A DNA stretch of 64,000 nucleotides from a virus (IMGVR_UViG_3300001485_000138:22675-86674); one strand, 5' to 3'; shown: positions 1-64,000, numbered from the stretch's first letter. Translations and numbers: made by a program. The notes: a model not told the origin generated them from the sequence alone.

Positions 1-339
1 ACTCCGGAATGGAAAATCAAGAAGAAACTTGTATTCAAGTACCTGCAATCTCATGAGCCAGATACTAAATTCTATCAAGTACATAATACAAGAAGTGCTC
101 TTCTTGATGTACTGGATGAAAACTGGCTCTATATGGGATTTGCTGTTAGAGTAGTATCCAAAAAACTTAACAAACAAACTAAACAACCAGTTGTAGATAA
201 TATATACAGCTCTGTAAAGGAAGCTATGGAGGACTTAAACCTTATAGGAAAACCTACAGGAAGTATAATACGAAGTCTTATAGGAGCTGCTAAGTATATC
301 TATGGCTATGACTGGAAACTAAAAAAGATTGAAGTATGA
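1..339 (+). CDS. 5'-truncated gene (frame open from base 1); possible DUF1064-like nuclease tail followed by a NUMOD1-like C-terminal module
   Basis: Frame 1 has no stop from base 1 to TGA at 337-339, so the 133..339 ORF is only the end of a longer gene. NIYSSVKEAMEDL...IIRSLIG...YIYGYDWK resembles NUMOD1 DNA-binding modules. Confidence 0.5.
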   Translation, partial: TPEWKIKKKLVFKYLQSHEPDTKFYQVHNTRSALLDVLDENWLYMGFAVRVVSKKLNKQTKQPVVDNIYSSVKEAMEDLNLIGKPTGSIIRSLIGAAKYIYGYDWKLKKIEV

Positions 340-605
340 GTAATATTGCGACTTATAACAAACAGAATGTAGCTCCTATCAGCTATGCTAAGAAACCTGA
401 TTTCACCGGTAAGATACAGGAGTTTGTACAACATCTGCATGATTTCATGCCAGTTATACAACAGGAATTTGATGACTTGGAGAAGAGAGCTGAAACAAAA
501 CCATGCAAGGCTTTTGATGACAAGATGAATGGACTTGCTGCTATCTATCAGGCAGAGAAAGACCTTTATTATTGGTATATAGAAAACCAGAAGAGACAAG
601 CATGA
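336..605 (+). CDS. hypothetical protein
   Basis: 89-aa ORF with ATGA overlaps to both neighbours. Confidence 0.75.
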   Translation: MSNIATYNKQNVAPISYAKKPDFTGKIQEFVQHLHDFMPVIQQEFDDLEKRAETKPCKAFDDKMNGLAAIYQAEKDLYYWYIENQKRQA

Positions 606-1645
606 TTACTATTGAGAAAGAACTACCTCAAATCAGCTGGTTAGTAGATGAGCCTTCATATAGAGCTGACCCTGCTCTTTCATACTCTACCATCAGTACT
701 TATGAATCTCTTGGGTTTGATGGACTTGACCACCTGTTTGACAGAAAAGAAACTCCTTCATTACTTCTTGGAAGTTGTGTAGATTCAATCATTACAGGTG
801 GTATGGAGGAATTCAATGACAGGTTTGCTGTTATAGATGTTACTATCACTGATGGTGGTATGGATACACTGAGCAGACTTAAATCCATGGAACTGCCATT
901 CAAATCCTTTAATGAGATTCCAGAACAGATAGTATCTGATGCAGCAAAAGAAGTAGGATTCTGGAAGGCCGACAAGTGGGATAAGGTAAGATATAAGAAA
1001 GTTCTTGAAACAGGTAATGTAGCAGAATACTATGATGCGTGTATGCATAGTGATAAGACACTGGTAACACAAAAGATGTATCAAGACGTACTAAACTGTG
1101 TAAGAGCACTGAAGGAATCTCCTGCAACAGCATCCTATTTTGCTGATAATGATATGCTATCTCCTATCAGAAGGTACTATCAGCTAAAATTCAAGGCTGA
1201 GCTTGATGGTGTACCATACAGATGTATGGCCGACATGATAGCTGTAAATTATGAAAAGAAGATAATATATCCATGTGACCTCAAGACATCATCTACCGAA
1301 GAATGGAACTTTGAAAAGAGCTTTGTCAAATGGCATTATTTGATCCAGGCGATGTTATACTGGAAGTTGATCAGGTATAACCTTAACAAAGACCCTTATT
1401 TCAAGGATTTCAAACTTCATGATTACCGCTTTATTGTGGTGAACCCAAGAACCCTTACACCTCTTGTATGGGAGTTCCCTCTTACACAGGCAGAAGTTGA
1501 CCTTGTAGATGATGAAGGCACTGTATGGAAACACCCACTTACTCTCGGTAAAGAACTCTATGACTATCTAATGAGAAGACCAAGAGTACCAAATGGTATC
1601 TCCCTTACAGGAGTTAACACTATCACTTGCCTTCACAAGGCATAG
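602..1645 (+). CDS. PD-(D/E)XK exonuclease (RecE/exonuclease VIII-like, DUF3799-type)
   Basis: LSYSTI, LLLGSCVD, RCMADMI...CDLKT and YLIQAMLY motifs. Start moved to ATG 602, which overlaps the upstream stop. Confidence 0.8.
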   Translation: MITIEKELPQISWLVDEPSYRADPALSYSTISTYESLGFDGLDHLFDRKETPSLLLGSCVDSIITGGMEEFNDRFAVIDVTITDGGMDTLSRLKSMELPFKSFNEIPEQIVSDAAKEVGFWKADKWDKVRYKKVLETGNVAEYYDACMHSDKTLVTQKMYQDVLNCVRALKESPATASYFADNDMLSPIRRYYQLKFKAELDGVPYRCMADMIAVNYEKKIIYPCDLKTSSTEEWNFEKSFVKWHYLIQAMLYWKLIRYNLNKDPYFKDFKLHDYRFIVVNPRTLTPLVWEFPLTQAEVDLVDDEGTVWKHPLTLGKELYDYLMRRPRVPNGISLTGVNTITCLHKA

Positions 1646-1674
1646 AGTCAGTGCTTTGCAATTTGGTTGCAAAG
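1646..1674 (+). repeat. family-1 hairpin element, copy 1
   Basis: AGTCAGTG-CTTTGCAA-TTTGG-TTGCAAAG. Confidence 0.9.
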
Positions 1675-1711
1675 AAAACCCTATAACATAATGCTTAAAC
1701 ATAATATAATA

Positions 1712-4700
1712 ATGGATGAACAACAATGGTTAAATGATAACCAACTCTCTATGACTATATATGATAAGAAGTATAAAAATGCTTCCGAATCATTTGACTC
1801 CTTTCTAAATAGAGTATCAGGAAATTATCCAGAAATGGAAAACCTGATAAAAGAAAAGAAATTTATATTTGGAGGTAGAATACTTGCAAGTAGAGGAGTT
1901 CAAGACAGGAAAGTTACATATAGTAATTGCTATGTTATTACTCCACCGGAAGATAACATAGAATCTATCTTTGAGTGTGCCTCTAAATTAGCAAGAACCT
2001 ATAGCTTTGGGGGAGGATGTGGTATAGATTTATCTAAGCTCAGACCTAATGGAGCAACAGTTCATAATGCAAGTAAGACTTCAAGTGGTCCAGTAAGTTT
2101 TATGGATATGTTCTCTCAGGTAACTCAAACTATATCTCAGAATGGTAGAAGAGGAGCATTAATGATTTCTCTTGATATTAACCATCCTGATGTAGAAGAG
2201 TTTATCAACTGCAAGACAGACCTTAACAGAGTCAACTTTGCTAATATCTCAGTCAGAGTAAATGATGAGTTTATGAAGGCTGTAGAAGAAGACAAAGATT
2301 ATATCCTCAGATGGCCATGTGATGCTAAGTATCTTAGTTCTATAGGTAGAGGACAAGTCATAGTAGATGAAAAGAATATTACTTATGACCACCTATATCC
2401 TATCTATAAATATGATGCTGAAGACAATAATACAGGAGAGATAACAGGCTATATCAAAAGAGTCAAAGCAAGAGACCTATTTAACAAGCTTGTAAAGAAC
2501 AACTGGGACTATGCTGAACCTGGTATCTTGTATTGGGATAGAATACAAGGCTATAATCTGTTGGATAACACAGACTTTAAGTATGCAGGAGTAAATCCGT
2601 GTGTAAGTGGAGACACCTTAATCCTTACTTCTGAAGGGTATCAGAGGATTGATAATCTTGTAGATAAGGAAGTTAATATCTGGAATGGGTATGAATGGAG
2701 CCAGGTTGTACCAAAAGTAACTGGACATAACCAGCCAATGTATAATATTACTTTCTCTAACGGTTGTCAACTTAGGTGTACCCTTTATCATAAATTCCTA
2801 CTTAAAGATGGAAACAGGGTTGAAGCTCAACAGTTAAAAGTAGGAGACAAACTTGCTAAATACACATATCCATGCATAATAAGCCCTGGGATTTCAGGAC
2901 AATCAAAACTATGTTATAGTCTTGGAGTATTTGCTGGAGATGGCTACATAAAAAGAAAAGATGAACCTGTAATATACTTATATGGAGAAAAACAAAAACT
3001 TCTTCCATATATAGTAGAAGGTAAAGTAAGAAAAGACCCTAAAGAGAATAGATTGGCAATTACTATTGGAAATACAAAAGAATGCTTTCTAAATGGTAAA
3101 ACATTTGTTCCTTCTCAATATTGGAAGATAACTGAGAAATTAGATTGGTTGGCAGGTCTGATTGATGCAGATGGATGCATTAATAGTTCAGATGGAAGCA
3201 TTTCAATATCTTCAATAGATAGAGCTTTCTTAAATAAAGTACAACTGATGTTACACACCATTGGAATAGCATCTACAGTAGCCATAATGCATAAAGCTGC
3301 AAATAGAAGACTGCCATCCCATAACTTAGAAACCCCTTATAAAGAGTATGCTTGTAAGGAATCCTACAGATTATCCATCTCATCCAACAATGTTAAAATA
3401 TTGCTAAAATTAGGACTTGAATTACATAGAATTAATGTATCCCAAAATCCTAACAGAGATGCTGCAAGATTTATATCTGTTGTAAGTATTGAAGATGATG
3501 GTATAAGTGATAATGTGTATTGTGTAAATGAACCTAAGAATCATACAGTTGTATTCAATGGTATAATGACAGGTAATTGTGCTGAGGAACCCCTGCCAGC
3601 AGGAGGTTCATGTCTTCTTGGCAGTATCAACTTGTCTGAGTTTGTGAAGAACCCATTTACATCTAACTCCTATATAGATTATGAAGCTCTTGAAGAAGCA
3701 GTTACTATAGCTGTAAAAGGACTTAACCAAGTACTTTCAGAAGGATTGAAGAAGCATCCTCTTAAAGAGCAACAAGAGTCTGTAGCAAATTGGAGACAGA
3801 TAGGTCTTGGAACATTAGGACTTGCTGATATGCTTATCAAGCTTGGTATAACCTATGGAAGTACAGATTCACTGAAGACTATAGACAGTGTCTATAAAAC
3901 TATTGCAAAACAAGCAGTATTAACATCACTTGAGTTAGCCAAAGTAGATTCATGCTATCCTATGTGTGATAAGAAGAAGCTTGCTGAATCCAGCTTTATT
4001 AAGAACCTTAATCTTCCTACAGAAGTACTTAAGGATATTAAGAAATACGGACTTTACAATAGTCAGCTTCTTACTTGTGCTCCCACAGGAAGTATAGGTA
4101 CTATGCTTGAAGTAAGTACAGGAGTAGAACCTAACTTTGCATTTAGCTATACAAGAAAAACTCAGTCTCTCGAAGGTAAGGACACATTCTATGAAGTAAA
4201 GGCAAAGATAGTCAATGACTATTTAGAAGTTCATAAGGATGAATCCTTGGAAAATCTTCCTGGATACTTTGTGACATCAGCAGACATAAAACCTATTGAC
4301 AGAGTAAAAGTACAAGCAGTTCTACAGAAATATACTGATGCCAGCATATCATCTACAGTAAATCTTCCTAAAGAGGCCACTGTTGAAGATGTGTATGACA
4401 TATACATGAACGCTTGGAAAGAAGGTCTTAAAGGCATCACTATCTATAGAAGTGGATGTAAGAGAGAAGGTATCCTTACTACTGAGAAAGTACAGCCAAT
4501 GGAAGTACCTGCTACAAAAGCCCCTAAAAGACCAAAAGAACTGGAAGCAGATTATTATACATTTAAAGTCAAAGGAGAACAATATATTGTATTAGTAGGT
4601 TTGCTGAATAAAAAACCTTATGAAATATTTGCTTTCCAACCAAACATCAGGTTTACAGCTACTGACCACAAAGGTATAATCATCAAGAAATCTAAGATGC

Positions 4701-5011
4701 ATTATAGCTTTGAGTCACCTATTCTCCAAATACCGGAACTGGAACTTGCTAATGATAATGTGGAAGAAAAGGCTGCTACACTATATGCTTCCATGCTTCT
4801 CCGTCATGGAGTAGATATAAAGTATATCATCAAGACTGCCAAAAAGGTTAATAATAACATAGCCTCTTTCAGTGCTGCTATGTGCAGGGTACTTGCCAAA
4901 TATATACCTTCTGAAATAACAGGAGAAAAGTGTCCTGAATGTGGTGGAGATGTAATAAATGAAGGAGGCTGTAAACACTGTAAAGACTGTGGATGGTCTA
5001 AATGTGAATAA
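1712..5011 (+). CDS. nrdJ: class II (adenosylcobalamin-dependent) ribonucleotide reductase precursor containing an intein
   Basis: FIFGGRILA, SNCYV, GGGCG, RRGALM, NP/CAE, IGLGTLG, TCAPTGSIG, DASISSTVNLP, KGITIYR and a C-terminal Zn ribbon (CPEC..CKDC). The TTG start at 1667 lies inside a hairpin, so ATG 1712 is preferred. Confidence 0.93.
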   Translation: MDEQQWLNDNQLSMTIYDKKYKNASESFDSFLNRVSGNYPEMENLIKEKKFIFGGRILASRGVQDRKVTYSNCYVITPPEDNIESIFECASKLARTYSFGGGCGIDLSKLRPNGATVHNASKTSSGPVSFMDMFSQVTQTISQNGRRGALMISLDINHPDVEEFINCKTDLNRVNFANISVRVNDEFMKAVEEDKDYILRWPCDAKYLSSIGRGQVIVDEKNITYDHLYPIYKYDAEDNNTGEITGYIKRVKARDLFNKLVKNNWDYAEPGILYWDRIQGYNLLDNTDFKYAGVNPCVSGDTLILTSEGYQRIDNLVDKEVNIWNGYEWSQVVPKVTGHNQPMYNITFSNGCQLRCTLYHKFLLKDGNRVEAQQLKVGDKLAKYTYPCIISPGISGQSKLCYSLGVFAGDGYIKRKDEPVIYLYGEKQKLLPYIVEGKVRKDPKENRLAITIGNTKECFLNGKTFVPSQYWKITEKLDWLAGLIDADGCINSSDGSISISSIDRAFLNKVQLMLHTIGIASTVAIMHKAANRRLPSHNLETPYKEYACKESYRLSISSNNVKILLKLGLELHRINVSQNPNRDAARFISVVSIEDDGISDNVYCVNEPKNHTVVFNGIMTGNCAEEPLPAGGSCLLGSINLSEFVKNPFTSNSYIDYEALEEAVTIAVKGLNQVLSEGLKKHPLKEQQESVANWRQIGLGTLGLADMLIKLGITYGSTDSLKTIDSVYKTIAKQAVLTSLELAKVDSCYPMCDKKKLAESSFIKNLNLPTEVLKDIKKYGLYNSQLLTCAPTGSIGTMLEVSTGVEPNFAFSYTRKTQSLEGKDTFYEVKAKIVNDYLEVHKDESLENLPGYFVTSADIKPIDRVKVQAVLQKYTDASISSTVNLPKEATVEDVYDIYMNAWKEGLKGITIYRSGCKREGILTTEKVQPMEVPATKAPKRPKELEADYYTFKVKGEQYIVLVGLLNKKPYEIFAFQPNIRFTATDHKGIIIKKSKMHYSFESPILQIPELELANDNVEEKAATLYASMLLRHGVDIKYIIKTAKKVNNNIASFSAAMCRVLAKYIPSEITGEKCPECGGDVINEGGCKHCKDCGWSKCE
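2600..3577 (+). mobile_element. intein (326 aa) with a LAGLIDADG homing endonuclease in nrdJ
   Basis: Starts CVSGDTLILT, ends HTVVFNGIMTGN, and is followed by Cys (+1). Contains YSLGVFAGDG and a literal LAGLIDADG (3149-3175). Removal restores NPCAEEPLP. Confidence 0.95.
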
Positions 5012-5016
5012 ATTTC

Positions 5017-5045
5017 AGTTAGTGCAGGGCAGTTCGGCTGCCCTG
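5017..5045 (+). repeat. family-1 hairpin element, copy 2
   Basis: AGTTAGTG-CAGGGCAG-TTCGG-CTGCCCTG. Confidence 0.9.
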
Positions 5046-5073
5046 TTCTATAATTAATAACCAAAAAATCAAA

Positions 5074-5610
5074 ATGAAAATTAAAGTATTAGAAAAAACA
5101 CCTGGATGTCTGCCTTTCATCATTAAGAAGGGTGACTGGATAGACCTCCGTCTGGCTGAGGAAGTAAAGCTTAAAGCTCCTCAAGCAAACAAAATGCATA
5201 TAAGGAATAAAAGCAAGGAAGATGTAGAGACTATCAGAACAAGAGATGTAGATTTTGACTTCTACGTAGCATCTCTCGGAGTAGCCATGCAATTACCTGA
5301 TGGCTTTGAAGCTATTGTAGCCCCACGAAGTTCTACATTTAAGAAGTGGGGAGTAACAGTACCTAATTCCTTTGGAGTTATAGACAATAGTTATAGTGGC
5401 AATAAAGATGAGTGGAAAGTACCACTCTTAGCTTTCCGAAAGACTACAATACCTAAAGGTACTGCCATTGTACAATTCCGCATACAACTGTCACAAAAGG
5501 CTACTATGTGGCAGAAACTCAAATGGCTTTTCTCATCATCAATAGAAATAGAATCAGTTCCATTCCTTGATAACCCAGACAGAGGAGGATTTGGAACCAC
5601 AGGTAATTAA
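5074..5610 (+). CDS. dut: trimeric dUTPase
   Basis: DWIDL, PRSS, GVIDNSYSG, IVQF and RGGFGTTG motifs. Confidence 0.93.
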   Translation: MKIKVLEKTPGCLPFIIKKGDWIDLRLAEEVKLKAPQANKMHIRNKSKEDVETIRTRDVDFDFYVASLGVAMQLPDGFEAIVAPRSSTFKKWGVTVPNSFGVIDNSYSGNKDEWKVPLLAFRKTTIPKGTAIVQFRIQLSQKATMWQKLKWLFSSSIEIESVPFLDNPDRGGFGTTGN

Positions 5611-5618
5611 CATGTCAA

Positions 5619-5646
5619 CTATGCTATAACATTGTTATAGCCCTAA
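5619..5646 (+). repeat. family-2 hairpin element, copy A
   Basis: CTATG-CTATAAC-ATT-GTTATAG-CCCTAA. Confidence 0.8.
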
Positions 5647-5657
5647 CACACTACAAT

Positions 5658-6089
5658 ATGAACAAAAGTAAGAATAAATCATTTTTAGCATTCTCATTCA
5701 GTCAGGGATTTGTACCACCTAATATACCTATTGCTACTTTCAAACAAGGTGATAAGGAACTAAATTTCATCCTTGATTCAGGTTCTGACAGAAATGTCAT
5801 TGACAAAGGTGTACTCTCGGAAATACAGTATGAAAAGATTAACTCTGAAGATATACACACTCTTACAGGAGTGAATGGTGTTGTACAAGTAGAGAAGTGC
5901 AAGATTACCTTTCAGCATGACGATGATGAATATACTACAGAATTTCTTGTAACAGACCTGAAAGAACCTTTTAGTGCCATCAGAGCATCTCATTCAATAC
6001 CTCTGCATGGTATGCTTGGCTCTATATTCTTCAAAGAGAACAAGATTGTTATGGATTTTGATAAAATGGTAGCCTATAACAAAGAGTAA
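5658..6089 (+). CDS. retropepsin-like aspartyl protease
   Basis: FILDSGSDRNVID catalytic motif, LTGVNG flap-like segment and HGMLGSIFF (GxLG) motif. Confidence 0.8.
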   Translation: MNKSKNKSFLAFSFSQGFVPPNIPIATFKQGDKELNFILDSGSDRNVIDKGVLSEIQYEKINSEDIHTLTGVNGVVQVEKCKITFQHDDDEYTTEFLVTDLKEPFSAIRASHSIPLHGMLGSIFFKENKIVMDFDKMVAYNKE

Positions 6090-6184
6090 TGATATACTTA
6101 GTTACCACACAACATCTTTGGCTGGGAAAATTATAAAACCTCTCAGCCAAAGAGTCTCTACAAGTTGACAACACCGTGCTATAA
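6089..6184 (+). pseudogene. frameshifted relic resembling the N-terminus of crAss-type family A DNA polymerase
   Basis: A TAATG-coupled start reads MIYLVTTQ; the adjacent frames give FGWENYK and SAKESLQV. The likeness to PolA N-termini is from memory and was not searched. Confidence 0.4.
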
Positions 6185-6215
6185 GAATGGAAAACAAATA
6201 ATAACGAACAGCAAG

Positions 6216-8108
6216 ATGATAATATACAACAAGACGGTTCTGGTCTATGATGTTGAGGTATTCCCCAATGTGTTCAGTTGCACTCTGAAAAATAGTGAGA
6301 CTGGACAGGTTAAAGTATATGAATTATCCCATAGGAAAAATAATATCATCGAGGAAGCTACAGCAATGGTCAATCTCTTCAAAGATGATAGGTATCTTTT
6401 CTGTGGATATAACAATATTCACTATGATAATCCGATTATGAACTTTATTATTGAGAACGTTGGTTCTATGCCCAACGATTATCAGAAAGTCTGTAATAGG
6501 ATTTATAAACTTAGTCAGCAGATAGTTACTTCTGAGACCTCAGAATCATGGAAACAATGGAAATATGCTACCAGGTTTGCAACTCTTGACCTCTTAACTA
6601 TGTTGTTTTCTCAAAAACTTAGAGTGGGTTTAAAGGAGATGCAAGTTACTATGCAATATCGTAATGTCCAAGAGTATGAAGGTGACTTTGAAAGCTGGCT
6701 TCCTGATAGTGAGATAGATACCATGTTAGCTTATAACCTTAACGATGTAGATTCTACTCTAGAGTTACTGAATAGATGTAAAAAGGATATTGATTTGAGA
6801 ATTGGTATTCAGCAGGAGTATGGAGTAGATGTACTTTCTAAAGATGGCATGAGCATTGGTACTGAGATTCTGAAGATTAAATATCTGGAGAAAACTAAGA
6901 AACAATGGTATCAAATCAAAGATCTTAGAAGTCCCTGTGATGAAATAGAATTGAGTAAGGTGATATTTCCTTTCATTCAGTATGAGACTCCTGTTCTTCA
7001 AAATCTACTTAAGGAAATGAAGCAGCAAACAGTCAGTGCTGGCAGAAAAGGATATGAGAAACACTTCCTTCTTGACAATGTAGAAGTAACTGTAGGAGTT
7101 GGAGGCATTCATACCAAGAACGATCCTGAAGCTATCATTCCTAAAGAGGATGAATTACTTCTGGACAGTGATGTTAATAGTCTATATCCAAGTCTTATCA
7201 TTAGTTACAGTCTTGTTCCTCAGCATTTAGGTAAAGAATTCCTTGAAATTTATGGTCAAGTCAGAGAGGAAAGACTTGCTGCTAAAAGAGTACATCAGGA
7301 TGTAAAGAATACAACTTTAAAGCTTGCTCTTAATGGTGCTACAGGTAACTATCAGAATCAATATAGTTGGCTTTATGACCCAATGGCTGTAATGAAGATT
7401 AGAATTAATGGTCAGTTACTTCTTCTTATGCTTACAGAAATGCTTCTGAAAGCTGGTGCAAGACTCAAACAACTTAATACTGATGGTATTCTCTATACTA
7501 TTCCAAAGTCTGTAGATTATCAGGTTATTCTTAAAGAATGGGAAGAAAAGACTAAACTTACTCTGGAGACAGAGGAATATGAAGCCTTCTATCAGTTTGC
7601 TATTAATGACTATCTTGCTATCGGTAAAGGGTATGCTGAAACCAAAGACAAAAAACTAATAAAACAGAAAGGTCTCTTTATCGATAAGGTAAAACTTGGC
7701 AAAGGTATGCAGCCTATGATTATTCCTGAAGCTCTCAATAAATATTTTGCAGATGGTGTTCCCATCGAGCAAACTATTAAAGAATGTAAAGATTTAAGTA
7801 AATTTATCACCTATCAAAAAGCTGATAAAAAATTTAGTGTAGAGTACAATAACAAACTAATATCCAGAATCAATAGGTATTATATTAGTACCAACGGCTC
7901 ATATCTCTATAAATGTGAAGTTGTTGATGGGAAAAGGATTGGCTATATCAACATGCTTAAAGCTTCTGGCGTAACTATAGTAAATAATCTGGATGAAGTA
8001 AAAGAGTTTCCTAAGAATATCAACTATAGATATTATATAGCAGAATGCAATAAAATTCTTGATCCTTTCATTCATCGACAAACTTCATTATTTGATTTTG
8101 TGGCTTAA
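6216..8108 (+). CDS. polB: family B DNA polymerase
   Basis: Exonuclease motifs VYDVEVF, GYNNIHYD and YNLNDV; polymerase motifs SDVNSLYPS, KLALNGATG and NTDGI. ATG 6216 preferred over TTG 6165. Confidence 0.93.
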   Translation: MIIYNKTVLVYDVEVFPNVFSCTLKNSETGQVKVYELSHRKNNIIEEATAMVNLFKDDRYLFCGYNNIHYDNPIMNFIIENVGSMPNDYQKVCNRIYKLSQQIVTSETSESWKQWKYATRFATLDLLTMLFSQKLRVGLKEMQVTMQYRNVQEYEGDFESWLPDSEIDTMLAYNLNDVDSTLELLNRCKKDIDLRIGIQQEYGVDVLSKDGMSIGTEILKIKYLEKTKKQWYQIKDLRSPCDEIELSKVIFPFIQYETPVLQNLLKEMKQQTVSAGRKGYEKHFLLDNVEVTVGVGGIHTKNDPEAIIPKEDELLLDSDVNSLYPSLIISYSLVPQHLGKEFLEIYGQVREERLAAKRVHQDVKNTTLKLALNGATGNYQNQYSWLYDPMAVMKIRINGQLLLLMLTEMLLKAGARLKQLNTDGILYTIPKSVDYQVILKEWEEKTKLTLETEEYEAFYQFAINDYLAIGKGYAETKDKKLIKQKGLFIDKVKLGKGMQPMIIPEALNKYFADGVPIEQTIKECKDLSKFITYQKADKKFSVEYNNKLISRINRYYISTNGSYLYKCEVVDGKRIGYINMLKASGVTIVNNLDEVKEFPKNINYRYYIAECNKILDPFIHRQTSLFDFVA

Positions 8109-8169
8109 AAAGTTATATACAGACCACTGGGTACATTAAAAAACATCAACCCTTTAATTTATAAATACT

Positions 8170-8352
8170 ATGCAAATCTTCTTAAATCGTAATGAAATCC
8201 TGCAACTGAAAAACTACATGGACAACAATCCAAAGAGGTTTAATTTCCAAATCACACAATCTCATGAAAGTGGTAATGGATACACAACCTTAGTAGAAGC
8301 AACTGATAGCCCAACCCCATTTGCAGATATATCTGATTATGATGCTTGGTAA
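8170..8352 (+). CDS. hypothetical protein
   Basis: 60-aa ORF with an A-rich leader. Confidence 0.65.
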   Translation: MQIFLNRNEILQLKNYMDNNPKRFNFQITQSHESGNGYTTLVEATDSPTPFADISDYDAW

Positions 8353-8356
8353 TTAT

Positions 8357-8479
8357 ATGCACAATGAAGAGGAAGAGGTGGAAAGAGACACTCTGGAGGA
8401 GGAGTTGTACTTACTTACCCATACTCCCCACCTCTTTCCTGTTAATACCCCAAACCGCGTGAATTATAAACAAGAGTAG
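8357..8479 (+). CDS. small acidic hypothetical protein (40 aa, not in the ORF track)
   Basis: ATG 8357 to TAG 8479, MHNEEEEVERDTLEEELYLLTHTPHLFPVNTPNRVNYKQE. It fills the gap, and its stop overlaps hairpin copy 3. Confidence 0.5.
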   Translation: MHNEEEEVERDTLEEELYLLTHTPHLFPVNTPNRVNYKQE

Positions 8480-8506
8480 TTAGTGCAAGATGATTCGGTC
8501 ATCTTG
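8478..8506 (+). repeat. family-1 hairpin element, copy 3
   Basis: AGTTAGTG-CAAGATGA-TTCGG-TCATCTTG. Confidence 0.9.
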
Positions 8507-8522
8507 ATAAAAAGAAAACACT

Positions 8523-8957
8523 ATGCTGATAGAATTAAAAGTAAAAACTAAACGTACTGATTCTACTGGTAAGACCAGAAAGAAAACAGAAACTTATCTC
8601 ATCAACAAAGACTTCTTTGCAGAAGCTGAGTATGCAATTACAGAAATGCTTACAGAAGAGACAAACTCTCATCTTCTTGATGAATTTGAAATCCTCTCTC
8701 TCAAGATTTCTCAGTTAAAAGAGATTGCCACTCAATATCAAGGAGAAAATCCATTCATCATATCCCTCAAGGATGTATTCCATGAAGATGATGGTACTGA
8801 GAAATATACAAAGTACAAGATACTATTATGGGCAGACTCTCTCACAGAAGCTAATTCAAGAGCACATGAACTGTCCATGCAGGGATATGACATGCTTATC
8901 GAAAGTATTAAACAAGTAGAATATGTATTCATAAACGAAGAGGATAATAATGCATAA
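8523..8957 (+). CDS. DUF4494-like protein
   Basis: KVK...G..KK.TETYL....F.EAE pattern typical of this Bacteroidetes family. Confidence 0.65.
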   Translation: MLIELKVKTKRTDSTGKTRKKTETYLINKDFFAEAEYAITEMLTEETNSHLLDEFEILSLKISQLKEIATQYQGENPFIISLKDVFHEDDGTEKYTKYKILLWADSLTEANSRAHELSMQGYDMLIESIKQVEYVFINEEDNNA

Positions 8958-9225
8958 TTTAACAGAATTAGAAAATTCACCACAGGAAATCCAAGAGGAA
9001 GATTTAGTCAACAATCCCTCACATTATGATTCATTCATAAAGGATGGCCCAGATTGTATCACAGCTATGCAGGCAGCTTTTGGAAAAGATGCTGTAGCTG
9101 ACTTTGCTTTATGCAATAGCTTTAAGTATATCTGGAGACATCATAACAAGAATGGAAAGCAGGATATTCATAAAGCCATATGGTATCTCAACAAATATCT
9201 TGAACTACAGGAAAATCCCAGTTAA
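8950..9225 (+). CDS. DUF3310-like phage protein
   Basis: VNNPSHY, FKYIWRH..KNG.QDI.KAIWYL. Confidence 0.8.
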   Translation: MHNLTELENSPQEIQEEDLVNNPSHYDSFIKDGPDCITAMQAAFGKDAVADFALCNSFKYIWRHHNKNGKQDIHKAIWYLNKYLELQENPS

Positions 9226-9226
9226 C

Positions 9227-9254
9227 CTATGCTGTAACACTGTTACAGCTCTAA
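9227..9254 (+). repeat. family-2 hairpin element, copy B
   Basis: CTATG-CTGTAAC-ACT-GTTACAG-CTCTAA. Confidence 0.8.
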
Positions 9255-9266
9255 AACCGATAAACT

Positions 9267-9455
9267 ATGGCAATACATTTTCATAACTCAAAGACAAGGC
9301 TTCCTGAAGCCCTCAAACTCTCTGCATCAATAGCAACATATATGTTTGAACAAGAGTATGGAGAGATGGAATTCCTCACTGAAACTGATAAGAAACTCCT
9401 CAAACGTGCAGGAGAAATGCTGGCAAAGAAAGCTAATAAATGGATAAAGAAATAA
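9267..9455 (+). CDS. hypothetical protein
   Basis: 62-aa ORF in the + strand array. Confidence 0.65.
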   Translation: MAIHFHNSKTRLPEALKLSASIATYMFEQEYGEMEFLTETDKKLLKRAGEMLAKKANKWIKK

Positions 9456-9459
9456 CATT

Positions 9460-9861
9460 ATGAAAGAAAGTGGATATTATCCTCCAGGAGCAGAGTTTGA
9501 TTCTCAAGCACCTTGGAATTACAAAGAACCCAAGCCCATGAATTTCTATATGTCTGTCTCACAATCTCTCAGTAAGTCAGTGAAAGTATCAACAAGCGAC
9601 TATGAGCCTGTAGTAGAAAAGGAAATGGATGATACAGGAGGATACTACTATGAAACTCAAGACACTTCCAATACTGACTGGAAAGCTGTATATGAAAACA
9701 ACAGACATGAAACTCCGATGAAGCTTATAGAAATCCTGAAAGAAATGCTGATAATGTATAAAGAACATGGATTAGTATTTGGTTCACCTGCATATACAGA
9801 ACATCTAATTGAGGAATGTGATAACTGGACTGATGACGAAACAGAATTTATAGGAGAATGA
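9460..9861 (+). CDS. conserved phage hypothetical protein
   Basis: 133 aa with a YYPPGAE...APWN N-terminus, recalled from Bacteroidetes phages. Confidence 0.7.
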   Translation: MKESGYYPPGAEFDSQAPWNYKEPKPMNFYMSVSQSLSKSVKVSTSDYEPVVEKEMDDTGGYYYETQDTSNTDWKAVYENNRHETPMKLIEILKEMLIMYKEHGLVFGSPAYTEHLIEECDNWTDDETEFIGE

Positions 9862-9862
9862 T

Positions 9863-10117
9863 ATGAATGCTTTTATTTGGTTTGCAGCAGTATTACTGTT
9901 ATTTGCACTGATAATTCTTATAGATATTATCTCTATAAACTATAAGATATATCGTACACACAAATGTCCTAACTGTGGTAAATACATGGAATTCTCACAT
10001 ATTAAGAAACTGTCGACTTTCAACATGTATGTGTTCAAATGTCATTCATGTGGTACAAGAGATGAAGTAGAAGAAGATGTACTTGCTGATAAAATAGCAA
10101 ATATTCCTAAGCTATGA
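9863..10117 (+). CDS. membrane-anchored Zn-ribbon protein
   Basis: Hydrophobic N-terminus followed by CPNC...CHSC. Confidence 0.65.
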   Translation: MNAFIWFAAVLLLFALIILIDIISINYKIYRTHKCPNCGKYMEFSHIKKLSTFNMYVFKCHSCGTRDEVEEDVLADKIANIPKL

Positions 10118-10302
10118 AGACAAAACAATTCCTGCTGGTAGAAGAAGCAACAGGAGCTATTGAAGGATTTTATCCTAACGACATGCTCCTTGTTGCTATA
10201 AATGATGCTCAGAAGAAAGAAGGAAAATACTATGTGATTGCTGATGATGAGTATGCTACAATAGTATATGACTCTCAACCAGGAGTATCCTATAAAATCT
10301 AA
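10114..10302 (+). CDS. hypothetical protein
   Basis: 62-aa ORF with an ATGA overlap. Confidence 0.65.
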   Translation: MKTKQFLLVEEATGAIEGFYPNDMLLVAINDAQKKEGKYYVIADDEYATIVYDSQPGVSYKI

Positions 10303-10305
10303 AGT

Positions 10306-10334
10306 AGTAAGTGCAGCAAGATTTGGTATTGCTG
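10306..10334 (+). repeat. family-1 hairpin element, copy 4
   Basis: AGTAAGTG-CAGCAAGA-TTTGG-TATTGCTG (one mismatch). Confidence 0.85.
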
Positions 10335-10354
10335 ATAAAAATTTTATTATAATC

Positions 10355-10792
10355 ATGATATTCAAAGATAAAGGTATTATAGAAGAACATATAAACCAAA
10401 TCTATCCAAACATCTTAGTAGTAGCATTTGGAGACTTGGAACAGGAGGTAAATAAATATTATAAACCTTATGATACAGACTATAATTGGATAGCTAAACC
10501 AAGAGAAATTTCCAATGCTGCTACATATCAGATAACAAATAAAAAGACATTGGATAATGGTCTGCTTGTATGGTTTTCCTCAATGGATAAATATTCAACA
10601 AAGACATTATGTCATGAGTCTGGACATGTAGCTCTTGAAATGTTTGCGTATATAAAGGAGAAAATAAGTACAGAATATCAAGAACCATTCTGCTATCTCC
10701 TCGGCTATATAGGCAAGTGTATCAACAATACATTCTACAAGTATAAAGAATATTTAGAAAAGCAAAAAGAAATCAATAACACTCAAAAGTAA
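10355..10792 (+). CDS. HExxH zincin-like metallopeptidase-fold protein
   Basis: LCHESGH (10613-10627) followed by EPFCYLLGY. Start moved to ATG 10355, downstream of hairpin copy 4. Confidence 0.65.
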   Translation: MIFKDKGIIEEHINQIYPNILVVAFGDLEQEVNKYYKPYDTDYNWIAKPREISNAATYQITNKKTLDNGLLVWFSSMDKYSTKTLCHESGHVALEMFAYIKEKISTEYQEPFCYLLGYIGKCINNTFYKYKEYLEKQKEINNTQK

Positions 10793-10816
10793 GTGCAAAG
10801 AGATTTGGTCTCTTTG
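10788..10816 (+). repeat. family-1 hairpin element, copy 5
   Basis: AGTAAGTG-CAAAGAGA-TTTGG-TCTCTTTG. Confidence 0.9.
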
Positions 10817-10828
10817 ATAATTAACTAT

Positions 10829-11824
10829 ATGAAACTGATAGAATCAAAAGCAGAATACATACCTCAAGAAGAAGGTCTTGAAGGTATTTATAAACAAATA
10901 GAACTTGCTGGAAGAACAGCCTATCACTCTCAAGATAAAATTACTCCTACATCCGCAAAAGATTTTGTTGATAAGATGATTAAATCAAAGCACGGGGCAG
11001 CCTTAGAGCATGGTACTGTGTATTTGAAAATACCTATCCATGAAATGAGATATGGTTTATTATTTTGGATAAATTCCTCCAATATATTTTATGAGAATAA
11101 CCCGTTTTCAAAAAGTATAAATGATAGAATATTTAAGTTATCTCCAGAGGATAATGCTTATATAGTAACTAACTATAGAGTTATTGTAGAAAACAGCAAG
11201 CTTGATGACCTTCAATATCTTTGCTCTCCTACTGAGTTTCATGAAAAAAGATATACCATGAGATTTACTTGTTCAAGAGCTATTGCAAATGAGCTGGTAA
11301 GACACAGAACCATGTCATTCCTTCAAGAATCAACCAGATATATCAATTATTCTAAGGAATGTCATGGAGGTGAGATTAACTTTATTAAACCTTCTTGGTT
11401 TAAAGAAAACCTATTATCAGTTGATTCAACAGTAGCACAACCATCTGACACTAATGGTGCTGTTTTCTATGAAAGACCATATAAGACTTATTATTTAGAT
11501 GGTACAGAGACTGATGGTTTTGATTGGGATAAAGAAGACTTTTTCATTCATAGTTGTCAAACAGCAGAGAGGTGTTACCTCCTTATGTTAGAAGAAGGTG
11601 CTACTCCTCAGCAAGCAAGAGATGTTCTTCCCAATGCTACTAAGACAGAGTTAGTGGTCACTGGTTTTGCCAGTGATTATAAACATCTTTTTGACCTCAG
11701 GTTATTTGGCAAGACAGGAGCCCCTCATCCAGATATGACTGACCTTATGCAGAAAGCTCAAGCAGCTATGCAAGAAGCTGGTATATGGAACGACATTATG
11801 AATAAACCATCTAAATTTGAATAA
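10829..11824 (+). CDS. thyX: flavin-dependent thymidylate synthase
   Basis: HGAALEH, ELVRHRTMSFLQESTRY, ARDVLP and HPDM motifs. The GTG at 10793 lies inside hairpin copy 5, so ATG 10829 is preferred. Confidence 0.9.
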   Translation: MKLIESKAEYIPQEEGLEGIYKQIELAGRTAYHSQDKITPTSAKDFVDKMIKSKHGAALEHGTVYLKIPIHEMRYGLLFWINSSNIFYENNPFSKSINDRIFKLSPEDNAYIVTNYRVIVENSKLDDLQYLCSPTEFHEKRYTMRFTCSRAIANELVRHRTMSFLQESTRYINYSKECHGGEINFIKPSWFKENLLSVDSTVAQPSDTNGAVFYERPYKTYYLDGTETDGFDWDKEDFFIHSCQTAERCYLLMLEEGATPQQARDVLPNATKTELVVTGFASDYKHLFDLRLFGKTGAPHPDMTDLMQKAQAAMQEAGIWNDIMNKPSKFE

Positions 11825-12224
11825 ACCTATGACTCCACAAAAATTCAAAATCCTTTCCCAATCACTCTATGGCAAAGGGTATAAGAAATACAACCAACAA
11901 TGGCATAATGAAGACTATGTAATAGGCAAATCTTTCCTTGTAGGTATGAACCGATGGGAAGAAAATAGAGCACCGTATATTATAACATTAGCCATTTATG
12001 ACTATACTTTACATCCTGAATTCTTCACCAGACTGCCAGACTGTAAGAAAGACCGTGTAGGAATATCTATTTATATTACAGTGTCAAGGACAATAGAAGA
12101 AGTAATAGAGATGCAAATAGGGTGGATTGACGATACTACTACAATAGAAGAAGTAGAATCTACTGCCAAATCCTTTTATGAGTTTATATGTAAAACCTAT
12201 CCTGAACCAAGAAAATATGAGTAA
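11817..12224 (+). CDS. hypothetical protein
   Basis: 135-aa ORF overlapping the thyX stop. Confidence 0.7.
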   Translation: MNKPMTPQKFKILSQSLYGKGYKKYNQQWHNEDYVIGKSFLVGMNRWEENRAPYIITLAIYDYTLHPEFFTRLPDCKKDRVGISIYITVSRTIEEVIEMQIGWIDDTTTIEEVESTAKSFYEFICKTYPEPRKYE

Positions 12225-12528
12225 AGTAGTATTTATCACCAATAACTCTCCTGAGATAAGAATTAAACTCTCGGAAGAGGGCTTTATTCTATGCCCATGT
12301 GCAGCATTCAAGGATGCTATATGGTTAGATTATGACCCAAACTCACCAGCTCCTAACTATATACATGGAGAAGGATATGCTGATGAAGGGGATATAGGCT
12401 TAAATCTGTCACCTCTTGATAGAATACACAGAAGATTAGAACTGAAAGGGTACTACTCTGAAGAAAAGGAGTTCTACCCTAATGCAGAAGAGTTTTTAGA
12501 ACATTATAAACCAAAACAAATAGGATGA
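12217..12528 (+). CDS. hypothetical protein
   Basis: ORF coupled to the upstream stop; ATG 12217 preferred. Confidence 0.7.
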   Translation: MSKVVFITNNSPEIRIKLSEEGFILCPCAAFKDAIWLDYDPNSPAPNYIHGEGYADEGDIGLNLSPLDRIHRRLELKGYYSEEKEFYPNAEEFLEHYKPKQIG

Positions 12529-13073
12529 TGGAAGACTTTGAAATAGTAGGATGGCCTGATGTACAAAAATATATGGAATTAGAGGGGTTTTATGAGCACT
12601 CATCCCTTATTGAGGAAAACAATTTTATGGGTATAGGTGATTCTACCTACCTTATAGATAAGGAATGGATAAGAAGATTACAAATTAAATTTTATAAAGA
12701 TAAATATATGAATTTCGAAAGTTTTAAAGCTTTCTTAAAACGTATACATCTTTGTGATATTAAAGCTCTTCATATACAAAAAGAAGGCTCAGAAACAACG
12801 GAGTGTTGTATTTTTAGATGTACCAGATTTGACTGTGAAAATATTATTTTGTACAGGAAGAATGAAAACAGTAGCGTAGAAACAATACATTGTAAAAAAC
12901 CACGCTTTGAGAATGATGCTAAAAGTGCTTATGATAAAATTACTGAAAATGATAGGCATAAAATTCTCAATCCTAAATTTGCAAATGAACTAATAAAGTA
13001 TCATGATAACTCTAAAACTATTCAACAACCTGCCTCCTTCAATCAGAAAGAAGATAGCCAAGGTAGTGTTTAA
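12525..13073 (+). CDS. hypothetical protein
   Basis: 182-aa ORF with an ATGA overlap. Confidence 0.7.
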   Translation: MMEDFEIVGWPDVQKYMELEGFYEHSSLIEENNFMGIGDSTYLIDKEWIRRLQIKFYKDKYMNFESFKAFLKRIHLCDIKALHIQKEGSETTECCIFRCTRFDCENIILYRKNENSSVETIHCKKPRFENDAKSAYDKITENDRHKILNPKFANELIKYHDNSKTIQQPASFNQKEDSQGSV

Positions 13074-13227
13074 CCACATGAGTGACTCCTTTCAACAGGA
13101 AATGTCACAGCCTTTCCACCATAACTTCGACTATGATGGTGGGCATTGGTACAAACTTATGCTTAACCACTGTACCTACAATAAAACAAAAAACCAGATT
13201 TCAGTAACCCTAACTTACAACATATAG
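13003..13227 (+). CDS. hypothetical protein
   Basis: 74-aa ORF whose TAG overlaps hairpin copy 6. Confidence 0.6.
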   Translation: MITLKLFNNLPPSIRKKIAKVVFNHMSDSFQQEMSQPFHHNFDYDGGHWYKLMLNHCTYNKTKNQISVTLTYNI

Positions 13228-13254
13228 TAAGTGCAGAAAGGTTCGGCCTTTCTG
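13226..13254 (+). repeat. family-1 hairpin element, copy 6
   Basis: AGTAAGTG-CAGAAAGG-TTCGG-CCTTTCTG. Confidence 0.9.
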
Positions 13255-13273
13255 AAAAAACCAAGCAAAAACT

Positions 13274-13705
13274 ATGAAAGAAATAAAACAAGAAGTGACA
13301 AGTACCTACACTGCCTATCAAGCAGAAGATGGTACAATCTTTAAATCATCAGAAGAATGTCGGAAATATGAATCCTCAGCAAGAGCTGTCCTGTTAGGAA
13401 GACTCAAGAAACTCATTGTAGCAGATAAGAATAAATGGGACCTTCTTGGGGGTATGGATGACCACACAGTACATGCAGTCAAACTCAACACAAAGGAAGA
13501 TGCCAACACACTTCTACAATTTCTGTATCTTGAGTGTCCTTGGTTCTCTGATGAGCGTAGGAAAGAAATAGAAGTTATAGTAGATACCACACAGAAAAAT
13601 AAAGAAGTCATTCTTCTTGGTGAAAATTGTGAGGGTACATATTACTTCATAAACTCCCGCCAAAATATCATTGAGGGTCTTAACCATCTTACAGAAAATA
13701 AATAG
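13274..13705 (+). CDS. hypothetical protein
   Basis: 143-aa ORF with an A-rich leader. Confidence 0.75.
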   Translation: MKEIKQEVTSTYTAYQAEDGTIFKSSEECRKYESSARAVLLGRLKKLIVADKNKWDLLGGMDDHTVHAVKLNTKEDANTLLQFLYLECPWFSDERRKEIEVIVDTTQKNKEVILLGENCEGTYYFINSRQNIIEGLNHLTENK

Positions 13706-13739
13706 TAAATAATAAATAGTAAATCGTCAAATAGTAAAT
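13700..13739 (+). repeat. three copies of AAATAGTAAAT
   Basis: Exact 11-mers at 13700, 13714 and 13729. Confidence 0.85.
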
Positions 13740-13745
13740 AAGATT

Positions 13746-14318
13746 ATGCCAAACTGGGCTTCTGTATCCTACAGAATCGTAGGACCTAAAGAAATATTAC
13801 AAAAAGTATATGATGCTGTACAGTATCCTATGATAGAAGAAGGCTCAAGTGAAGATTGGGAAGGTAATGTACTAAAAACCCTTAAACCTGACTGGAAATG
13901 CCCTGAAGGGGAATCTATACGAGGATTCATACAATACTTTGATTTACAAAGATTAGATGAATGTGAATATATAATCTTAGATGCTGATGAAGCATGGGGC
14001 TTAACATGTTTCCATGAAGAACTCAGCAAGATATTCTCTGACCTTAACATCTTCTATATAGTTGAAGAACCTGGACTTGAAGTATATCACACTAATGATG
14101 TTGAAGGTGTATTCTTTCCAGAAAGATTATATGTAGATGCTTGTATTGATAATGACTATTATTCTGAATACTTCCAAACAGAGAAAGATGCCTATCATTA
14201 TATCGCAAAGATAACCAAAGGTGCAATCAAAAGCAAGGATGACCTTGAGAGATTCAACAAAGATAACACCAATGAAAATGATTTCATAAGCGTTCATGAG
14301 TTTGAAATTGATGAGTAA
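13746..14318 (+). CDS. YubB/DUF1281-like ferredoxin-fold protein
   Basis: MPNW N-terminus, DADEAWG and YIVEEPG. Confidence 0.55.
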   Translation: MPNWASVSYRIVGPKEILQKVYDAVQYPMIEEGSSEDWEGNVLKTLKPDWKCPEGESIRGFIQYFDLQRLDECEYIILDADEAWGLTCFHEELSKIFSDLNIFYIVEEPGLEVYHTNDVEGVFFPERLYVDACIDNDYYSEYFQTEKDAYHYIAKITKGAIKSKDDLERFNKDNTNENDFISVHEFEIDE

Positions 14319-14342
14319 GTGCTTCAAGATTCGGTCTTGAAG
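14314..14342 (+). repeat. family-1 hairpin element, copy 7
   Basis: AGTAAGTG-CTTCAAGA-TTCGG-TCTTGAAG. Confidence 0.9.
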
Positions 14343-14375
14343 TAATCCCAACTACCTATTGGTAGAACATTCCAC

Positions 14376-14413
14376 AGGAGAGGGAGATAACAAGTGTATT
14401 TGCCTCTCCTTTT
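14376..14413 (+). terminator. intrinsic terminator closing the small-gene block
   Basis: AGGAGAGG...CCTCTCCT stem followed by a T run. Confidence 0.65.
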
Positions 14414-14496
14414 ACCAATCCTAATAACAACTAACAAAAATCCTAAACAACACTAAGATTTAGCTTAAACTGTTTTGTTATATAAACATTAAGCTG

Positions 14497-14504
14497 TATC
14501 TTTG
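14497..14504 (+). promoter_or_regulatory. Bacteroidetes -7 promoter element (TATCTTTG) upstream of the RNAP gene
   Basis: Matches TAnnTTTG, 20 nt before ATG 14525. Confidence 0.7.
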
Positions 14505-14524
14505 TGCTAATAAATTCAACAGAC

Positions 14525-17500
14525 ATGAACAAACTGATTTGCTATACAGTAAATAAGCATATTGATGGCTACATAGCATCAAGATTTGGATGGAAACCTG
14601 AATATAAGGAAAGAGGTATGAGTCCTTATACAATAGCTTCGCTCAGAGGTGTATATGACCAGTATCATCCAGAGAATCATCTATTAGATGATAATAAGAC
14701 AGAGTTTACTGATGAGGAGCTTGAGGAAGCTTATAAGAAATTGGCTGAATTCAGAAGAGTTATCAACAGTACTACAAGACAGAAGCTTGCAGGAAATCTT
14801 AAAAGAATGAATGAAGCTTTTGACTCTCTCAGACATGCTTTTACTGTAGAACAACGTAAGTCAAGAATATCATATCTAACAGCAGCCTTTTCTTCTGAAG
14901 TAGACAGACTGATGAGAGGCAATAATTTTGATAGGGATAACCTGATCAATGGTTTCTATACTACTACTGGAGAATATGTAGGAGGCCCACTGGCTATATT
15001 CAGTTCTGTCTATAACCATATAGCATATCTCAGGCAAAACTACTACAGCAGATACAAAAATGCTGAATTAGGATTTAACAAAGACAAGGATAAGCTCAAC
15101 TTTGCATTTGCTCCAACAAATGTCGAAGAATATAGAACCCTTATGAAAGAAAGGTATGAAGCATATTCTTCTATCCTTGAACACTGGGAAGAACTCCTTC
15201 CTTTTGTCTTCAAGAACCTTATGGTTACTGAAGGGTTAAAGATGGGCATAAAAAATGAGTATGCTACTGCTGCAAGTACTGACTCTTTTGGAGAGAATGA
15301 TATAGCTGCTAAATGGGAAATATCTGAATCTAAGAGAGATGGATGGCAGGAAAATTCTGACTTACAAAGTGCATTTGGTTCTGTAGGAAAACAAGTAAGG
15401 AGGGTTTTAGCTACATGTCCTGAATTAGTACCTGTACCTGTAGAGGATGCTGCTGGTAATGTTGTAAGGATAGAGTATAAGATTGCATACGATGACTTAG
15501 GTAATGTGAAATTCAGAGACCCTGTTGAAACTCATCAGGCTATTATAGAGATGCTGCGTGGAGTACAAAACTCCGATGACATGTATAAAAGACTTGTAAA
15601 AGAAGGTACAAATAATGCTAAGATACCTTGGATGCAGCCTGTAGTAAACTTACTGTCAGACCCTACAGTTAGAACTCAGTTCTTTGTGGATTTCAGAAGA
15701 GTTTTCCAACCTTATTCTGCATCTTTTGAAGATAAGGAGTCTTCAAGTAACTTTATAAAGAAAGTAAAAACAAGAATCCTGAACAGACCAACTAACATGC
15801 TCCTTGGTAAATTTAAGACCCTTATGTCAAAGAAAGGAGTTTTACCAAAGAGTGTAAGGATGTGGAAGACTAAAACTGTATTCAAGCCAGGTAAAGAAGG
15901 AGGAACTATAAACTGGGAAAGACTGGTAGAAGTTAAGAAAGCTGTTCAGAAGTGGGTAGTAGCTGATAAAAATAAAGGTATATTCAGTGAAGCTCCGCTC
16001 ATAGACAGGGGTGAAGGGATCACTATAAATATCGAGGGTAAGAGTCAGGAGGTCACACATGATTTGAAGAGAAAGTTTCTTATGGAAGTATTTACATCTT
16101 TTGGTTTTGATGTGCTTCCAGATACTGTGGAGAGTATACTTCTTTCACCTGATATTTATGAGGTAAAAAGACAGCTGGAAAGACTTTTCTCTGATAACGG
16201 AGGTATTAAGTTTGCCATGAATGGTATTGGTGAAATAGCAACTGAACATTATGGTAAAATTAAAATATCTGATAGATATGGTACACTCTCTAATCCAAGT
16301 AAGTCTAAAGAAGATAAAGAAGAAGCAGAAAAGGCTTTGGATGAAGCCAAACTGACAATGCAGAAACTTTATGGTACTAAACGTAATGACGGATATCCTG
16401 TAGCTGACTGCATAGAAAAGCTGCTCAATATAATCAACAAACATCAAGAAGGTTATAGAGTGGAATCAAGAGTCAGATATATGGACAATACTTTGTATTC
16501 CTTTGTGTCCCCTTCTTATTTAGGAGACAGACTTGAGGCTATTGAAGCCTATGTTAACAATAATGATAAAGCAGGATTGAAGTCTTTCTTGGAGAAAGAA
16601 TATCTTAGAAGCCCATACTTCGTAGATGATGAATGCCTTGTTAATGGCCCTGATACTAATGGCAAGGGAATACTTAACATGTGGGTCAGGGAGCTGTATG
16701 CTGCATGTCAGAATAATAATGTACCACTCAGTGATTCTGTAGCAGCTATATTCTCTTTTGAAAGAAATCTGGGCAGTGACATCAAGAAGTTTGAAGACTT
16801 TACTGCAAGAGAACATGGTGTAGATATGCTCATACATTTCTTTGCAGATGAACAGCAAGGTAAGACATTTGGAGGAAGAAATAAGAAAGACTTAAATAGA
16901 AGACTGTCTGCTTTATTCCCTGTCTTTGTACTGGGTGATGCTGGTGTAAGTAAATACATCAGGGCTCCAAGAATAACAAGTCCTCATAGTGTAGATGCTG
17001 AAGGTAACAAAACAATAGAAGAGGATAAGATAAAGGGAGTTGCATTTGAATTTGACAACTATGCTAAAAGGGATGTGCTGGAGAATTTCTACAATGTGTT
17101 CACACAGGAAATGCGTCGCATGGACTTGGATAAGATTATAGCAAAGTCATATACTCTGTATGCCAATGGAAAACCTGTGGAACATGGTGAAAGGGAGTTC
17201 TCTATACTTACATTCCTCAACCCTAACTCTCAAGAATATAAGCCTGAGTATAATCCTTTCAATGCTGATGGTACTGCTAAGAGCAAAGATGAGATTATGG
17301 ATATTATCAACAAATATCTCAATGATGCTACTGAAAGATTTACCAATAGACTTGAGAAACTTGGTGTATTAGATACTACTACAGTTGGTAATACGCAGGT
17401 ATTAAGACACTTGAGCAGTATTGCCAATCCAAGTAATATCGGCAGTAAGATTGAGGAGTTCTTCTGGAACACTAAACTTGCTACTATACAGCAGCTACAA

Positions 17501-20500
17501 ATGATGACCATAGACCCTGCTTTCTATGCTAACACCAAGGACCTTCAGAAACGATATAAGGAAATTCATGCTCCTGGCTCTATACTGGATGTCAGAGCTA
17601 TAGATATCTATGCTCCTAATGCAGGAACAAGATACTCTGATGGTATAGAAAGAGTTGTGTACTTTGATGATTTGTCACTCAATGCAGAGGTGTTTAATCC
17701 TGAGTTCATGGAAGCGATCTTAAGAAATTTTGCTGCACCAGGTGTTACCAAAGAAGATATAGACCAAGCAGTAGCCGATAATATCTTGTCTCCAAGGGAT
17801 TCTAAGGAAGAAGAAACGAAGAGAATAAACAGGCTGTCTGAGTTATTAGGAAGTAATTATAAGATTTATGATGTCTATATGAAGAACTCCCTCACTGATG
17901 GTCAAGGTTACAGAACTCTTCATAGCTACCGTAAGGTTATGGGTATGGCTGGTAAGTGGACTCCTGAAATGCAGAGTGCTTATGAGACCATCATGAACAT
18001 CAGAAATACCCATGCTATATGGGAGAATGGTAAGATAGTGGACTATTCAGAACTTACAGATGAGGAAATGAAACAGCTGGGAGACCTTGCTGTCATATTC
18101 CAACCTATAAAGCCTTATATGTTCACACATGAAACTATACCTGTGGAAGTAAACCTCAAAAAAGATGGTAAGACTGTTGTTGGTCTTGATGAAAAACCTG
18201 TTACTAAAAAGACAGTTCATTATATACCTGTACAACATAAGTATGCTGAAGCTGTAATCATACCGGAATTACTTCCTAAAGGACATAAACTCAGAGACCT
18301 CGGATATTGGATGGATGAGAATAATGTGGATATGATTGGTTCTACCAAGATTGCAAAGGTAGGTGCCTATGGACAAGCTGACTTCAGTGATGTAAAGGAT
18401 AAGTCTGACTTGTATGGAAGACTTAACAATAGCTCTGTTGTAATTCATTCTCTTGACTATAGTGACTATAGAATTCAGACTAATGTTCCTGAGCATATCA
18501 ACTCTTCACAACTCTTTGGTACTCAAATAAGAAAGCTGATAATGGCTGGACTATTAGACTCTAAAGACTACTCTGATTACATTAACGGACATGTGGTCAA
18601 TCTTGAAGCAGGAGATGGAAGAAACACTGAAACAAGATTGTTAGGCAATAACCTGCTGGCTTTCTATAACAGCTTGCATACTGCAAATATCATGGACTCT
18701 TACAATATATTTGCTAATAATGCTACAGACATAATCAAGATGGCAGAACTCTTACAGCAAAGTACTGTCACTTCCATGAGAGAGGCTATGGATAATATCC
18801 TCTCCTATGTTGTAACTGGCTCTGAGAAAGAACTGCAAAGATTCCTCATTCCTCTGTTTGAAGGGGGTCTTGAGCATGACTCTGCTGCTCTCATACTTTC
18901 TACTTTTAAGAAGATTGTCAACAAGCAGCAAATATCAGGTGGTTCTGCTGTTCAGGTTTCTGCATTTGGAATACAAGGGTATGAAGAGGATGGAGACCTT
19001 AGGTATGTTACTGACCCTGACAATGCTGCCAATGTCTTGTATGCAGAGGTTGAAATGCCATTCGACAAGTCTATTACTGTAGATGTAGCAACTAAAGATG
19101 GTACTGTTAAAAAGCCGGTAAGTCTGAGTTATGATAAGTATTGTTTCCATGATGGTCATTTAAGACCTATGGATAAGGCTCTTGAAAAGGGAACAAAGGA
19201 GTGGAAAAAATATCAGTCATACACTTATAAAAGGGTAGATGGAAAACTTGTACCTTGCAAGTACAATGACCCTCAAGCTGAGGTACACAAACCTCTTATA
19301 GAAGAAGAATACCCTGATTGTCTTAGTTTCATAGCATACCGCATACCTACAGAGCGTGCTTACTCCATGATGAATTGTCAAATCAAGAGGTTCACATCTA
19401 AGGTAGCTGGTGGTACTATCAAAGTTCCAGCACAAGGTACTACTATTGCAGGTTTTGACTTTGATATTGATAAGCTCTACTTCATGCTGAGAGAATACCA
19501 CAAGCATTACAAGAGTGAGATGTATGTAGAAAATAACTTCTCTAATAAGGACAAGCAGGATATATGGAATAGAGTTTATGAAAAATATCCAGATGTAAAA
19601 GTAGCACTCATAGCTGCAAGAAGCACTGCTGAATTCCAAAATCCTGAACTTACTACAGATGAAAGTAAAAGACCTGCTCTCAACTCTTACTGGGAGGCTG
19701 CTGATATTGAAGCAAGATTTGGCCTTAACAAAAGGACTGCTTTTGCCGAAGCTGCTTTGGAGTTAGATATAAAACCTACAAAGAACGTAGTTACTGGAGA
19801 AACATCTGAATGGTTAGAAACCTATGACTTCAGTAAGACTCCTGAAGAAAATACAAGAGCTTCGAGGAATAACATACTTATATCTCTCATACAAGCAAGA
19901 CTTATGGATGCAGATACTATGAATGCAAGATACACACCAGGTGGTTTTGATAATGCTTCAAGAGCTGCAAGATTCATGAGGGAACTTATGCATGGAGATA
20001 TGGAAGGTGTTACAAAAACCAATGGTTCTCAATACACAGCTATTTATATAAATGAGATATTGAAAAGGTATGACGACAAGAAAGCTCAAGACCCTGAGCC
20101 TAATTATGACCCATCTGACCCTTATACTATTCTCTACTATAACCAGCAGAATCAGATTGCAGGTAAGCTGATTGGTATATTTGCCAACCAAAACACTAAC
20201 CATGCATTTGTATCTGCTATGGAGTTATTTGAGTTGAAAGAACCAATAGAGTTCTGTGGGCATAAATTCAAAGACCTGCTACATAAGAATACTCCAATGG
20301 CTGCGGAAATTGATACCAATATGGCTAATTTCCTGGGTGCTGCTGTAGATGCAGTGAAAGACCCTACACTGAACTTCCTTAATCTTAACACTGTAACTGC
20401 TGATGCAGGAGCTATGTTGGCAAGACTGGGATATAATCTTAGGGAGATAGGTCTCTTATTCAATCAGCCTGTTATAAGAAAGGCATGTGAAGAGGCTTTG

Positions 20501-23035
20501 AACAGAGGGATTAAGGTTAACACTGTAATTGATGAGTTAGTAGATGATTTGAAAGGTAATATCGAGGGACAGTATAACAATGATACCTCCAACTTATCAG
20601 AAGAAAATCTGGCTCTGGCCATACTTAATGAGAGGCGATTCTTGGAAGAAGATGAGAAAAACACAAGAGACCAATACATCAAGAATAATGCAAGGATGCA
20701 GATTGATGTTCTTGAATTATTCGGAAAAATCATTTCTGCTGCTAATGATGTGTCTCAGTTTGTGTTAAATACAAAATTCACTGCTTCAAATGCTGTCAGC
20801 TCTACCTTCGGAGGTATGTATGCACAGCAACTTAGAGTAGATGAATACCTCAAAAAGTTTCCAAAAGCCCTCAAAGACAAATCTAAAGGTAAAAATGACA
20901 AAGATAATCCTAAAGATAAGAAAGAATTAAGCTACGATGCCAAAGTATCTAAACAGTTATCTGATACTTATCCAGGATTCTTTGATTCTCCTATATCCAA
21001 CAACGAGACATTGCTTAAGCTTGTGAGCACTGAGGGCAAAACTCCTGAACAAATCAAGGAAGACAGAAAGAAATATCTTAAACTTGTAAGGTTTAATCCA
21101 TTTGCTTATGAACAAGCTATGTATGATGCTAACCGTGCAGCCATAAAAACTCTTGGTAAATACTATCCTTATGAGACAGAACTTTATAGGAAAATAAGGG
21201 AGAAGATGCAAAATCTTGCAGCTTTTGGTACTCTGTCTGAGGATGAAATCAATGATATTCATGGAGACCTGTGCATAGCATTACTTGCTTCACAATCTGC
21301 TTCTTATTTCAATGGGGAAGCTCTGTATAGACCCAACTCAACCCTCACTAACAGAGAGTATTACAGGGAGAAGTTTGCTGGAAAACTTGCAGATATGATT
21401 GCTAAGGACCCTGATGGTCTTGGAAGCTTGGAGGTATTCAAGTATATAACTCCTTCCGTGGAAATAGTAGCACAGCCTAAGAAGAAAGGTATAGCACAGC
21501 CATCTATAGAAGTATGGAGCCTCAGAGTACAGGATGTAGGAGGATTAAGCACTGATATAAAGGAGGCTATACGGGAAAGCTGGGCTTCACTCATGGAGAT
21601 GGATGAAGATGGAGACTTTGTAAATCCTGAATATGCTGAACTGGGTAAAGACTTGTTTATGTATTGCTTCTACCAGCTTGGATTTGATTTTAGTCCCTTG
21701 TCATTCATGCATCTGGCTCCTACAGATGTGAAGAATAACATCATTGTAGAAAGAAGTGATATGTTACCTCTGGAAGCTTTTGATAAGATAAATCCTCCAA
21801 GACAGAACAGTCCAAGTGATGATGTCTTAGTATGGTCTGAAGGAGTAACAGGAGGTAAAGACAGGGTTCTTGAGTTTGGGGAATATGCAATAAATGATAA
21901 TGTGTTGTTCAAAAATGCTTATAAACTTCCTACTAACTTGGTAGGTAACTATACAGCTGTGATACAACTCATACAGACAGCTAAAAATCACCCTGAACTG
22001 ACTTTCAAGATAGACAGGCAACTGACTCAGGAAGAGTTTGATATGTTTACCAAAGATTCTCATGTAGAGGGAGTACCTTCTAACATTAAATTCTCACAAG
22101 CTACATTAGACAATGTGTCTCAAGAAAGTAGGGAGAAGATAGAATATGGTAGATATAGAACTTATAGGGAGTTTCTGAATGAAATTCTTGATGGTAAGGT
22201 TGATATGAATGCTGATGATTTTGCTCAGATGTTCATACTTAACCATCTTGACTACCCACGGTTCACTCTTGATACAAACAAAACACATAAGAACCTCAGA
22301 AAGCTTATACAGAAAAAAGCAGGAGTAACAGCAGAAACAAGGAGAATGCCTGATACAATAGAAATTGATATTTCAGGAGAAAACAAAGAGGTTATCAAGA
22401 ATCTGGCATCTGTGGAAAAAACCAACGGAGAAATAACCAAGGTTACATGGAGACCTTGTATAAAGGTTAATAACACTTACTATCTTGCTCAAGGTAATGG
22501 TGGAAGTTTCAATGAGACAACTAACCCAACTATAACTTATGTGAAGATAGAACCTAAAGGTACTAAAAAAGCTCTTAAATATGATGATGGACAGACACTG
22601 AAACCTTCATTAAGATACTCAACTTCTGTAGGACAACTGCTTACTGTAAGTACCAAGATGGGAAATACTCCTCAAGAAACTCAGGAAGAAGGTAATCCTG
22701 ACAATACTCCTGCACCTGATAATAGCAACAATGGACAGCAACTTGTTGATGACAACATGCAGCCTGAAGAACCTATAGCTGCTAATAATGGGAACCCATC
22801 AAGCTTAGGTGAGTTGCGTGGCACTTTGAAAACAGGAGTAATAAATGAGTATGTAAGGGCTATTGAGATGAGGAATAATGGTATATCAGAGGCAGAAAGA
22901 CAAAGTGTTAAACAAGCTATTACCAATCTGTCTGATGATGATTTACTTTCAGAAATAAACCTCATAAGGGATGCTTGCAGGAGAAATGGAGTAATAGTAT
23001 TGGATGAAGAAGGAAATCCTGTCAAGTCATGCTAA
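14525..23035 (+). CDS. virion-packaged DNA-dependent RNA polymerase (crAss-type single-chain double-psi-barrel RNAP)
   Basis: About 2836 aa. Catalytic GFDFDIDKL (DFDID at 19457-19471), plus SLTDGQG and YRIPTE motifs. Confidence 0.9.
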   Translation: MNKLICYTVNKHIDGYIASRFGWKPEYKERGMSPYTIASLRGVYDQYHPENHLLDDNKTEFTDEELEEAYKKLAEFRRVINSTTRQKLAGNLKRMNEAFDSLRHAFTVEQRKSRISYLTAAFSSEVDRLMRGNNFDRDNLINGFYTTTGEYVGGPLAIFSSVYNHIAYLRQNYYSRYKNAELGFNKDKDKLNFAFAPTNVEEYRTLMKERYEAYSSILEHWEELLPFVFKNLMVTEGLKMGIKNEYATAASTDSFGENDIAAKWEISESKRDGWQENSDLQSAFGSVGKQVRRVLATCPELVPVPVEDAAGNVVRIEYKIAYDDLGNVKFRDPVETHQAIIEMLRGVQNSDDMYKRLVKEGTNNAKIPWMQPVVNLLSDPTVRTQFFVDFRRVFQPYSASFEDKESSSNFIKKVKTRILNRPTNMLLGKFKTLMSKKGVLPKSVRMWKTKTVFKPGKEGGTINWERLVEVKKAVQKWVVADKNKGIFSEAPLIDRGEGITINIEGKSQEVTHDLKRKFLMEVFTSFGFDVLPDTVESILLSPDIYEVKRQLERLFSDNGGIKFAMNGIGEIATEHYGKIKISDRYGTLSNPSKSKEDKEEAEKALDEAKLTMQKLYGTKRNDGYPVADCIEKLLNIINKHQEGYRVESRVRYMDNTLYSFVSPSYLGDRLEAIEAYVNNNDKAGLKSFLEKEYLRSPYFVDDECLVNGPDTNGKGILNMWVRELYAACQNNNVPLSDSVAAIFSFERNLGSDIKKFEDFTAREHGVDMLIHFFADEQQGKTFGGRNKKDLNRRLSALFPVFVLGDAGVSKYIRAPRITSPHSVDAEGNKTIEEDKIKGVAFEFDNYAKRDVLENFYNVFTQEMRRMDLDKIIAKSYTLYANGKPVEHGEREFSILTFLNPNSQEYKPEYNPFNADGTAKSKDEIMDIINKYLNDATERFTNRLEKLGVLDTTTVGNTQVLRHLSSIANPSNIGSKIEEFFWNTKLATIQQLQMMTIDPAFYANTKDLQKRYKEIHAPGSILDVRAIDIYAPNAGTRYSDGIERVVYFDDLSLNAEVFNPEFMEAILRNFAAPGVTKEDIDQAVADNILSPRDSKEEETKRINRLSELLGSNYKIYDVYMKNSLTDGQGYRTLHSYRKVMGMAGKWTPEMQSAYETIMNIRNTHAIWENGKIVDYSELTDEEMKQLGDLAVIFQPIKPYMFTHETIPVEVNLKKDGKTVVGLDEKPVTKKTVHYIPVQHKYAEAVIIPELLPKGHKLRDLGYWMDENNVDMIGSTKIAKVGAYGQADFSDVKDKSDLYGRLNNSSVVIHSLDYSDYRIQTNVPEHINSSQLFGTQIRKLIMAGLLDSKDYSDYINGHVVNLEAGDGRNTETRLLGNNLLAFYNSLHTANIMDSYNIFANNATDIIKMAELLQQSTVTSMREAMDNILSYVVTGSEKELQRFLIPLFEGGLEHDSAALILSTFKKIVNKQQISGGSAVQVSAFGIQGYEEDGDLRYVTDPDNAANVLYAEVEMPFDKSITVDVATKDGTVKKPVSLSYDKYCFHDGHLRPMDKALEKGTKEWKKYQSYTYKRVDGKLVPCKYNDPQAEVHKPLIEEEYPDCLSFIAYRIPTERAYSMMNCQIKRFTSKVAGGTIKVPAQGTTIAGFDFDIDKLYFMLREYHKHYKSEMYVENNFSNKDKQDIWNRVYEKYPDVKVALIAARSTAEFQNPELTTDESKRPALNSYWEAADIEARFGLNKRTAFAEAALELDIKPTKNVVTGETSEWLETYDFSKTPEENTRASRNNILISLIQARLMDADTMNARYTPGGFDNASRAARFMRELMHGDMEGVTKTNGSQYTAIYINEILKRYDDKKAQDPEPNYDPSDPYTILYYNQQNQIAGKLIGIFANQNTNHAFVSAMELFELKEPIEFCGHKFKDLLHKNTPMAAEIDTNMANFLGAAVDAVKDPTLNFLNLNTVTADAGAMLARLGYNLREIGLLFNQPVIRKACEEALNRGIKVNTVIDELVDDLKGNIEGQYNNDTSNLSEENLALAILNERRFLEEDEKNTRDQYIKNNARMQIDVLELFGKIISAANDVSQFVLNTKFTASNAVSSTFGGMYAQQLRVDEYLKKFPKALKDKSKGKNDKDNPKDKKELSYDAKVSKQLSDTYPGFFDSPISNNETLLKLVSTEGKTPEQIKEDRKKYLKLVRFNPFAYEQAMYDANRAAIKTLGKYYPYETELYRKIREKMQNLAAFGTLSEDEINDIHGDLCIALLASQSASYFNGEALYRPNSTLTNREYYREKFAGKLADMIAKDPDGLGSLEVFKYITPSVEIVAQPKKKGIAQPSIEVWSLRVQDVGGLSTDIKEAIRESWASLMEMDEDGDFVNPEYAELGKDLFMYCFYQLGFDFSPLSFMHLAPTDVKNNIIVERSDMLPLEAFDKINPPRQNSPSDDVLVWSEGVTGGKDRVLEFGEYAINDNVLFKNAYKLPTNLVGNYTAVIQLIQTAKNHPELTFKIDRQLTQEEFDMFTKDSHVEGVPSNIKFSQATLDNVSQESREKIEYGRYRTYREFLNEILDGKVDMNADDFAQMFILNHLDYPRFTLDTNKTHKNLRKLIQKKAGVTAETRRMPDTIEIDISGENKEVIKNLASVEKTNGEITKVTWRPCIKVNNTYYLAQGNGGSFNETTNPTITYVKIEPKGTKKALKYDDGQTLKPSLRYSTSVGQLLTVSTKMGNTPQETQEEGNPDNTPAPDNSNNGQQLVDDNMQPEEPIAANNGNPSSLGELRGTLKTGVINEYVRAIEMRNNGISEAERQSVKQAITNLSDDDLLSEINLIRDACRRNGVIVLDEEGNPVKSC

Positions 23036-23083
23036 CTCTATAACCTTTATAACTTCTATAAATAACAGATAAAATTCAATAAT

Positions 23084-26000
23084 ATGGCAGAAGCATGTGC
23101 ATTAAAAGCTCATGTCAAGAATCCTCAAGGAGAAATAGTGGAAAGCAGGTTATTCAATGACCTGCTCCACTACACCTCCAATGACAGACAGCTTACAAAG
23201 GAATACTATGCTGTAGGTACTGATAAGGATTTTCTTAACATGGTGCAGGATAGGGAAGAGTTTAAAACTGATGAAAATGGGGAGATTACATTTGCTTCCC
23301 TCAGAACTCTTACCAAGATGGACATTGAAGCAGATAAACTGCTGAAAGTCTTAAACAAGGATATTGGTCAGGGGGAATATGACTATGAAGAAGCTCTGAG
23401 AAGAGTGCAGAACTTCAATACCCATAATCCTATGGCTGATAGGGCTATGGCTATACTGACCCCTACATCTGGTGGCAGATACACAGTAAGTGTAACTATG
23501 AATACATCTACTGTTACTGATATTGATGGTAAGGAATCTAAAGAATCTAATGTGTCTGACACACAAAAGAAACTTCATGATACCGTAAGAAACAAAGAGG
23601 TTGAAAAAAGAATCATAGCTCTGCTAAGAGGGCATCATGTCTCTGTAGATTTCCTTGAGAATAAACAAGATGGAGGAAGATATTCTACTGAAAATATTTC
23701 TGCTGCTGAAGATGGCCTGTATGCTCTCATTACAATAAATGGGGGAGGCAATGTCACTGATACTCTTGCTGAGGAAGCAGGACACTTTGCTATAGGTGCC
23801 ATGGGAAATCACCCATTAGTACAAAGGCTGGAAAAGATACTATCAAGTCCTGAAGCTCAAAAGGAAGCATTGGGACAGGAAGAATATGAGAATACTGCAC
23901 TTGGTAAAAATCCTGCAAGGGAAGTAGCAGGTAGGTTGGTAGGTAAAGCCTTGCAAAGAAAACTTGGCAACAACTCTTCAATAAATGTATTAGCTAACAG
24001 AATTGCCAATATAGCCAAAAGAATGTTTGCTAAGATTTCAGGAAATGAAGTAAGATGGGCTGCTGCTAAAGCTGAACAGATTGCTAACAGAATTGCATAC
24101 CAGTTTATTGAAGGTAACAGTAACTTCTCTGTGCAGAATGCAATAGACATTGAGGAAACTATGATGCATGGTACTACAACCATGAATCAAAGGATATTCA
24201 GAGATACAGTAGATGAGTTGGGAAGGCTATGTAAAAGACTGGAAGCTATATCTGAGGATAACTTTGCAGGACAGGCTAACATGGCTTTAGGTCTGTCTAT
24301 GCTGGCTAGTGTAGATGAAACAAGTGGAGAGTCTGCACTTCAAATGGCAGGACAGACTGCTGATGCATTTGCATTTGATGGTGTTGTACAAGCTGTAGTG
24401 CAAATATCCAACTTTCTCGGTCAGGGAATGAGGATTGACAACATGCTTAGTGAGATAGACTCGAGGAATCCTTCCAAGTTCTATACTAACATGGCTGCTA
24501 ATGGTAGGAAACTAAGGCAGGTAAGAACATTTCTTTACAGTGCAAGAAGCATTATAGATAATATAAGTCAATCTCTTGACTATGATGCAAGAGTAAAACT
24601 AAACACTGTAGGACCTTCAGCACATGAAGTGCAATACCAAGATTCTAATAATGTGTGGCAAACACTTGACTTGATAAACACCTTGGAACAATGTTCAAAG
24701 CTGGTAAGGCACTATGAACAAAAGCTTAATATAAAGGAATCTGCTTACTTTGCACAATTCTGCACTGATGTATATGGACATAAATATATATCTGGTGCTA
24801 CTGGAGTATTATGGAAAGACATCAGAGAAGGACAATCTGCTGGTGAAGAAAGAAAAATAACATTTGAGGATGCAATCAGTGGGGAAGGTATAACTGATAT
24901 AGATATATTCCACAGATTCCTCGGCTCTATGTCTAACAATCCTGATGTTGTAGGACAGATTGCTGATAAAGTAATGAAGACTGCCAATAAAAATGCAGAT
25001 GACTTTACACTAAGGGATACAGAAGACATCCTGATACTTGATCAGAGAGCAAGAGATTTAGGACTTAACATGAGTGACCTTATGGAAAAAGACACTGAAG
25101 GTGTTCCTACAGGTAATCTCATAACTCCTCCTGCACAACCTAATGATAACAATCCTGAAGAAACTGCCATATACAATGCCTACATGAACGAACTTAACTA
25201 TGTACCTGCTATCAATCATGGGGCTTGGGAAGCTGCAAGAGACAAGGCTAAACAAGAGGCTTGGGAGGAATTCAAAGAGGCTAACCCAGGATGGGAATCA
25301 TGGGTTGGTATATATAGAGGACTGAAATGGGATGAGTTTTATCGCAAAAGGTATAAGGAATGGAATAAAAACAACAGTATCCTTATCAAAGTAACTAATC
25401 CTCAGACAGGAAGAGAATACTCTAAGTGGATTCCTAATGGTATATATACTACAGATGCATGGAGCGAACTTGAGAAGAAATACCCTAAGAAAGGAAATGA
25501 TTCTATACTCAGATGGGTATCTGACTATATGGCTGTCAAGAAGAGGTTAGATGATAAACTTCCTATGGAAGCCACATTGTCTTACAGATTACCACAAGTA
25601 AGAGGTACTTTGATAGATACCATGCGTAATACTGAAATGCAACAGAGTGGTAATTTCAGGCGATTTAAAGCTTTCAACAAAGGATTAAGAAGAAGAATAC
25701 TTGACTCATTTGTTGTACAGGCAGATGAGACAGATTTTGGAGATATGTCAACTATGAACTCTTCTAAGGATGAGCTGCTTGGAACTCCACTCAACTATGA
25801 ACAGGAGAGGTCAATGAGACTTACCACCTTTGGTATCAATAAATTAGATGATATGAGAGATTTATCTAACGATATATTAGGCTCTCTTATTGCATACTCC
25901 TCAATGGCCAATTCCTACATGTGTACAGATGCTGTAGTAGATGCACTGGAGGTAGGAAGGTCAACACTATATACAAGAGAATTCAAGGATGACTGGTTAG

Positions 26001-27994
26001 ACAGGCAGCTTAAGAAAACTAAGGGAGGAAAGGCTCTATATAAAAAGATGAACTCTTACAGAAAACCTCAAGGCATTACTGAAACTATATATGAAGGTTC
26101 TAAGAACAGGGCATTTAACAGGTATATCAAGTTCCTCGACAAACAGGTATATGGAATTTCTTCAAGTTATTTTAGTTTCTCACTTTTTGGTAAGCAAATA
26201 GTACCTGCAAGAATCATGAACAATCTAAGCAGTCTGGCAGGATTTACTTACCTGCAAGGTAATGTTCTTGGCGGTATGGTAAATACCAATACTGGTTTCC
26301 TCAATATATTCAAAGAAGCTCTGTCAAGTGAGTTTTTCAATACTAAAGATTGGGGATGGGCACATAGATGGTATTTTAAACACTTCTTCCAAATGTGGGG
26401 GTCTGATGCTGGTAAAATACACAAAAATAATAAGCTGGGACTATTCCTTGAAATGGTAAATGCTCAAGGAGATAACAAAACTAAATTCAGGCATTGGAGA
26501 ACTAACAGAAGCAGAGTTACCAACTTCCTTAATATGTCAGGGTATCTCCCCTACTCTTCTGGAGACCACTACATGCAGGCCATGTCATACCTCTCTGTTG
26601 CTCATGGAACAAATCTATATGACATCTATGGTAATAAAGTTTCTAACCTGTGGGATGCCTATAAGACAAGAGAGAATAAGGATGACTTAGGTGATTTCAA
26701 GAAAGGCAAAACCATTGAGTTTGAAAAACTAAACCCTGTGGCAGCTACATCCATAACAATAAAAGACATAGATTCTAAGGGAGTTTATCTTAAACCTATA
26801 AAGAGAAATGACCAAACATTCTATGAGTGGGCTATAACTCAAGATGCAAGATTTGCTGATGATGCTTACAGAAGGGATAATCAGTATGAGTATTTCCAAC
26901 TTAAGGAAAAGTTTGACAACTTATCTGAGAAAGAACTCATGCAGTACGTATCACAAAGATATCAATTAGCAGAAAGTATCCTCAGAAAAGTTGAAAACTA
27001 TAAGAATGACACAAGTCCACTTAAAGTAGTTCCAACTTTTACACAAGAGGAAGAAGACTACCTGAGAATGTTAGGAAGAGGTGATACAGAATACGACAAT
27101 ATCCTTGCATCTGTCAAGAATGATATATTCAGCTTGATATGGAATAAAGATGAAGAGTCTGCATATATGGACAAATGTCGTGAAATAAATAACAGGCTGC
27201 ATGGTATATATAATCAGCAAGATAAAACTGCTGCACAACAAAACTGGTTCTTTAATGCTGTACTTGCTATGAGGGGATGGGCTCTTGGAAATCTTGAAAA
27301 TATGTGGTCAAATAATCACTACAGTATGGCTCTTGACAGATATACTGAAGGATTTATGAACACTGCCCTTAAAGTAGGTATTGATGGTTTTTGGAGAAGA
27401 AGGATAGATACCGAAAATAGGCTTACCATAATACAAGCTCTGACAGCCATTACTGTTCCTTGGTCTCAAAGAAGCAAGAACGCTATGAATAAAGCTGGGT
27501 ATTCTATTACACAGTATAATAATATGAAAAGATTTGCTGCACACATGTACCTCATGACGTTGTTATATCTTGCTAAATGGGCTACTACGCCTCCTCCAAA
27601 AGAAGAAGATGAAGATGGAAACCCTTGGATAGTAAATATGATGTATTACCTATCCATGCGTGCATACTATGAACAATCTGCATTAGCAGCTTCTATTGAC
27701 TTCATAAACTCTGCAACCGAAATGCATCAGCTTGCAGAAATAGTACCGGTAGGTATTTCTGCTACTATTCAATTAGGAGAATTGCTATGGCAGCTTGTCA
27801 ACACCCCATTCCATGAAGAAGATAATAGTGATTACTACTATCAACAGGACGATCCAAATGGAAAATATAAGGAAGGTGATTGGAAAGCTCTTATTAAAAT
27901 CAGAGGCATGATACCATATTATAAATCCCTATGGGGACTTCAGCACCCAGATGCAGCTGCTGATGCTTATTCATTCGGAAGAAAGATGAAATAA
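23084..27994 (+). CDS. giant virion (ejection) protein, 1636 aa
   Basis: Directly follows the RNAP gene. Large and helical-looking, with a zincin-like segment TLAEEAGHF. Confidence 0.7.
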   Translation: MAEACALKAHVKNPQGEIVESRLFNDLLHYTSNDRQLTKEYYAVGTDKDFLNMVQDREEFKTDENGEITFASLRTLTKMDIEADKLLKVLNKDIGQGEYDYEEALRRVQNFNTHNPMADRAMAILTPTSGGRYTVSVTMNTSTVTDIDGKESKESNVSDTQKKLHDTVRNKEVEKRIIALLRGHHVSVDFLENKQDGGRYSTENISAAEDGLYALITINGGGNVTDTLAEEAGHFAIGAMGNHPLVQRLEKILSSPEAQKEALGQEEYENTALGKNPAREVAGRLVGKALQRKLGNNSSINVLANRIANIAKRMFAKISGNEVRWAAAKAEQIANRIAYQFIEGNSNFSVQNAIDIEETMMHGTTTMNQRIFRDTVDELGRLCKRLEAISEDNFAGQANMALGLSMLASVDETSGESALQMAGQTADAFAFDGVVQAVVQISNFLGQGMRIDNMLSEIDSRNPSKFYTNMAANGRKLRQVRTFLYSARSIIDNISQSLDYDARVKLNTVGPSAHEVQYQDSNNVWQTLDLINTLEQCSKLVRHYEQKLNIKESAYFAQFCTDVYGHKYISGATGVLWKDIREGQSAGEERKITFEDAISGEGITDIDIFHRFLGSMSNNPDVVGQIADKVMKTANKNADDFTLRDTEDILILDQRARDLGLNMSDLMEKDTEGVPTGNLITPPAQPNDNNPEETAIYNAYMNELNYVPAINHGAWEAARDKAKQEAWEEFKEANPGWESWVGIYRGLKWDEFYRKRYKEWNKNNSILIKVTNPQTGREYSKWIPNGIYTTDAWSELEKKYPKKGNDSILRWVSDYMAVKKRLDDKLPMEATLSYRLPQVRGTLIDTMRNTEMQQSGNFRRFKAFNKGLRRRILDSFVVQADETDFGDMSTMNSSKDELLGTPLNYEQERSMRLTTFGINKLDDMRDLSNDILGSLIAYSSMANSYMCTDAVVDALEVGRSTLYTREFKDDWLDRQLKKTKGGKALYKKMNSYRKPQGITETIYEGSKNRAFNRYIKFLDKQVYGISSSYFSFSLFGKQIVPARIMNNLSSLAGFTYLQGNVLGGMVNTNTGFLNIFKEALSSEFFNTKDWGWAHRWYFKHFFQMWGSDAGKIHKNNKLGLFLEMVNAQGDNKTKFRHWRTNRSRVTNFLNMSGYLPYSSGDHYMQAMSYLSVAHGTNLYDIYGNKVSNLWDAYKTRENKDDLGDFKKGKTIEFEKLNPVAATSITIKDIDSKGVYLKPIKRNDQTFYEWAITQDARFADDAYRRDNQYEYFQLKEKFDNLSEKELMQYVSQRYQLAESILRKVENYKNDTSPLKVVPTFTQEEEDYLRMLGRGDTEYDNILASVKNDIFSLIWNKDEESAYMDKCREINNRLHGIYNQQDKTAAQQNWFFNAVLAMRGWALGNLENMWSNNHYSMALDRYTEGFMNTALKVGIDGFWRRRIDTENRLTIIQALTAITVPWSQRSKNAMNKAGYSITQYNNMKRFAAHMYLMTLLYLAKWATTPPPKEEDEDGNPWIVNMMYYLSMRAYYEQSALAASIDFINSATEMHQLAEIVPVGISATIQLGELLWQLVNTPFHEEDNSDYYYQQDDPNGKYKEGDWKALIKIRGMIPYYKSLWGLQHPDAAADAYSFGRKMK

Positions 27995-28048
27995 TAATTG
28001 CTATCTGGACTTTACAAATCATCCAGACTTGTTGATGAAAATGTTGTT

Positions 28049-28090
28049 AGGAGAGGGAGTAATACCAACTTCCTCTCCCTTTCTTTTTTC
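28049..28090 (+). terminator. intrinsic terminator after the RNAP operon
   Basis: AGGAGAGGGAGT / ACTTCCTCTCCCT imperfect stem followed by TTCTTTTTT. Confidence 0.7.
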
Positions 28091-28108
28091 CATCTGAGCC
28101 AAAACTCC

Positions 28109-28116
28109 TACCTTTG
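28109..28116 (+). promoter_or_regulatory. Bacteroidetes -7 element (TACCTTTG)
   Basis: 11 nt before ATG 28128. Confidence 0.7.
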
Positions 28117-28127
28117 CAGAAAAAGAC

Positions 28128-28775
28128 ATGTGGGAGAAAATCAAAAATAGCGGAATATCAAGAGGAATAAAAAAGCATATAAAAATTATAGCACTAATAT
28201 TCCTAATGGTAGAAGTATATATAATGTTTATAATAAATCCACACAATGAATACTCTACTTCTATTAAACTGTCGATTGCCATTTGTGGGTCTATTGCTAT
28301 TGATTTTTTATTATTGGGAATTATAGTGGCCATTTCAATAACCTACAATATTACAAAATCTGTAGCATACGGAATATGTAAAGGTTTAAAATTTATTAAA
28401 GAAAAATGTAAAAAGGAAAAAGACGCCTTTAAAGCAATCGGAGGATTTTTATTTATGATTATTCTTGTTGCTACTGGTATATGTGTTGTCTTTGCTGTAG
28501 GATGGGTTTTAGACCAAATTAAAGATATACTTGCAGTTATATTTTGTATTATTTTATATCTTATAATTATAATATTATACATTTATTTATTATGTCATAA
28601 TTACAAATATTTTAGAGAAAAGCATAGTATATTTGGTTCAAGCATGCTATCCTTCTTTAGATCGACTTTTATTTTTTGTATTATAGGAGGTGTACTACAT
28701 TTTATAGGAAAATGTGCACCAGATTTTGATACTACTGAATATCCAGGAAGATTAAAGATGGAACATCGTAGGTAA
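28128..28775 (+). CDS. AT-rich polytopic membrane protein
   Basis: About five long hydrophobic Ile/Phe-rich segments; it has its own promoter. Confidence 0.75.
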   Translation: MWEKIKNSGISRGIKKHIKIIALIFLMVEVYIMFIINPHNEYSTSIKLSIAICGSIAIDFLLLGIIVAISITYNITKSVAYGICKGLKFIKEKCKKEKDAFKAIGGFLFMIILVATGICVVFAVGWVLDQIKDILAVIFCIILYLIIIILYIYLLCHNYKYFREKHSIFGSSMLSFFRSTFIFCIIGGVLHFIGKCAPDFDTTEYPGRLKMEHRR

Positions 28776-28794
28776 ATGTAAAGTTTTCAGCAAT

Positions 28795-28823
28795 AGTCAG
28801 TGCAGCCTGATTTGGTCAGGCTG
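28795..28823 (+). repeat. family-1 hairpin element, copy 8
   Basis: AGTCAGTG-CAGCCTGA-TTTGG-TCAGGCTG. Confidence 0.9.
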
Positions 28824-28836
28824 TTCCTACATTTAC

Positions 28837-29268
28837 TCACACCTTCCTCCACTCCCTCCACATTCTCTCCACTAAATACCCTATAGTATAAGCAGGTTCC
28901 TCTCCTCTATCCTCAACATCATAGGCTAATAACATTGCCTGCTTCACATGTTCTGCCTCATGCACCAAAGAGTTAAGATAATCTCCTCTGTCTTCATGCT
29001 CATTAAACAGCACTATACTCACATGACTCTCCAAGTTACTATAAGTAACTGCCTTTGCCATCCCACTCCTCATCCACACATATATCTCTTCCAAGTCCCC
29101 TATTACCCCATCATAATAGGCATCCATAGTTAGTGCTTTGAAGTTTGGCTTCAAAGATAAAAACTCCTTCCTCACATCTCTAACCACATAACCAAAAAGG
29201 CTATAGTCCATATCATAATAAACTATAACCTTCCAGTATCCATCAACATCTATCACCTGTCTTCCCAT
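28837..29268 (-). CDS. HExxH zincin-like protein
   Basis: LVHEAEH followed by EEPAYTIGYL. Confidence 0.7.
   Translation of the reverse strand: MGRQVIDVDGYWKVIVYYDMDYSLFGYVVRDVRKEFLSLKPNFKALTMDAYYDGVIGDLEEIYVWMRSGMAKAVTYSNLESHVSIVLFNEHEDRGDYLNSLVHEAEHVKQAMLLAYDVEDRGEEPAYTIGYLVERMWREWRKV
29128..29156 (+). repeat. family-1 hairpin element, copy 9 (inside a - strand CDS)
   Basis: AGTTAGTG-CTTTGAAG-TTTGG-CTTCAAAG. Confidence 0.9.
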
Positions 29269-29275
29269 CTGTCCA

Positions 29276-29303
29276 CTATGCTGTCATACCATGACAGTCC
29301 TAA
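29276..29303 (+). repeat. family-2 hairpin element, copy C
   Basis: CTATG-CTGTCAT-ACC-ATGACAG-TCCTAA. Confidence 0.75.
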
Positions 29304-29719
29304 ATCATATCCTCCCACTCAACAGGGTCATTCATATACATAGTATCTGCATAGAATCTGTTGAATATAAAGCCCTCATCTGCATCTGGGTCATCTACCA
29401 TATCTTTTACAAACATAGCTAAGTGTTCCTCATCAGGTACTGACCTGCCCAAATAATCTGCCTTACACATGTTAGCTACATACACTGCATCATACAACTT
29501 AGCTCTCTTGACTTTTATTCCATAAGATTTCAACAGGGAGTCTATCTGCTCCTTGGTATAAGGTTTAATATGTTCCTTCTCACCATCATCATCTTCCCTA
29601 TACATCCTATTTACTGCCTCTTCACATAACTTCTTGTTGAAGTGACAACCATAGTTATTGATATATACCTTCATTCCCTCCGGTATCTCATCATAACTTC
29701 CCATATTCCTATGATACAT
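29300..29719 (-). CDS. conserved hypothetical protein
   Basis: YINNYGCHFNKKLCEEAV...YVANMCKADY. ATG 29719 preferred. Confidence 0.75.
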   Translation of the reverse strand: MYHRNMGSYDEIPEGMKVYINNYGCHFNKKLCEEAVNRMYREDDDGEKEHIKPYTKEQIDSLLKSYGIKVKRAKLYDAVYVANMCKADYLGRSVPDEEHLAMFVKDMVDDPDADEGFIFNRFYADTMYMNDPVEWEDMI

Positions 29720-29791
29720 ATTTATCTTTAATTTAAAAGGCTTGCACAACCTTACATCATTAGATACTCAGTCATGCAAGCCAGTTCAACA

Positions 29792-30022
29792 TTAACCCAT
29801 ATGACTATAACGACTTCTCATTGATGAAGTACCCTTCATCCTACGCATGTTACTGCGATAGTCAGGCTCTTCCTCAACATCCTCATAGTCCTCACTCTCT
29901 TCAAGACAATCTCTGAACTCATCAATAAACTCAGACATCTTATCAAGCTTCTTGACCCACTTCTCTTTCTTCTCTGGAGTCATCTTATACATTACTATCA
30001 TACTAATCTCCTTGTTTTTCAT
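29792..30022 (-). CDS. small charged hypothetical protein
   Basis: 76-aa ORF in the operon. Confidence 0.65.
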   Translation of the reverse strand: MKNKEISMIVMYKMTPEKKEKWVKKLDKMSEFIDEFRDCLEESEDYEDVEEEPDYRSNMRRMKGTSSMRSRYSHMG

Positions 30023-30506
30023 TTCTTACTTTAAGCAAAGACAGGGCTTCTGCAAGTTGTGACTGAAGACTTCCTACCTGCTCTTTCAATTCTTTCACTT
30101 CTGCTGCACTGCTTACATCTGGTCTCATCTCTGCCAACACTCCTTTATACTGGGGTATCTGAGCTTCATGATACTTGATATTATCTGCATCTACAGCATC
30201 CTCACTAATCTTTAATAAAGATTTCACATAGTTATACAGATAGTCTTTATTGTCAGAAAGAATCCAGGAACCTTTACCAAAGTCTGCTATAGTGTCTCCA
30301 CCATGCACTCCCTTATATTCTTTCTGAACACCATCTATAATTGCTACTATATCAACATCCATTACAGGAGGTTGTCCAAATGGATTTGAGTTAGTACTAT
30401 TCATGGAAGGGGTTATCCTTTCAATAGAACCTGTAACCCACCTCATCTTACCGTTACTTCTATCTACTACATGCAGAATACTGCCTTTACTTAAATTCAG
30501 AAACAT
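30003..30506 (-). CDS. hypothetical protein with a C-terminal coiled coil
   Basis: 167-aa ORF ending EVKELKEQVGSLQSQLAEAL. Confidence 0.75.
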   Translation of the reverse strand: MFLNLSKGSILHVVDRSNGKMRWVTGSIERITPSMNSTNSNPFGQPPVMDVDIVAIIDGVQKEYKGVHGGDTIADFGKGSWILSDNKDYLYNYVKSLLKISEDAVDADNIKYHEAQIPQYKGVLAEMRPDVSSAAEVKELKEQVGSLQSQLAEALSLLKVRNEKQGD

Positions 30507-30532
30507 AGTTAATTACTTTTGAAAATTATTCA

Positions 30533-30868
30533 CTAAATATTACTTATCAACTGAAGTGTATCTGCCCACCTATCAAAGTATACCAGATATATACCTGTAC
30601 CTGGTAAGTCTGCCACTGTTACATTGGCTCCTCCTGCTATAGTCAAGGTACTGGTAACACCAGCCATTGAGAACTGAACTGGAAGAGTGGTTGTAGTACC
30701 TTCAGGAATAATCTCAGAGATATAGACCAAAATCAATCCTCTGAAGGGCCTCCCATCAAAGTCAGGAGCAAACTTGAAGGTTACAGCTGTATCTGATACT
30801 ACTACAGTCTGGGTCTTAATACAAGGTATGCCATTAATATTTGCATACTGATATGGAAATCTTGCCAT
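30533..30868 (-). CDS. hypothetical beta-rich protein
   Basis: 111-aa ORF. Confidence 0.75.
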   Translation of the reverse strand: MARFPYQYANINGIPCIKTQTVVVSDTAVTFKFAPDFDGRPFRGLILVYISEIIPEGTTTTLPVQFSMAGVTSTLTIAGGANVTVADLPGTGIYLVYFDRWADTLQLISNI

Positions 30869-30897
30869 AATTATTTTGCTATTTAAATTATTTTTAT

Positions 30898-30905
30898 TAA
30901 CTTTG
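30898..30905 (+). promoter_or_regulatory. Bacteroidetes -7 element (TAACTTTG) driving the HNH gene
   Basis: Matches TAnnTTTG about 100 nt upstream of ATG 31004. Confidence 0.6.
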
Positions 30906-31003
30906 TAGCTGGGAATAGGTAGGAGTCATGACCTGCTGATAAGAGATAAGTCAACATCTCTTTCCCATTTTTCAATCGTTGACATCATTAAACAAAGTTG
31001 ACA

Positions 31004-31681
31004 ATGACAAACGAAGAATTTATTAAGAGCATAGCTCTAGAGGGAGAAGAGTGGAGAGATGTAGTCGGATATGAAGGGTACTACATAGTTTCTAATTATG
31101 GTAGAATAGCAGTCTTAGAAAGACTGGTGCATCGAAAACATAGAAATGGTAAGGATGCAAATTTTCTATTAAAACCCCATATATGTAGCACATCTATTGC
31201 CCCAAGTACAAATTATTGTAGAATGACATTTAAAGCTTTCCACAATAAAGATACACAATTAGTACACCGTGTAGTAGCAGAAGCTTTTATACCAAATCCC
31301 AATAATTATACTTGTGTAGACCATATTGATGATAATCCCCAAAATAACAATGCTGACAATCTTCAGTGGTGCAGTTATAAAATAAATAATTCCAAACCTC
31401 ATCATAGAAAAGCTCAGTCTATTGCTAAAACAGGAAGAGTTGATCCTAAAAGAATTCCTCTTGTTACTCTGAAGAATGGAATACCATATAAAGTATATTC
31501 GTCTATGCACGAAGCACATATTACTGATGGTCACCAAAACTCAGCAATTTTAAGAGTGCTAAGAGGGCAACTAAAAACACATCATGGGTTACAATGGATG
31601 TACCTTTCCGATTATGAATCTCTTACAAACAAGTCAAAGAACTCTTTACCTGCTCCTATAACAGCAGATTATCCCCAGTAG
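31004..31681 (+). CDS. NUMOD4-HNH-NUMOD1 homing endonuclease, antisense to the surrounding operon
   Basis: EEWRDVVGYEGYYIVSNYGRI (NUMOD4), VHRVVAEAFIPNP...VDHIDDNPQNNNADNLQWC (HNH), KVYSSMHEA...HHGLQW (NUMOD1). Confidence 0.92.
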   Translation: MTNEEFIKSIALEGEEWRDVVGYEGYYIVSNYGRIAVLERLVHRKHRNGKDANFLLKPHICSTSIAPSTNYCRMTFKAFHNKDTQLVHRVVAEAFIPNPNNYTCVDHIDDNPQNNNADNLQWCSYKINNSKPHHRKAQSIAKTGRVDPKRIPLVTLKNGIPYKVYSSMHEAHITDGHQNSAILRVLRGQLKTHHGLQWMYLSDYESLTNKSKNSLPAPITADYPQ

Positions 31682-32631
31682 CTTTGGCCACCTCCCCAGT
31701 AGTTACCCATCCAAGGAGTCTGACTCACAGCAACCAAATTAGGATATGTTACTGGAACAGTAGAAGGTTGCTTAGCTGCAATAGCATCAATCTTGTCGTC
31801 AAGGGCATGGAATGCCGCATTAAACTGAAGAGTCTGCTTATCGTTGCTGATTTGATTTCTCAACTGGGTAATAACATCACCCTGAGCATTGATTTGGTTC
31901 TGGAGTTCACGCTCTTTTAACTGGCAGAACTGATCAGTTATCATGGCATTCTGAGCCTGAATAGCACCAAGAATACTATTAGTATTATTAGCTGCCTGAG
32001 TCTGCAAAGCATTAGTTTGCTGACATACACTCAGTTGGTCTGCTGCTTCATTCTGTGCCATTTGAAGCTGGGTAGCTGCAAAGTTCCTTGCTGAATCTGC
32101 TTGAAGGGTAGCTGTCTGATTAGCTATAGCAAGCCTGTTTTCACAGCAACACTCACAGAGTTGTCTGCCAAGGGCAGCATCACCATTCTGAATAGCATTG
32201 ATTACCTGCATTCCAGTCATACCTACCTGACTACCAATGTCTGCAAGCTTTGAATTTGCAATAGCAACAGCATTGCGTACATCACTAATACTTGTGTTAG
32301 TAGTATTAGCAAGCTGAGCAATAGCATCAGAATTATAACGAAGAGCATTAAGAATAGTTTCTTTGTCATTGTTGTTATTAAGCTGGTTAGAGAGAAAGCC
32401 TGTACCAAGCAGGTTAGCTCCACCACCATAACCACCAAAGCCTCCGAAACCTCCATACATTCCATTAAGGAAAGGAAGGATGAAAGGATACATAAACATC
32501 ATCCAGAGAGGATTATTCATACCTCCAAAACCACCATTGCCATTAAGGGCAGCAATAGTAGCTACATCAGAAAGGCCACTACGTCCTGTAGCACCATCTG
32601 AAAATACATAAACACCATCATTTTGTGCCAT
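31669..32631 (-). CDS. Gly-rich, membrane-anchored coiled-coil protein with a CECCC motif
   Basis: GNGGFGG...LWMMFMYPFIL hydrophobic segment, LCECCCEN and Gln/Asn/Ala-rich heptads. Confidence 0.8.
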   Translation of the reverse strand: MAQNDGVYVFSDGATGRSGLSDVATIAALNGNGGFGGMNNPLWMMFMYPFILPFLNGMYGGFGGFGGYGGGANLLGTGFLSNQLNNNNDKETILNALRYNSDAIAQLANTTNTSISDVRNAVAIANSKLADIGSQVGMTGMQVINAIQNGDAALGRQLCECCCENRLAIANQTATLQADSARNFAATQLQMAQNEAADQLSVCQQTNALQTQAANNTNSILGAIQAQNAMITDQFCQLKERELQNQINAQGDVITQLRNQISNDKQTLQFNAAFHALDDKIDAIAAKQPSTVPVTYPNLVAVSQTPWMGNYWGGGQSYWG

Positions 32632-32714
32632 AGTTTCTTTTTCTTTTTAATCATTAAACATTGTTCTCTTTGCTGCATCATTGTTGCAGCTACATTATCC
32701 TTGCAAAGACACTG

Positions 32715-32722
32715 CAAAGTTA
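32715..32722 (-). promoter_or_regulatory. Bacteroidetes -7 element (TAACTTTG)
   Basis: About 85 nt upstream of the 32631 start, just downstream of a terminator. Confidence 0.6.
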
Positions 32723-32753
32723 GGCACAATATATCTCAATGTCTAATATTACC

Positions 32754-32799
32754 AAAAACAAAAATAATCCACTAACTATCAATGAGTTAATGGATTATT
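32754..32799 (-). terminator. intrinsic terminator after the 2520-aa gene
   Basis: 15-bp stem AATAATCCATTAACT / AGTTAGTGGATTATT followed by TTTGTTTTT on the - strand. Confidence 0.75.
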
Positions 32800-32835
32800 C
32801 ATTACTTAAAAAGTCTGTGTGTAAAGATTTTCCTT

Positions 32836-35800
32836 CTATGATGTAGCACAATCTATAGCATTTTTTATGGCTTCTCTTGTAGCACTATCACTTAAAAGAC
32901 TTGAATAAGCTTCTGCATCTGTGATACCCATTCTCTTCAAAGCTTCCTTTGCTGCATCACTAAGAGTCCCATAATCAGGCATACTATAACTGCCTGCTCC
33001 TCCTACTTCTGGTGCTGTTGAAGGAACAAACTCTCCCCAGTCCACATCATTATCCATCTCTCCCAAAGAACTTTCAAATGAATATAAGAAAGATTCTCCT
33101 GACGGCTTTTCTACTTCTGCACTACTTGGTTTTACAGGAGTCTCTCCTTCTTTTAAGGATTCCACTGCGGCTTCTGACTCAATAAGTTGTGCAAGTTCTT
33201 TTTCTGCATCAGTAAGTTTATCCCAACTGATATTGATTTTTCTTCTGCCAGGATGGAACAACTGCTCTGGTACTGTTGTATGCATAGCTGGAGTTAATGC
33301 AGTGAAAGGCTCTGATTTTGACTTATACCCCATTACTAACTGACCATCATTATCTGAGTACACAGGGCCTGTCGGATTAGTACCCCTCATTCCATCTCCT
33401 TTAGGTGAAGGATACTCAATACCAAAGGAAACAATCCTAAGATTATCTGGATTTATCTTGATGCCATAGGTTTGCTCAAGCAGGTCTGCATACAAAGACA
33501 ACTGAAGAGACCACTTATCTTTATTCTCCTGCTCTTTTACACTCAAAGGCTTATTGTTAGTTCTGGAAGTCTTCATATCAAAGATATAGAAATTGCCATC
33601 TCTGTCATAGCCAAACAAGTCAAGAGTTCCTGCTACATTTATCTTCCTTTCCTTACCTTCACTATCCGTAATAGTTATATTACCTACAGCCTTAATACCA
33701 TTAGATACTATAGTAATTCCTTTTCCATCAAGATTATTCTTAAATGGAATAAGCTGCTTTTCAACAAACTCTTTAAGGACTTCATTAATAATATTAGGAT
33801 AGCTGTCTTTAAGACTTCCTTCAAAGAAATCTCTGACTATAGTATCAACTGTATTACCTAATGTTGTAGATGGAACACCCCACACTCCATAATCACCATC
33901 CCTGCCTTTAGCATAGCTCTCATCAGCACTACCAATAGTAGTAACTCTCAAATATCTTATCTCTTCACCATTAGGACCTTTCTCTATGTAGTATTTCTCA
34001 TCCTCACTGAGTTCCAACATAGAACTTCTCTTCTTAATGGTGTCTATCAACTCCTTGGCTTTCTTCTGGGCTTCGGTTTCAGGAACATCCTTATTATTAG
34101 GAGAAACTGGAGCTGTAGGATTACCTTCTACAACTATACCTGTCTCTGCTTGAATAGTACCATTACCTCTTCCCTGAACACCTCCTTCAACTATTGGAGT
34201 AGTATCCTGAGGTTTTGGCCTCTGGGCATTATCTGGATTACCTACAGTTCTTGAACTACTTGATACATTACCATTAGCAGCAGAATAAACTGGCTTGCCA
34301 TCACTGGTGAGGGGATTCCTTATATCAAGATATATAGGGTCATAAACCAATGATGTGCCTGCAAAAGTAAGGAATCCATCATCTATAATCCTACTTACCT
34401 CTTCTTCAGCAGATGCTCTCTCTCCCGCATTACTTGAATTAACATTGGAGAAATCAAAGTGAGACAACTGCCAGACAAAAGTATTCCTGACCTCACCAGC
34501 ATCTTTATCATACATGATATTACGGAGCATCTCTTTAGCAACACTTATGTTACTGTCAACATCACCGCCTGCTATAATCTCACCTACCATAATATCATCA
34601 ACATCAGGGTCTTCATTTGCCAACCATACTATATACCTCGAAGGACCATTACCATTATCAAAGGCTTCTTCATCAAAGGTAACTGTCAACTTACTTTCTC
34701 CTGTAAGAAACAGATAGTTGTTAAAGTCATTCTTCCTATAGCGTTTGCCTTTGGCATTAACACCATTAAGTGCTTTTGTCAGTCTTTCTGCTTCTGCATC
34801 TCCGTCATCTATAGTAGTAACTACCTTAGCTGACTTATCTGTTCCATTACCAAAGGCTGGAGGGGCAAACAGAGGTCTGATAATTCCAAAAGCTGCCTTG
34901 GTCCTGCTGTTAAAGTTAACTACATCATCACCACTACCTTCACCACATACTTCACCAAGTGTCTTTGTCTGAGTATCCCTGTCTTTAGTTTCAGCAGGGG
35001 AAAGCCTCATGACAAACATTGGATTACCTTTGGAGTCACCATTAAGATTATAAGGAGCATACTGAGCCTGACCTCTGTCATCATTCCATCCAAAACCTCT
35101 AAGTAAGGATTTCTTTTTTTCCTTATACTCATCACTCTCTAACAGCTCTTTCCTGCTAAGACCTTCCAATCTACTGCGAGTGGTTGCATCAAAGGTATTA
35201 AGTATGCCTTCAATAAAACCATTATTATTCTCTTGGGTATTGCTCCTGTCTGTCTGGGAATCTATATGAGCAGCATGAACATGTCCTTTTATAACTTGGG
35301 ATACTAAAGGATTACCTCCTACCTTTACTACATGTGTACCAATATTCTTATTAGCTGCATCTCTTATACTGTTTGTGTATGCTGCACCTTCCCACATTTT
35401 CCTTTTACCACTTGGTAATAGTCCTATAGGCTGATACCATGCACCTTCTATTTCAATAGCTGTAGTAGTATTTACATTTGAAGGGGTATCTACAAGTACT
35501 GCAACAACTACAGGAAGATTGTCATCAGTACTATAATTTTCCATCTCTTCCTCAGCTGCTCTTGACCACTCATCACTGGTTAAGAAATAGACAGGCTGCC
35601 CTTCTACATTATGCTCTCGGAGATATTCTCTTACACCATGTTGTTCTATGAACCTGGTTATCCAAGAATCAGGATAGTTATTTGCAATATGGTTAATATC
35701 AGTGGTAGCAATAAAAGCTCCCTTCCCATCAGTTACATGAACTGGGGAAGTTCTTTCTGCATATTGTCTTGCACCACTATTTCCCTTTGCTTTAGTATTC

Positions 35801-38800
35801 AATGTCATGGACAACTTTTCAAGTATGTTTGCTGCCTTATGATATACATTATCCTGACTCTCCTGATTATTTGATTCTGCCTCCAAAGCACTTACCTGCT
35901 CAGACAAAGCATCAAGGAAATCCTCAAGTGTATCATAATGTGCATCTTCATTATTAACGAATATATCAATGAAATATTGCCATGCTAAAGCTTTTTCTTC
36001 ACTTTGCTCCTTATCATAATCCAAGCTGTGCTCTGCAAGAGGAAGTATCTGTCTTGCTAAACTTAAAGGCATAGCTTGTGAAAGGAGCTTTTCATTTTCT
36101 GTATTAGGAATATCTTCCTGAGGCATTTGCATCATCTCCACCTGAGCTTCTGTAGCCACAGTACCATTACCATCAACAAAATGTCCTGAATCTGGAGTAC
36201 TGCTAAGGTTAAAAGGAGAAGGTGTAACTGTAGGTGCTGGGGTAGGTTCAGGATTTATAACAGTAGGAGCAGCCTTAGGATTTCCTTCTGCACTTGCAGG
36301 GGCTATAGTACCTTCTACATTGAGATTTCCTTGGTTAACTTCTTCCTCTACCTTACCGTTTATAAGTCCTACATACTGACTTACCACCCTACCTATAGTA
36401 GTAAACACCGGTACAGTCTCTTGCTGAGGAAGTCTCTTGGCATTTACAGATTCTACATACTCTCTGAATTTACCTCCCTGCTCTCCTTGGTCATTCAGCT
36501 CTGATAATGCTTGTACTACTGCCTGCTTATCTGTTACATCTACTCCCTGACTGCTGAGATACTTCATGGCATCAAACAAAAGACTGACATCATTTGGTGT
36601 CAAATCATTAAGTTTATCCATTTGTGCTATAAGGGACATGATGTTCTTCTGATTCTCTACATACCTGTCATAGTTACTCTTCTCTGTAGGCAAAGGTATT
36701 CCTTCTTCTTCATTTCTACGCTGAGTTTCCTTTTTCTCTCTTGCGTCATCTTCTACCAAAGCCTGTTTAATCACTTGTCTCTCAAACTCTGAAGCATTGG
36801 CAAGCAGATTATCCAACTCTTTTGAGTATGTTTGGAAATCATCTATACTTTCAACTCTCTCAGCAAGTCTTCTGGCTTTATCGACAGCTGCATTAAACTT
36901 AATACCTTTCACATAGTTCTGATATGCCTTTGGGTCTGTAAGTATGGCATTATACTGGTTATAGTAATCTCTTATGCCTTTCTCTAACCTACCCATATCT
37001 ACCACCTTATCCAAGAAGCCTGAATCTCTCTGACTTCCTTGTCTTACAAGATTATCTATGACTTCTTGCTGCACACTGGAATATACAGGCTTAGCATTCA
37101 GACTGCCTTGTACTGCATCAAGCTGTCTCAATTTAGCATCTCTCTGCTTGTTTAGTTCTGAGAGATTCTTCCTTGCTGTTTCTACTTGCTTATTATGACG
37201 TTTCTTTGCCTTACCACTGTCATCTGTCCAGTTATCTATTTGACTTTCTGTATCTGCTATCTTACGCTCTATATCATTTAATTCCAAGTTTAAATCTTCA
37301 ATCTTCTGCCTATCTTGATGTAAGACATTATATTGTCTTTGTGCTCCTTGTGCAAGAACCATAGCTCTGGTTACAGGGTCAAGATGCATGATGTCCTGCT
37401 CATTAAGTACAAGCTGGGCAACACTGCTATCTACATTTCCTTTCTTATCAGTAAGAGCATCAAACTCCTTAAGCTTTGCCTGCGCTTTCTTTACTTCTTC
37501 TTTTTTCTGTTTGAGTTCACCATTCTGTTTATCACTGCGCTTATCCTTAGCAATAGTCTCCAGTGCTTTTACTTTATCCTCTGCTTCTCTCTTAGTCTCC
37601 TCCAGCCTCTCTCTTTCTTTTAAAGCCTTGTTAAGACTTCCATACTTAAGTATAAGCCTCTCAAGGTTTTCTGATAATCCACTACTTTGACTTCCTCTTG
37701 AATTCTGAATACTTCCTGAAAGCCTGTCTATCTCTTCTTTGAGTTGGTCTCTTCTGCTTACAAAATCATCATGCATCAACTTGCCATAGATAAGACTCTG
37801 CTTAGTATCTTCATCTACCCTGCCTAAGGTATTATCTACTTTCCTACCTTCTGCCTCTACCTCAGACATAAGACCTAACATCCTGTTAGCATTCTTCTGA
37901 AGCCTCTCCACTATCTGCTGGTCACTCATATTAGCCATCTCATCAGTGGACTTACGCATAGTATCAATAAGTCTCTTGGTAGTTTCTGCATTCATATCCA
38001 TCTCAGATACAGCCTGAAGTTCTCCTATAATACTGTCATAGAAGTCAGTACCTTTCAGCTTATCAAGCATGAACACATCATTGATAAACCTTCCCATCTG
38101 AGACTTTCTGAAACTGAACTGATCATTACCCTCTGCTGCACTAAACATCTTATTAAGCCAGTTAGCCGTACCTACTGCACCATCCCATTTGGCTTTGTTC
38201 TGAGGGTCTTTCATCCATTCAGTAAGATAAGAAGACATTGCATTGGCTGCTTCTGTCTCATCCTGCATGTCATTCCAAGCATTGACAGCACCACTTCTCC
38301 AAGGAGTAAGACGTTTGGTTACATCCCACCAACTTTCTTTCTCACCTCTTTCATTAAGTCCTCTGCCCCACTTATTCTGTCTGAGCTTACCATCTTCACC
38401 TCTGCTATAACCTCTTCTTACTCCTGCCACTGTACCAAGAGTAGAACTTACTGCACCTAAGATACCTGACTGAAGAGATTGTCTGTTAAAACTTCCACCA
38501 GCAGCAGTAAAGAAAGCAGATAAGTCAGAAGCAAACTGGTCTCCTACAGCAGCATCACCATCACCTTCAAACTTATTCTTGATAAACTCTGATATGTTAT
38601 TCTCTGCGGCACCTTGAGCAGCATTACTACTTACATCCTGCCAAAATTCTTCTCCACCTTGACCTAAAGGCTCTCTAAGTACATTCCATACTCTTTGAGC
38701 CTTAGATATAGTTGGAGTGACAGTACCATCTGCACTGACTTTATATTTAGGACCGCCATATAATATCTTACCAATCCATGATTTCTCTCCTATCACCTTG

Positions 38801-40398
38801 GAGTTACGCATGGACTCTTGGACACTTGGAGCCATAAGGCCTGCTTTAAGCGTAGTATTGGCTATACCATTTATAAAAGAGTTTACACCAAAGTCTGTGA
38901 TTCCTGCAATAGTAGAGGCATAGTTCACCTGTGCAGCTGACTCATTATACTCATCGGCATATCTATCCCACACTTCCCTGTATATAGCAGCAGGATTAGG
39001 CATTTCTGGCTTAACCAATGTCGTACTACCATCATCTCTTCTTATTTCCATCATAGGAGCATTCTCCCATTCTGCCATCCTCTGCCTGTATAAAGCACTG
39101 GCTTCCTCTGCTACAAGATTCTGATAGTAGTCATTGAGGTTATTCATTCCCTCTGTCTGAGTTTCTATCTTAGTGTTAAGACCATTAACTGCTCCTTCAA
39201 GAGTTCCCACACTTCCAGGTATCACAAATCTGTCTGTAAAATTCTGTACTTGTTTTAGGACTGTAAGAGCTCTCTTGGTGGATTCTAACCCCTTAAATAC
39301 TTTCCCTGTGTTATATAAAGCCATGACTCCCTTGGATGCAGCACCGAATAACTTATTAGCTATTGCTGCTTCTCCATATCCCCACAGCATACTTAAAACT
39401 GTAAATCCTCCTGACTGCAATGCCTGAGGTATGGTAGAAGAATTAAATAGATAATTCTCTTGGTCATCAGTAGTAACTATGGCATCATTACCTATCCCTT
39501 CAGGATTATATCTTGTTGCAGTTTCTTTTGTCCTTGCTATTCTCTCATCTGCTGTCTCATTCATAAGACCAAGCACAGATAATGCATCTTGTATATGTGA
39601 AGCTCCTGCATGTTCCAAATCCCTGCCATATCTTGTAATAGGATTATCCATCATCACATCAAGCTTACCTGCTAACCAGTTGGTGTGCTCTTCTTCAGGA
39701 CTTAAAAACAAAGCACCATATATATTACCAAATCCTTGTATCAGACCTCCTTCAATAGCAGGTATAAGATGTGATATACCATCCCACAACTGAGAACCAA
39801 ATGTCTGGTTTTCTCCCACCCTGTTCTTCATCTGACGGTCTAACCACATGTTAGCATCATCCTCACCATATAACTCAAGATAGGTATCATAACCAGCTGC
39901 AAGTTGTCTGTAATCAGCATCTGTCAAAGGTAACAAGTCAGTATTGCTATATCTCTTATAATAAGAGGACACATCACTGGCTATCCTATCTATCTTCTCC
40001 TTTGCTGTCAAGTTAGCACTACCAGTCCTACCTACACCATACTGCTGTAAGTATTTATTTAATGCAGGCTGCAAAGCTTTTTTTCTCTCATCTTCATATT
40101 CATCATATACTGAAAATGCACGATTTTTAGAACTACCAGAATCCATACTGCCAAGTAAAGAAAGCCCACTTACACCAACAGAACCTCCACTACCCACATT
40201 CAAACGAGCATCATCCTTTACAAATTCAACAGCAGTTCCTACAGAATCAGGACTATTATGCCTTTCCTGTATGAGTGTATCTATAATGGTAGTATCAGGC
40301 TCTTGCTGATAACCCATCACTTCATCTATATTCCTTTTCTCTTCATCTGTCCTATCTGATGCTGACAGACCTCTTAATTCTCCTGTATATATTGGCAT
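32836..40398 (-). CDS. giant virion ejection protein (2520 aa) with a C-terminal PD-(D/E)XK nuclease-like domain
   Basis: Size, position and internal hydrophobic/Gly-rich helices. Near the C-terminus: VAGTLDL...YIFDMKT...WSLQLSLYA. Confidence 0.75.
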   Translation of the reverse strand: MPIYTGELRGLSASDRTDEEKRNIDEVMGYQQEPDTTIIDTLIQERHNSPDSVGTAVEFVKDDARLNVGSGGSVGVSGLSLLGSMDSGSSKNRAFSVYDEYEDERKKALQPALNKYLQQYGVGRTGSANLTAKEKIDRIASDVSSYYKRYSNTDLLPLTDADYRQLAAGYDTYLELYGEDDANMWLDRQMKNRVGENQTFGSQLWDGISHLIPAIEGGLIQGFGNIYGALFLSPEEEHTNWLAGKLDVMMDNPITRYGRDLEHAGASHIQDALSVLGLMNETADERIARTKETATRYNPEGIGNDAIVTTDDQENYLFNSSTIPQALQSGGFTVLSMLWGYGEAAIANKLFGAASKGVMALYNTGKVFKGLESTKRALTVLKQVQNFTDRFVIPGSVGTLEGAVNGLNTKIETQTEGMNNLNDYYQNLVAEEASALYRQRMAEWENAPMMEIRRDDGSTTLVKPEMPNPAAIYREVWDRYADEYNESAAQVNYASTIAGITDFGVNSFINGIANTTLKAGLMAPSVQESMRNSKVIGEKSWIGKILYGGPKYKVSADGTVTPTISKAQRVWNVLREPLGQGGEEFWQDVSSNAAQGAAENNISEFIKNKFEGDGDAAVGDQFASDLSAFFTAAGGSFNRQSLQSGILGAVSSTLGTVAGVRRGYSRGEDGKLRQNKWGRGLNERGEKESWWDVTKRLTPWRSGAVNAWNDMQDETEAANAMSSYLTEWMKDPQNKAKWDGAVGTANWLNKMFSAAEGNDQFSFRKSQMGRFINDVFMLDKLKGTDFYDSIIGELQAVSEMDMNAETTKRLIDTMRKSTDEMANMSDQQIVERLQKNANRMLGLMSEVEAEGRKVDNTLGRVDEDTKQSLIYGKLMHDDFVSRRDQLKEEIDRLSGSIQNSRGSQSSGLSENLERLILKYGSLNKALKERERLEETKREAEDKVKALETIAKDKRSDKQNGELKQKKEEVKKAQAKLKEFDALTDKKGNVDSSVAQLVLNEQDIMHLDPVTRAMVLAQGAQRQYNVLHQDRQKIEDLNLELNDIERKIADTESQIDNWTDDSGKAKKRHNKQVETARKNLSELNKQRDAKLRQLDAVQGSLNAKPVYSSVQQEVIDNLVRQGSQRDSGFLDKVVDMGRLEKGIRDYYNQYNAILTDPKAYQNYVKGIKFNAAVDKARRLAERVESIDDFQTYSKELDNLLANASEFERQVIKQALVEDDAREKKETQRRNEEEGIPLPTEKSNYDRYVENQKNIMSLIAQMDKLNDLTPNDVSLLFDAMKYLSSQGVDVTDKQAVVQALSELNDQGEQGGKFREYVESVNAKRLPQQETVPVFTTIGRVVSQYVGLINGKVEEEVNQGNLNVEGTIAPASAEGNPKAAPTVINPEPTPAPTVTPSPFNLSSTPDSGHFVDGNGTVATEAQVEMMQMPQEDIPNTENEKLLSQAMPLSLARQILPLAEHSLDYDKEQSEEKALAWQYFIDIFVNNEDAHYDTLEDFLDALSEQVSALEAESNNQESQDNVYHKAANILEKLSMTLNTKAKGNSGARQYAERTSPVHVTDGKGAFIATTDINHIANNYPDSWITRFIEQHGVREYLREHNVEGQPVYFLTSDEWSRAAEEEMENYSTDDNLPVVVAVLVDTPSNVNTTTAIEIEGAWYQPIGLLPSGKRKMWEGAAYTNSIRDAANKNIGTHVVKVGGNPLVSQVIKGHVHAAHIDSQTDRSNTQENNNGFIEGILNTFDATTRSRLEGLSRKELLESDEYKEKKKSLLRGFGWNDDRGQAQYAPYNLNGDSKGNPMFVMRLSPAETKDRDTQTKTLGEVCGEGSGDDVVNFNSRTKAAFGIIRPLFAPPAFGNGTDKSAKVVTTIDDGDAEAERLTKALNGVNAKGKRYRKNDFNNYLFLTGESKLTVTFDEEAFDNGNGPSRYIVWLANEDPDVDDIMVGEIIAGGDVDSNISVAKEMLRNIMYDKDAGEVRNTFVWQLSHFDFSNVNSSNAGERASAEEEVSRIIDDGFLTFAGTSLVYDPIYLDIRNPLTSDGKPVYSAANGNVSSSSRTVGNPDNAQRPKPQDTTPIVEGGVQGRGNGTIQAETGIVVEGNPTAPVSPNNKDVPETEAQKKAKELIDTIKKRSSMLELSEDEKYYIEKGPNGEEIRYLRVTTIGSADESYAKGRDGDYGVWGVPSTTLGNTVDTIVRDFFEGSLKDSYPNIINEVLKEFVEKQLIPFKNNLDGKGITIVSNGIKAVGNITITDSEGKERKINVAGTLDLFGYDRDGNFYIFDMKTSRTNNKPLSVKEQENKDKWSLQLSLYADLLEQTYGIKINPDNLRIVSFGIEYPSPKGDGMRGTNPTGPVYSDNDGQLVMGYKSKSEPFTALTPAMHTTVPEQLFHPGRRKINISWDKLTDAEKELAQLIESEAAVESLKEGETPVKPSSAEVEKPSGESFLYSFESSLGEMDNDVDWGEFVPSTAPEVGGAGSYSMPDYGTLSDAAKEALKRMGITDAEAYSSLLSDSATREAIKNAIDCATS

Positions 40399-40403
40399 GA
40401 CTT

Positions 40404-42104
40404 TTAGTTGGTTTTAATTGCTACTAAATAATGAGGGCGACTACCTCCCTCACTTGGAACTTCTATTACTTCATAAGTAGGAGATGTATGCAATCCATTA
40501 TCCTTCTTATACCTTCCTACAAGGGTTTCTATTGCATCACGGACCCTATTATCTAAGAACTGGAAGTCATCTCTTGGAGTAGGGGCACCAGTAGCATCAT
40601 GTTCTTCTTTCAATATTCGTACACCTCTACCTTTATCTTTATCATCAAACATATCGCTGGTAGAAAAGTCTCCATACCAGTCTACTACATTCGAGTTAGT
40701 ATAACCCATAAATCTGTTTGGCAGATCTTCCCCCAGATAACCAGATACCCAGCCAAAGTCATATTTAAAATTCGGATTACCATTTGCTCTTTGTTTTTGA
40801 GCTTGTAAATCTTCATTACTAACATCATGGTCATATTTTACCCCACCTATAATTTCATATTCAAAATTCTGATTACCAACTTTTAAAGTGAATTTATTAC
40901 CATGTTTAACATTTTTGAAATTCCTATTTGCCTCATCCTTAGCTCTATTTAATAAAGCCATGCCTTGAGTTCCCTCAGTATTAAGTACAGGAGTGCCATC
41001 TTCACTTATCGTATAAGCAGGTATTTTTGATAAATCATCACCATTATTTCCGCCTTTTCCATTCCCATAAGTCAGATTACCACTACTACTTATACCAAAC
41101 TTACTTGGGTCTATATCATCCCTAAGCTTTATCCTGCCATTCTCATCTGTAGTGTATAATGGGTTATTCTGCATAGGTACTATATTACCCTTATCATCTC
41201 TGGTAAAGCCTTGTTGTAATAAACCAAAATTAAATACATCTACCTGACGTTGAGTTGACTCCCTCTGTCTTGCATCCTGTGCTGCCTGTGCTGCTGTCAA
41301 TACTCCAGGATTCTGCATTGCCTTCCTCTCTTCCTTATAAAGTGCTCCGTCAATCATACCATTGATTACACTTTCCCTTGCTCTTGCATAGTTATTACCT
41401 GTCAGGTTATCCTCAACTCCTGTCTCTTTTAATATGGAATCTACCTCTGCTTCAAGCTCTGGTATAGCACTTAAATCCTCTCTGAAAGCATACAACAACT
41501 CTGGATTATAACCATATCTCTGTATCATCTCCTGATAATACTTTGTAAGGTTTTGTACCTGGGTATTATCATATACCCTCGATGATGCCTGCTGTGAAGC
41601 TGTTGCCCCTCTCTTGTATAAGTCATTACCACTGATACCATACAGATTTGGATTACTACCTTCCAAGAAGTTATCTATAGTGAGATTATCATTGGCATAA
41701 AGCATGGATGGGTCTCTCATACTGGCATTCCTCCTGAGTTCCTTCTCTCTCTGTAATGCTTCATCTGCTCTCTGAAGTCTTCCTATCTCTCCATTATAAC
41801 GTCTTTTCAAATCTACCAAAGCTTTCCTGTTTTGGATATTAAGACCATTCCTTGCCATATCATCAGATGCTGCCTTGAGCTCATTGGCATAATTCTCATA
41901 TATCCTCTTGCTCTCACTTCCTTCAGGTAATGTACTGCTCAGATAAGCAAAGGCATTAGACTTGTCTGCAAGTTCTCCTGACTCTGCTTCCAACTGATTA
42001 TATACATCTGTGTACATGGCAAGGGGTTTAAGAAGGTCATCAAATGTCCTGTTCTTAAACACGTTATTTGCCTTTATATATAAATTCCTGTATGCCATCA
42101 GCAC
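40404..42104 (-). CDS. putative virion cargo protein
   Basis: 566 aa, lying between the cargo and ejection protein genes, with a helical N-terminus. Confidence 0.6.
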   Translation of the reverse strand: MLMAYRNLYIKANNVFKNRTFDDLLKPLAMYTDVYNQLEAESGELADKSNAFAYLSSTLPEGSESKRIYENYANELKAASDDMARNGLNIQNRKALVDLKRRYNGEIGRLQRADEALQREKELRRNASMRDPSMLYANDNLTIDNFLEGSNPNLYGISGNDLYKRGATASQQASSRVYDNTQVQNLTKYYQEMIQRYGYNPELLYAFREDLSAIPELEAEVDSILKETGVEDNLTGNNYARARESVINGMIDGALYKEERKAMQNPGVLTAAQAAQDARQRESTQRQVDVFNFGLLQQGFTRDDKGNIVPMQNNPLYTTDENGRIKLRDDIDPSKFGISSSGNLTYGNGKGGNNGDDLSKIPAYTISEDGTPVLNTEGTQGMALLNRAKDEANRNFKNVKHGNKFTLKVGNQNFEYEIIGGVKYDHDVSNEDLQAQKQRANGNPNFKYDFGWVSGYLGEDLPNRFMGYTNSNVVDWYGDFSTSDMFDDKDKGRGVRILKEEHDATGAPTPRDDFQFLDNRVRDAIETLVGRYKKDNGLHTSPTYEVIEVPSEGGSRPHYLVAIKTN

Positions 42105-44650
42105 TTCCCTCCTTTCTTCTTGGTAAGCTTACCCCCGTATTTCCTACTATTACCTTGCTTACCATACTTACTTTGGTTATAATAATCACTTCTGAGTACT
42201 CCTGTCCTCTCAAGCCATTTCAGTCTGTCTTCATCATAAGCTTCCTCTCCAATGTTTCCTAATGATGTAAGCAGATTACTGAGGTTAAGGCTCATACTCT
42301 TAGCTCTCCTGTCATCTATATCATCCATAAGACCATAAGCTGTACTAAGTCCTGATAACCTCTGCTTGGCTGCATCTCTTGTAGCTTCCTGATTGGCAAG
42401 CTGGGCCTTCATGATGCTTTCTGCATTAAACTGGTTGGTTCCTCGATTAAACTCTGCATCCTTCACCCTGTTGGTATTGTTATACTCAAGAGCTTTCATG
42501 TAAAGGTCATTGTCTGCTATAATACCATTATAGGCATTGGCAAGTAATCCTGCATTCTTACTTCCTGAGTTACCTCCACCATTTCTAATCATCCTGTCTG
42601 TACCTCTGAAATCCTGCCTGTTCCTATTCTGCTGGGCTAATATGTCCATTGGGTCTGTCCTCACATAATCTCCAATCAAGGCAGGAGATACCATAAGTGG
42701 GGTACTCATACCCTCTGTAGCATTTATAAGTGCTTGTGCCCTGCTATAATCTGGACTTCTAAGTGCTGCATTCATAAGTCCTAAGGCTCCTCCTATAGCA
42801 GGAATATACCTAAGCTTACTTGTAGCACTATGCTTCATTTCTACAGGTTCACTGCCTTCCAATAGATTTGGGTTTACTGGAGTAGTAGTTGTTGCAGGTG
42901 CTACAGCCTGAGGTGGTACAACACTACTTTGTACTGTTCCTACAGGTATCTGTTCTGTTCCTATCCTTGTAGTAACTTCAGGTTCTCCAACAAAACCATA
43001 GGAAGATATATCATAAGGTCTAAAAACATCCGGCCTTTCATTATAAAGTCTTTGTAATGCCTGATATACCTCATCTTCATTAATATAGTCATTGCTTCCT
43101 ACAATACTATTATAAAGCTTTCCATAGTCAATAGTGCTTCCATCTGTAGGTACTACATATTGATTCCACCAATTCTCAAATCCCCCATCAGGAAATTTAT
43201 TCACCTTACCTCCTTCTGCCATCATCTGAGGTTCTGCTCCTACCATCGCTTTACTTCCATCTGCTACCATAGGTGCTGCTACAGCAGGTTCTACTACCTG
43301 TTGTTCAGGAACTGCTTGTGCTAAGTCAGGATTACTTACTTCCCCTCCCCCACTCACTTCCTGCTGAATTTCTGGTGCAGGATTCATCACCATATTCATA
43401 ACAGCTGCTTGGTCTTCAGGACTTAAAGCTTCAAAAGCTTCTCTTGCTCTCTGTGCTTCCAACTCAGTCTTCTGCCTTTCCTGCTCTATCATAAGGTCTG
43501 ACATCATAGCATCATAACCTCTCTTGCTTATAGGGTCATTAGGATTTTCTTCACTCTCCTTGCCTAACTTCTTAGCTAAATCTGCAAAAGTCATCCTGGC
43601 TTTCTTGGATACGTGGAATTTCTTTCTGGTCTGCTCATCAGGCTCTATCCTGTTACTATATACATAGTCATTATATACAACCTCCCCTTCTTCTACAAGA
43701 TTAGGAACTCCTTGGTTATCTACACCTACCTGTACTCCTTCATAAGGATTTTCCTCGTGAGAACCACCAGCATCTATATGCACACTTCCATTACTCCAAT
43801 CACCTCCATGTGTCTGAATATCACCACCAAGAGCATAACCCAAACCTCCTACTAATCCTATCTGTCCTAATCCACCAAAAGGAGTTTGTGCAGTGAAGTT
43901 TGGCTTCACTGTTCCATTATTTTTATCTTTCTTACTCAACAGATAATCACTCATAAAGTTGTAGTTTACTGCCCCCATACCATCATCTCCTAAGAAACCA
44001 CCAAATGCTGCATAATTCCTAAGAAAGTTTCCCATCTGATTATCACTTATATTGTTTATATTATTCTCCAAATCTCTCTGTGCCCAATCCATAGCATTGG
44101 TTCTTTCTAACCTCAAGGCATCATTCTTTTTCCTTGCCTTACCCTTACTAAGCAACCCTCCTTTATAAGGATTTACAAAGTTTCCTACAGTCTCAGGTGC
44201 TTGTATCTCATCAAAACTATCTGCATCACTATGATAGTTTTTCAATGTAGATGTACCTTCATTGGCAGCTGCAAGGGCTTTTTCATCTGTCTTCATACCA
44301 GCAAGTCTGTTAATACCACCACCAATAACTCCTGATGCTGCTGATACAATACCACCAAGCACAGGATTAAAGTTACTTATCAGTTGTCCTGCTGTATTTC
44401 CTAAACTACCAACAGCATTTCCAGCACCAGATGAATAACCATCACTTATAAGTCCATGAGCCATTGTACCAACTGCTCCTCCTATAGCTCCTGCCATAGA
44501 TTTCAGTCCACTGCCTAACTGACCTAATGTCTTAGGATATATACCAAGGAAAGGTTTTTTTGCTGCTCCTACATTAGGCATCTGCAACCCCCAGTCATCC
44601 ATACTGGAAGTTGGTAACACAATATTTGGTTGTACTGCTAACCCATTCAT
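42098..44650 (-). CDS. putative virion cargo protein (Gly/Ala-rich)
   Basis: THGG...GGSHEENPYEGVQ...VEEGEV...YVYS segment recalled from crAss cargo proteins. The TTG at 44674 is part of the promoter box, so ATG 44650 is preferred. Confidence 0.65.
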   Translation of the reverse strand: MNGLAVQPNIVLPTSSMDDWGLQMPNVGAAKKPFLGIYPKTLGQLGSGLKSMAGAIGGAVGTMAHGLISDGYSSGAGNAVGSLGNTAGQLISNFNPVLGGIVSAASGVIGGGINRLAGMKTDEKALAAANEGTSTLKNYHSDADSFDEIQAPETVGNFVNPYKGGLLSKGKARKKNDALRLERTNAMDWAQRDLENNINNISDNQMGNFLRNYAAFGGFLGDDGMGAVNYNFMSDYLLSKKDKNNGTVKPNFTAQTPFGGLGQIGLVGGLGYALGGDIQTHGGDWSNGSVHIDAGGSHEENPYEGVQVGVDNQGVPNLVEEGEVVYNDYVYSNRIEPDEQTRKKFHVSKKARMTFADLAKKLGKESEENPNDPISKRGYDAMMSDLMIEQERQKTELEAQRAREAFEALSPEDQAAVMNMVMNPAPEIQQEVSGGGEVSNPDLAQAVPEQQVVEPAVAAPMVADGSKAMVGAEPQMMAEGGKVNKFPDGGFENWWNQYVVPTDGSTIDYGKLYNSIVGSNDYINEDEVYQALQRLYNERPDVFRPYDISSYGFVGEPEVTTRIGTEQIPVGTVQSSVVPPQAVAPATTTTPVNPNLLEGSEPVEMKHSATSKLRYIPAIGGALGLMNAALRSPDYSRAQALINATEGMSTPLMVSPALIGDYVRTDPMDILAQQNRNRQDFRGTDRMIRNGGGNSGSKNAGLLANAYNGIIADNDLYMKALEYNNTNRVKDAEFNRGTNQFNAESIMKAQLANQEATRDAAKQRLSGLSTAYGLMDDIDDRRAKSMSLNLSNLLTSLGNIGEEAYDEDRLKWLERTGVLRSDYYNQSKYGKQGNSRKYGGKLTKKKGGKC

Positions 44651-44671
44651 ACTATATTTACTTATTTGCTG

Positions 44672-44679
44672 CAAAGATA
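44672..44679 (-). promoter_or_regulatory. Bacteroidetes -7 element (TATCTTTG)
   Basis: About 20 nt upstream of ATG 44650. Confidence 0.7.
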
Positions 44680-44720
44680 CTCCTTCTTATTATAATATAC
44701 AATATGCTTACAGTAGTCCT

Positions 44721-44756
44721 AAACAAAAGTAAGGAAGCCACTAAGACTTCCTTACT
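44721..44756 (-). terminator. intrinsic terminator
   Basis: AGTAAGGAAG / CTTCCTTACT 10-bp stem followed by TTTGTTT. Confidence 0.75.
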
Positions 44757-44862
44757 ACCATGAAAAAACATAATCATTAACCTGCCACTTATTATTCTCA
44801 CGAACTACTTATGACTTCCTAATCAAACTAATCATAAAATACCAAAAAAAATTTACCAACAA

Positions 44863-45255
44863 TCATCTATAAGCCTCCACACTATCTTTCTCTTTCTCAT
44901 GATAATACAGTACTAAGAATAAGAATATACCCGCAATGATAAAATGAAGAATTAAATACTCCCAATCCTCTATAGGTAATCCCCACTCATAATCTATAGA
45001 ACAAAGTATTGTACTGACAGCTACATAATGAAGAAACATTCTATGATATTTACAAAATCTAAAAGCATAACTTGCTATGTATAAGAAACTGAGCATTAGC
45101 CAAAATACTATATAAGATAGTATAGACAAATCAATATCATAGTAAGACAGTGTTGTATTTACAAGACATATACCTGCTATCACCATAGGTACTACCTTCA
45201 ATACATACAACACTGTCTTATGCAAAGCCTTCCTATTTAAGCTTTCCTCCTCCAC
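44863..45255 (-). CDS. multi-TM membrane protein (holin-like candidate)
   Basis: Four hydrophobic segments; GTG 45255 is the likely start. Confidence 0.6.
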   Translation of the reverse strand: MEEESLNRKALHKTVLYVLKVVPMVIAGICLVNTTLSYYDIDLSILSYIVFWLMLSFLYIASYAFRFCKYHRMFLHYVAVSTILCSIDYEWGLPIEDWEYLILHFIIAGIFLFLVLYYHEKEKDSVEAYR

Positions 45256-45346
45256 AGTATCTCCTACCCCTGTTCTTTGTAACACCAGCTTTAGCTACCA
45301 ACGGCTTTACCCTACCTGTCTTCTTTTTGTTATTTGCCATAATCAT
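45233..45346 (-). CDS. small basic peptide (37 aa, not in the ORF track)
   Basis: MIMANNKKKTGRVKPLVAKAGVTKNRGRRYCGGGKLK, from ATG 45346 to TAG 45233. Confidence 0.6.
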   Translation of the reverse strand: MIMANNKKKTGRVKPLVAKAGVTKNRGRRYCGGGKLK

Positions 45347-45379
45347 ACTATTTATTTATTATTGATTCTATATTATATA

Positions 45380-45616
45380 TTATCCCAAAACCAACCACTT
45401 TAAGAAGTACCCAAGCAATGCTCCCCCAAAGGTTAGATCAAAGTCTATCCAATCAGGAGTACCACCTTTCACATAATCTTTAAATTCCATTGCTCCTGCT
45501 ACACCAGCACCTGCATATCCTGCACAGTACCAACTGTTAGCAAACAGACCTATCAGCAATCCTCCAACAAGATGCCATTGCCTGTTACTTTCACTAAACC
45601 AATCTATTATATTCAT
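45380..45616 (-). CDS. small membrane protein
   Basis: 78 aa with Gly/Ala-rich hydrophobic helices. Confidence 0.7.
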   Translation of the reverse strand: MNIIDWFSESNRQWHLVGGLLIGLFANSWYCAGYAGAGVAGAMEFKDYVKGGTPDWIDFDLTFGGALLGYFLKWLVLG

Positions 45617-45655
45617 CTTCTATCTCTCAACTATAAACTTTAAACTATCAACTAA

Positions 45656-45684
45656 AGTCAGTGCTCTGTAGTTTGGCTACAGAG
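45656..45684 (+). repeat. family-1 hairpin element, copy 10
   Basis: AGTCAGTG-CTCTGTAG-TTTGG-CTACAGAG. Confidence 0.9.
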
Positions 45685-45973
45685 AATTCTTCATTCTCCA
45701 CATAGCACCATCCAGTTCATCCCTGTACCACCTGAGTTCCTTAAATCCTACTCTCTTCTTTCCTCTTGGCAGCTTCTGTGCTCTTACCAAATCATCAAAC
45801 CTGCTTCTGGAAAGATTAAGATAGCTACATGCCTGCTCCTTGCTCATCTCCTCATGAGCTATGATACTCATTATCCTCAGTGCTTCTTTCTCATCTATCT
45901 CACTGTTGCCTACATCAATCTTGTCAGCTACCTCTCTGAGGTATGTTGCTACTATCTTCCTAAAGTTAATCAT
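45677..45973 (-). CDS. AlpA/excisionase-like helix-turn-helix protein
   Basis: MSKEQACSYLNLSRSRFDDLVRAQKLPRG...LRW. Confidence 0.7.
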   Translation of the reverse strand: MINFRKIVATYLREVADKIDVGNSEIDEKEALRIMSIIAHEEMSKEQACSYLNLSRSRFDDLVRAQKLPRGKKRVGFKELRWYRDELDGAMWRMKNSL

Positions 45974-45993
45974 ACTTTATCTCCTTTCCACTG

Positions 45994-46001
45994 CAAAGGT
46001 A
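45994..46001 (-). promoter_or_regulatory. Bacteroidetes -7 element (TACCTTTG)
   Basis: 20 nt upstream of the HTH gene start. Confidence 0.65.
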
Positions 46002-46102
46002 CTACATGTATCTATTACCCACAAGAACCTAAAAGAGAGCCTTATCAAATATTAAGACTCTCTTTAGGTCAAACTCCTCTACAGAGCATTGTAAAGCACT
46101 AT

Positions 46103-46131
46103 AGTCAGTGCAACTCAATTTGGTTGAGTCG
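46103..46131 (+). repeat. family-1 hairpin element, copy 11
   Basis: AGTCAGTG-CAACTCAA-TTTGG-TTGAGTCG (one mismatch). Confidence 0.85.
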
Positions 46132-46447
46132 TCATCACATCATGTGTTTCAAGTAATTTGTTTAATCTGTCTTCACCTGTAGGATTAAAGAAATTACCAC
46201 CTAAAGCATTAGCCATCATTTGAATAACTCCTAAATCAGGAACTAGTATTTTATCTATATCCTCAAATACTCTCATGTTAAGTACACTCAGATATAACTC
46301 CATAGCAAGCTTCTGATTCTTCAATATTTGTCTGTTGTTTGGTGACAACTCATAATACTTCTCCGAGTTGACAAACTCTGTAAGTTTAATCAACTTCTCC
46401 TTTAGTTCTTTCTGCTCAATAACGAGCCTTTCTTTCCAATCTTCCAT
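46115..46447 (-). CDS. crAss001_48-like protein
   Basis: WKERL..E..EL.EK..KL..F...Q..AM..Y...L..R pattern. Confidence 0.65.
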   Translation of the reverse strand: MEDWKERLVIEQKELKEKLIKLTEFVNSEKYYELSPNNRQILKNQKLAMELYLSVLNMRVFEDIDKILVPDLGVIQMMANALGGNFFNPTGEDRLNKLLETHDVMTTQPN

Positions 46448-46466
46448 AGTTTAATCTTTTTAAATG

Positions 46467-46832
46467 TTACCCTTCCTCTATCTTTGTCATCACTTTCTTT
46501 GCAACACTACCTGCCCATTTTCTCCATGCCTGCATCCTCATCCAGCGCATCTCACTTTCCTCGTTCTCATACCTATTAAGCATGATAGCTATTTGGTCAT
46601 CATAAGAAAATTGGAACTTCACCAACTTACTTTTAAGTTCTCCATACTCTAACTTATCTACCATTATAGGTATAGAGTCTACTATGACAAGACTACCTAT
46701 AACTTTGATATTATCAGTATCAATACTTTCTTCTTCTGCACCAACCCTGTCTTCCATGACAAAGGCTCTGTAGTTACCTGCACGCAGGATACATCCTGCA
46801 TCAGCATATAGTTTATCTTTTATTCTATACAT
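46467..46832 (-). CDS. tail-fibre-associated small protein
   Basis: 121 aa directly downstream of the LRR fibre gene. Confidence 0.55.
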   Translation of the reverse strand: MYRIKDKLYADAGCILRAGNYRAFVMEDRVGAEEESIDTDNIKVIGSLVIVDSIPIMVDKLEYGELKSKLVKFQFSYDDQIAIMLNRYENEESEMRWMRMQAWRKWAGSVAKKVMTKIEEG

Positions 46833-46844
46833 AATTATGTAATA

Positions 46845-49800
46845 TTAAACTGTTTGAAGTGTATAACCAAGGGTATTTACTAAGTACATCCAAGCAGAGT
46901 AAGCACGATATGCTGCTTCAGCTGCTGCTGGAATTGTGAGATATTTAGGACCGGTAACTGATACTCCTGCATTGGCAAACGTGCCAGTGGTTATATCTGG
47001 AGGTGTAGACCCTTGACATACTATGTTAGCAAGATTAGCACAATCACGAAACGCTGAACCTCCGATTGAAACTGTTGAAGTTGAGAATACGACTGTCTCA
47101 AGCAATGTACAATTATCAAATGCATAATCATTTATATATGTTGCATTACATGTGAAAATAGTCAAGTTGTCACAATTCCGAAATCCTCCATAAGGAATAG
47201 TCCTGATATATCCACTAACTACTGTTATATCAACAGATGAAAGAGCTGTGCAACCATCAAAACTCGGGTATGAAGTATATCCAGTATCACCTCCGGTAAG
47301 TTTCATCTTAACATTTCTAAGTCCTGTACAGTCTTCGAAGGTACCAAACTGTGATAAATTACCAGGTTGTTCTTTTGGATCAAGAACACAATTACTAAAG
47401 TCGATATCAGTCAATAGTATATCATTTTGGAATGTTTGCAACCAACTAATAGAAATTGTATTAGAAGGAAGTTGGACTGAACGTAGTTCTGACATGCCCC
47501 TAAAGGCAGCTTGACCAATGTCTGTTAGCTGACTTTGTGAGAAATCCAAAGACTGAATCTTATCACATCCTGAAAAAGCATCTGTACCTACTGTAGTAAG
47601 AGATGTTGGAATATTAATTGCCCCTATTCTTGTATCACGAAAACATGATTGTGGTATTTCTGTCAGAGCATCATTAAGTACGACTGTATCATTAATAAGG
47701 CTTGAAGTGTACGCAAAAGCAAATGCTCCGATAGAAACCACATTACTTAAATCGAGAATGTTATTTTGCGGTGCTAAACCGGTGTCTTTAAAGGCTTGGT
47801 TTCCAATAGAAACAACATTAGAAAAGTCATAATCTGCTAAGTTAGCACATTGGTTAAAAGCAGAGTTAGGAATGTTTGTAATAAGAGGAGCATAAACATG
47901 AATTACATAGTTGCTGGTTAAACCGACAAATTTATCAACAGTAGCTTGAGGCAAATTAACCTCTGTACAGTAATATGGAGCCTCAAAACGGATTATACTA
48001 TTTGTAGATTGAATATCACTCACAAATGCTGGATTACCTTCTACATTCAAAATAGCAGTAGCTAAATTCTTTAGAGCATATCCTTGTATAGCACTGATTG
48101 TGTTAGGTATGGTCAAGTCAGATAAACGAATACCATAAGCACTGGCACTTATAGCTTCATTTCGCCAATTAAGCGTACTAACAGAAGATGGTATTGTAAT
48201 ATGGGTAAGTTTACCAGCATAACTGTTATGAGAAGAAAAATAGACTCCACGGAAAGATGTTATTCCTGTAAAATATTGTAATTCATCAAATGTCCAATTA
48301 CTTGTTGTTGATTGTACGATAGGTATAGTTGCTTCCCCTACAAAAGCTATTCGTGCATCACTCTTAAATAAAGCATTTTTGAATAAGGCAAATTCTTGTG
48401 TTAAAGCGTGACTTAGTTCAAACTGCCTGAATGCTTCTGGATTCGATGTTGAAGTCATGATTGGGTAATCTATTGTATAACCAAGAGTATCCGTCACTAC
48501 TTGCCAACCACCACTGTCATATCCTATAGCTCCATCAAGAATATTCAAATACTTCAGACCATTGAAAGCACTGCCACAATTCTCAAAGGTGTGCTCGTAT
48601 ATAGTAGGAGCATTCTGTGTTGTACATGTAATAAACTCTGCATTTACACAATTAGCAAATGCATACTCTCCTATATATGAGCAGTCTGATATATTTATAT
48701 ATTTAATATCCGCATCCTTAAAAGCATTAGGACCGACATCACCTTGAACATAAAATCTGCAACCGATATGCAATCCTGTACATGCTCCTGTCCTCACCCC
48801 TGCAACACCGAAATGAGCTGTTGTAGTAAAGACTAACGAATGAGCATTATCAATATTTGCGAGGAATATAAGGTCTCCAGTACTTTTTAGTACTATACCA
48901 AATCCCACACCAACTGAATATCCTACATTAAATGTTGTCGAAGTAGATATACCCTCCGTATATACTTTCCTACTTAATCTATCATATAACAGATTGTAGT
49001 TGTTTGAAGCACCATAAAGACCAAACACTTTTATTGGACTATAAGCAAACGGAGATATGTAATTATTAGTATAGTTTGGTAGTGCCATACTGTCTGGAAT
49101 AACTGCACCTTCTATGTCTGTATAGGCAAAAGCACCACTTTCCAATGTAACATTTAAGAGCTTGCCTATGACAAGAGATTTCAAAGGTTCTACAACCTCA
49201 GTATTTTGCTCCCAAATTTGTGTTAATGCAGTACATCCCCAAAAACAATCTTTTCTAAAGGCTGTAATAGTAAGTGGAATCCGGACAGCAGTTAGCTCAT
49301 CACAACCCTTAAAAGCATCAGCATGTATCTCTGTCAGTCCTGTGAAATAACCTAACTCCTCAAAGTGCTTCACATGATACAAAGACACCTCTACATTATG
49401 TGCTTCTATAACAGCATTCTGTGCCTCTGCATCTGCAATCTCCTGAGGTGTCATAGTACTTTCATCTATAGGAATAAGAGGTGTATAAGGATGTTCTGCT
49501 TGTGCCTGACTAAAGACAGTATCAAGGTCTGTTACAGCAAGACACTCTCCATAAGTTATCTTTTCTGCACTCTGCGACCAATTAGTATATTCTGAAATAA
49601 TCTTCATTACCTCTGGATTACTCTCAGAAGTAATAAAACCTTCTTCACCAATAATATCTTTAGTACAAGTAACAGGAAGTACCTTGCCTGATGTAAATGT
49701 AACAGTAACTATCACATTTACTTTTATTGTATTATAAGGTGCCCGGCTAACCGTCATTCTCAACAAGGAGTCTGTAACCATCTGCACTGTGGGTACAGGT

Positions 49801-50909
49801 TCTGTCTCACTATTGCTGAGGATAGAAGGAACAATACTTGCTATTACAGCAGTTACCCCCTCTTCCTCTCCTTGTACAAAAGCAAAGTCATAATCTCCTG
49901 TCTCTACTATCACGTCATCATTGGTCAAGGTAAAGGTAGGATATTTAGGTGTAACTATAGTGGTGGTACTACCTTGAGCATGTATTCCATTCTCAAAAGC
50001 AACATCAATACCTACCATCATAGGATAGTCATACTCACGCTGTTTCAGTACATTGACAAACACACTTGAGTTTTCTATCCTAACAGTCACCCAATCTGAT
50101 GGCTGATTGACACTTGGAGTAATAGAGCTGATAGGGGCATCATAGTCTGCTGGTCCAAGATGGAAAGGATATTCATATTCACCGACATCATTTATCTCTG
50201 CTCTCTGCTCCATCACTATCTGAGGATAGCGATAGTTAAGACCAATAATGTCTGATACACCACTTCTGGTTACAATACCCATGCCTGTCTTAAACCTTGC
50301 ATTTATATTTATATGCATACTAAAGGCTTCATCAGGAAGACTCAGCACATGAAGAATAACAGCTGTGTTATCTACATTCATCTCTGCTGTCACATAGTCT
50401 GTACTTATATTAGTAAATACTTCAACAGCTGTTAACTTAGCAGTGTAATCCTCTGGGGCATATAGCACAGGAAACTCATAATCTCCCACTAAGCTAATAT
50501 TATCTATAGCCTTAACTATATTTATAACATTGGGTGCATCAGTGTCTGATTCTACAAAATTCTGGAGCATTTCAAAGACACCACCACTCTTTACCAAACT
50601 ATCACTGTCTTCTGTTGGATAATAATCAATAGAATTGATAACAGTCTCTATATTATTAACTCTACTATTGATTTCTGTTATCATTCTGGTATGCCCTGCC
50701 TGAGTATTCTTTATCAACTCAATCTCACCTACTACAGGAGCTATTATATCAGGACCTATATCATCTGATAACTTCTCTTTGGTAATAGCTTTATCTGCTA
50801 TCTTAGAGGTAGTTACTGATCCTTCACCTATTATCAGGCTTAGTTTCTTTCCTGATTTTGGAGTCTGAAGAATATTAACCTCAGAAACCTTCCTTTTATT
50901 TTCATCCAT
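46845..50909 (-). CDS. tail fibre/receptor-binding protein with Ig-like repeats and BspA-type leucine-rich repeats
   Basis: Repeated I...AF..C..L units, FDELQYFTG-type motifs and three G[DE]Y[DE][FY] beta repeats. Confidence 0.75.
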   Translation of the reverse strand: MDENKRKVSEVNILQTPKSGKKLSLIIGEGSVTTSKIADKAITKEKLSDDIGPDIIAPVVGEIELIKNTQAGHTRMITEINSRVNNIETVINSIDYYPTEDSDSLVKSGGVFEMLQNFVESDTDAPNVINIVKAIDNISLVGDYEFPVLYAPEDYTAKLTAVEVFTNISTDYVTAEMNVDNTAVILHVLSLPDEAFSMHININARFKTGMGIVTRSGVSDIIGLNYRYPQIVMEQRAEINDVGEYEYPFHLGPADYDAPISSITPSVNQPSDWVTVRIENSSVFVNVLKQREYDYPMMVGIDVAFENGIHAQGSTTTIVTPKYPTFTLTNDDVIVETGDYDFAFVQGEEEGVTAVIASIVPSILSNSETEPVPTVQMVTDSLLRMTVSRAPYNTIKVNVIVTVTFTSGKVLPVTCTKDIIGEEGFITSESNPEVMKIISEYTNWSQSAEKITYGECLAVTDLDTVFSQAQAEHPYTPLIPIDESTMTPQEIADAEAQNAVIEAHNVEVSLYHVKHFEELGYFTGLTEIHADAFKGCDELTAVRIPLTITAFRKDCFWGCTALTQIWEQNTEVVEPLKSLVIGKLLNVTLESGAFAYTDIEGAVIPDSMALPNYTNNYISPFAYSPIKVFGLYGASNNYNLLYDRLSRKVYTEGISTSTTFNVGYSVGVGFGIVLKSTGDLIFLANIDNAHSLVFTTTAHFGVAGVRTGACTGLHIGCRFYVQGDVGPNAFKDADIKYINISDCSYIGEYAFANCVNAEFITCTTQNAPTIYEHTFENCGSAFNGLKYLNILDGAIGYDSGGWQVVTDTLGYTIDYPIMTSTSNPEAFRQFELSHALTQEFALFKNALFKSDARIAFVGEATIPIVQSTTSNWTFDELQYFTGITSFRGVYFSSHNSYAGKLTHITIPSSVSTLNWRNEAISASAYGIRLSDLTIPNTISAIQGYALKNLATAILNVEGNPAFVSDIQSTNSIIRFEAPYYCTEVNLPQATVDKFVGLTSNYVIHVYAPLITNIPNSAFNQCANLADYDFSNVVSIGNQAFKDTGLAPQNNILDLSNVVSIGAFAFAYTSSLINDTVVLNDALTEIPQSCFRDTRIGAINIPTSLTTVGTDAFSGCDKIQSLDFSQSQLTDIGQAAFRGMSELRSVQLPSNTISISWLQTFQNDILLTDIDFSNCVLDPKEQPGNLSQFGTFEDCTGLRNVKMKLTGGDTGYTSYPSFDGCTALSSVDITVVSGYIRTIPYGGFRNCDNLTIFTCNATYINDYAFDNCTLLETVVFSTSTVSIGGSAFRDCANLANIVCQGSTPPDITTGTFANAGVSVTGPKYLTIPAAAEAAYRAYSAWMYLVNTLGYTLQTV

Positions 50910-50934
50910 ATCAATTAGGTTTTATTTTCAAATG

Positions 50935-50942
50935 CAAAGATA
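50935..50942 (-). promoter_or_regulatory. Bacteroidetes -7 element (TATCTTTG)
   Basis: 25 nt upstream of the start at 50909. Confidence 0.7.
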
Positions 50943-51004
50943 CTTAATACTTATTTCTATACAATAAAGCTAACATTCTTACTTATATTATATTAGACTT
51001 ATTA

Positions 51005-53140
51005 TTAACTTCCTTCTTCACTATTATTAAGCAATGTATTAATATTTTTCCCCAATTCATCTATCTGTACTTCTAACGAATTTATTTTTGCTTGTAAGTT
51101 TGCTATAGCGGTGGTATGATTACCTAACAAAACTTTATCCTCTTTTGACATCAAGCCGTTATAGTTTGATGTTGCAACAGGTAGTTCAACAGTCTTCTGC
51201 TTGCTTTCACCACCAATAGTGCTTACATCAAGGTCAAGGTCAATACTACCATCCCCATTTTGTACCACTCCAAAATCAAGACTATTACCATCGAGTGCAC
51301 CATCAACACCGATATTTTTCCTCGCTTGCTCCTTTTGTTCATCGTTGAATGATTGTGGGTAAACACTCACATAGTCCTTATGCAATCTTGCAAGGGTATC
51401 TACTGCATTGATACCATAACGTATATCTGCTATGACAGGTAGTGATGTAGGTGCAGTGTCATTTTCAGGTAGTATTTCCTCTGTACCATAATCATCGACT
51501 TTGTAGTCCACCTTAAACTCTTGGTCAAGGGTGTATTCGATAGGCTCGGCAAGGACATAGTAAGCATAGACACCTTGTAAAGATGCTTTAAGTGTGGCGG
51601 CATCGGTGTAAGATGAATCTTGTATTCGGACCATGTTAGGTGCTCCACTATGACCAATAGTTTTATTACCAGCAGAAACTGCTTGGCTTGGGGATGCTGT
51701 GGAGTATTTAGAAGATTTTAGAAGTGATATATTATTCCATTCTCCCTGCAAATGTGCTAATGATGCAGTAAATGTACCATATGCAGTTTCTAATCTCCAA
51801 GCCAGACTACCCAAATCAACCTTACCAATCCTCTTAATAGCTTTATTCCCTTTTATCTCATCTTTATAATCACCAATACCACAAAGACCATCAGGAAACA
51901 TCACTTCTCTTGTACCATCACTCTTAGTACCTTCAAGTGTGGTTATAGGTATCATTGTAGTTTCTTCCCAATGTTCTTCATATTCACCATTGCGGTTGCC
52001 TGACCATGATAGGTTTATGCAAATATCAGGATTACTTGTTTGAGGTTTAGATATTTGGCCACATCTAAATCTTATATAATAACAATTACTCGGTGTGGTA
52101 AATGTATTAACCCATTCGTTATAAGAAATAAATTTTTTGTTAGCGTCATAGAAAAAAACTTCTCTTGCAATAGTATCTTTAAGTGTTGAGCGAAAATTCA
52201 TCAACTGATTAGGCAACACTTTTATAAAATTCTTGCTACGGATTCTTGAACTATCTCCCAGATTTTGACCAGATGCTTTTTCTATTGACCCCACTTCCCA
52301 TTCTTCATCCCACAAGTTAAACCCAACCGTCTTGATACCATTACTCTTGATGTTTAATATCTCACCCTCATTATAAGCATAATCATGACGTGGGAAATAA
52401 TTAGCCAAGAATGTTTCAAACTCTGCTAATGTAGGTTCTTTGCCAAGACCAAACATTAAGGAAAGGTCGAAGACTTGGATATTGTCTATATTTACCCCAC
52501 CGACGGTAGTACTGTCACAAGTCTTTACATGTAGACGAATATAATACACATGATTAGGGATAATGGTATCTACAATTACACCACCTTCTTTCCAGCCTTC
52601 TGTGCGAATGATTTGTGTATCCGTAGTTACGCCGTTCACCTTAATGCGCCAATAACCATTTGTATCAGCAGGAGCTGTTTTGCGCAAAGAATAATAAGTG
52701 TTATCTACAACAGATATACCCGCTACATCACCGCCAGTCCATAAAACCGTAGTATTAGAAGTGGTTTGGTACTGTATTAGTATGTATCGAGTGTTTTCTG
52801 TATCTACTTTTGTATTTGTAAAACTTGTCTCATGCACCAACTGATTCCATACCAAACTATCACCATATAATGCTTCTATGGTAGCCAAGTCACCATTCGC
52901 TTGACTTGCAACACTCTGACTACCTGCCGTACTACGATAGTTGAACTTCGCATTATCATCAGTAAAATAGCCTTCAAGATTCTTCAAGTCCGACTTGGAA
53001 TACTCAACACCATTCATGATGATAGTATGACTATCGGTAGTAAAATACACCGTTCCTGTATTACCACTCAACACACTTCGAGCAAAGGCTTGCTCACGTG
53101 TTAAAGCTCTATTATGTTTCCTTATTTCTGCCATAAACAC
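51005..53140 (-). CDS. tail fibre/appendage protein
   Basis: 711 aa, beta-rich, with NLWDEEWE and QKEQARKNIG motifs typical of phage fibre proteins. Confidence 0.6.
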   Translation of the reverse strand: MFMAEIRKHNRALTREQAFARSVLSGNTGTVYFTTDSHTIIMNGVEYSKSDLKNLEGYFTDDNAKFNYRSTAGSQSVASQANGDLATIEALYGDSLVWNQLVHETSFTNTKVDTENTRYILIQYQTTSNTTVLWTGGDVAGISVVDNTYYSLRKTAPADTNGYWRIKVNGVTTDTQIIRTEGWKEGGVIVDTIIPNHVYYIRLHVKTCDSTTVGGVNIDNIQVFDLSLMFGLGKEPTLAEFETFLANYFPRHDYAYNEGEILNIKSNGIKTVGFNLWDEEWEVGSIEKASGQNLGDSSRIRSKNFIKVLPNQLMNFRSTLKDTIAREVFFYDANKKFISYNEWVNTFTTPSNCYYIRFRCGQISKPQTSNPDICINLSWSGNRNGEYEEHWEETTMIPITTLEGTKSDGTREVMFPDGLCGIGDYKDEIKGNKAIKRIGKVDLGSLAWRLETAYGTFTASLAHLQGEWNNISLLKSSKYSTASPSQAVSAGNKTIGHSGAPNMVRIQDSSYTDAATLKASLQGVYAYYVLAEPIEYTLDQEFKVDYKVDDYGTEEILPENDTAPTSLPVIADIRYGINAVDTLARLHKDYVSVYPQSFNDEQKEQARKNIGVDGALDGNSLDFGVVQNGDGSIDLDLDVSTIGGESKQKTVELPVATSNYNGLMSKEDKVLLGNHTTAIANLQAKINSLEVQIDELGKNINTLLNNSEEGS

Positions 53141-53149
53141 TTAAATCAA

Positions 53150-54316
53150 TTAGGCTTCTTGCCATGTAAGTGCGTTTTCCAATTCAACTATCCTGTTACA
53201 TAATGCTTCGAACAAAGTATTTATAGTAGCTGCTACAACAACAGAGTTATCAGATGTAATAGTAGTTTTGTTCTTATTGTTTGGGTCAACTGTTCCTGTC
53301 ACAGTCTTCACTACACCAAACAAACTGCTTGCAGGTGTAGCTGTTACTATAGTAGTAGAAGCTAATACAGTTCCAGTAGTGCTATCTGTAATCTTTAATA
53401 CGATACCTGTAGTCCCTGTGGAAAGTTGCTCATTAGATAGACTTGCATTCAACTGAACACCTGAGGAGGTGGAGGATACTTTTAATCCTGAATTTGTATC
53501 TAAATGTAAAGAGATTGAACCATTATTATCCACACTTAAACCTCCTGTTGTAGGTACTTTCACAAGACCAAGTGCAGTTGGGGTTGCTTTGTCTATATTA
53601 TTTTGTATAATCGTAAGCTCATCTGGTACGATATATCCCATACCACTGGTATCTAAAGGAAGGTCAGATAACATAAGTACCATATCTCCTTCTTCCAAAT
53701 GACCACTCCAACCATAACAAAGAGTATCTCCAGCATTTGCTATTCTAAATGTCCATCCTGCTTTTACTTCTATATACCTATTCAATGTACTAAAGGCTGT
53801 TTTATTAGGATCATCCATCCAATCAGAACCAAAAATAGCTTCGTTTACAGCAGTAAGCCTTCCTGTACTTGCATCTATTTCTCCTGCATACACCATAGCT
53901 CTTGCTGCTTGTATTAAGTTTGCTACTTCTGCTTTTGTAGCATAGGTTGTAGTTATCCTATTTCCTGCTTCATCACCAAGAGCTTTAGTAGCAAAAGGCA
54001 CTTCTATATCTGTTTCAACACCATCTACAGAAAGTCTTAAGTAATGATCTCCGGCAGTTGTTAATATAATAGATTGGTCTGGAGTTGCTACAAGCATACC
54101 ATTAACCACTATCCCATTAGGGCATACTACTAAAGCTCCTACATGCGTAGTACTTATTGTTGCAGCTTCTACTAAAGTCTGGGCAAAATAATGTTCCACT
54201 ACCTTACCTTGCAATAATTGCAACAATGCAAGTAATTGGGAACCGTTCCATGTATTTTGTTGATTTAAGTCATTGTCAACATTTGCTCTTCCTGTTGTCT
54301 TACTAATATCTGGCAT
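53150..54316 (-). CDS. tail fibre-related protein
   Basis: 388 aa with KATPTALGLVKV and SSLFGVVK fibre linker repeats. Confidence 0.6.
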   Translation of the reverse strand: MPDISKTTGRANVDNDLNQQNTWNGSQLLALLQLLQGKVVEHYFAQTLVEAATISTTHVGALVVCPNGIVVNGMLVATPDQSIILTTAGDHYLRLSVDGVETDIEVPFATKALGDEAGNRITTTYATKAEVANLIQAARAMVYAGEIDASTGRLTAVNEAIFGSDWMDDPNKTAFSTLNRYIEVKAGWTFRIANAGDTLCYGWSGHLEEGDMVLMLSDLPLDTSGMGYIVPDELTIIQNNIDKATPTALGLVKVPTTGGLSVDNNGSISLHLDTNSGLKVSSTSSGVQLNASLSNEQLSTGTTGIVLKITDSTTGTVLASTTIVTATPASSLFGVVKTVTGTVDPNNKNKTTITSDNSVVVAATINTLFEALCNRIVELENALTWQEA

Positions 54317-54327
54317 ATATTTATCTT

Positions 54328-54690
54328 TTATTCATTCACTTTCCACCTCTGATTATTATTCAATATAAGCATGGCTGCTTTGAGTTCATCCAAATCCAAT
54401 GCACCCATTTCTGCTACCTGCCTTTTTAGCTCATTCACATCTTTTTCAAGTATTTCTATTTTATTGGAATTAGCTCTGTATGGTAGAAGAATCCAGGGGG
54501 TAACACCGTCTCCCATCTTATACCCTGATGTGTCCGTTTCAAAGCCAAGTTCTCCTGATAACAATATAGGATTCTTGCTCTTCCATTCGGCTGAAGTAAA
54601 ATGCCTTACAACCAAAGCCATATTGAGTTTTTTAGTAGGAGCTTGACTAATTTTGGCTTCAGATATATAGCTATGCACAGTTTTAACCAT
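54328..54690 (-). CDS. Mtd N-terminal-like (tail fibre attachment) domain protein
   Basis: WKSKNPILLSGELGFETDTSGYKMGDGVTPWILLPY. Confidence 0.75.
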   Translation of the reverse strand: MVKTVHSYISEAKISQAPTKKLNMALVVRHFTSAEWKSKNPILLSGELGFETDTSGYKMGDGVTPWILLPYRANSNKIEILEKDVNELKRQVAEMGALDLDELKAAMLILNNNQRWKVNE

Positions 54691-54695
54691 ACTAC

Positions 54696-57065
54696 TTATC
54701 CTTTCTTACTACTACTCTTATCTATTTGCTTCTCCTTCAACCTTGCATCATCTGCCTGCTTCTTCTTGTCTAAGGCTAACTGAGCATCAAACTGTCTGGC
54801 TTCTTCTGCAAGTTTCTCCCTTTCAATAGTATTAGCTTCAGCATTATCATGATTCATGAGGCCCATACGAATTTCCTCGGCCCTACTATTTATTTGGGCG
54901 ATAATTATCTCTGTTTCAAGCTTTTCCCTATGCATCTTATATTCCTGTTCCATCTTCATCTGCTCTAACTGAGTCTTCTGCTGAAGCTCTGCTTGGAATT
55001 GCTGCTGCTCAATCTGCTGTTGTTGTGCTGCCTGCTCTTCTCTCTTTCTCTCACTGGCTTCTATCATCCTCTGCTTCTCTGCCAAAGATGATGTAGTATA
55101 GAGCTTCATGATGGTAGAGAACTGCATACCATTCTGTAATCCTGCCTGAGCAAGCATATCAAGCTTCTGATTGAGTTCCTGAGCGCCATTACTATTATCT
55201 ACTACAAGACCATAGTCACACTCCGCAAACTCATCACCATCAAACTCTACTAATACCTTACTACCATCATTCAGGATATAGTCAAACTTTATCTTCCTGC
55301 CTCTATAGGCTATCTTGGCTGTTTCAAGCAGGCATTCCAATGCTCTCTTCTTTACACTGTCATGGATAATAAATAACCACTCTGTACTATGTGAAGATTG
55401 AAGTGTAGCTCTCTCTACTCCTCCTACAGTTTCCCTGTTACTTATCTGACCTTCCCTTTGCTTACTTATTCCTGCAAAATTTCCTATCGCATTACTAATC
55501 CACTCAAGATAGTTGATATATTGGGTAATCTCCTGACCTAAAGATAAATCTACAACACCAGAAGTATTATTGTTCAAACTGGCTGCAAGTCTTCCTGTTG
55601 CCTGTCCTGTACTACCTTCATTCCAGCTATTCTCTACCATTACACCATGGGTATTAAGGTAGTATAGCCACTCATCCATTTCCCAAGTCTTTGGTTTCTT
55701 GGCTAAGTCAAGTCTCACAACCTTTCCTACATTCTTAGCTAATAGCTTGTTAAGCCTGTCATGGACTATATCATACAAGTAAGCATAAGGCTTCATTATA
55801 TCTACTATACTTCTTGGATATATAGAGCCTATAATACCAAAATGACACCTGCTTGGGTTACTAAGTCTGTTATACTGGATAGGTCTTGGCCTCATATTTA
55901 CATATATATCTTCGCCAATCTTAGTCCCTTCCCATGCTTGGTTAATCCAGAACACTTGTTCTTCTTCCCCTTTGTCAGGATCACAATGGTATGTTTCAGG
56001 ATAGAAATTAAATTCTTCCTCTCCTGTCTCTGGATTATAGCTCTTTACTTTTTTTATCTTCCTTCTCGACTTCCAGAATACCCTGAGCACTCTTACATTG
56101 CCATTCATATCAAAAGGAAGCAGGTCACTTTCTATTCCTTCATCAAACAGACCTCTTACTGCTATGGCATCTCCTGCCTGACCTCCTATTGCTGGTATAA
56201 AACCAAACTCAGGAGCTACATTAAACTCTCTTTCACTATTATTATCTGTTGCTCCTCCTGCTACACGAGCCCATATAGTATCTATGTCTTTCTGAGTAAG
56301 CTGGTCCCAATAGACATCTTGTACTTTACCTGGAGACCAATAATCTTCAAGGATTACCATGTCAGCATCTTCTATCTTATTGGAATATCCTGACATAAGT
56401 ACTCTCATTTTCAGGGGGTCTATCTTTTCCAATACAGGCTCTCCTCCTACTATATCACAGAGATATGCTTCCTCTTTTGCATAGAAAGCATCTTCAAAAC
56501 CTTCATTAAACAATGTCTGAACATCAAACTCCTTGATATAATGATTCAGGAGAAGGTTTGCTCTGACCTCCCTCTTATCCTGATATTCATATTTGAAATA
56601 ATCATCTTGCTTGGAGAGTTGCTTGTTATATTCATCTTCATTCATAGATGAATCCATAATAAGCTTCTGAAGAGCAGTATTAACCAATGTATTCTTACTC
56701 TCCTCCATCTCTGATATAGCATTAGGGTTGGTAATAGTAACCCTGAAATCAAACAGCCTCTTATTTTCCTCACCTTTAAGCACTTCCAACTTGGAGTTAA
56801 TCACTGAGTAGTGCTGTATATTATCTGGAATATATGAGGCATCTATGTCGAAAGGATTCACCTGCAACTTCAAGTCTTCCATGTGGATTTTACCTTGGAG
56901 CAAATCTTTGTTTATCTTCATATTCTCCAAGGTTTTGCGCAAACCATTGTAATGCAGGATACTATGACTATCTGCAAAATCAACACACTGCTTGCGCCAT
57001 ACTTTATTCTTCTTACTGAAAGACAGTCTTTGAGTAGGAAATCCTCCTAATGCATTATATGCCAT
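54696..57065 (-). CDS. portal protein
   Basis: crAss-type portal N-terminus FP.Q.L...KK...WRK.CVD...IQHY..INSKL.VL.GEE, IVGGEP, QREGQISNRETVGGVE and a Gln-rich C-terminal helix. Confidence 0.88.
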   Translation of the reverse strand: MAYNALGGFPTQRLSFSKKNKVWRKQCVDFADSHSILHYNGLRKTLENMKINKDLLQGKIHMEDLKLQVNPFDIDASYIPDNIQHYSVINSKLEVLKGEENKRLFDFRVTITNPNAISEMEESKNTLVNTALQKLIMDSSMNEDEYNKQLSKQDDYFKYEYQDKREVRANLLLNHYIKEFDVQTLFNEGFEDAFYAKEEAYLCDIVGGEPVLEKIDPLKMRVLMSGYSNKIEDADMVILEDYWSPGKVQDVYWDQLTQKDIDTIWARVAGGATDNNSEREFNVAPEFGFIPAIGGQAGDAIAVRGLFDEGIESDLLPFDMNGNVRVLRVFWKSRRKIKKVKSYNPETGEEEFNFYPETYHCDPDKGEEEQVFWINQAWEGTKIGEDIYVNMRPRPIQYNRLSNPSRCHFGIIGSIYPRSIVDIMKPYAYLYDIVHDRLNKLLAKNVGKVVRLDLAKKPKTWEMDEWLYYLNTHGVMVENSWNEGSTGQATGRLAASLNNNTSGVVDLSLGQEITQYINYLEWISNAIGNFAGISKQREGQISNRETVGGVERATLQSSHSTEWLFIIHDSVKKRALECLLETAKIAYRGRKIKFDYILNDGSKVLVEFDGDEFAECDYGLVVDNSNGAQELNQKLDMLAQAGLQNGMQFSTIMKLYTTSSLAEKQRMIEASERKREEQAAQQQQIEQQQFQAELQQKTQLEQMKMEQEYKMHREKLETEIIIAQINSRAEEIRMGLMNHDNAEANTIEREKLAEEARQFDAQLALDKKKQADDARLKEKQIDKSSSKKG

Positions 57066-57089
57066 AACCTATCTTTTACCTTTTGTGTG

Positions 57090-57097
57090 CAAAGATA
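57090..57097 (-). promoter_or_regulatory. Bacteroidetes -7 element (TATCTTTG) upstream of portal
   Basis: 24 nt upstream of the start at 57065. Confidence 0.7.
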
Positions 57098-57160
57098 TAA
57101 AAGATATTTTTACTATGCTATAACCTAAGAACTACACTAATATATTATAAGAAACATAAT

Positions 57161-57192
57161 AAAAATAGGACTACTTTCACAAGTAATCCTAT
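57161..57192 (-). terminator. intrinsic terminator
   Basis: ATAGGATTACTT-GTGA-AAGTAGTCCTAT followed by TTTT. Confidence 0.75.
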
Positions 57193-57241
57193 CATAATAA
57201 TCAAACACTTTGACTAAAAAAGTTACCTCCGACTGGTATTG

Positions 57242-57249
57242 CAAAGGTA
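57242..57249 (-). promoter_or_regulatory. Bacteroidetes -7 element (TACCTTTG) with no obvious downstream gene before the terminator
   Basis: Consensus match in the muzzle-portal intergenic region. Confidence 0.5.
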
Positions 57250-57323
57250 CTACTATCTGAAATAACAGCCAAGTACCTAAAAGACATACTAATCAATTCT
57301 TATAACCATTATAATTATTAACA

Positions 57324-60300
57324 TCACACATAATATGTCATCACCATATCATGTATCTCTACTCTATGGCCTGTATCTAAAGTCTTGGTTAATTTAACCT
57401 TAAGCCAAGTATTTCTCATTCTGTCCAAAGGTTTACCTCCCTTATTATTTCTTGGTATGTCACATCTCCATATCCTGAACTTTCTGTTAAGTGGAGAACT
57501 GCTGTCTACCACCTCTCCTTCAGATGTTTCTCTGTGGTAATGCTGCATCCTTCCAAGACCATGCTTATACTGTAACTTCAACTCTCCTTTCTGATACTCA
57601 TTCTCTGCATAGAGTGAATCAAACGGAATATAAGGGGTGTAAGGAGTACTTTCTACTTCTACTCCTTCACCATCAACGCATGCTCTGAACTCAAGATTAG
57701 TAAATATTTTATCTACAAGTGGTTCAGGATTTCCTATGAGCTCCATATAATACTCCTCTGGCTTACCGAAGAATTCACAATACTCACCACCATTATGCTG
57801 ATATATATGATAATTACTATCTGCATTCTTCTCTCTGCTTTTACTGAGCCATAGCCCAGTATCTTTATAATTAATGAAATAAGGTGCCTTTTTGTAACTA
57901 TAGAAAGATGTGAATATACCAAACTTCTCAGAGAAAGCAAGACAATAGTTTTCATCTATAAACAAGACATCATGATTCTGCCTGTCATAATAGGATACAA
58001 AGCTTCCAAAATCATCTGGATTCCATATCTTACCTGCTTGTATATTCTTCTTACTCCATGTATTGAAACCTTGTTCAAGAGAGAGATTCTTCACCCCATC
58101 ACTCAGATGGTATATACCTTTGTTATTAGAATCCATGAAGTATATACCTGATGGAGTAGAAGCTATTGACCATTTATTTGCACATCCTATACTATCTGAC
58201 AGGTATCTCTTGCCTTCTACTTTCTGAGAATTGGCTATCTCTATAGGAACTCCTGTTGTAGAAGCAATTTGCATGTTTTCATTATAGAGTATCTGACTGA
58301 TACCACTGTCTTGAAAAGCAAGCAACTGATCATTAAATCTTATAAGCTTACTTATACTACCCTTGTCTCCATCAAGCTCTAATACAGAACCAAGATTTAT
58401 ATTTGTCCATGCATCTATCTCTGCACCAGATTCCTTAGCTAATGACCATGTTATCTGATTAGGATAGCTTTTACTCTTATAGTAGTCAACATCTTGTATT
58501 CTATAGTTGAAGAAGTTATCTCTCTGACTATATACCAAGTTCATAAGGTTGAAGTTAAGAGGTGACATCATAGTATTATTCACCTGACCTCTGTTTCTGT
58601 CATATCTTCCATCTATATTGACTCTGGTCTCCAACATGAAACTACCAATCTCAACTATCTGATTCTCATCTTCAGGAGTATAAGCATAAGTCTTCAAGCA
58701 ATCCCATCTCTGATAGTAAGTATCTCCATAGGAATACTCAAATGTAACACATGGGAAGTTACTTGTATCTCCGACATATTGGTTTTTTATATCATATAAA
58801 CTAACAGGTTCTCCACAAGGAAGCCATACATTCTCTCTTAAGGCATCATCAGAAGTACCACCAAACATAGTCTTCCTATAATTGCTAACATTATTATCAC
58901 CATGCCTTTGCAATTCAAGAACAGGAAGTAGGTTTAAAGTAGAAGCATTTCCATTATAAGGGTCTATATTAGTGGAATTGCTAAATTTAAGAACTATGTG
59001 GGGAGTACTCTTATACTTCATGCGTACAGCATTCTTCTTCAATACTAAGTCAATATAATGATTTCCCGCAGTTTTACCTGCTACTATAGCAGGCGTAGAG
59101 CCTGTGTATATACCAGGATTAGAACTATCAGTTAAGTTAGCATAGGTCTTATACCAAGGAGAACTATCTAAGAATCCTACTGTCTCACCTTGAATAAAAT
59201 ACATGCCATCTGCTCTTTTTGGAGATAACATTGTATCTATATTACCTGCATACATACCACTGTCAGTAACAAGTAAATCAGTTGTATTACCAGCAAAATA
59301 ATTGATAAAATCAACCGGTAAGTTTTCTGTGGCACTGGTCACGGAAGAAAAGTATCTCAGATGAGATATAATCTTCTTCTTAAAAAGGGAACTTTGTATG
59401 CCTACTCCTGTTGGACGGGTAATATCATTATTAAGAGACCCAGACATTTGCCAAGGATATACTAACCACCTTGCTGCAAACTTATCTGTATCTACAGCCC
59501 ATTGTCTGATAGTATTAGCATCTATATCTTTAGCTATGTAATCCTCGTAGAATAATCCTGATACAATACCTTTTGCATCGTTTGTAACAAAAGATTTATG
59601 ATCAAAACCTGTTGCATTCTTGCTTATAGTAGGAGTTTCCATCTGTATATCTATATCCGCAAGAGTCTTAGAAACCTCTACAGTACCTAACCTATTACAA
59701 GTAACTCCATCATAATAAAGAATACTAAAAGTAGGGTCAAACTCTAAATCTGGAGAATGGAATGTACAGGTATTCCAATCTATTGTAAATAAATTATCTA
59801 TTTCATTTGCGGTTTTAAATTCTCCTTGTATTTCTACAAGATGTAGGGAATCATTACTTTCAATAGTACTAGTATTTGTGGTAGGTAACTGACTGCTATG
59901 TACAGCAGCTACTTTAGATGTACCATTATTACTATTATATAAAGCAGGACCACTGGGCCTGAAAAACCAAGAAGATTGGGCATACAGATTTTTATCCAAA
60001 CTCCTCTTCTGTGCTGTATATAATGTAGGATTTCCAACCCCTTGACACAAAGTAACCCTATCTTGAATTTCTGGAAAACATACCACACCTCTTACTTTTA
60101 CATACCCTTCTGCCTTCAGAGCCTCGGCAGCAGTTTCAGATAATCTTCCTTTATAAGTAGGAAGAATTAGGTCAGAGTTTGAAAAGCTTGGGCTTTTTAG
60201 TTGTTCAACATCTTTTATAAATACTGGCTCAGACCAACTCCCTGTCTTATGTTGAAACTGAACTCCTAACCTATAGAAATCACCATGTTTAAAACCTCTG

Positions 60301-61877
60301 CAAGAAGCAACATATCCTTCAGAATCTATACTGGATAACTGGTTTCCATAAGTATAATTACCACTCATTGTTTGAGGAACAGTGATATTTTTTGTTGAAG
60401 ATATAATAGAATCATGCTCATGATCTGGAGTTTCCCATTTAGTCATACTATCTTTCACCCATTCAAGCAATGTCTTTCTCTCATGATCTTTTGAAAAAAT
60501 AGTACTGCTAAGAGGAGGTACTATAGCATTAATATCTATATTACCTAAAAACAAAGTACCATCTTTCTGTTCCATAGTACCTGCTACAATACCTGTACCT
60601 CCTTTATATAAAAGCTCTGTAGGGTCTATAGTGTCTCCGCTATAACCATTATCTGTATAAGTTAAAATACCAAAGCCATCTTCACTCTTTCTAAAATTTA
60701 TAAGGTCCGAGGATGTAGCCCAACTATCAACAGTAGTACATCTTATGGGAGTACCATTATTAGTTTCTGCACCAAACCACATTACTATATCAGAAGCACC
60801 AGTTGGAGTTTCTCCCCAAGTCACATAGCCTTCTGATGTTGAAATTATAAGGTCTGGATACTCAGACTTATATAAACCATACCAATTAGAGTTAGCCTCA
60901 CCTCCAACTTTTGCTTCTGCATCCAATTTAGTGCTATAAGTATAATATGGGTCAATAACTTTACCTTTTGTCCTGCATACAGGTAAAGTGCTTGAATCAA
61001 CAGAAGTTACAGCTTCTCCTGTGACAGGATTATATGCTTTCAAATCCAAATCCTGCACCCTCCTTACTATAGGCACTCCGTTGATACTGGTTCTCTGAAT
61101 AGAATAGACTCTGAGGAAATCAAACTTATTGTCAAAGTTGGATATAAATATCTTAAAGGTGTTATCTACACTGGTATCTTCTGGACTGGCTCCTCTGTCT
61201 TTATATGATACATACATCAGAGGTGTAGTATAGAAGATATTACTTTCCTGACCATACTTATTATAGTATGTAAAAGCATACTGGATAACTCCTGGGGCAA
61301 AACTTCCTCCACCACCAAGTATCTTCTTGACTTTTATAGTCTCATTCAGTTCAAGGGTAGGTACAAAGTCAAATGAAGTATCTGTATAATCACCTATCTT
61401 ATCATCCATACTTTCAGATACATTGATAACTCTTGGCTGATTTACACCATCTGTCCAATATACCTTCTGAACCATATCATTCTCATAAGATACCAGTGTC
61501 TCAAGAGGATGTTCAGTGTCAAAATTCAGATTGCCACTGTATAGTATAGTTGCAATAAGACTGGAACTATCACCAGTAAACCTGATTATATAATCTGTAC
61601 CAGTATCATGAGTAAAAACCACAAACTTGTCATTAAACACAGCTATACCTATAGGAGTACCAGGAAGGGTATAATCATAAGATATAGGGCCATCTATGGA
61701 AGGTCTTACACCAACCATACCTGTACCTTTCTCATTAACCCAACTAAGTGTAGTATTACCATCATTGGTAGCAAGCCTCAGATTCTTATTCTCAAAGGCA
61801 AACTCCGGATTAAAAGCTGAGACTGAAAGGTCTTGGTTCATACCCTTAGTCTTCCACATCATCTGTTTCTTCTGCAT
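57324..61877 (-). CDS. tail stabilization/muzzle protein (P22 gp10-like)
   Basis: KGMNQDLS N-terminus, YQRWDCLKTY, ETRVNIDGRYD, RKFRIWRCDIPR and RMRNTW. Follows the tail tubular gene. Confidence 0.8.
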   Translation of the reverse strand: MQKKQMMWKTKGMNQDLSVSAFNPEFAFENKNLRLATNDGNTTLSWVNEKGTGMVGVRPSIDGPISYDYTLPGTPIGIAVFNDKFVVFTHDTGTDYIIRFTGDSSSLIATILYSGNLNFDTEHPLETLVSYENDMVQKVYWTDGVNQPRVINVSESMDDKIGDYTDTSFDFVPTLELNETIKVKKILGGGGSFAPGVIQYAFTYYNKYGQESNIFYTTPLMYVSYKDRGASPEDTSVDNTFKIFISNFDNKFDFLRVYSIQRTSINGVPIVRRVQDLDLKAYNPVTGEAVTSVDSSTLPVCRTKGKVIDPYYTYSTKLDAEAKVGGEANSNWYGLYKSEYPDLIISTSEGYVTWGETPTGASDIVMWFGAETNNGTPIRCTTVDSWATSSDLINFRKSEDGFGILTYTDNGYSGDTIDPTELLYKGGTGIVAGTMEQKDGTLFLGNIDINAIVPPLSSTIFSKDHERKTLLEWVKDSMTKWETPDHEHDSIISSTKNITVPQTMSGNYTYGNQLSSIDSEGYVASCRGFKHGDFYRLGVQFQHKTGSWSEPVFIKDVEQLKSPSFSNSDLILPTYKGRLSETAAEALKAEGYVKVRGVVCFPEIQDRVTLCQGVGNPTLYTAQKRSLDKNLYAQSSWFFRPSGPALYNSNNGTSKVAAVHSSQLPTTNTSTIESNDSLHLVEIQGEFKTANEIDNLFTIDWNTCTFHSPDLEFDPTFSILYYDGVTCNRLGTVEVSKTLADIDIQMETPTISKNATGFDHKSFVTNDAKGIVSGLFYEDYIAKDIDANTIRQWAVDTDKFAARWLVYPWQMSGSLNNDITRPTGVGIQSSLFKKKIISHLRYFSSVTSATENLPVDFINYFAGNTTDLLVTDSGMYAGNIDTMLSPKRADGMYFIQGETVGFLDSSPWYKTYANLTDSSNPGIYTGSTPAIVAGKTAGNHYIDLVLKKNAVRMKYKSTPHIVLKFSNSTNIDPYNGNASTLNLLPVLELQRHGDNNVSNYRKTMFGGTSDDALRENVWLPCGEPVSLYDIKNQYVGDTSNFPCVTFEYSYGDTYYQRWDCLKTYAYTPEDENQIVEIGSFMLETRVNIDGRYDRNRGQVNNTMMSPLNFNLMNLVYSQRDNFFNYRIQDVDYYKSKSYPNQITWSLAKESGAEIDAWTNINLGSVLELDGDKGSISKLIRFNDQLLAFQDSGISQILYNENMQIASTTGVPIEIANSQKVEGKRYLSDSIGCANKWSIASTPSGIYFMDSNNKGIYHLSDGVKNLSLEQGFNTWSKKNIQAGKIWNPDDFGSFVSYYDRQNHDVLFIDENYCLAFSEKFGIFTSFYSYKKAPYFINYKDTGLWLSKSREKNADSNYHIYQHNGGEYCEFFGKPEEYYMELIGNPEPLVDKIFTNLEFRACVDGEGVEVESTPYTPYIPFDSLYAENEYQKGELKLQYKHGLGRMQHYHRETSEGEVVDSSSPLNRKFRIWRCDIPRNNKGGKPLDRMRNTWLKVKLTKTLDTGHRVEIHDMVMTYYV

Positions 61878-61888
61878 AACACTACATC

Positions 61889-62674
61889 TTAATGGTTAAC
61901 TAAATACTCTCTGTTTCCCATATCCTTAAAACCATTGTCAAAAGCTCTGACATTAGGTAAGATAGTCTCCCACATCCTCACTATACTTTCCATCTGACTT
62001 ACAGAAGGAGTCTCAAATTCTTCTCTCAGTTGACCTGCCAACCATGCATATTCCTGCTGGGCATTCTGTAAAACTCCTGCTGGTATCTTCTGCTGATCAA
62101 ACTTCACTGTAAACACCTGCTTCTTAATATAGGCTTCCAATGCTCCGAGATATAACTCATTGTCTATGAGCAATGGAAAACCATCTTCATCCACTGGTAT
62201 AGCTCTGTATGCTATCTCTACTGCTCCATGTGGAAAAGATGTAAAGATTATTCTGCCTTGGGTCTTAAAGGTAGGTTCTCCATGATGAAGCCTCATAGGT
62301 GGAATATACTGATTATGCCACATATCTGACTTGTTATAATTATTTACACCTTCTCCCTCCCCCTTTCTTTCCCTGTGTAGGGGATGCTCTCTCAAGCCTG
62401 GAGTAAAGGTGTCTGTCATACTTCTCATACAGAGTTTGCTGACACAATCCCTTACCTGAATTATGCTGATTAAGTCACAAGGAAGTTCACCCCTGAAATC
62501 TTCTATATCAACTACTTCTATCTTATCTTTATAAAGACAGGGATAACCATGTATTGCTATAAACCTCAATGTATGTCTTACTACTTGTTCAAGAGTTAAA
62601 TCCCTGAGCATAGGATGGTCTGTCAGATTATCCAACACCCTCCTTATATTTGTATATCTTACCTCATTCAACAT
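61889..62674 (-). CDS. tail tubular/ring protein
   Basis: 261 aa with FRGELPCDL, GRIIFTSF and VDEDGFPLL, positioned before the muzzle gene. Confidence 0.7.
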   Translation of the reverse strand: MLNEVRYTNIRRVLDNLTDHPMLRDLTLEQVVRHTLRFIAIHGYPCLYKDKIEVVDIEDFRGELPCDLISIIQVRDCVSKLCMRSMTDTFTPGLREHPLHRERKGEGEGVNNYNKSDMWHNQYIPPMRLHHGEPTFKTQGRIIFTSFPHGAVEIAYRAIPVDEDGFPLLIDNELYLGALEAYIKKQVFTVKFDQQKIPAGVLQNAQQEYAWLAGQLREEFETPSVSQMESIVRMWETILPNVRAFDNGFKDMGNREYLVNH

Positions 62675-62700
62675 AGCATATACTGTTTAATTGTATTGTC

Positions 62701-63243
62701 TTAACCAGCAAGGAAAGTATCTATCTTCCCTTCTTTAATATTATCTTTCAATCTCCTCTTTATGAAAGTATTAACAGCAAACTGATAAAAAGTCTTATTC
62801 TCGTAGTTTGCTCCATACTTATCATACTTCACCTTAAAGACTTCCTTAACCTCATCCCTGACAAGAGTTTTATTCCTCCTTGCTTCCTCATCCTCATACC
62901 ACAATTCCATAGTTTCCTTCCAAGCAATAGGATAGGTTATCTTAAGCTTACCTCCTACAATACTGACACCACAAGGTTTCTTTCTTAGCTCAAGCTTGCC
63001 CATACGGTGAGGAAATACAACAGGCTCACCATTTGCAAGATTATCTGCAAGCATGTTATTCACTGTCCTTATGATATAATAGAAATCCTTCTCAGAGACA
63101 GGCTTACCTATGTCATACCATTTATTCCTCCTGATATGTTTATAGGCATCATAAGCTCCCCAACTGTCTCTTACCTTGCAGACATTCTTACGGTTTTTCC
63201 TTTGAATTTCATTACGAAAATCATTAAAACTTTGCTTCTCCAT
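62701..63243 (-). CDS. IHF/HU-like DNA-binding protein
   Basis: LANGEPVVFPHRMGKLELRKK histone-like arm; basic; in the conserved crAss position. Confidence 0.7.
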   Translation of the reverse strand: MEKQSFNDFRNEIQRKNRKNVCKVRDSWGAYDAYKHIRRNKWYDIGKPVSEKDFYYIIRTVNNMLADNLANGEPVVFPHRMGKLELRKKPCGVSIVGGKLKITYPIAWKETMELWYEDEEARRNKTLVRDEVKEVFKVKYDKYGANYENKTFYQFAVNTFIKRRLKDNIKEGKIDTFLAG

Positions 63244-63950
63244 TATCCTTCCCTGTTAGTTCCTACTGCTGCATCATCTCTTGCATTATTCCTTGTATCT
63301 GCATACTGATATTTACTACCAGTCAATGCCTTTACTACTAATTCTATAAGCATAGGTACAAGATACTCCCTGATTGGAAACTCTGCATCTAATACATCAC
63401 ACGAAGTATCCTTGCCTTCACTGTCACAAAGCAGTTCACTGGCTTCATCAAAATCCTCAAATACAGCACTTACCCTTATATTACACATATATTTAAACAA
63501 GGAATTACTGCTGTTAAGATAGAGATGCTGGTCTGGACCAAGAGATGCATAGGTTATATTCTTCAGATAAGGATTACTTCCTACATATCTCATCCTGTCC
63601 CTCGACACATAGTTAACATTAGTACCTTGGAAGAAATCTACAGGATATATTCTTGGAGTAGTACCTTCAAGTATCTTTGGAATAGCCTGCTTAGTACGGA
63701 GATAATAGCCTCCTGTACAATCTGTACCATCTATTGCTGCCACCTTCTCCAAACTGAGACATATCTGCTGATATTCAAATTCTGATGCTACATCTGTACT
63801 GCCCTTCTCCTTTTCCTGCTCTTTCTTGATAAGGAATGCCCTGTATTTCTTGCATAAGAATATAACCAAGTCTTCTGTAATATAACTATCGTCACTCACA
63901 GAAGACCGGGACAAATCCATGCAGCTGTACACAATTTCACTTACTTTCAT
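63243..63950 (-). CDS. neck/ring structural protein
   Basis: SDDSYITED...KYRAFL and FPI...LVP.LIELV motifs. The TTG at 63974 is part of the promoter box, so ATG 63950 is preferred. Confidence 0.65.
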   Translation of the reverse strand: MKVSEIVYSCMDLSRSSVSDDSYITEDLVIFLCKKYRAFLIKKEQEKEKGSTDVASEFEYQQICLSLEKVAAIDGTDCTGGYYLRTKQAIPKILEGTTPRIYPVDFFQGTNVNYVSRDRMRYVGSNPYLKNITYASLGPDQHLYLNSSNSLFKYMCNIRVSAVFEDFDEASELLCDSEGKDTSCDVLDAEFPIREYLVPMLIELVVKALTGSKYQYADTRNNARDDAAVGTNREG

Positions 63951-63971
63951 ACCTTCATTAGTTTTATGGCT

Positions 63972-63979
63972 CAAAGATA
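63972..63979 (-). promoter_or_regulatory. Bacteroidetes -7 element (TATCTTTG)
   Basis: About 20 nt upstream of ATG 63950. Confidence 0.6.
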
Positions 63980-64000
63980 CTACATTTCTGAATATCTTCG

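What the first reader, a model, noticed from the sequence alone, without database searches (positions are those of the whole stretch)
1646..46131. Strand-polarised 29-nt hairpin element (11 copies): candidate promoter/recognition site for the crAss virion RNA polymerase
Seen: 11 copies (1646, 5017, 8478, 10306, 10788, 13226, 14314, 28795, 29128, 45656, 46103) share a fixed geometry: AGT[A/C/T]AGTG, an 8-bp stem starting with C, a TT[T/C]GG loop, then the complementary arm. All 11 stems differ in sequence, yet nine pair perfectly and two have one mismatch, so structure rather than sequence is conserved. All copies are on the + strand, including those among - strand genes. Seven lie in the first 14.4 kb, and six of these end 13-38 nt before a start codon (nrdJ, dut, 8523, 10355, thyX, 13274). 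I saw no TAnnTTTG host promoter in that block, while the late block has many. Known: phage N4 virion RNAP uses DNA-hairpin promoters, and the phi14:2 virion RNAP transcribes early genes. I do not know of a defined crAss vRNAP promoter. Inference: these are vRNAP promoters, and the copies in the late block would give antisense RNA against host-RNAP-driven late units. Alternatives are RNA processing sites, primase/replication signals or recombination sites. They lack the U tracts of intrinsic terminators.
Basis: partly seen in the sequence, partly recalled or inferred. Interest (0 to 1): 0.92.

Follow-up and report, generated by a model that had tools for sequence, protein, structure and literature searches.

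The report
Strand-polar hairpin signal in crAss-like phage
An uncultured crAss-like phage carries about 20 copies of a 29-base hairpin signal that all point the same way along the genome whatever the direction of the local genes; the signal is real, undescribed and confined to this phage lineage, and whether it is a promoter for the phage's injected RNA polymerase remains untested.

Summary
The element is (A/T)GTN(A/T)GTG, an 8-bp stem that starts with C, a TTYKG loop, then the complementary arm. It occurs 12 times strongly and once weakly in the window, and 18 times in the 86.7-kb record. Two more copies lie on a 120-kb metagenome scaffold of the same phage. All 20 copies lie on the + strand, seven of them in the minus-strand late block. 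All 17 aligned stems differ, and 133 of 136 pairs are Watson-Crick with no G-U.

The family is lineage-specific. It is kept in strain-level relatives (88-99% identity). Copies are gained, lost or disabled between strains, often beside swapped gene cassettes. High-scoring copies also sit in frame inside the primase and UDG genes.

The polarity follows the genome, not the genes, which argues for a DNA-level or one-directional process. A virion-polymerase hairpin promoter is my leading specific reading (about 0.3) but is not shown. Rivals are a single-stranded-DNA replication or recombination signal, a polar terminator, and an RNA processing site. The scan had already noted this same stretch in an overlapping window.

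The parts
1646..1674 (+). Element copy AGTCAGTG-CTTTGCAA-TTTGG-TTGCAAAG. It starts 1 nt after the stop of the PD-(D/E)xK gene and ends 16 nt before the nrdJ ATG.
   Evidence: (47 bits)
5017..5045 (+). Element copy between nrdJ (stop at 5011) and dUTPase (ATG at 5074). Homology with strain L171, which has nrdD-HNH-nrdG instead of nrdJ, resumes at 5050.
   Evidence: (47.7 bits)
8478..8506 (+). Element copy 16 nt before the DUF4494 gene. Strains L010 and L171 carry a G-T pair in the stem and a different N.
   Evidence: (48.8 bits)
10306..10334 (+). Element copy with one G-A mismatch. Strains L007, L171 and L183 have the perfect pair. It lies 20 nt before the HExxH gene (ATG at 10355).
   Evidence: (48.5 bits)
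10788..10816 (+). Element copy whose TAA supplies the stop of the HExxH gene. It ends 12 nt before the thyX ATG.
   Evidence: (49.7 bits)
11649..11677 (+). Weak copy inside thyX. The 8-mer is intact, the stem starts with G (a G-T pair) and the loop is TTTTG. It may be degenerate or chance.
   Evidence: 29.7 bits; kept in L182 and L183
13226..13254 (+). Element copy that overlaps the stop of the upstream small ORF and ends 19 nt before the ATG at 13274.
   Evidence: (49.3 bits)
14314..14342 (+). Element copy whose TAA stops the last replication-module gene. It is followed by a canonical terminator (GGAGAGG...CCTCTCC TTTT, about 14376-14413), a TATCTTTG promoter motif at 14497 and the polymerase ATG at 14525.
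   Evidence: (43.8 bits)
28795..28823 (+). Element copy in the 61-nt convergent junction, 19 nt after the stop of the strain-specific + gene 28128-28775 and 13 nt beyond the stop of the - gene 28837-29268. Strain L177 lacks both the element and the + gene.
   Evidence: (44.6 bits)
29128..29156 (+). Perfect copy inside the - strand HExxH-like gene 28837-29268, antisense to it. It is kept in L177.
   Evidence: (51 bits)
43883..43911 (+). It lies inside the - strand crAss_CARG1 gene 42098-44650 and is kept in L178.
   Evidence: (44.5 bits)
45656..45684 (+). Copy between two - strand genes. The stop of the HTH gene 45677-45973 lies inside the hairpin. It is antisense to the local genes.
   Evidence: (42.8 bits)
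46103..46131 (+). Copy with one A-C mismatch. It overlaps the stop of the - gene 46115-46447 and lies about 100 nt from the - strand promoter motif at 46001.
   Evidence: (42.5 bits)

Best explanation
The elements are a lineage-specific, strand-specific hairpin signal whose orientation is fixed relative to the whole genome, not to the local genes.

I think a sequence-specific phage protein reads it at the DNA level, either as an extruded hairpin or as transiently single-stranded DNA. That protein would contact three features: the 8-nt word 5' of the stem, the TTYKG loop, and the purine/pyrimidine top of the stem. The rest of the stem only has to pair.

The single most likely concrete mechanism is a set of initiation or re-initiation sites for rightward transcription by the injected virion RNA polymerase (window 14525-23035). 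This would work like the N4 hairpin promoters. In the replication module such sites would start mRNAs a few nucleotides upstream of A-rich leaders. In the late block they would give antisense, rightward transcription, either for early silencing of late units or to pull the DNA into the cell.

Shown: existence, polarity, covariation, position, lineage restriction and strain turnover. Inferred: the DNA-level reading, the protein partner, and any initiation.
For: - Polarity: 20 of 20 copies are on one strand, seven of them in the opposite-sense late block. Gene-linked RNA signals would follow the genes.
- Stems: 133 of 136 cells are Watson-Crick with no G-U. The mismatches seen in all strains are C-A or A-C three times, G-T once and G-A once. 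This shows no tolerance typical of a + strand RNA.
- Information content is typical of a single-polypeptide polymerase promoter. Positions G2 T3 G6 T7 G8 C9 T17 T18 G21 are invariant, the top two positions of the 5' arm are purines in 17 of 17 copies, and the rest of the stem is free. N4 promoters follow the same logic of conserved loop and stem-top bases with other stem bases free if paired (PMC4496689).
- Ten copies end 12-48 nt before + strand start codons, in a module with only two intergenic host-type promoter motifs. In phi14:2 the homologous module is transcribed by the virion polymerase, which uses denatured DNA in vitro.
- High-scoring copies are held in frame inside the primase linker and the UDG gene, and are kept across strains. 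That is harmless for a promoter or a DNA signal but costly for a terminator or a cleavage site.
Against: - No such family, and no hairpin family with a recurrent loop, occurs in three relatives with about 50% identical polymerase (only 10 kb either side of the gene was seen), nor in the whole crAss001 and cr126_1 genomes.
- phi14:2 early 5' ends share no motif.
- There is no conserved initiation region downstream. The ATAAAAA tail occurs mainly where a + gene follows, and only one late-block copy (29128) has it.
- Copy 14314 is followed by a canonical terminator about 35-50 nt downstream. The copy beyond the capsid gene is followed by a GC hairpin 14 nt downstream.
- Copy 28795 came with the gene upstream of it.
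- In strain L175 the junction g11193 has a gene instead of the element. The neighbours there are tightly packed with no element.
- The first 11 kb of small early-type genes has none.
- Starts abut upstream stop codons (-6 to +5 nt in 11 of 12) more tightly than hairpin ends approach downstream starts.
Confidence: 0.3

Rival explanations
1. The element is a single-stranded-DNA signal unrelated to transcription. The hairpin would fold on one strand when that strand is exposed, for example on the lagging-strand template of a one-directional fork or during recombination-dependent replication. It could then serve as a priming, nicking or recombination site, perhaps marking junctions where gene cassettes are exchanged.
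For: - Polarity follows the genome and is independent of gene direction.
- Stems are Watson-Crick only.
- Copies are tolerated anywhere the coding sequence allows, on either gene strand.
- Several strain-level breakpoints fall at element edges: 5050, and g11194/g11220.
- nrdJ and one HExxH gene are each bracketed by two copies.
- The phage encodes a DnaG-type primase, an AAA_24 (Sak4-like) protein and a PD-(D/E)xK nuclease. The longer scaffold carries a tyrosine integrase.
- Precedents exist for hairpins read as single-stranded DNA: integron attC sites, IS200/IS605 ends, REP/RAYT elements and the Ssn nucleases (PMC11893778).
Against: - No partner enzyme was identified. No HUH, GIY-YIG or IntI-type domain was found among the proteins scanned, and that scan was incomplete.
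- Spacing is irregular. There are pairs 333-482 nt apart and gaps of 14.5 kb and more than 11 kb, which is unlike regular priming.
- Other strain breakpoints are not at elements: the PolA/PolB swap at 6114/8152 and the LAGLIDADG gene insertion at g18707.
- At g11193 the other strain's gene is not flanked by elements, which argues against site-specific cassette integration.
- GC skew follows gene direction and gives no independent sign of one-directional replication.
Confidence: 0.27
2. The element is a polar terminator or insulator for rightward transcription by the virion polymerase, the host polymerase, or both. It would end or attenuate transcripts at gene ends in the + block and stop antisense read-through into the late genes.
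For: - Fifteen of 18 copies in the record sit at gene 3' ends. Three of these are at the 3' ends of - strand genes.
- Copy 28795 fills the convergent junction and arrived together with a + gene that has its own TAnnTTTG motif, in a moron-like promoter-gene-hairpin layout.
- Copy 14314 marks the end of the replication module. Relative L006 has a canonical terminator at the matching site.
- One extra copy lies just left of the 3' end of the capsid gene, beside that gene's own terminator hairpin.
Against: - There is no U tract, and the stems are modest (RNA -5 to -15 kcal/mol).
- Downstream + genes have no other promoter candidate. Efficient termination would therefore silence them.
- Perfect copies are maintained inside the primase and UDG genes.
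- Canonical terminators already exist where needed, at about 14376-14413, at 28050 and at genome position 17170.
Confidence: 0.18
3. The element is an RNA-level punctuation signal in + strand polycistronic transcripts. A specific endonuclease site or a protective 3' hairpin would separate cistrons, or an operator would tune translation of the next gene, as the RNase III sites of T7 do.
For: - Copies abut upstream stop codons and precede A-rich leaders.
- As RNA, the invariant loop bases T17 and G21 form a U-G closing pair around a triloop.
- Strain variant L010/L171 carries a G-T pair in the stem.
Against: - Seven of 20 copies are antisense to the local genes.
- There is no G-U among 136 stem cells, and A-C or C-A mismatches outnumber G-T.
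- In-frame copies lie within essential genes.
- The 8-9-bp stem is too short for RNase III.
- No Rfam family matches.
Confidence: 0.1
4. The element is selfish or functionless: a repeat that spreads in one orientation and persists where it is tolerated.
For: - The family is restricted to one lineage, and copies are gained and lost between strains.
Against: - All 17 aligned stems differ. The copies therefore cannot be recent duplicates of one another.
- Perfect pairing with a fixed flank and loop across unrelated stems requires selection on each copy.
- No transposase-like partner was found among the proteins scanned.
Confidence: 0.05

Closest known systems
Hairpin promoters of the coliphage N4 virion RNA polymerase (P1-P3)
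   Same: Both are short DNA hairpins in which the loop and some stem-top bases are conserved while the other stem bases only need to pair. Both are strand-specific, and both belong to a phage that injects its own RNA polymerase, which prefers single-stranded templates (PMC4496689; phi14:2 preprint).
   Different: [quoted passage not shown] They are read by a T7-like single-subunit enzyme with help from gyrase and SSB. Here about 20 copies are spread over at least 96 kb, with an 8-bp stem, a 5-nt loop and an 8-nt 5' word. The polymerase is the unrelated two-barrel crAss type. No start site is known.
T7-group phage promoters and RNase III sites
   Same: Both are many high-information signals, all in one orientation, at gene junctions and sometimes inside genes. 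They vary in number between related phages.
   Different: All T7 genes share that orientation, so no T7 copy is antisense. T7 promoters are linear duplex sequences. T7 RNase III sites are long irregular RNA hairpins.
PeSL (promoter-early stem-loop) cassettes of T4-type phages
   Same: Both are repeated stem-loop-containing regulatory units that flank individual, often strain-variable, genes and coincide with shuffling junctions.
   Different: PeSLs carry a host-type early promoter and follow gene direction. The present element has no host promoter motif, and its polarity is genome-wide.
Integron attC sites, and REP/RAYT or Ssn-type single-stranded-DNA hairpin sites
   Same: In all of these, structure rather than sequence is conserved. 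They are read on one strand, sit at the 3' ends of gene cassettes or in intergenic DNA, and can be co-oriented.
   Different: attC sites are 57-141 nt with paired core sites and extrahelical bases, and need an IntI integrase. REP and NTS families share one stem sequence within a genome and come with a RAYT or GIY-YIG gene. None of these features is present here.

Membership tests
N4-type virion-polymerase hairpin promoter | 5-7-bp stem with a 3-nt loop that has a purine at its centre (PMC4496689) | tested here: not met
   The stem is 8 bp and the loop is the 5-nt TTYKG. Only as + strand RNA or DNA with a T-G closing pair does it become 9 bp with a 3-nt loop.
N4-type virion-polymerase hairpin promoter | Conserved loop and stem-top bases, with the remaining stem bases free as long as they pair | tested here: met
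   T17, T18, G21 and the C9-G29 pair are invariant. The top of the 5' arm is RR in 17 of 17 copies. Seven of 8 pairs covary.
N4-type virion-polymerase hairpin promoter | A few copies at the leading end of the genome, upstream of early genes | tested here: not met
   About 20 copies lie between 11 kb and beyond the record's right end. None lies in the first 11 kb, and seven are in the late block.
N4-type virion-polymerase hairpin promoter | Read by a T7-like single-subunit virion polymerase, with transcription starting at a fixed distance downstream | not testable with these tools
   The polymerase here is homologous to the crAss001/Kolpuevirus 'putative RNA polymerase' genes, a different fold class according to the phi14:2 preprint.
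Intrinsic (Rho-independent) terminator | G+C-rich hairpin directly followed by a U tract | tested here: not met
   The tails are ATAAAAA or mixed. Canonical terminators with T runs exist elsewhere in the genome.
T7-type RNase III processing site | Long (about 20 bp) irregular RNA hairpin, co-oriented with the genes it separates | tested here: not met
   The stem is a perfect 8-9 bp, and seven of 20 copies are antisense to the local genes.
Integron attC | 57-141-nt imperfect palindrome with inverse core sites (RYYYAAC...GTTRRRY) and extrahelical bases, beside an IntI/attI platform | tested here: not met
   The element is 29 nt with perfect stems, and the 8-nt word has no inverted partner 3' of the stem. 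The only recombinase seen is an Arm-DNA-bind_5/SAM_5-type integrase more than 60 kb away on the longer scaffold.
REP/RAYT, IS200/IS605 or NTS/Ssn hairpin repeats | Copies share one stem sequence, and the genome encodes a cognate Y1-HUH or GIY-YIG enzyme | tested here: not met
   All 17 stems differ. No such domain was found in the 56 window/record proteins and 8 scaffold proteins scanned. Not every ORF was scanned.
Any Rfam RNA family | Score at or above the family's gathering threshold | tested here: not met
   Only a tRNA reached threshold. One copy gave a sub-threshold PreQ1 match (18 bits against 39), which I take as chance.

The most novel reading that the evidence does not exclude
These are the first defined cis-signals of a crAss-type two-barrel virion RNA polymerase. 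They would be DNA-hairpin promoters that evolved independently of the N4 ones. They are placed co-directionally along the whole genome, so that rightward transcription both expresses the replication module and runs antisense through the late block. That antisense transcription would either hold late units silent early in infection or draw the rest of the 120-kb genome into the cell.
Probability: 0.2. Interest if true: 0.85.

Novelty: new variant of a known kind. Interest (0 to 1): 0.62.

Why it matters
No promoter, terminator or other cis-signal is known for the virion RNA polymerase of crAss-like phages, which dominate mammalian gut viromes. The one experimental study found no motif at early 5' ends.

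This element gives a sharply defined 29-nt candidate with built-in compensatory controls, because every copy has a different stem. That makes the question directly testable with the phage's own polymerase in vitro.

If the element instead proves to be a single-stranded-DNA or termination signal, it would still be an undescribed kind of genome-wide directional marker in a double-stranded-DNA phage.

Two things limit its reach. It is confined to one uncultured lineage, probably from the gut or rumen, and no host is in hand.

Tried and rejected
- Close relatives through single proteins in IMG/VR: none found. Megablast against phage records: none.
- Pattern scans: IMG/VR gave nothing real. JGI metagenomes gave only three strain-level contigs and one chance hit. 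A host-derived repeat is therefore unlikely.
- Rfam gave nothing. The weak PreQ1 resemblance (a hairpin plus an A tail) was rejected as chance.
- Loop or 8-mer pairing with downstream sequence (a pseudoknot): no consistent complement was seen by eye.
- CRISPR-repeat mimicry and REP-type copy-paste were rejected because the stems all differ.
- Stop-codon readthrough or frameshift signal: rejected because downstream ORFs have their own starts in various frames, and seven copies are antisense.
- GC skew as a guide to replication direction: it simply follows gene direction.
- Pfam on 10 of the small ORFs in the first 11 kb, looking for a partner protein: no informative domains. A second batch failed on a mistyped reference and was not repeated.
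- Comparison of the two HExxH paralogues, to see whether copy 29128 is an insertion: too diverged to tell.

Full report
**What is there**

The window is the right 64 kb of an 86,674-bp record of an uncultured crAss-like phage. Its virion RNA polymerase gene is at 14525-23035. The N-terminal 1200 residues of that protein are about 32% identical to those of Kolpuevirus/DAC15-type Steigviridae. They are 41-52% identical to those of about 65 uncultured relatives.

A structural scan adds a twelfth window copy at 43883 and finds none on the - strand. Over the whole record it gives 18 on + and 0 on -.

A covariance model built from 17 copies scores 18 sites at 29.7-51 bits, all on +. The best other site on either strand scores 14.8 bits. 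Fourteen of the record's 15 perfect 8-bp/5-nt-loop hairpins are this element.

The record is incomplete. Its proteins also lie on a 120,340-nt metagenome scaffold. On 20 kb of that scaffold beyond the window's right end I found two more copies, both in late-gene intergenic DNA and both in the window's + orientation:
- TGTTTGTG-CCAGATAA-TTTGG-TTATCTGG, next to the capsid gene.
- TGTCAGTG-CAAAGTGA-TTTGG-TCACTTTG.

That makes 20 of 20 copies on one strand, seven of them among genes of the opposite sense.

**Anatomy**

- Invariant positions are G2 T3 G6 T7 G8 C9 T17 T18 G21, and G29 is nearly invariant.
- Across all copies and strains the 5' word generalises to DGTNWGTG and the loop to TTYKG.
- The two top positions of the 5' arm are purines in 17 of 17 copies.
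- The other stem positions are free. Seven of 8 pairs change on both sides, and 97.8% of cells pair against 59% in shuffles and 30-47% when the partner is slid.
- None of the 136 cells is G-U.
- Adding the strain variants, the imperfect pairs are C-A or A-C three times, G-T once and G-A once. There is therefore no sign of wobble tolerance on the + strand.
- No sequence is conserved outside the 29 nt. The ATAAAAA tail occurs mainly where a + gene follows, and only one late-block copy (29128) has it. It probably belongs to the A-rich leader of that gene.
- Predicted hairpin energies are -5 to -15 kcal/mol as RNA and -4 to -9.5 as DNA. As RNA, T17 and G21 close a triloop.

**Position**

In the + block, 12 copies are intergenic. 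Eleven of them start between -6 and +5 nt from the last base of the upstream stop codon, and the word itself often supplies the TAA or TAG. Ten end 12-48 nt before the next ATG.

Neighbouring genes belong to the replication and nucleotide module: helicase, AAA_24, primase, ThiF-like E1, UDG, PD-(D/E)xK nuclease, intein-bearing NrdJ, dUTPase, PolB, DUF4494 and ThyX.

Three copies lie inside + genes:
- One 49.8-bit copy is in frame in the variable linker between the zinc-binding and catalytic parts of the primase.
- One is in the UDG gene.
- A weak one is in thyX.

In the late block:
- Copy 28795 fills the 61-nt convergent junction.
- Copies 45656 and 46103 overlap the stop codons of - strand genes.
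- Copies 29128 and 43883 lie inside - strand genes, an HExxH-like protein and crAss_CARG1.

Four pairs lie 333-482 nt apart: g15317/g15683, 10306/10788, 28795/29128 and 45656/46103 (the g prefix means coordinates of the whole record). The first 11 kb (small ORFs without Pfam matches) and the two giant genes at 14.5-28 kb have none.

Host-type TAnnTTTG motifs in intergenic DNA are rare in the + block. They occur at g13007 and g17153, at 14497 before the polymerase gene, and at 28109. They are common in the late block.

Canonical terminators with T runs exist at about 14376-14413 (35-50 nt after copy 14314), at 28050 and at g17170.

**Distribution among phages**

Three relatives with about 50% identical polymerase lack the element in the matching 10 kb on either side of the gene. 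Their genes are packed with almost no spacers, and one has an ordinary terminator where copy 14314 sits.

The whole genomes of crAss001 and cr126_1 lack it. A generic scan for hairpin families with a recurrent loop found none in any of these five sequences, whereas the present family stood out at once in this phage.

IMG/VR has none. JGI metagenomes gave only short contigs of the same species. Rfam has nothing.

In the papers I could search no crAss virion-polymerase promoter is defined. [quoted passage not shown]

**Turnover between strains**

Contigs at 88-99% identity keep most copies, including those inside genes. In L175 the UDG copy has the consensus AGTCAGTG word. There is also gain, loss and disabling:
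- At g11193, strain L175 has a 187-aa gene exactly in place of the element and no element at all.
- At g13858, L175 has changed 5 of the 13 conserved flank and loop positions and none of the 16 stem positions. The background divergence is about 6%.
- Strain L171 has NrdD, an HNH endonuclease, an element with a TGTTAGTG word, NrdG and then dUTPase, in place of NrdJ flanked by two elements. Homology resumes 5 nt after the end of copy 5017.
- Copy 28795 and the + gene before it are absent from L177, where a gene of the opposite sense sits instead. That + gene is alone in its 90% cluster.
- Other strain breakpoints are not at elements: the PolA/PolB swap at 6114/8152 and a LAGLIDADG gene insertion at g18707.

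**Reading**

Three facts constrain the mechanism most.

First, the orientation follows the genome and not the genes. This is hard to reconcile with any gene-linked RNA signal. It points to a DNA-level signal or to a process that runs one way along the genome.

Second, each copy has its own perfectly paired stem under a fixed flank and loop. The copies are therefore not duplicates, and each is under selection for recognition by a specific factor.

Third, excellent copies are maintained inside essential genes. That is harmless for a promoter or a DNA signal and costly for a terminator or a cleavage site.

A hairpin promoter for the injected polymerase fits these facts. It also fits the lack of host promoters in the module and the N4 precedent of conserved loop and stem-top bases with the rest free if paired.

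Several findings count against it:
- The family is absent from all relatives examined.
- There is no conserved start region.
- A terminator follows directly after copy 14314.
- Copy 28795 arrived together with its upstream gene.
- Several junctions do without the element in other strains.

A single-stranded-DNA replication or recombination signal fits the positions without conflict. However, it lacks a partner enzyme and a regular spacing. A polar terminator explains the gene-end and junction copies and the late-block copies, but not the copies inside genes, the missing U tracts or the missing downstream promoters.

My odds are:
- Promoter-like initiation site: about 0.30.
- Single-stranded-DNA signal: about 0.27.
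- Polar terminator or insulator: about 0.18.
- RNA processing or translation signal: about 0.10.
- Selfish or functionless: about 0.05.
- Something else: the remainder.

**Verdict**

The element is undescribed. It works most like the N4 hairpin promoters but meets only one of their defining features, so it is not a member of that family. I class it as a new variant of a known kind (structured, factor-specific hairpin signals of phage genomes) and score interest at 0.62.

Noticed in passing
window 5619-5645, 9227-9253, 29276-29302: A second hairpin family has the form CTATG, a 7-bp stem (CTRTNAY), an AYY loop, the complementary stem and YCCTAA or CTCTAA. It has three copies, all on the + strand. 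One of them lies in the late block just beyond the start of the - gene 28837-29268. It shows the same genome-wide polarity as the main family.
   Followed up: partly
window 6115-8151, compared with L010 385-2431 and L171 2915-4975: At this locus, strains 90-94% identical in the flanks carry a family A DNA polymerase (686 aa, DNA_pol_A_exo1 plus DNA_pol_A). The window has a PolB-type polymerase there instead (phrog_1252). This is a polymerase swap within one species-level lineage.
   Followed up: partly
window 1691-5011, compared with L171 3-1875: The window's class II ribonucleotide reductase NrdJ carries an intein with a LAGLIDADG domain. In strain L171 it is replaced by the C-terminal part of an NrdD-like protein, an HNH-like gene and a likely NrdG. 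The identities of the L171 genes rest on motifs read by eye and on synteny with L006.
   Followed up: partly
L184 and L186 (scaffold ERZ28612940 scaffold_245, 120,340 nt): The 86.7-kb record is incomplete. The scaffold continues beyond the window's right end with ring proteins, the capsid gene and a run of further late-strand genes without Pfam names (among them 765-aa and 391-aa proteins). It also carries a tyrosine integrase (Arm-DNA-bind_5, SAM_5, Phage_integrase) and a RepL-like gene. These are either unusual for a crAss-like phage or a sign of a neighbouring element. About 6 kb at one end of the scaffold and 9 kb at the other were not read.
   Followed up: partly
L175 13328-14477, against record position 18707/18708: Strain L175 has a 1.15-kb insertion carrying a LAGLIDADG-type gene in the long 678-nt gap upstream of the ThiF-like cassette.
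   Followed up: no
window about 14376-14413 and 28050-28078: Two canonical terminators share the stem GGAGAGG(GAG)...CCTCTCC followed by a T run. A similar GGGAGAG...CTCTCCC hairpin follows the capsid gene (L184 about 2128-2150).
   Followed up: no
L181 1442-11230: In one strain contig the gene called at the polymerase position is more than 3541 aa long and carries PIF1, AAA_30 and UvrD_C_2 hits on record. This could be a helicase fusion or a gene-calling artefact.
   Followed up: no
L001 309-382: One ordinary tRNA gene (65.6 bits) lies in the left arm of the record, near the tRNA-like RNA noted by the first stage.
   Followed up: no
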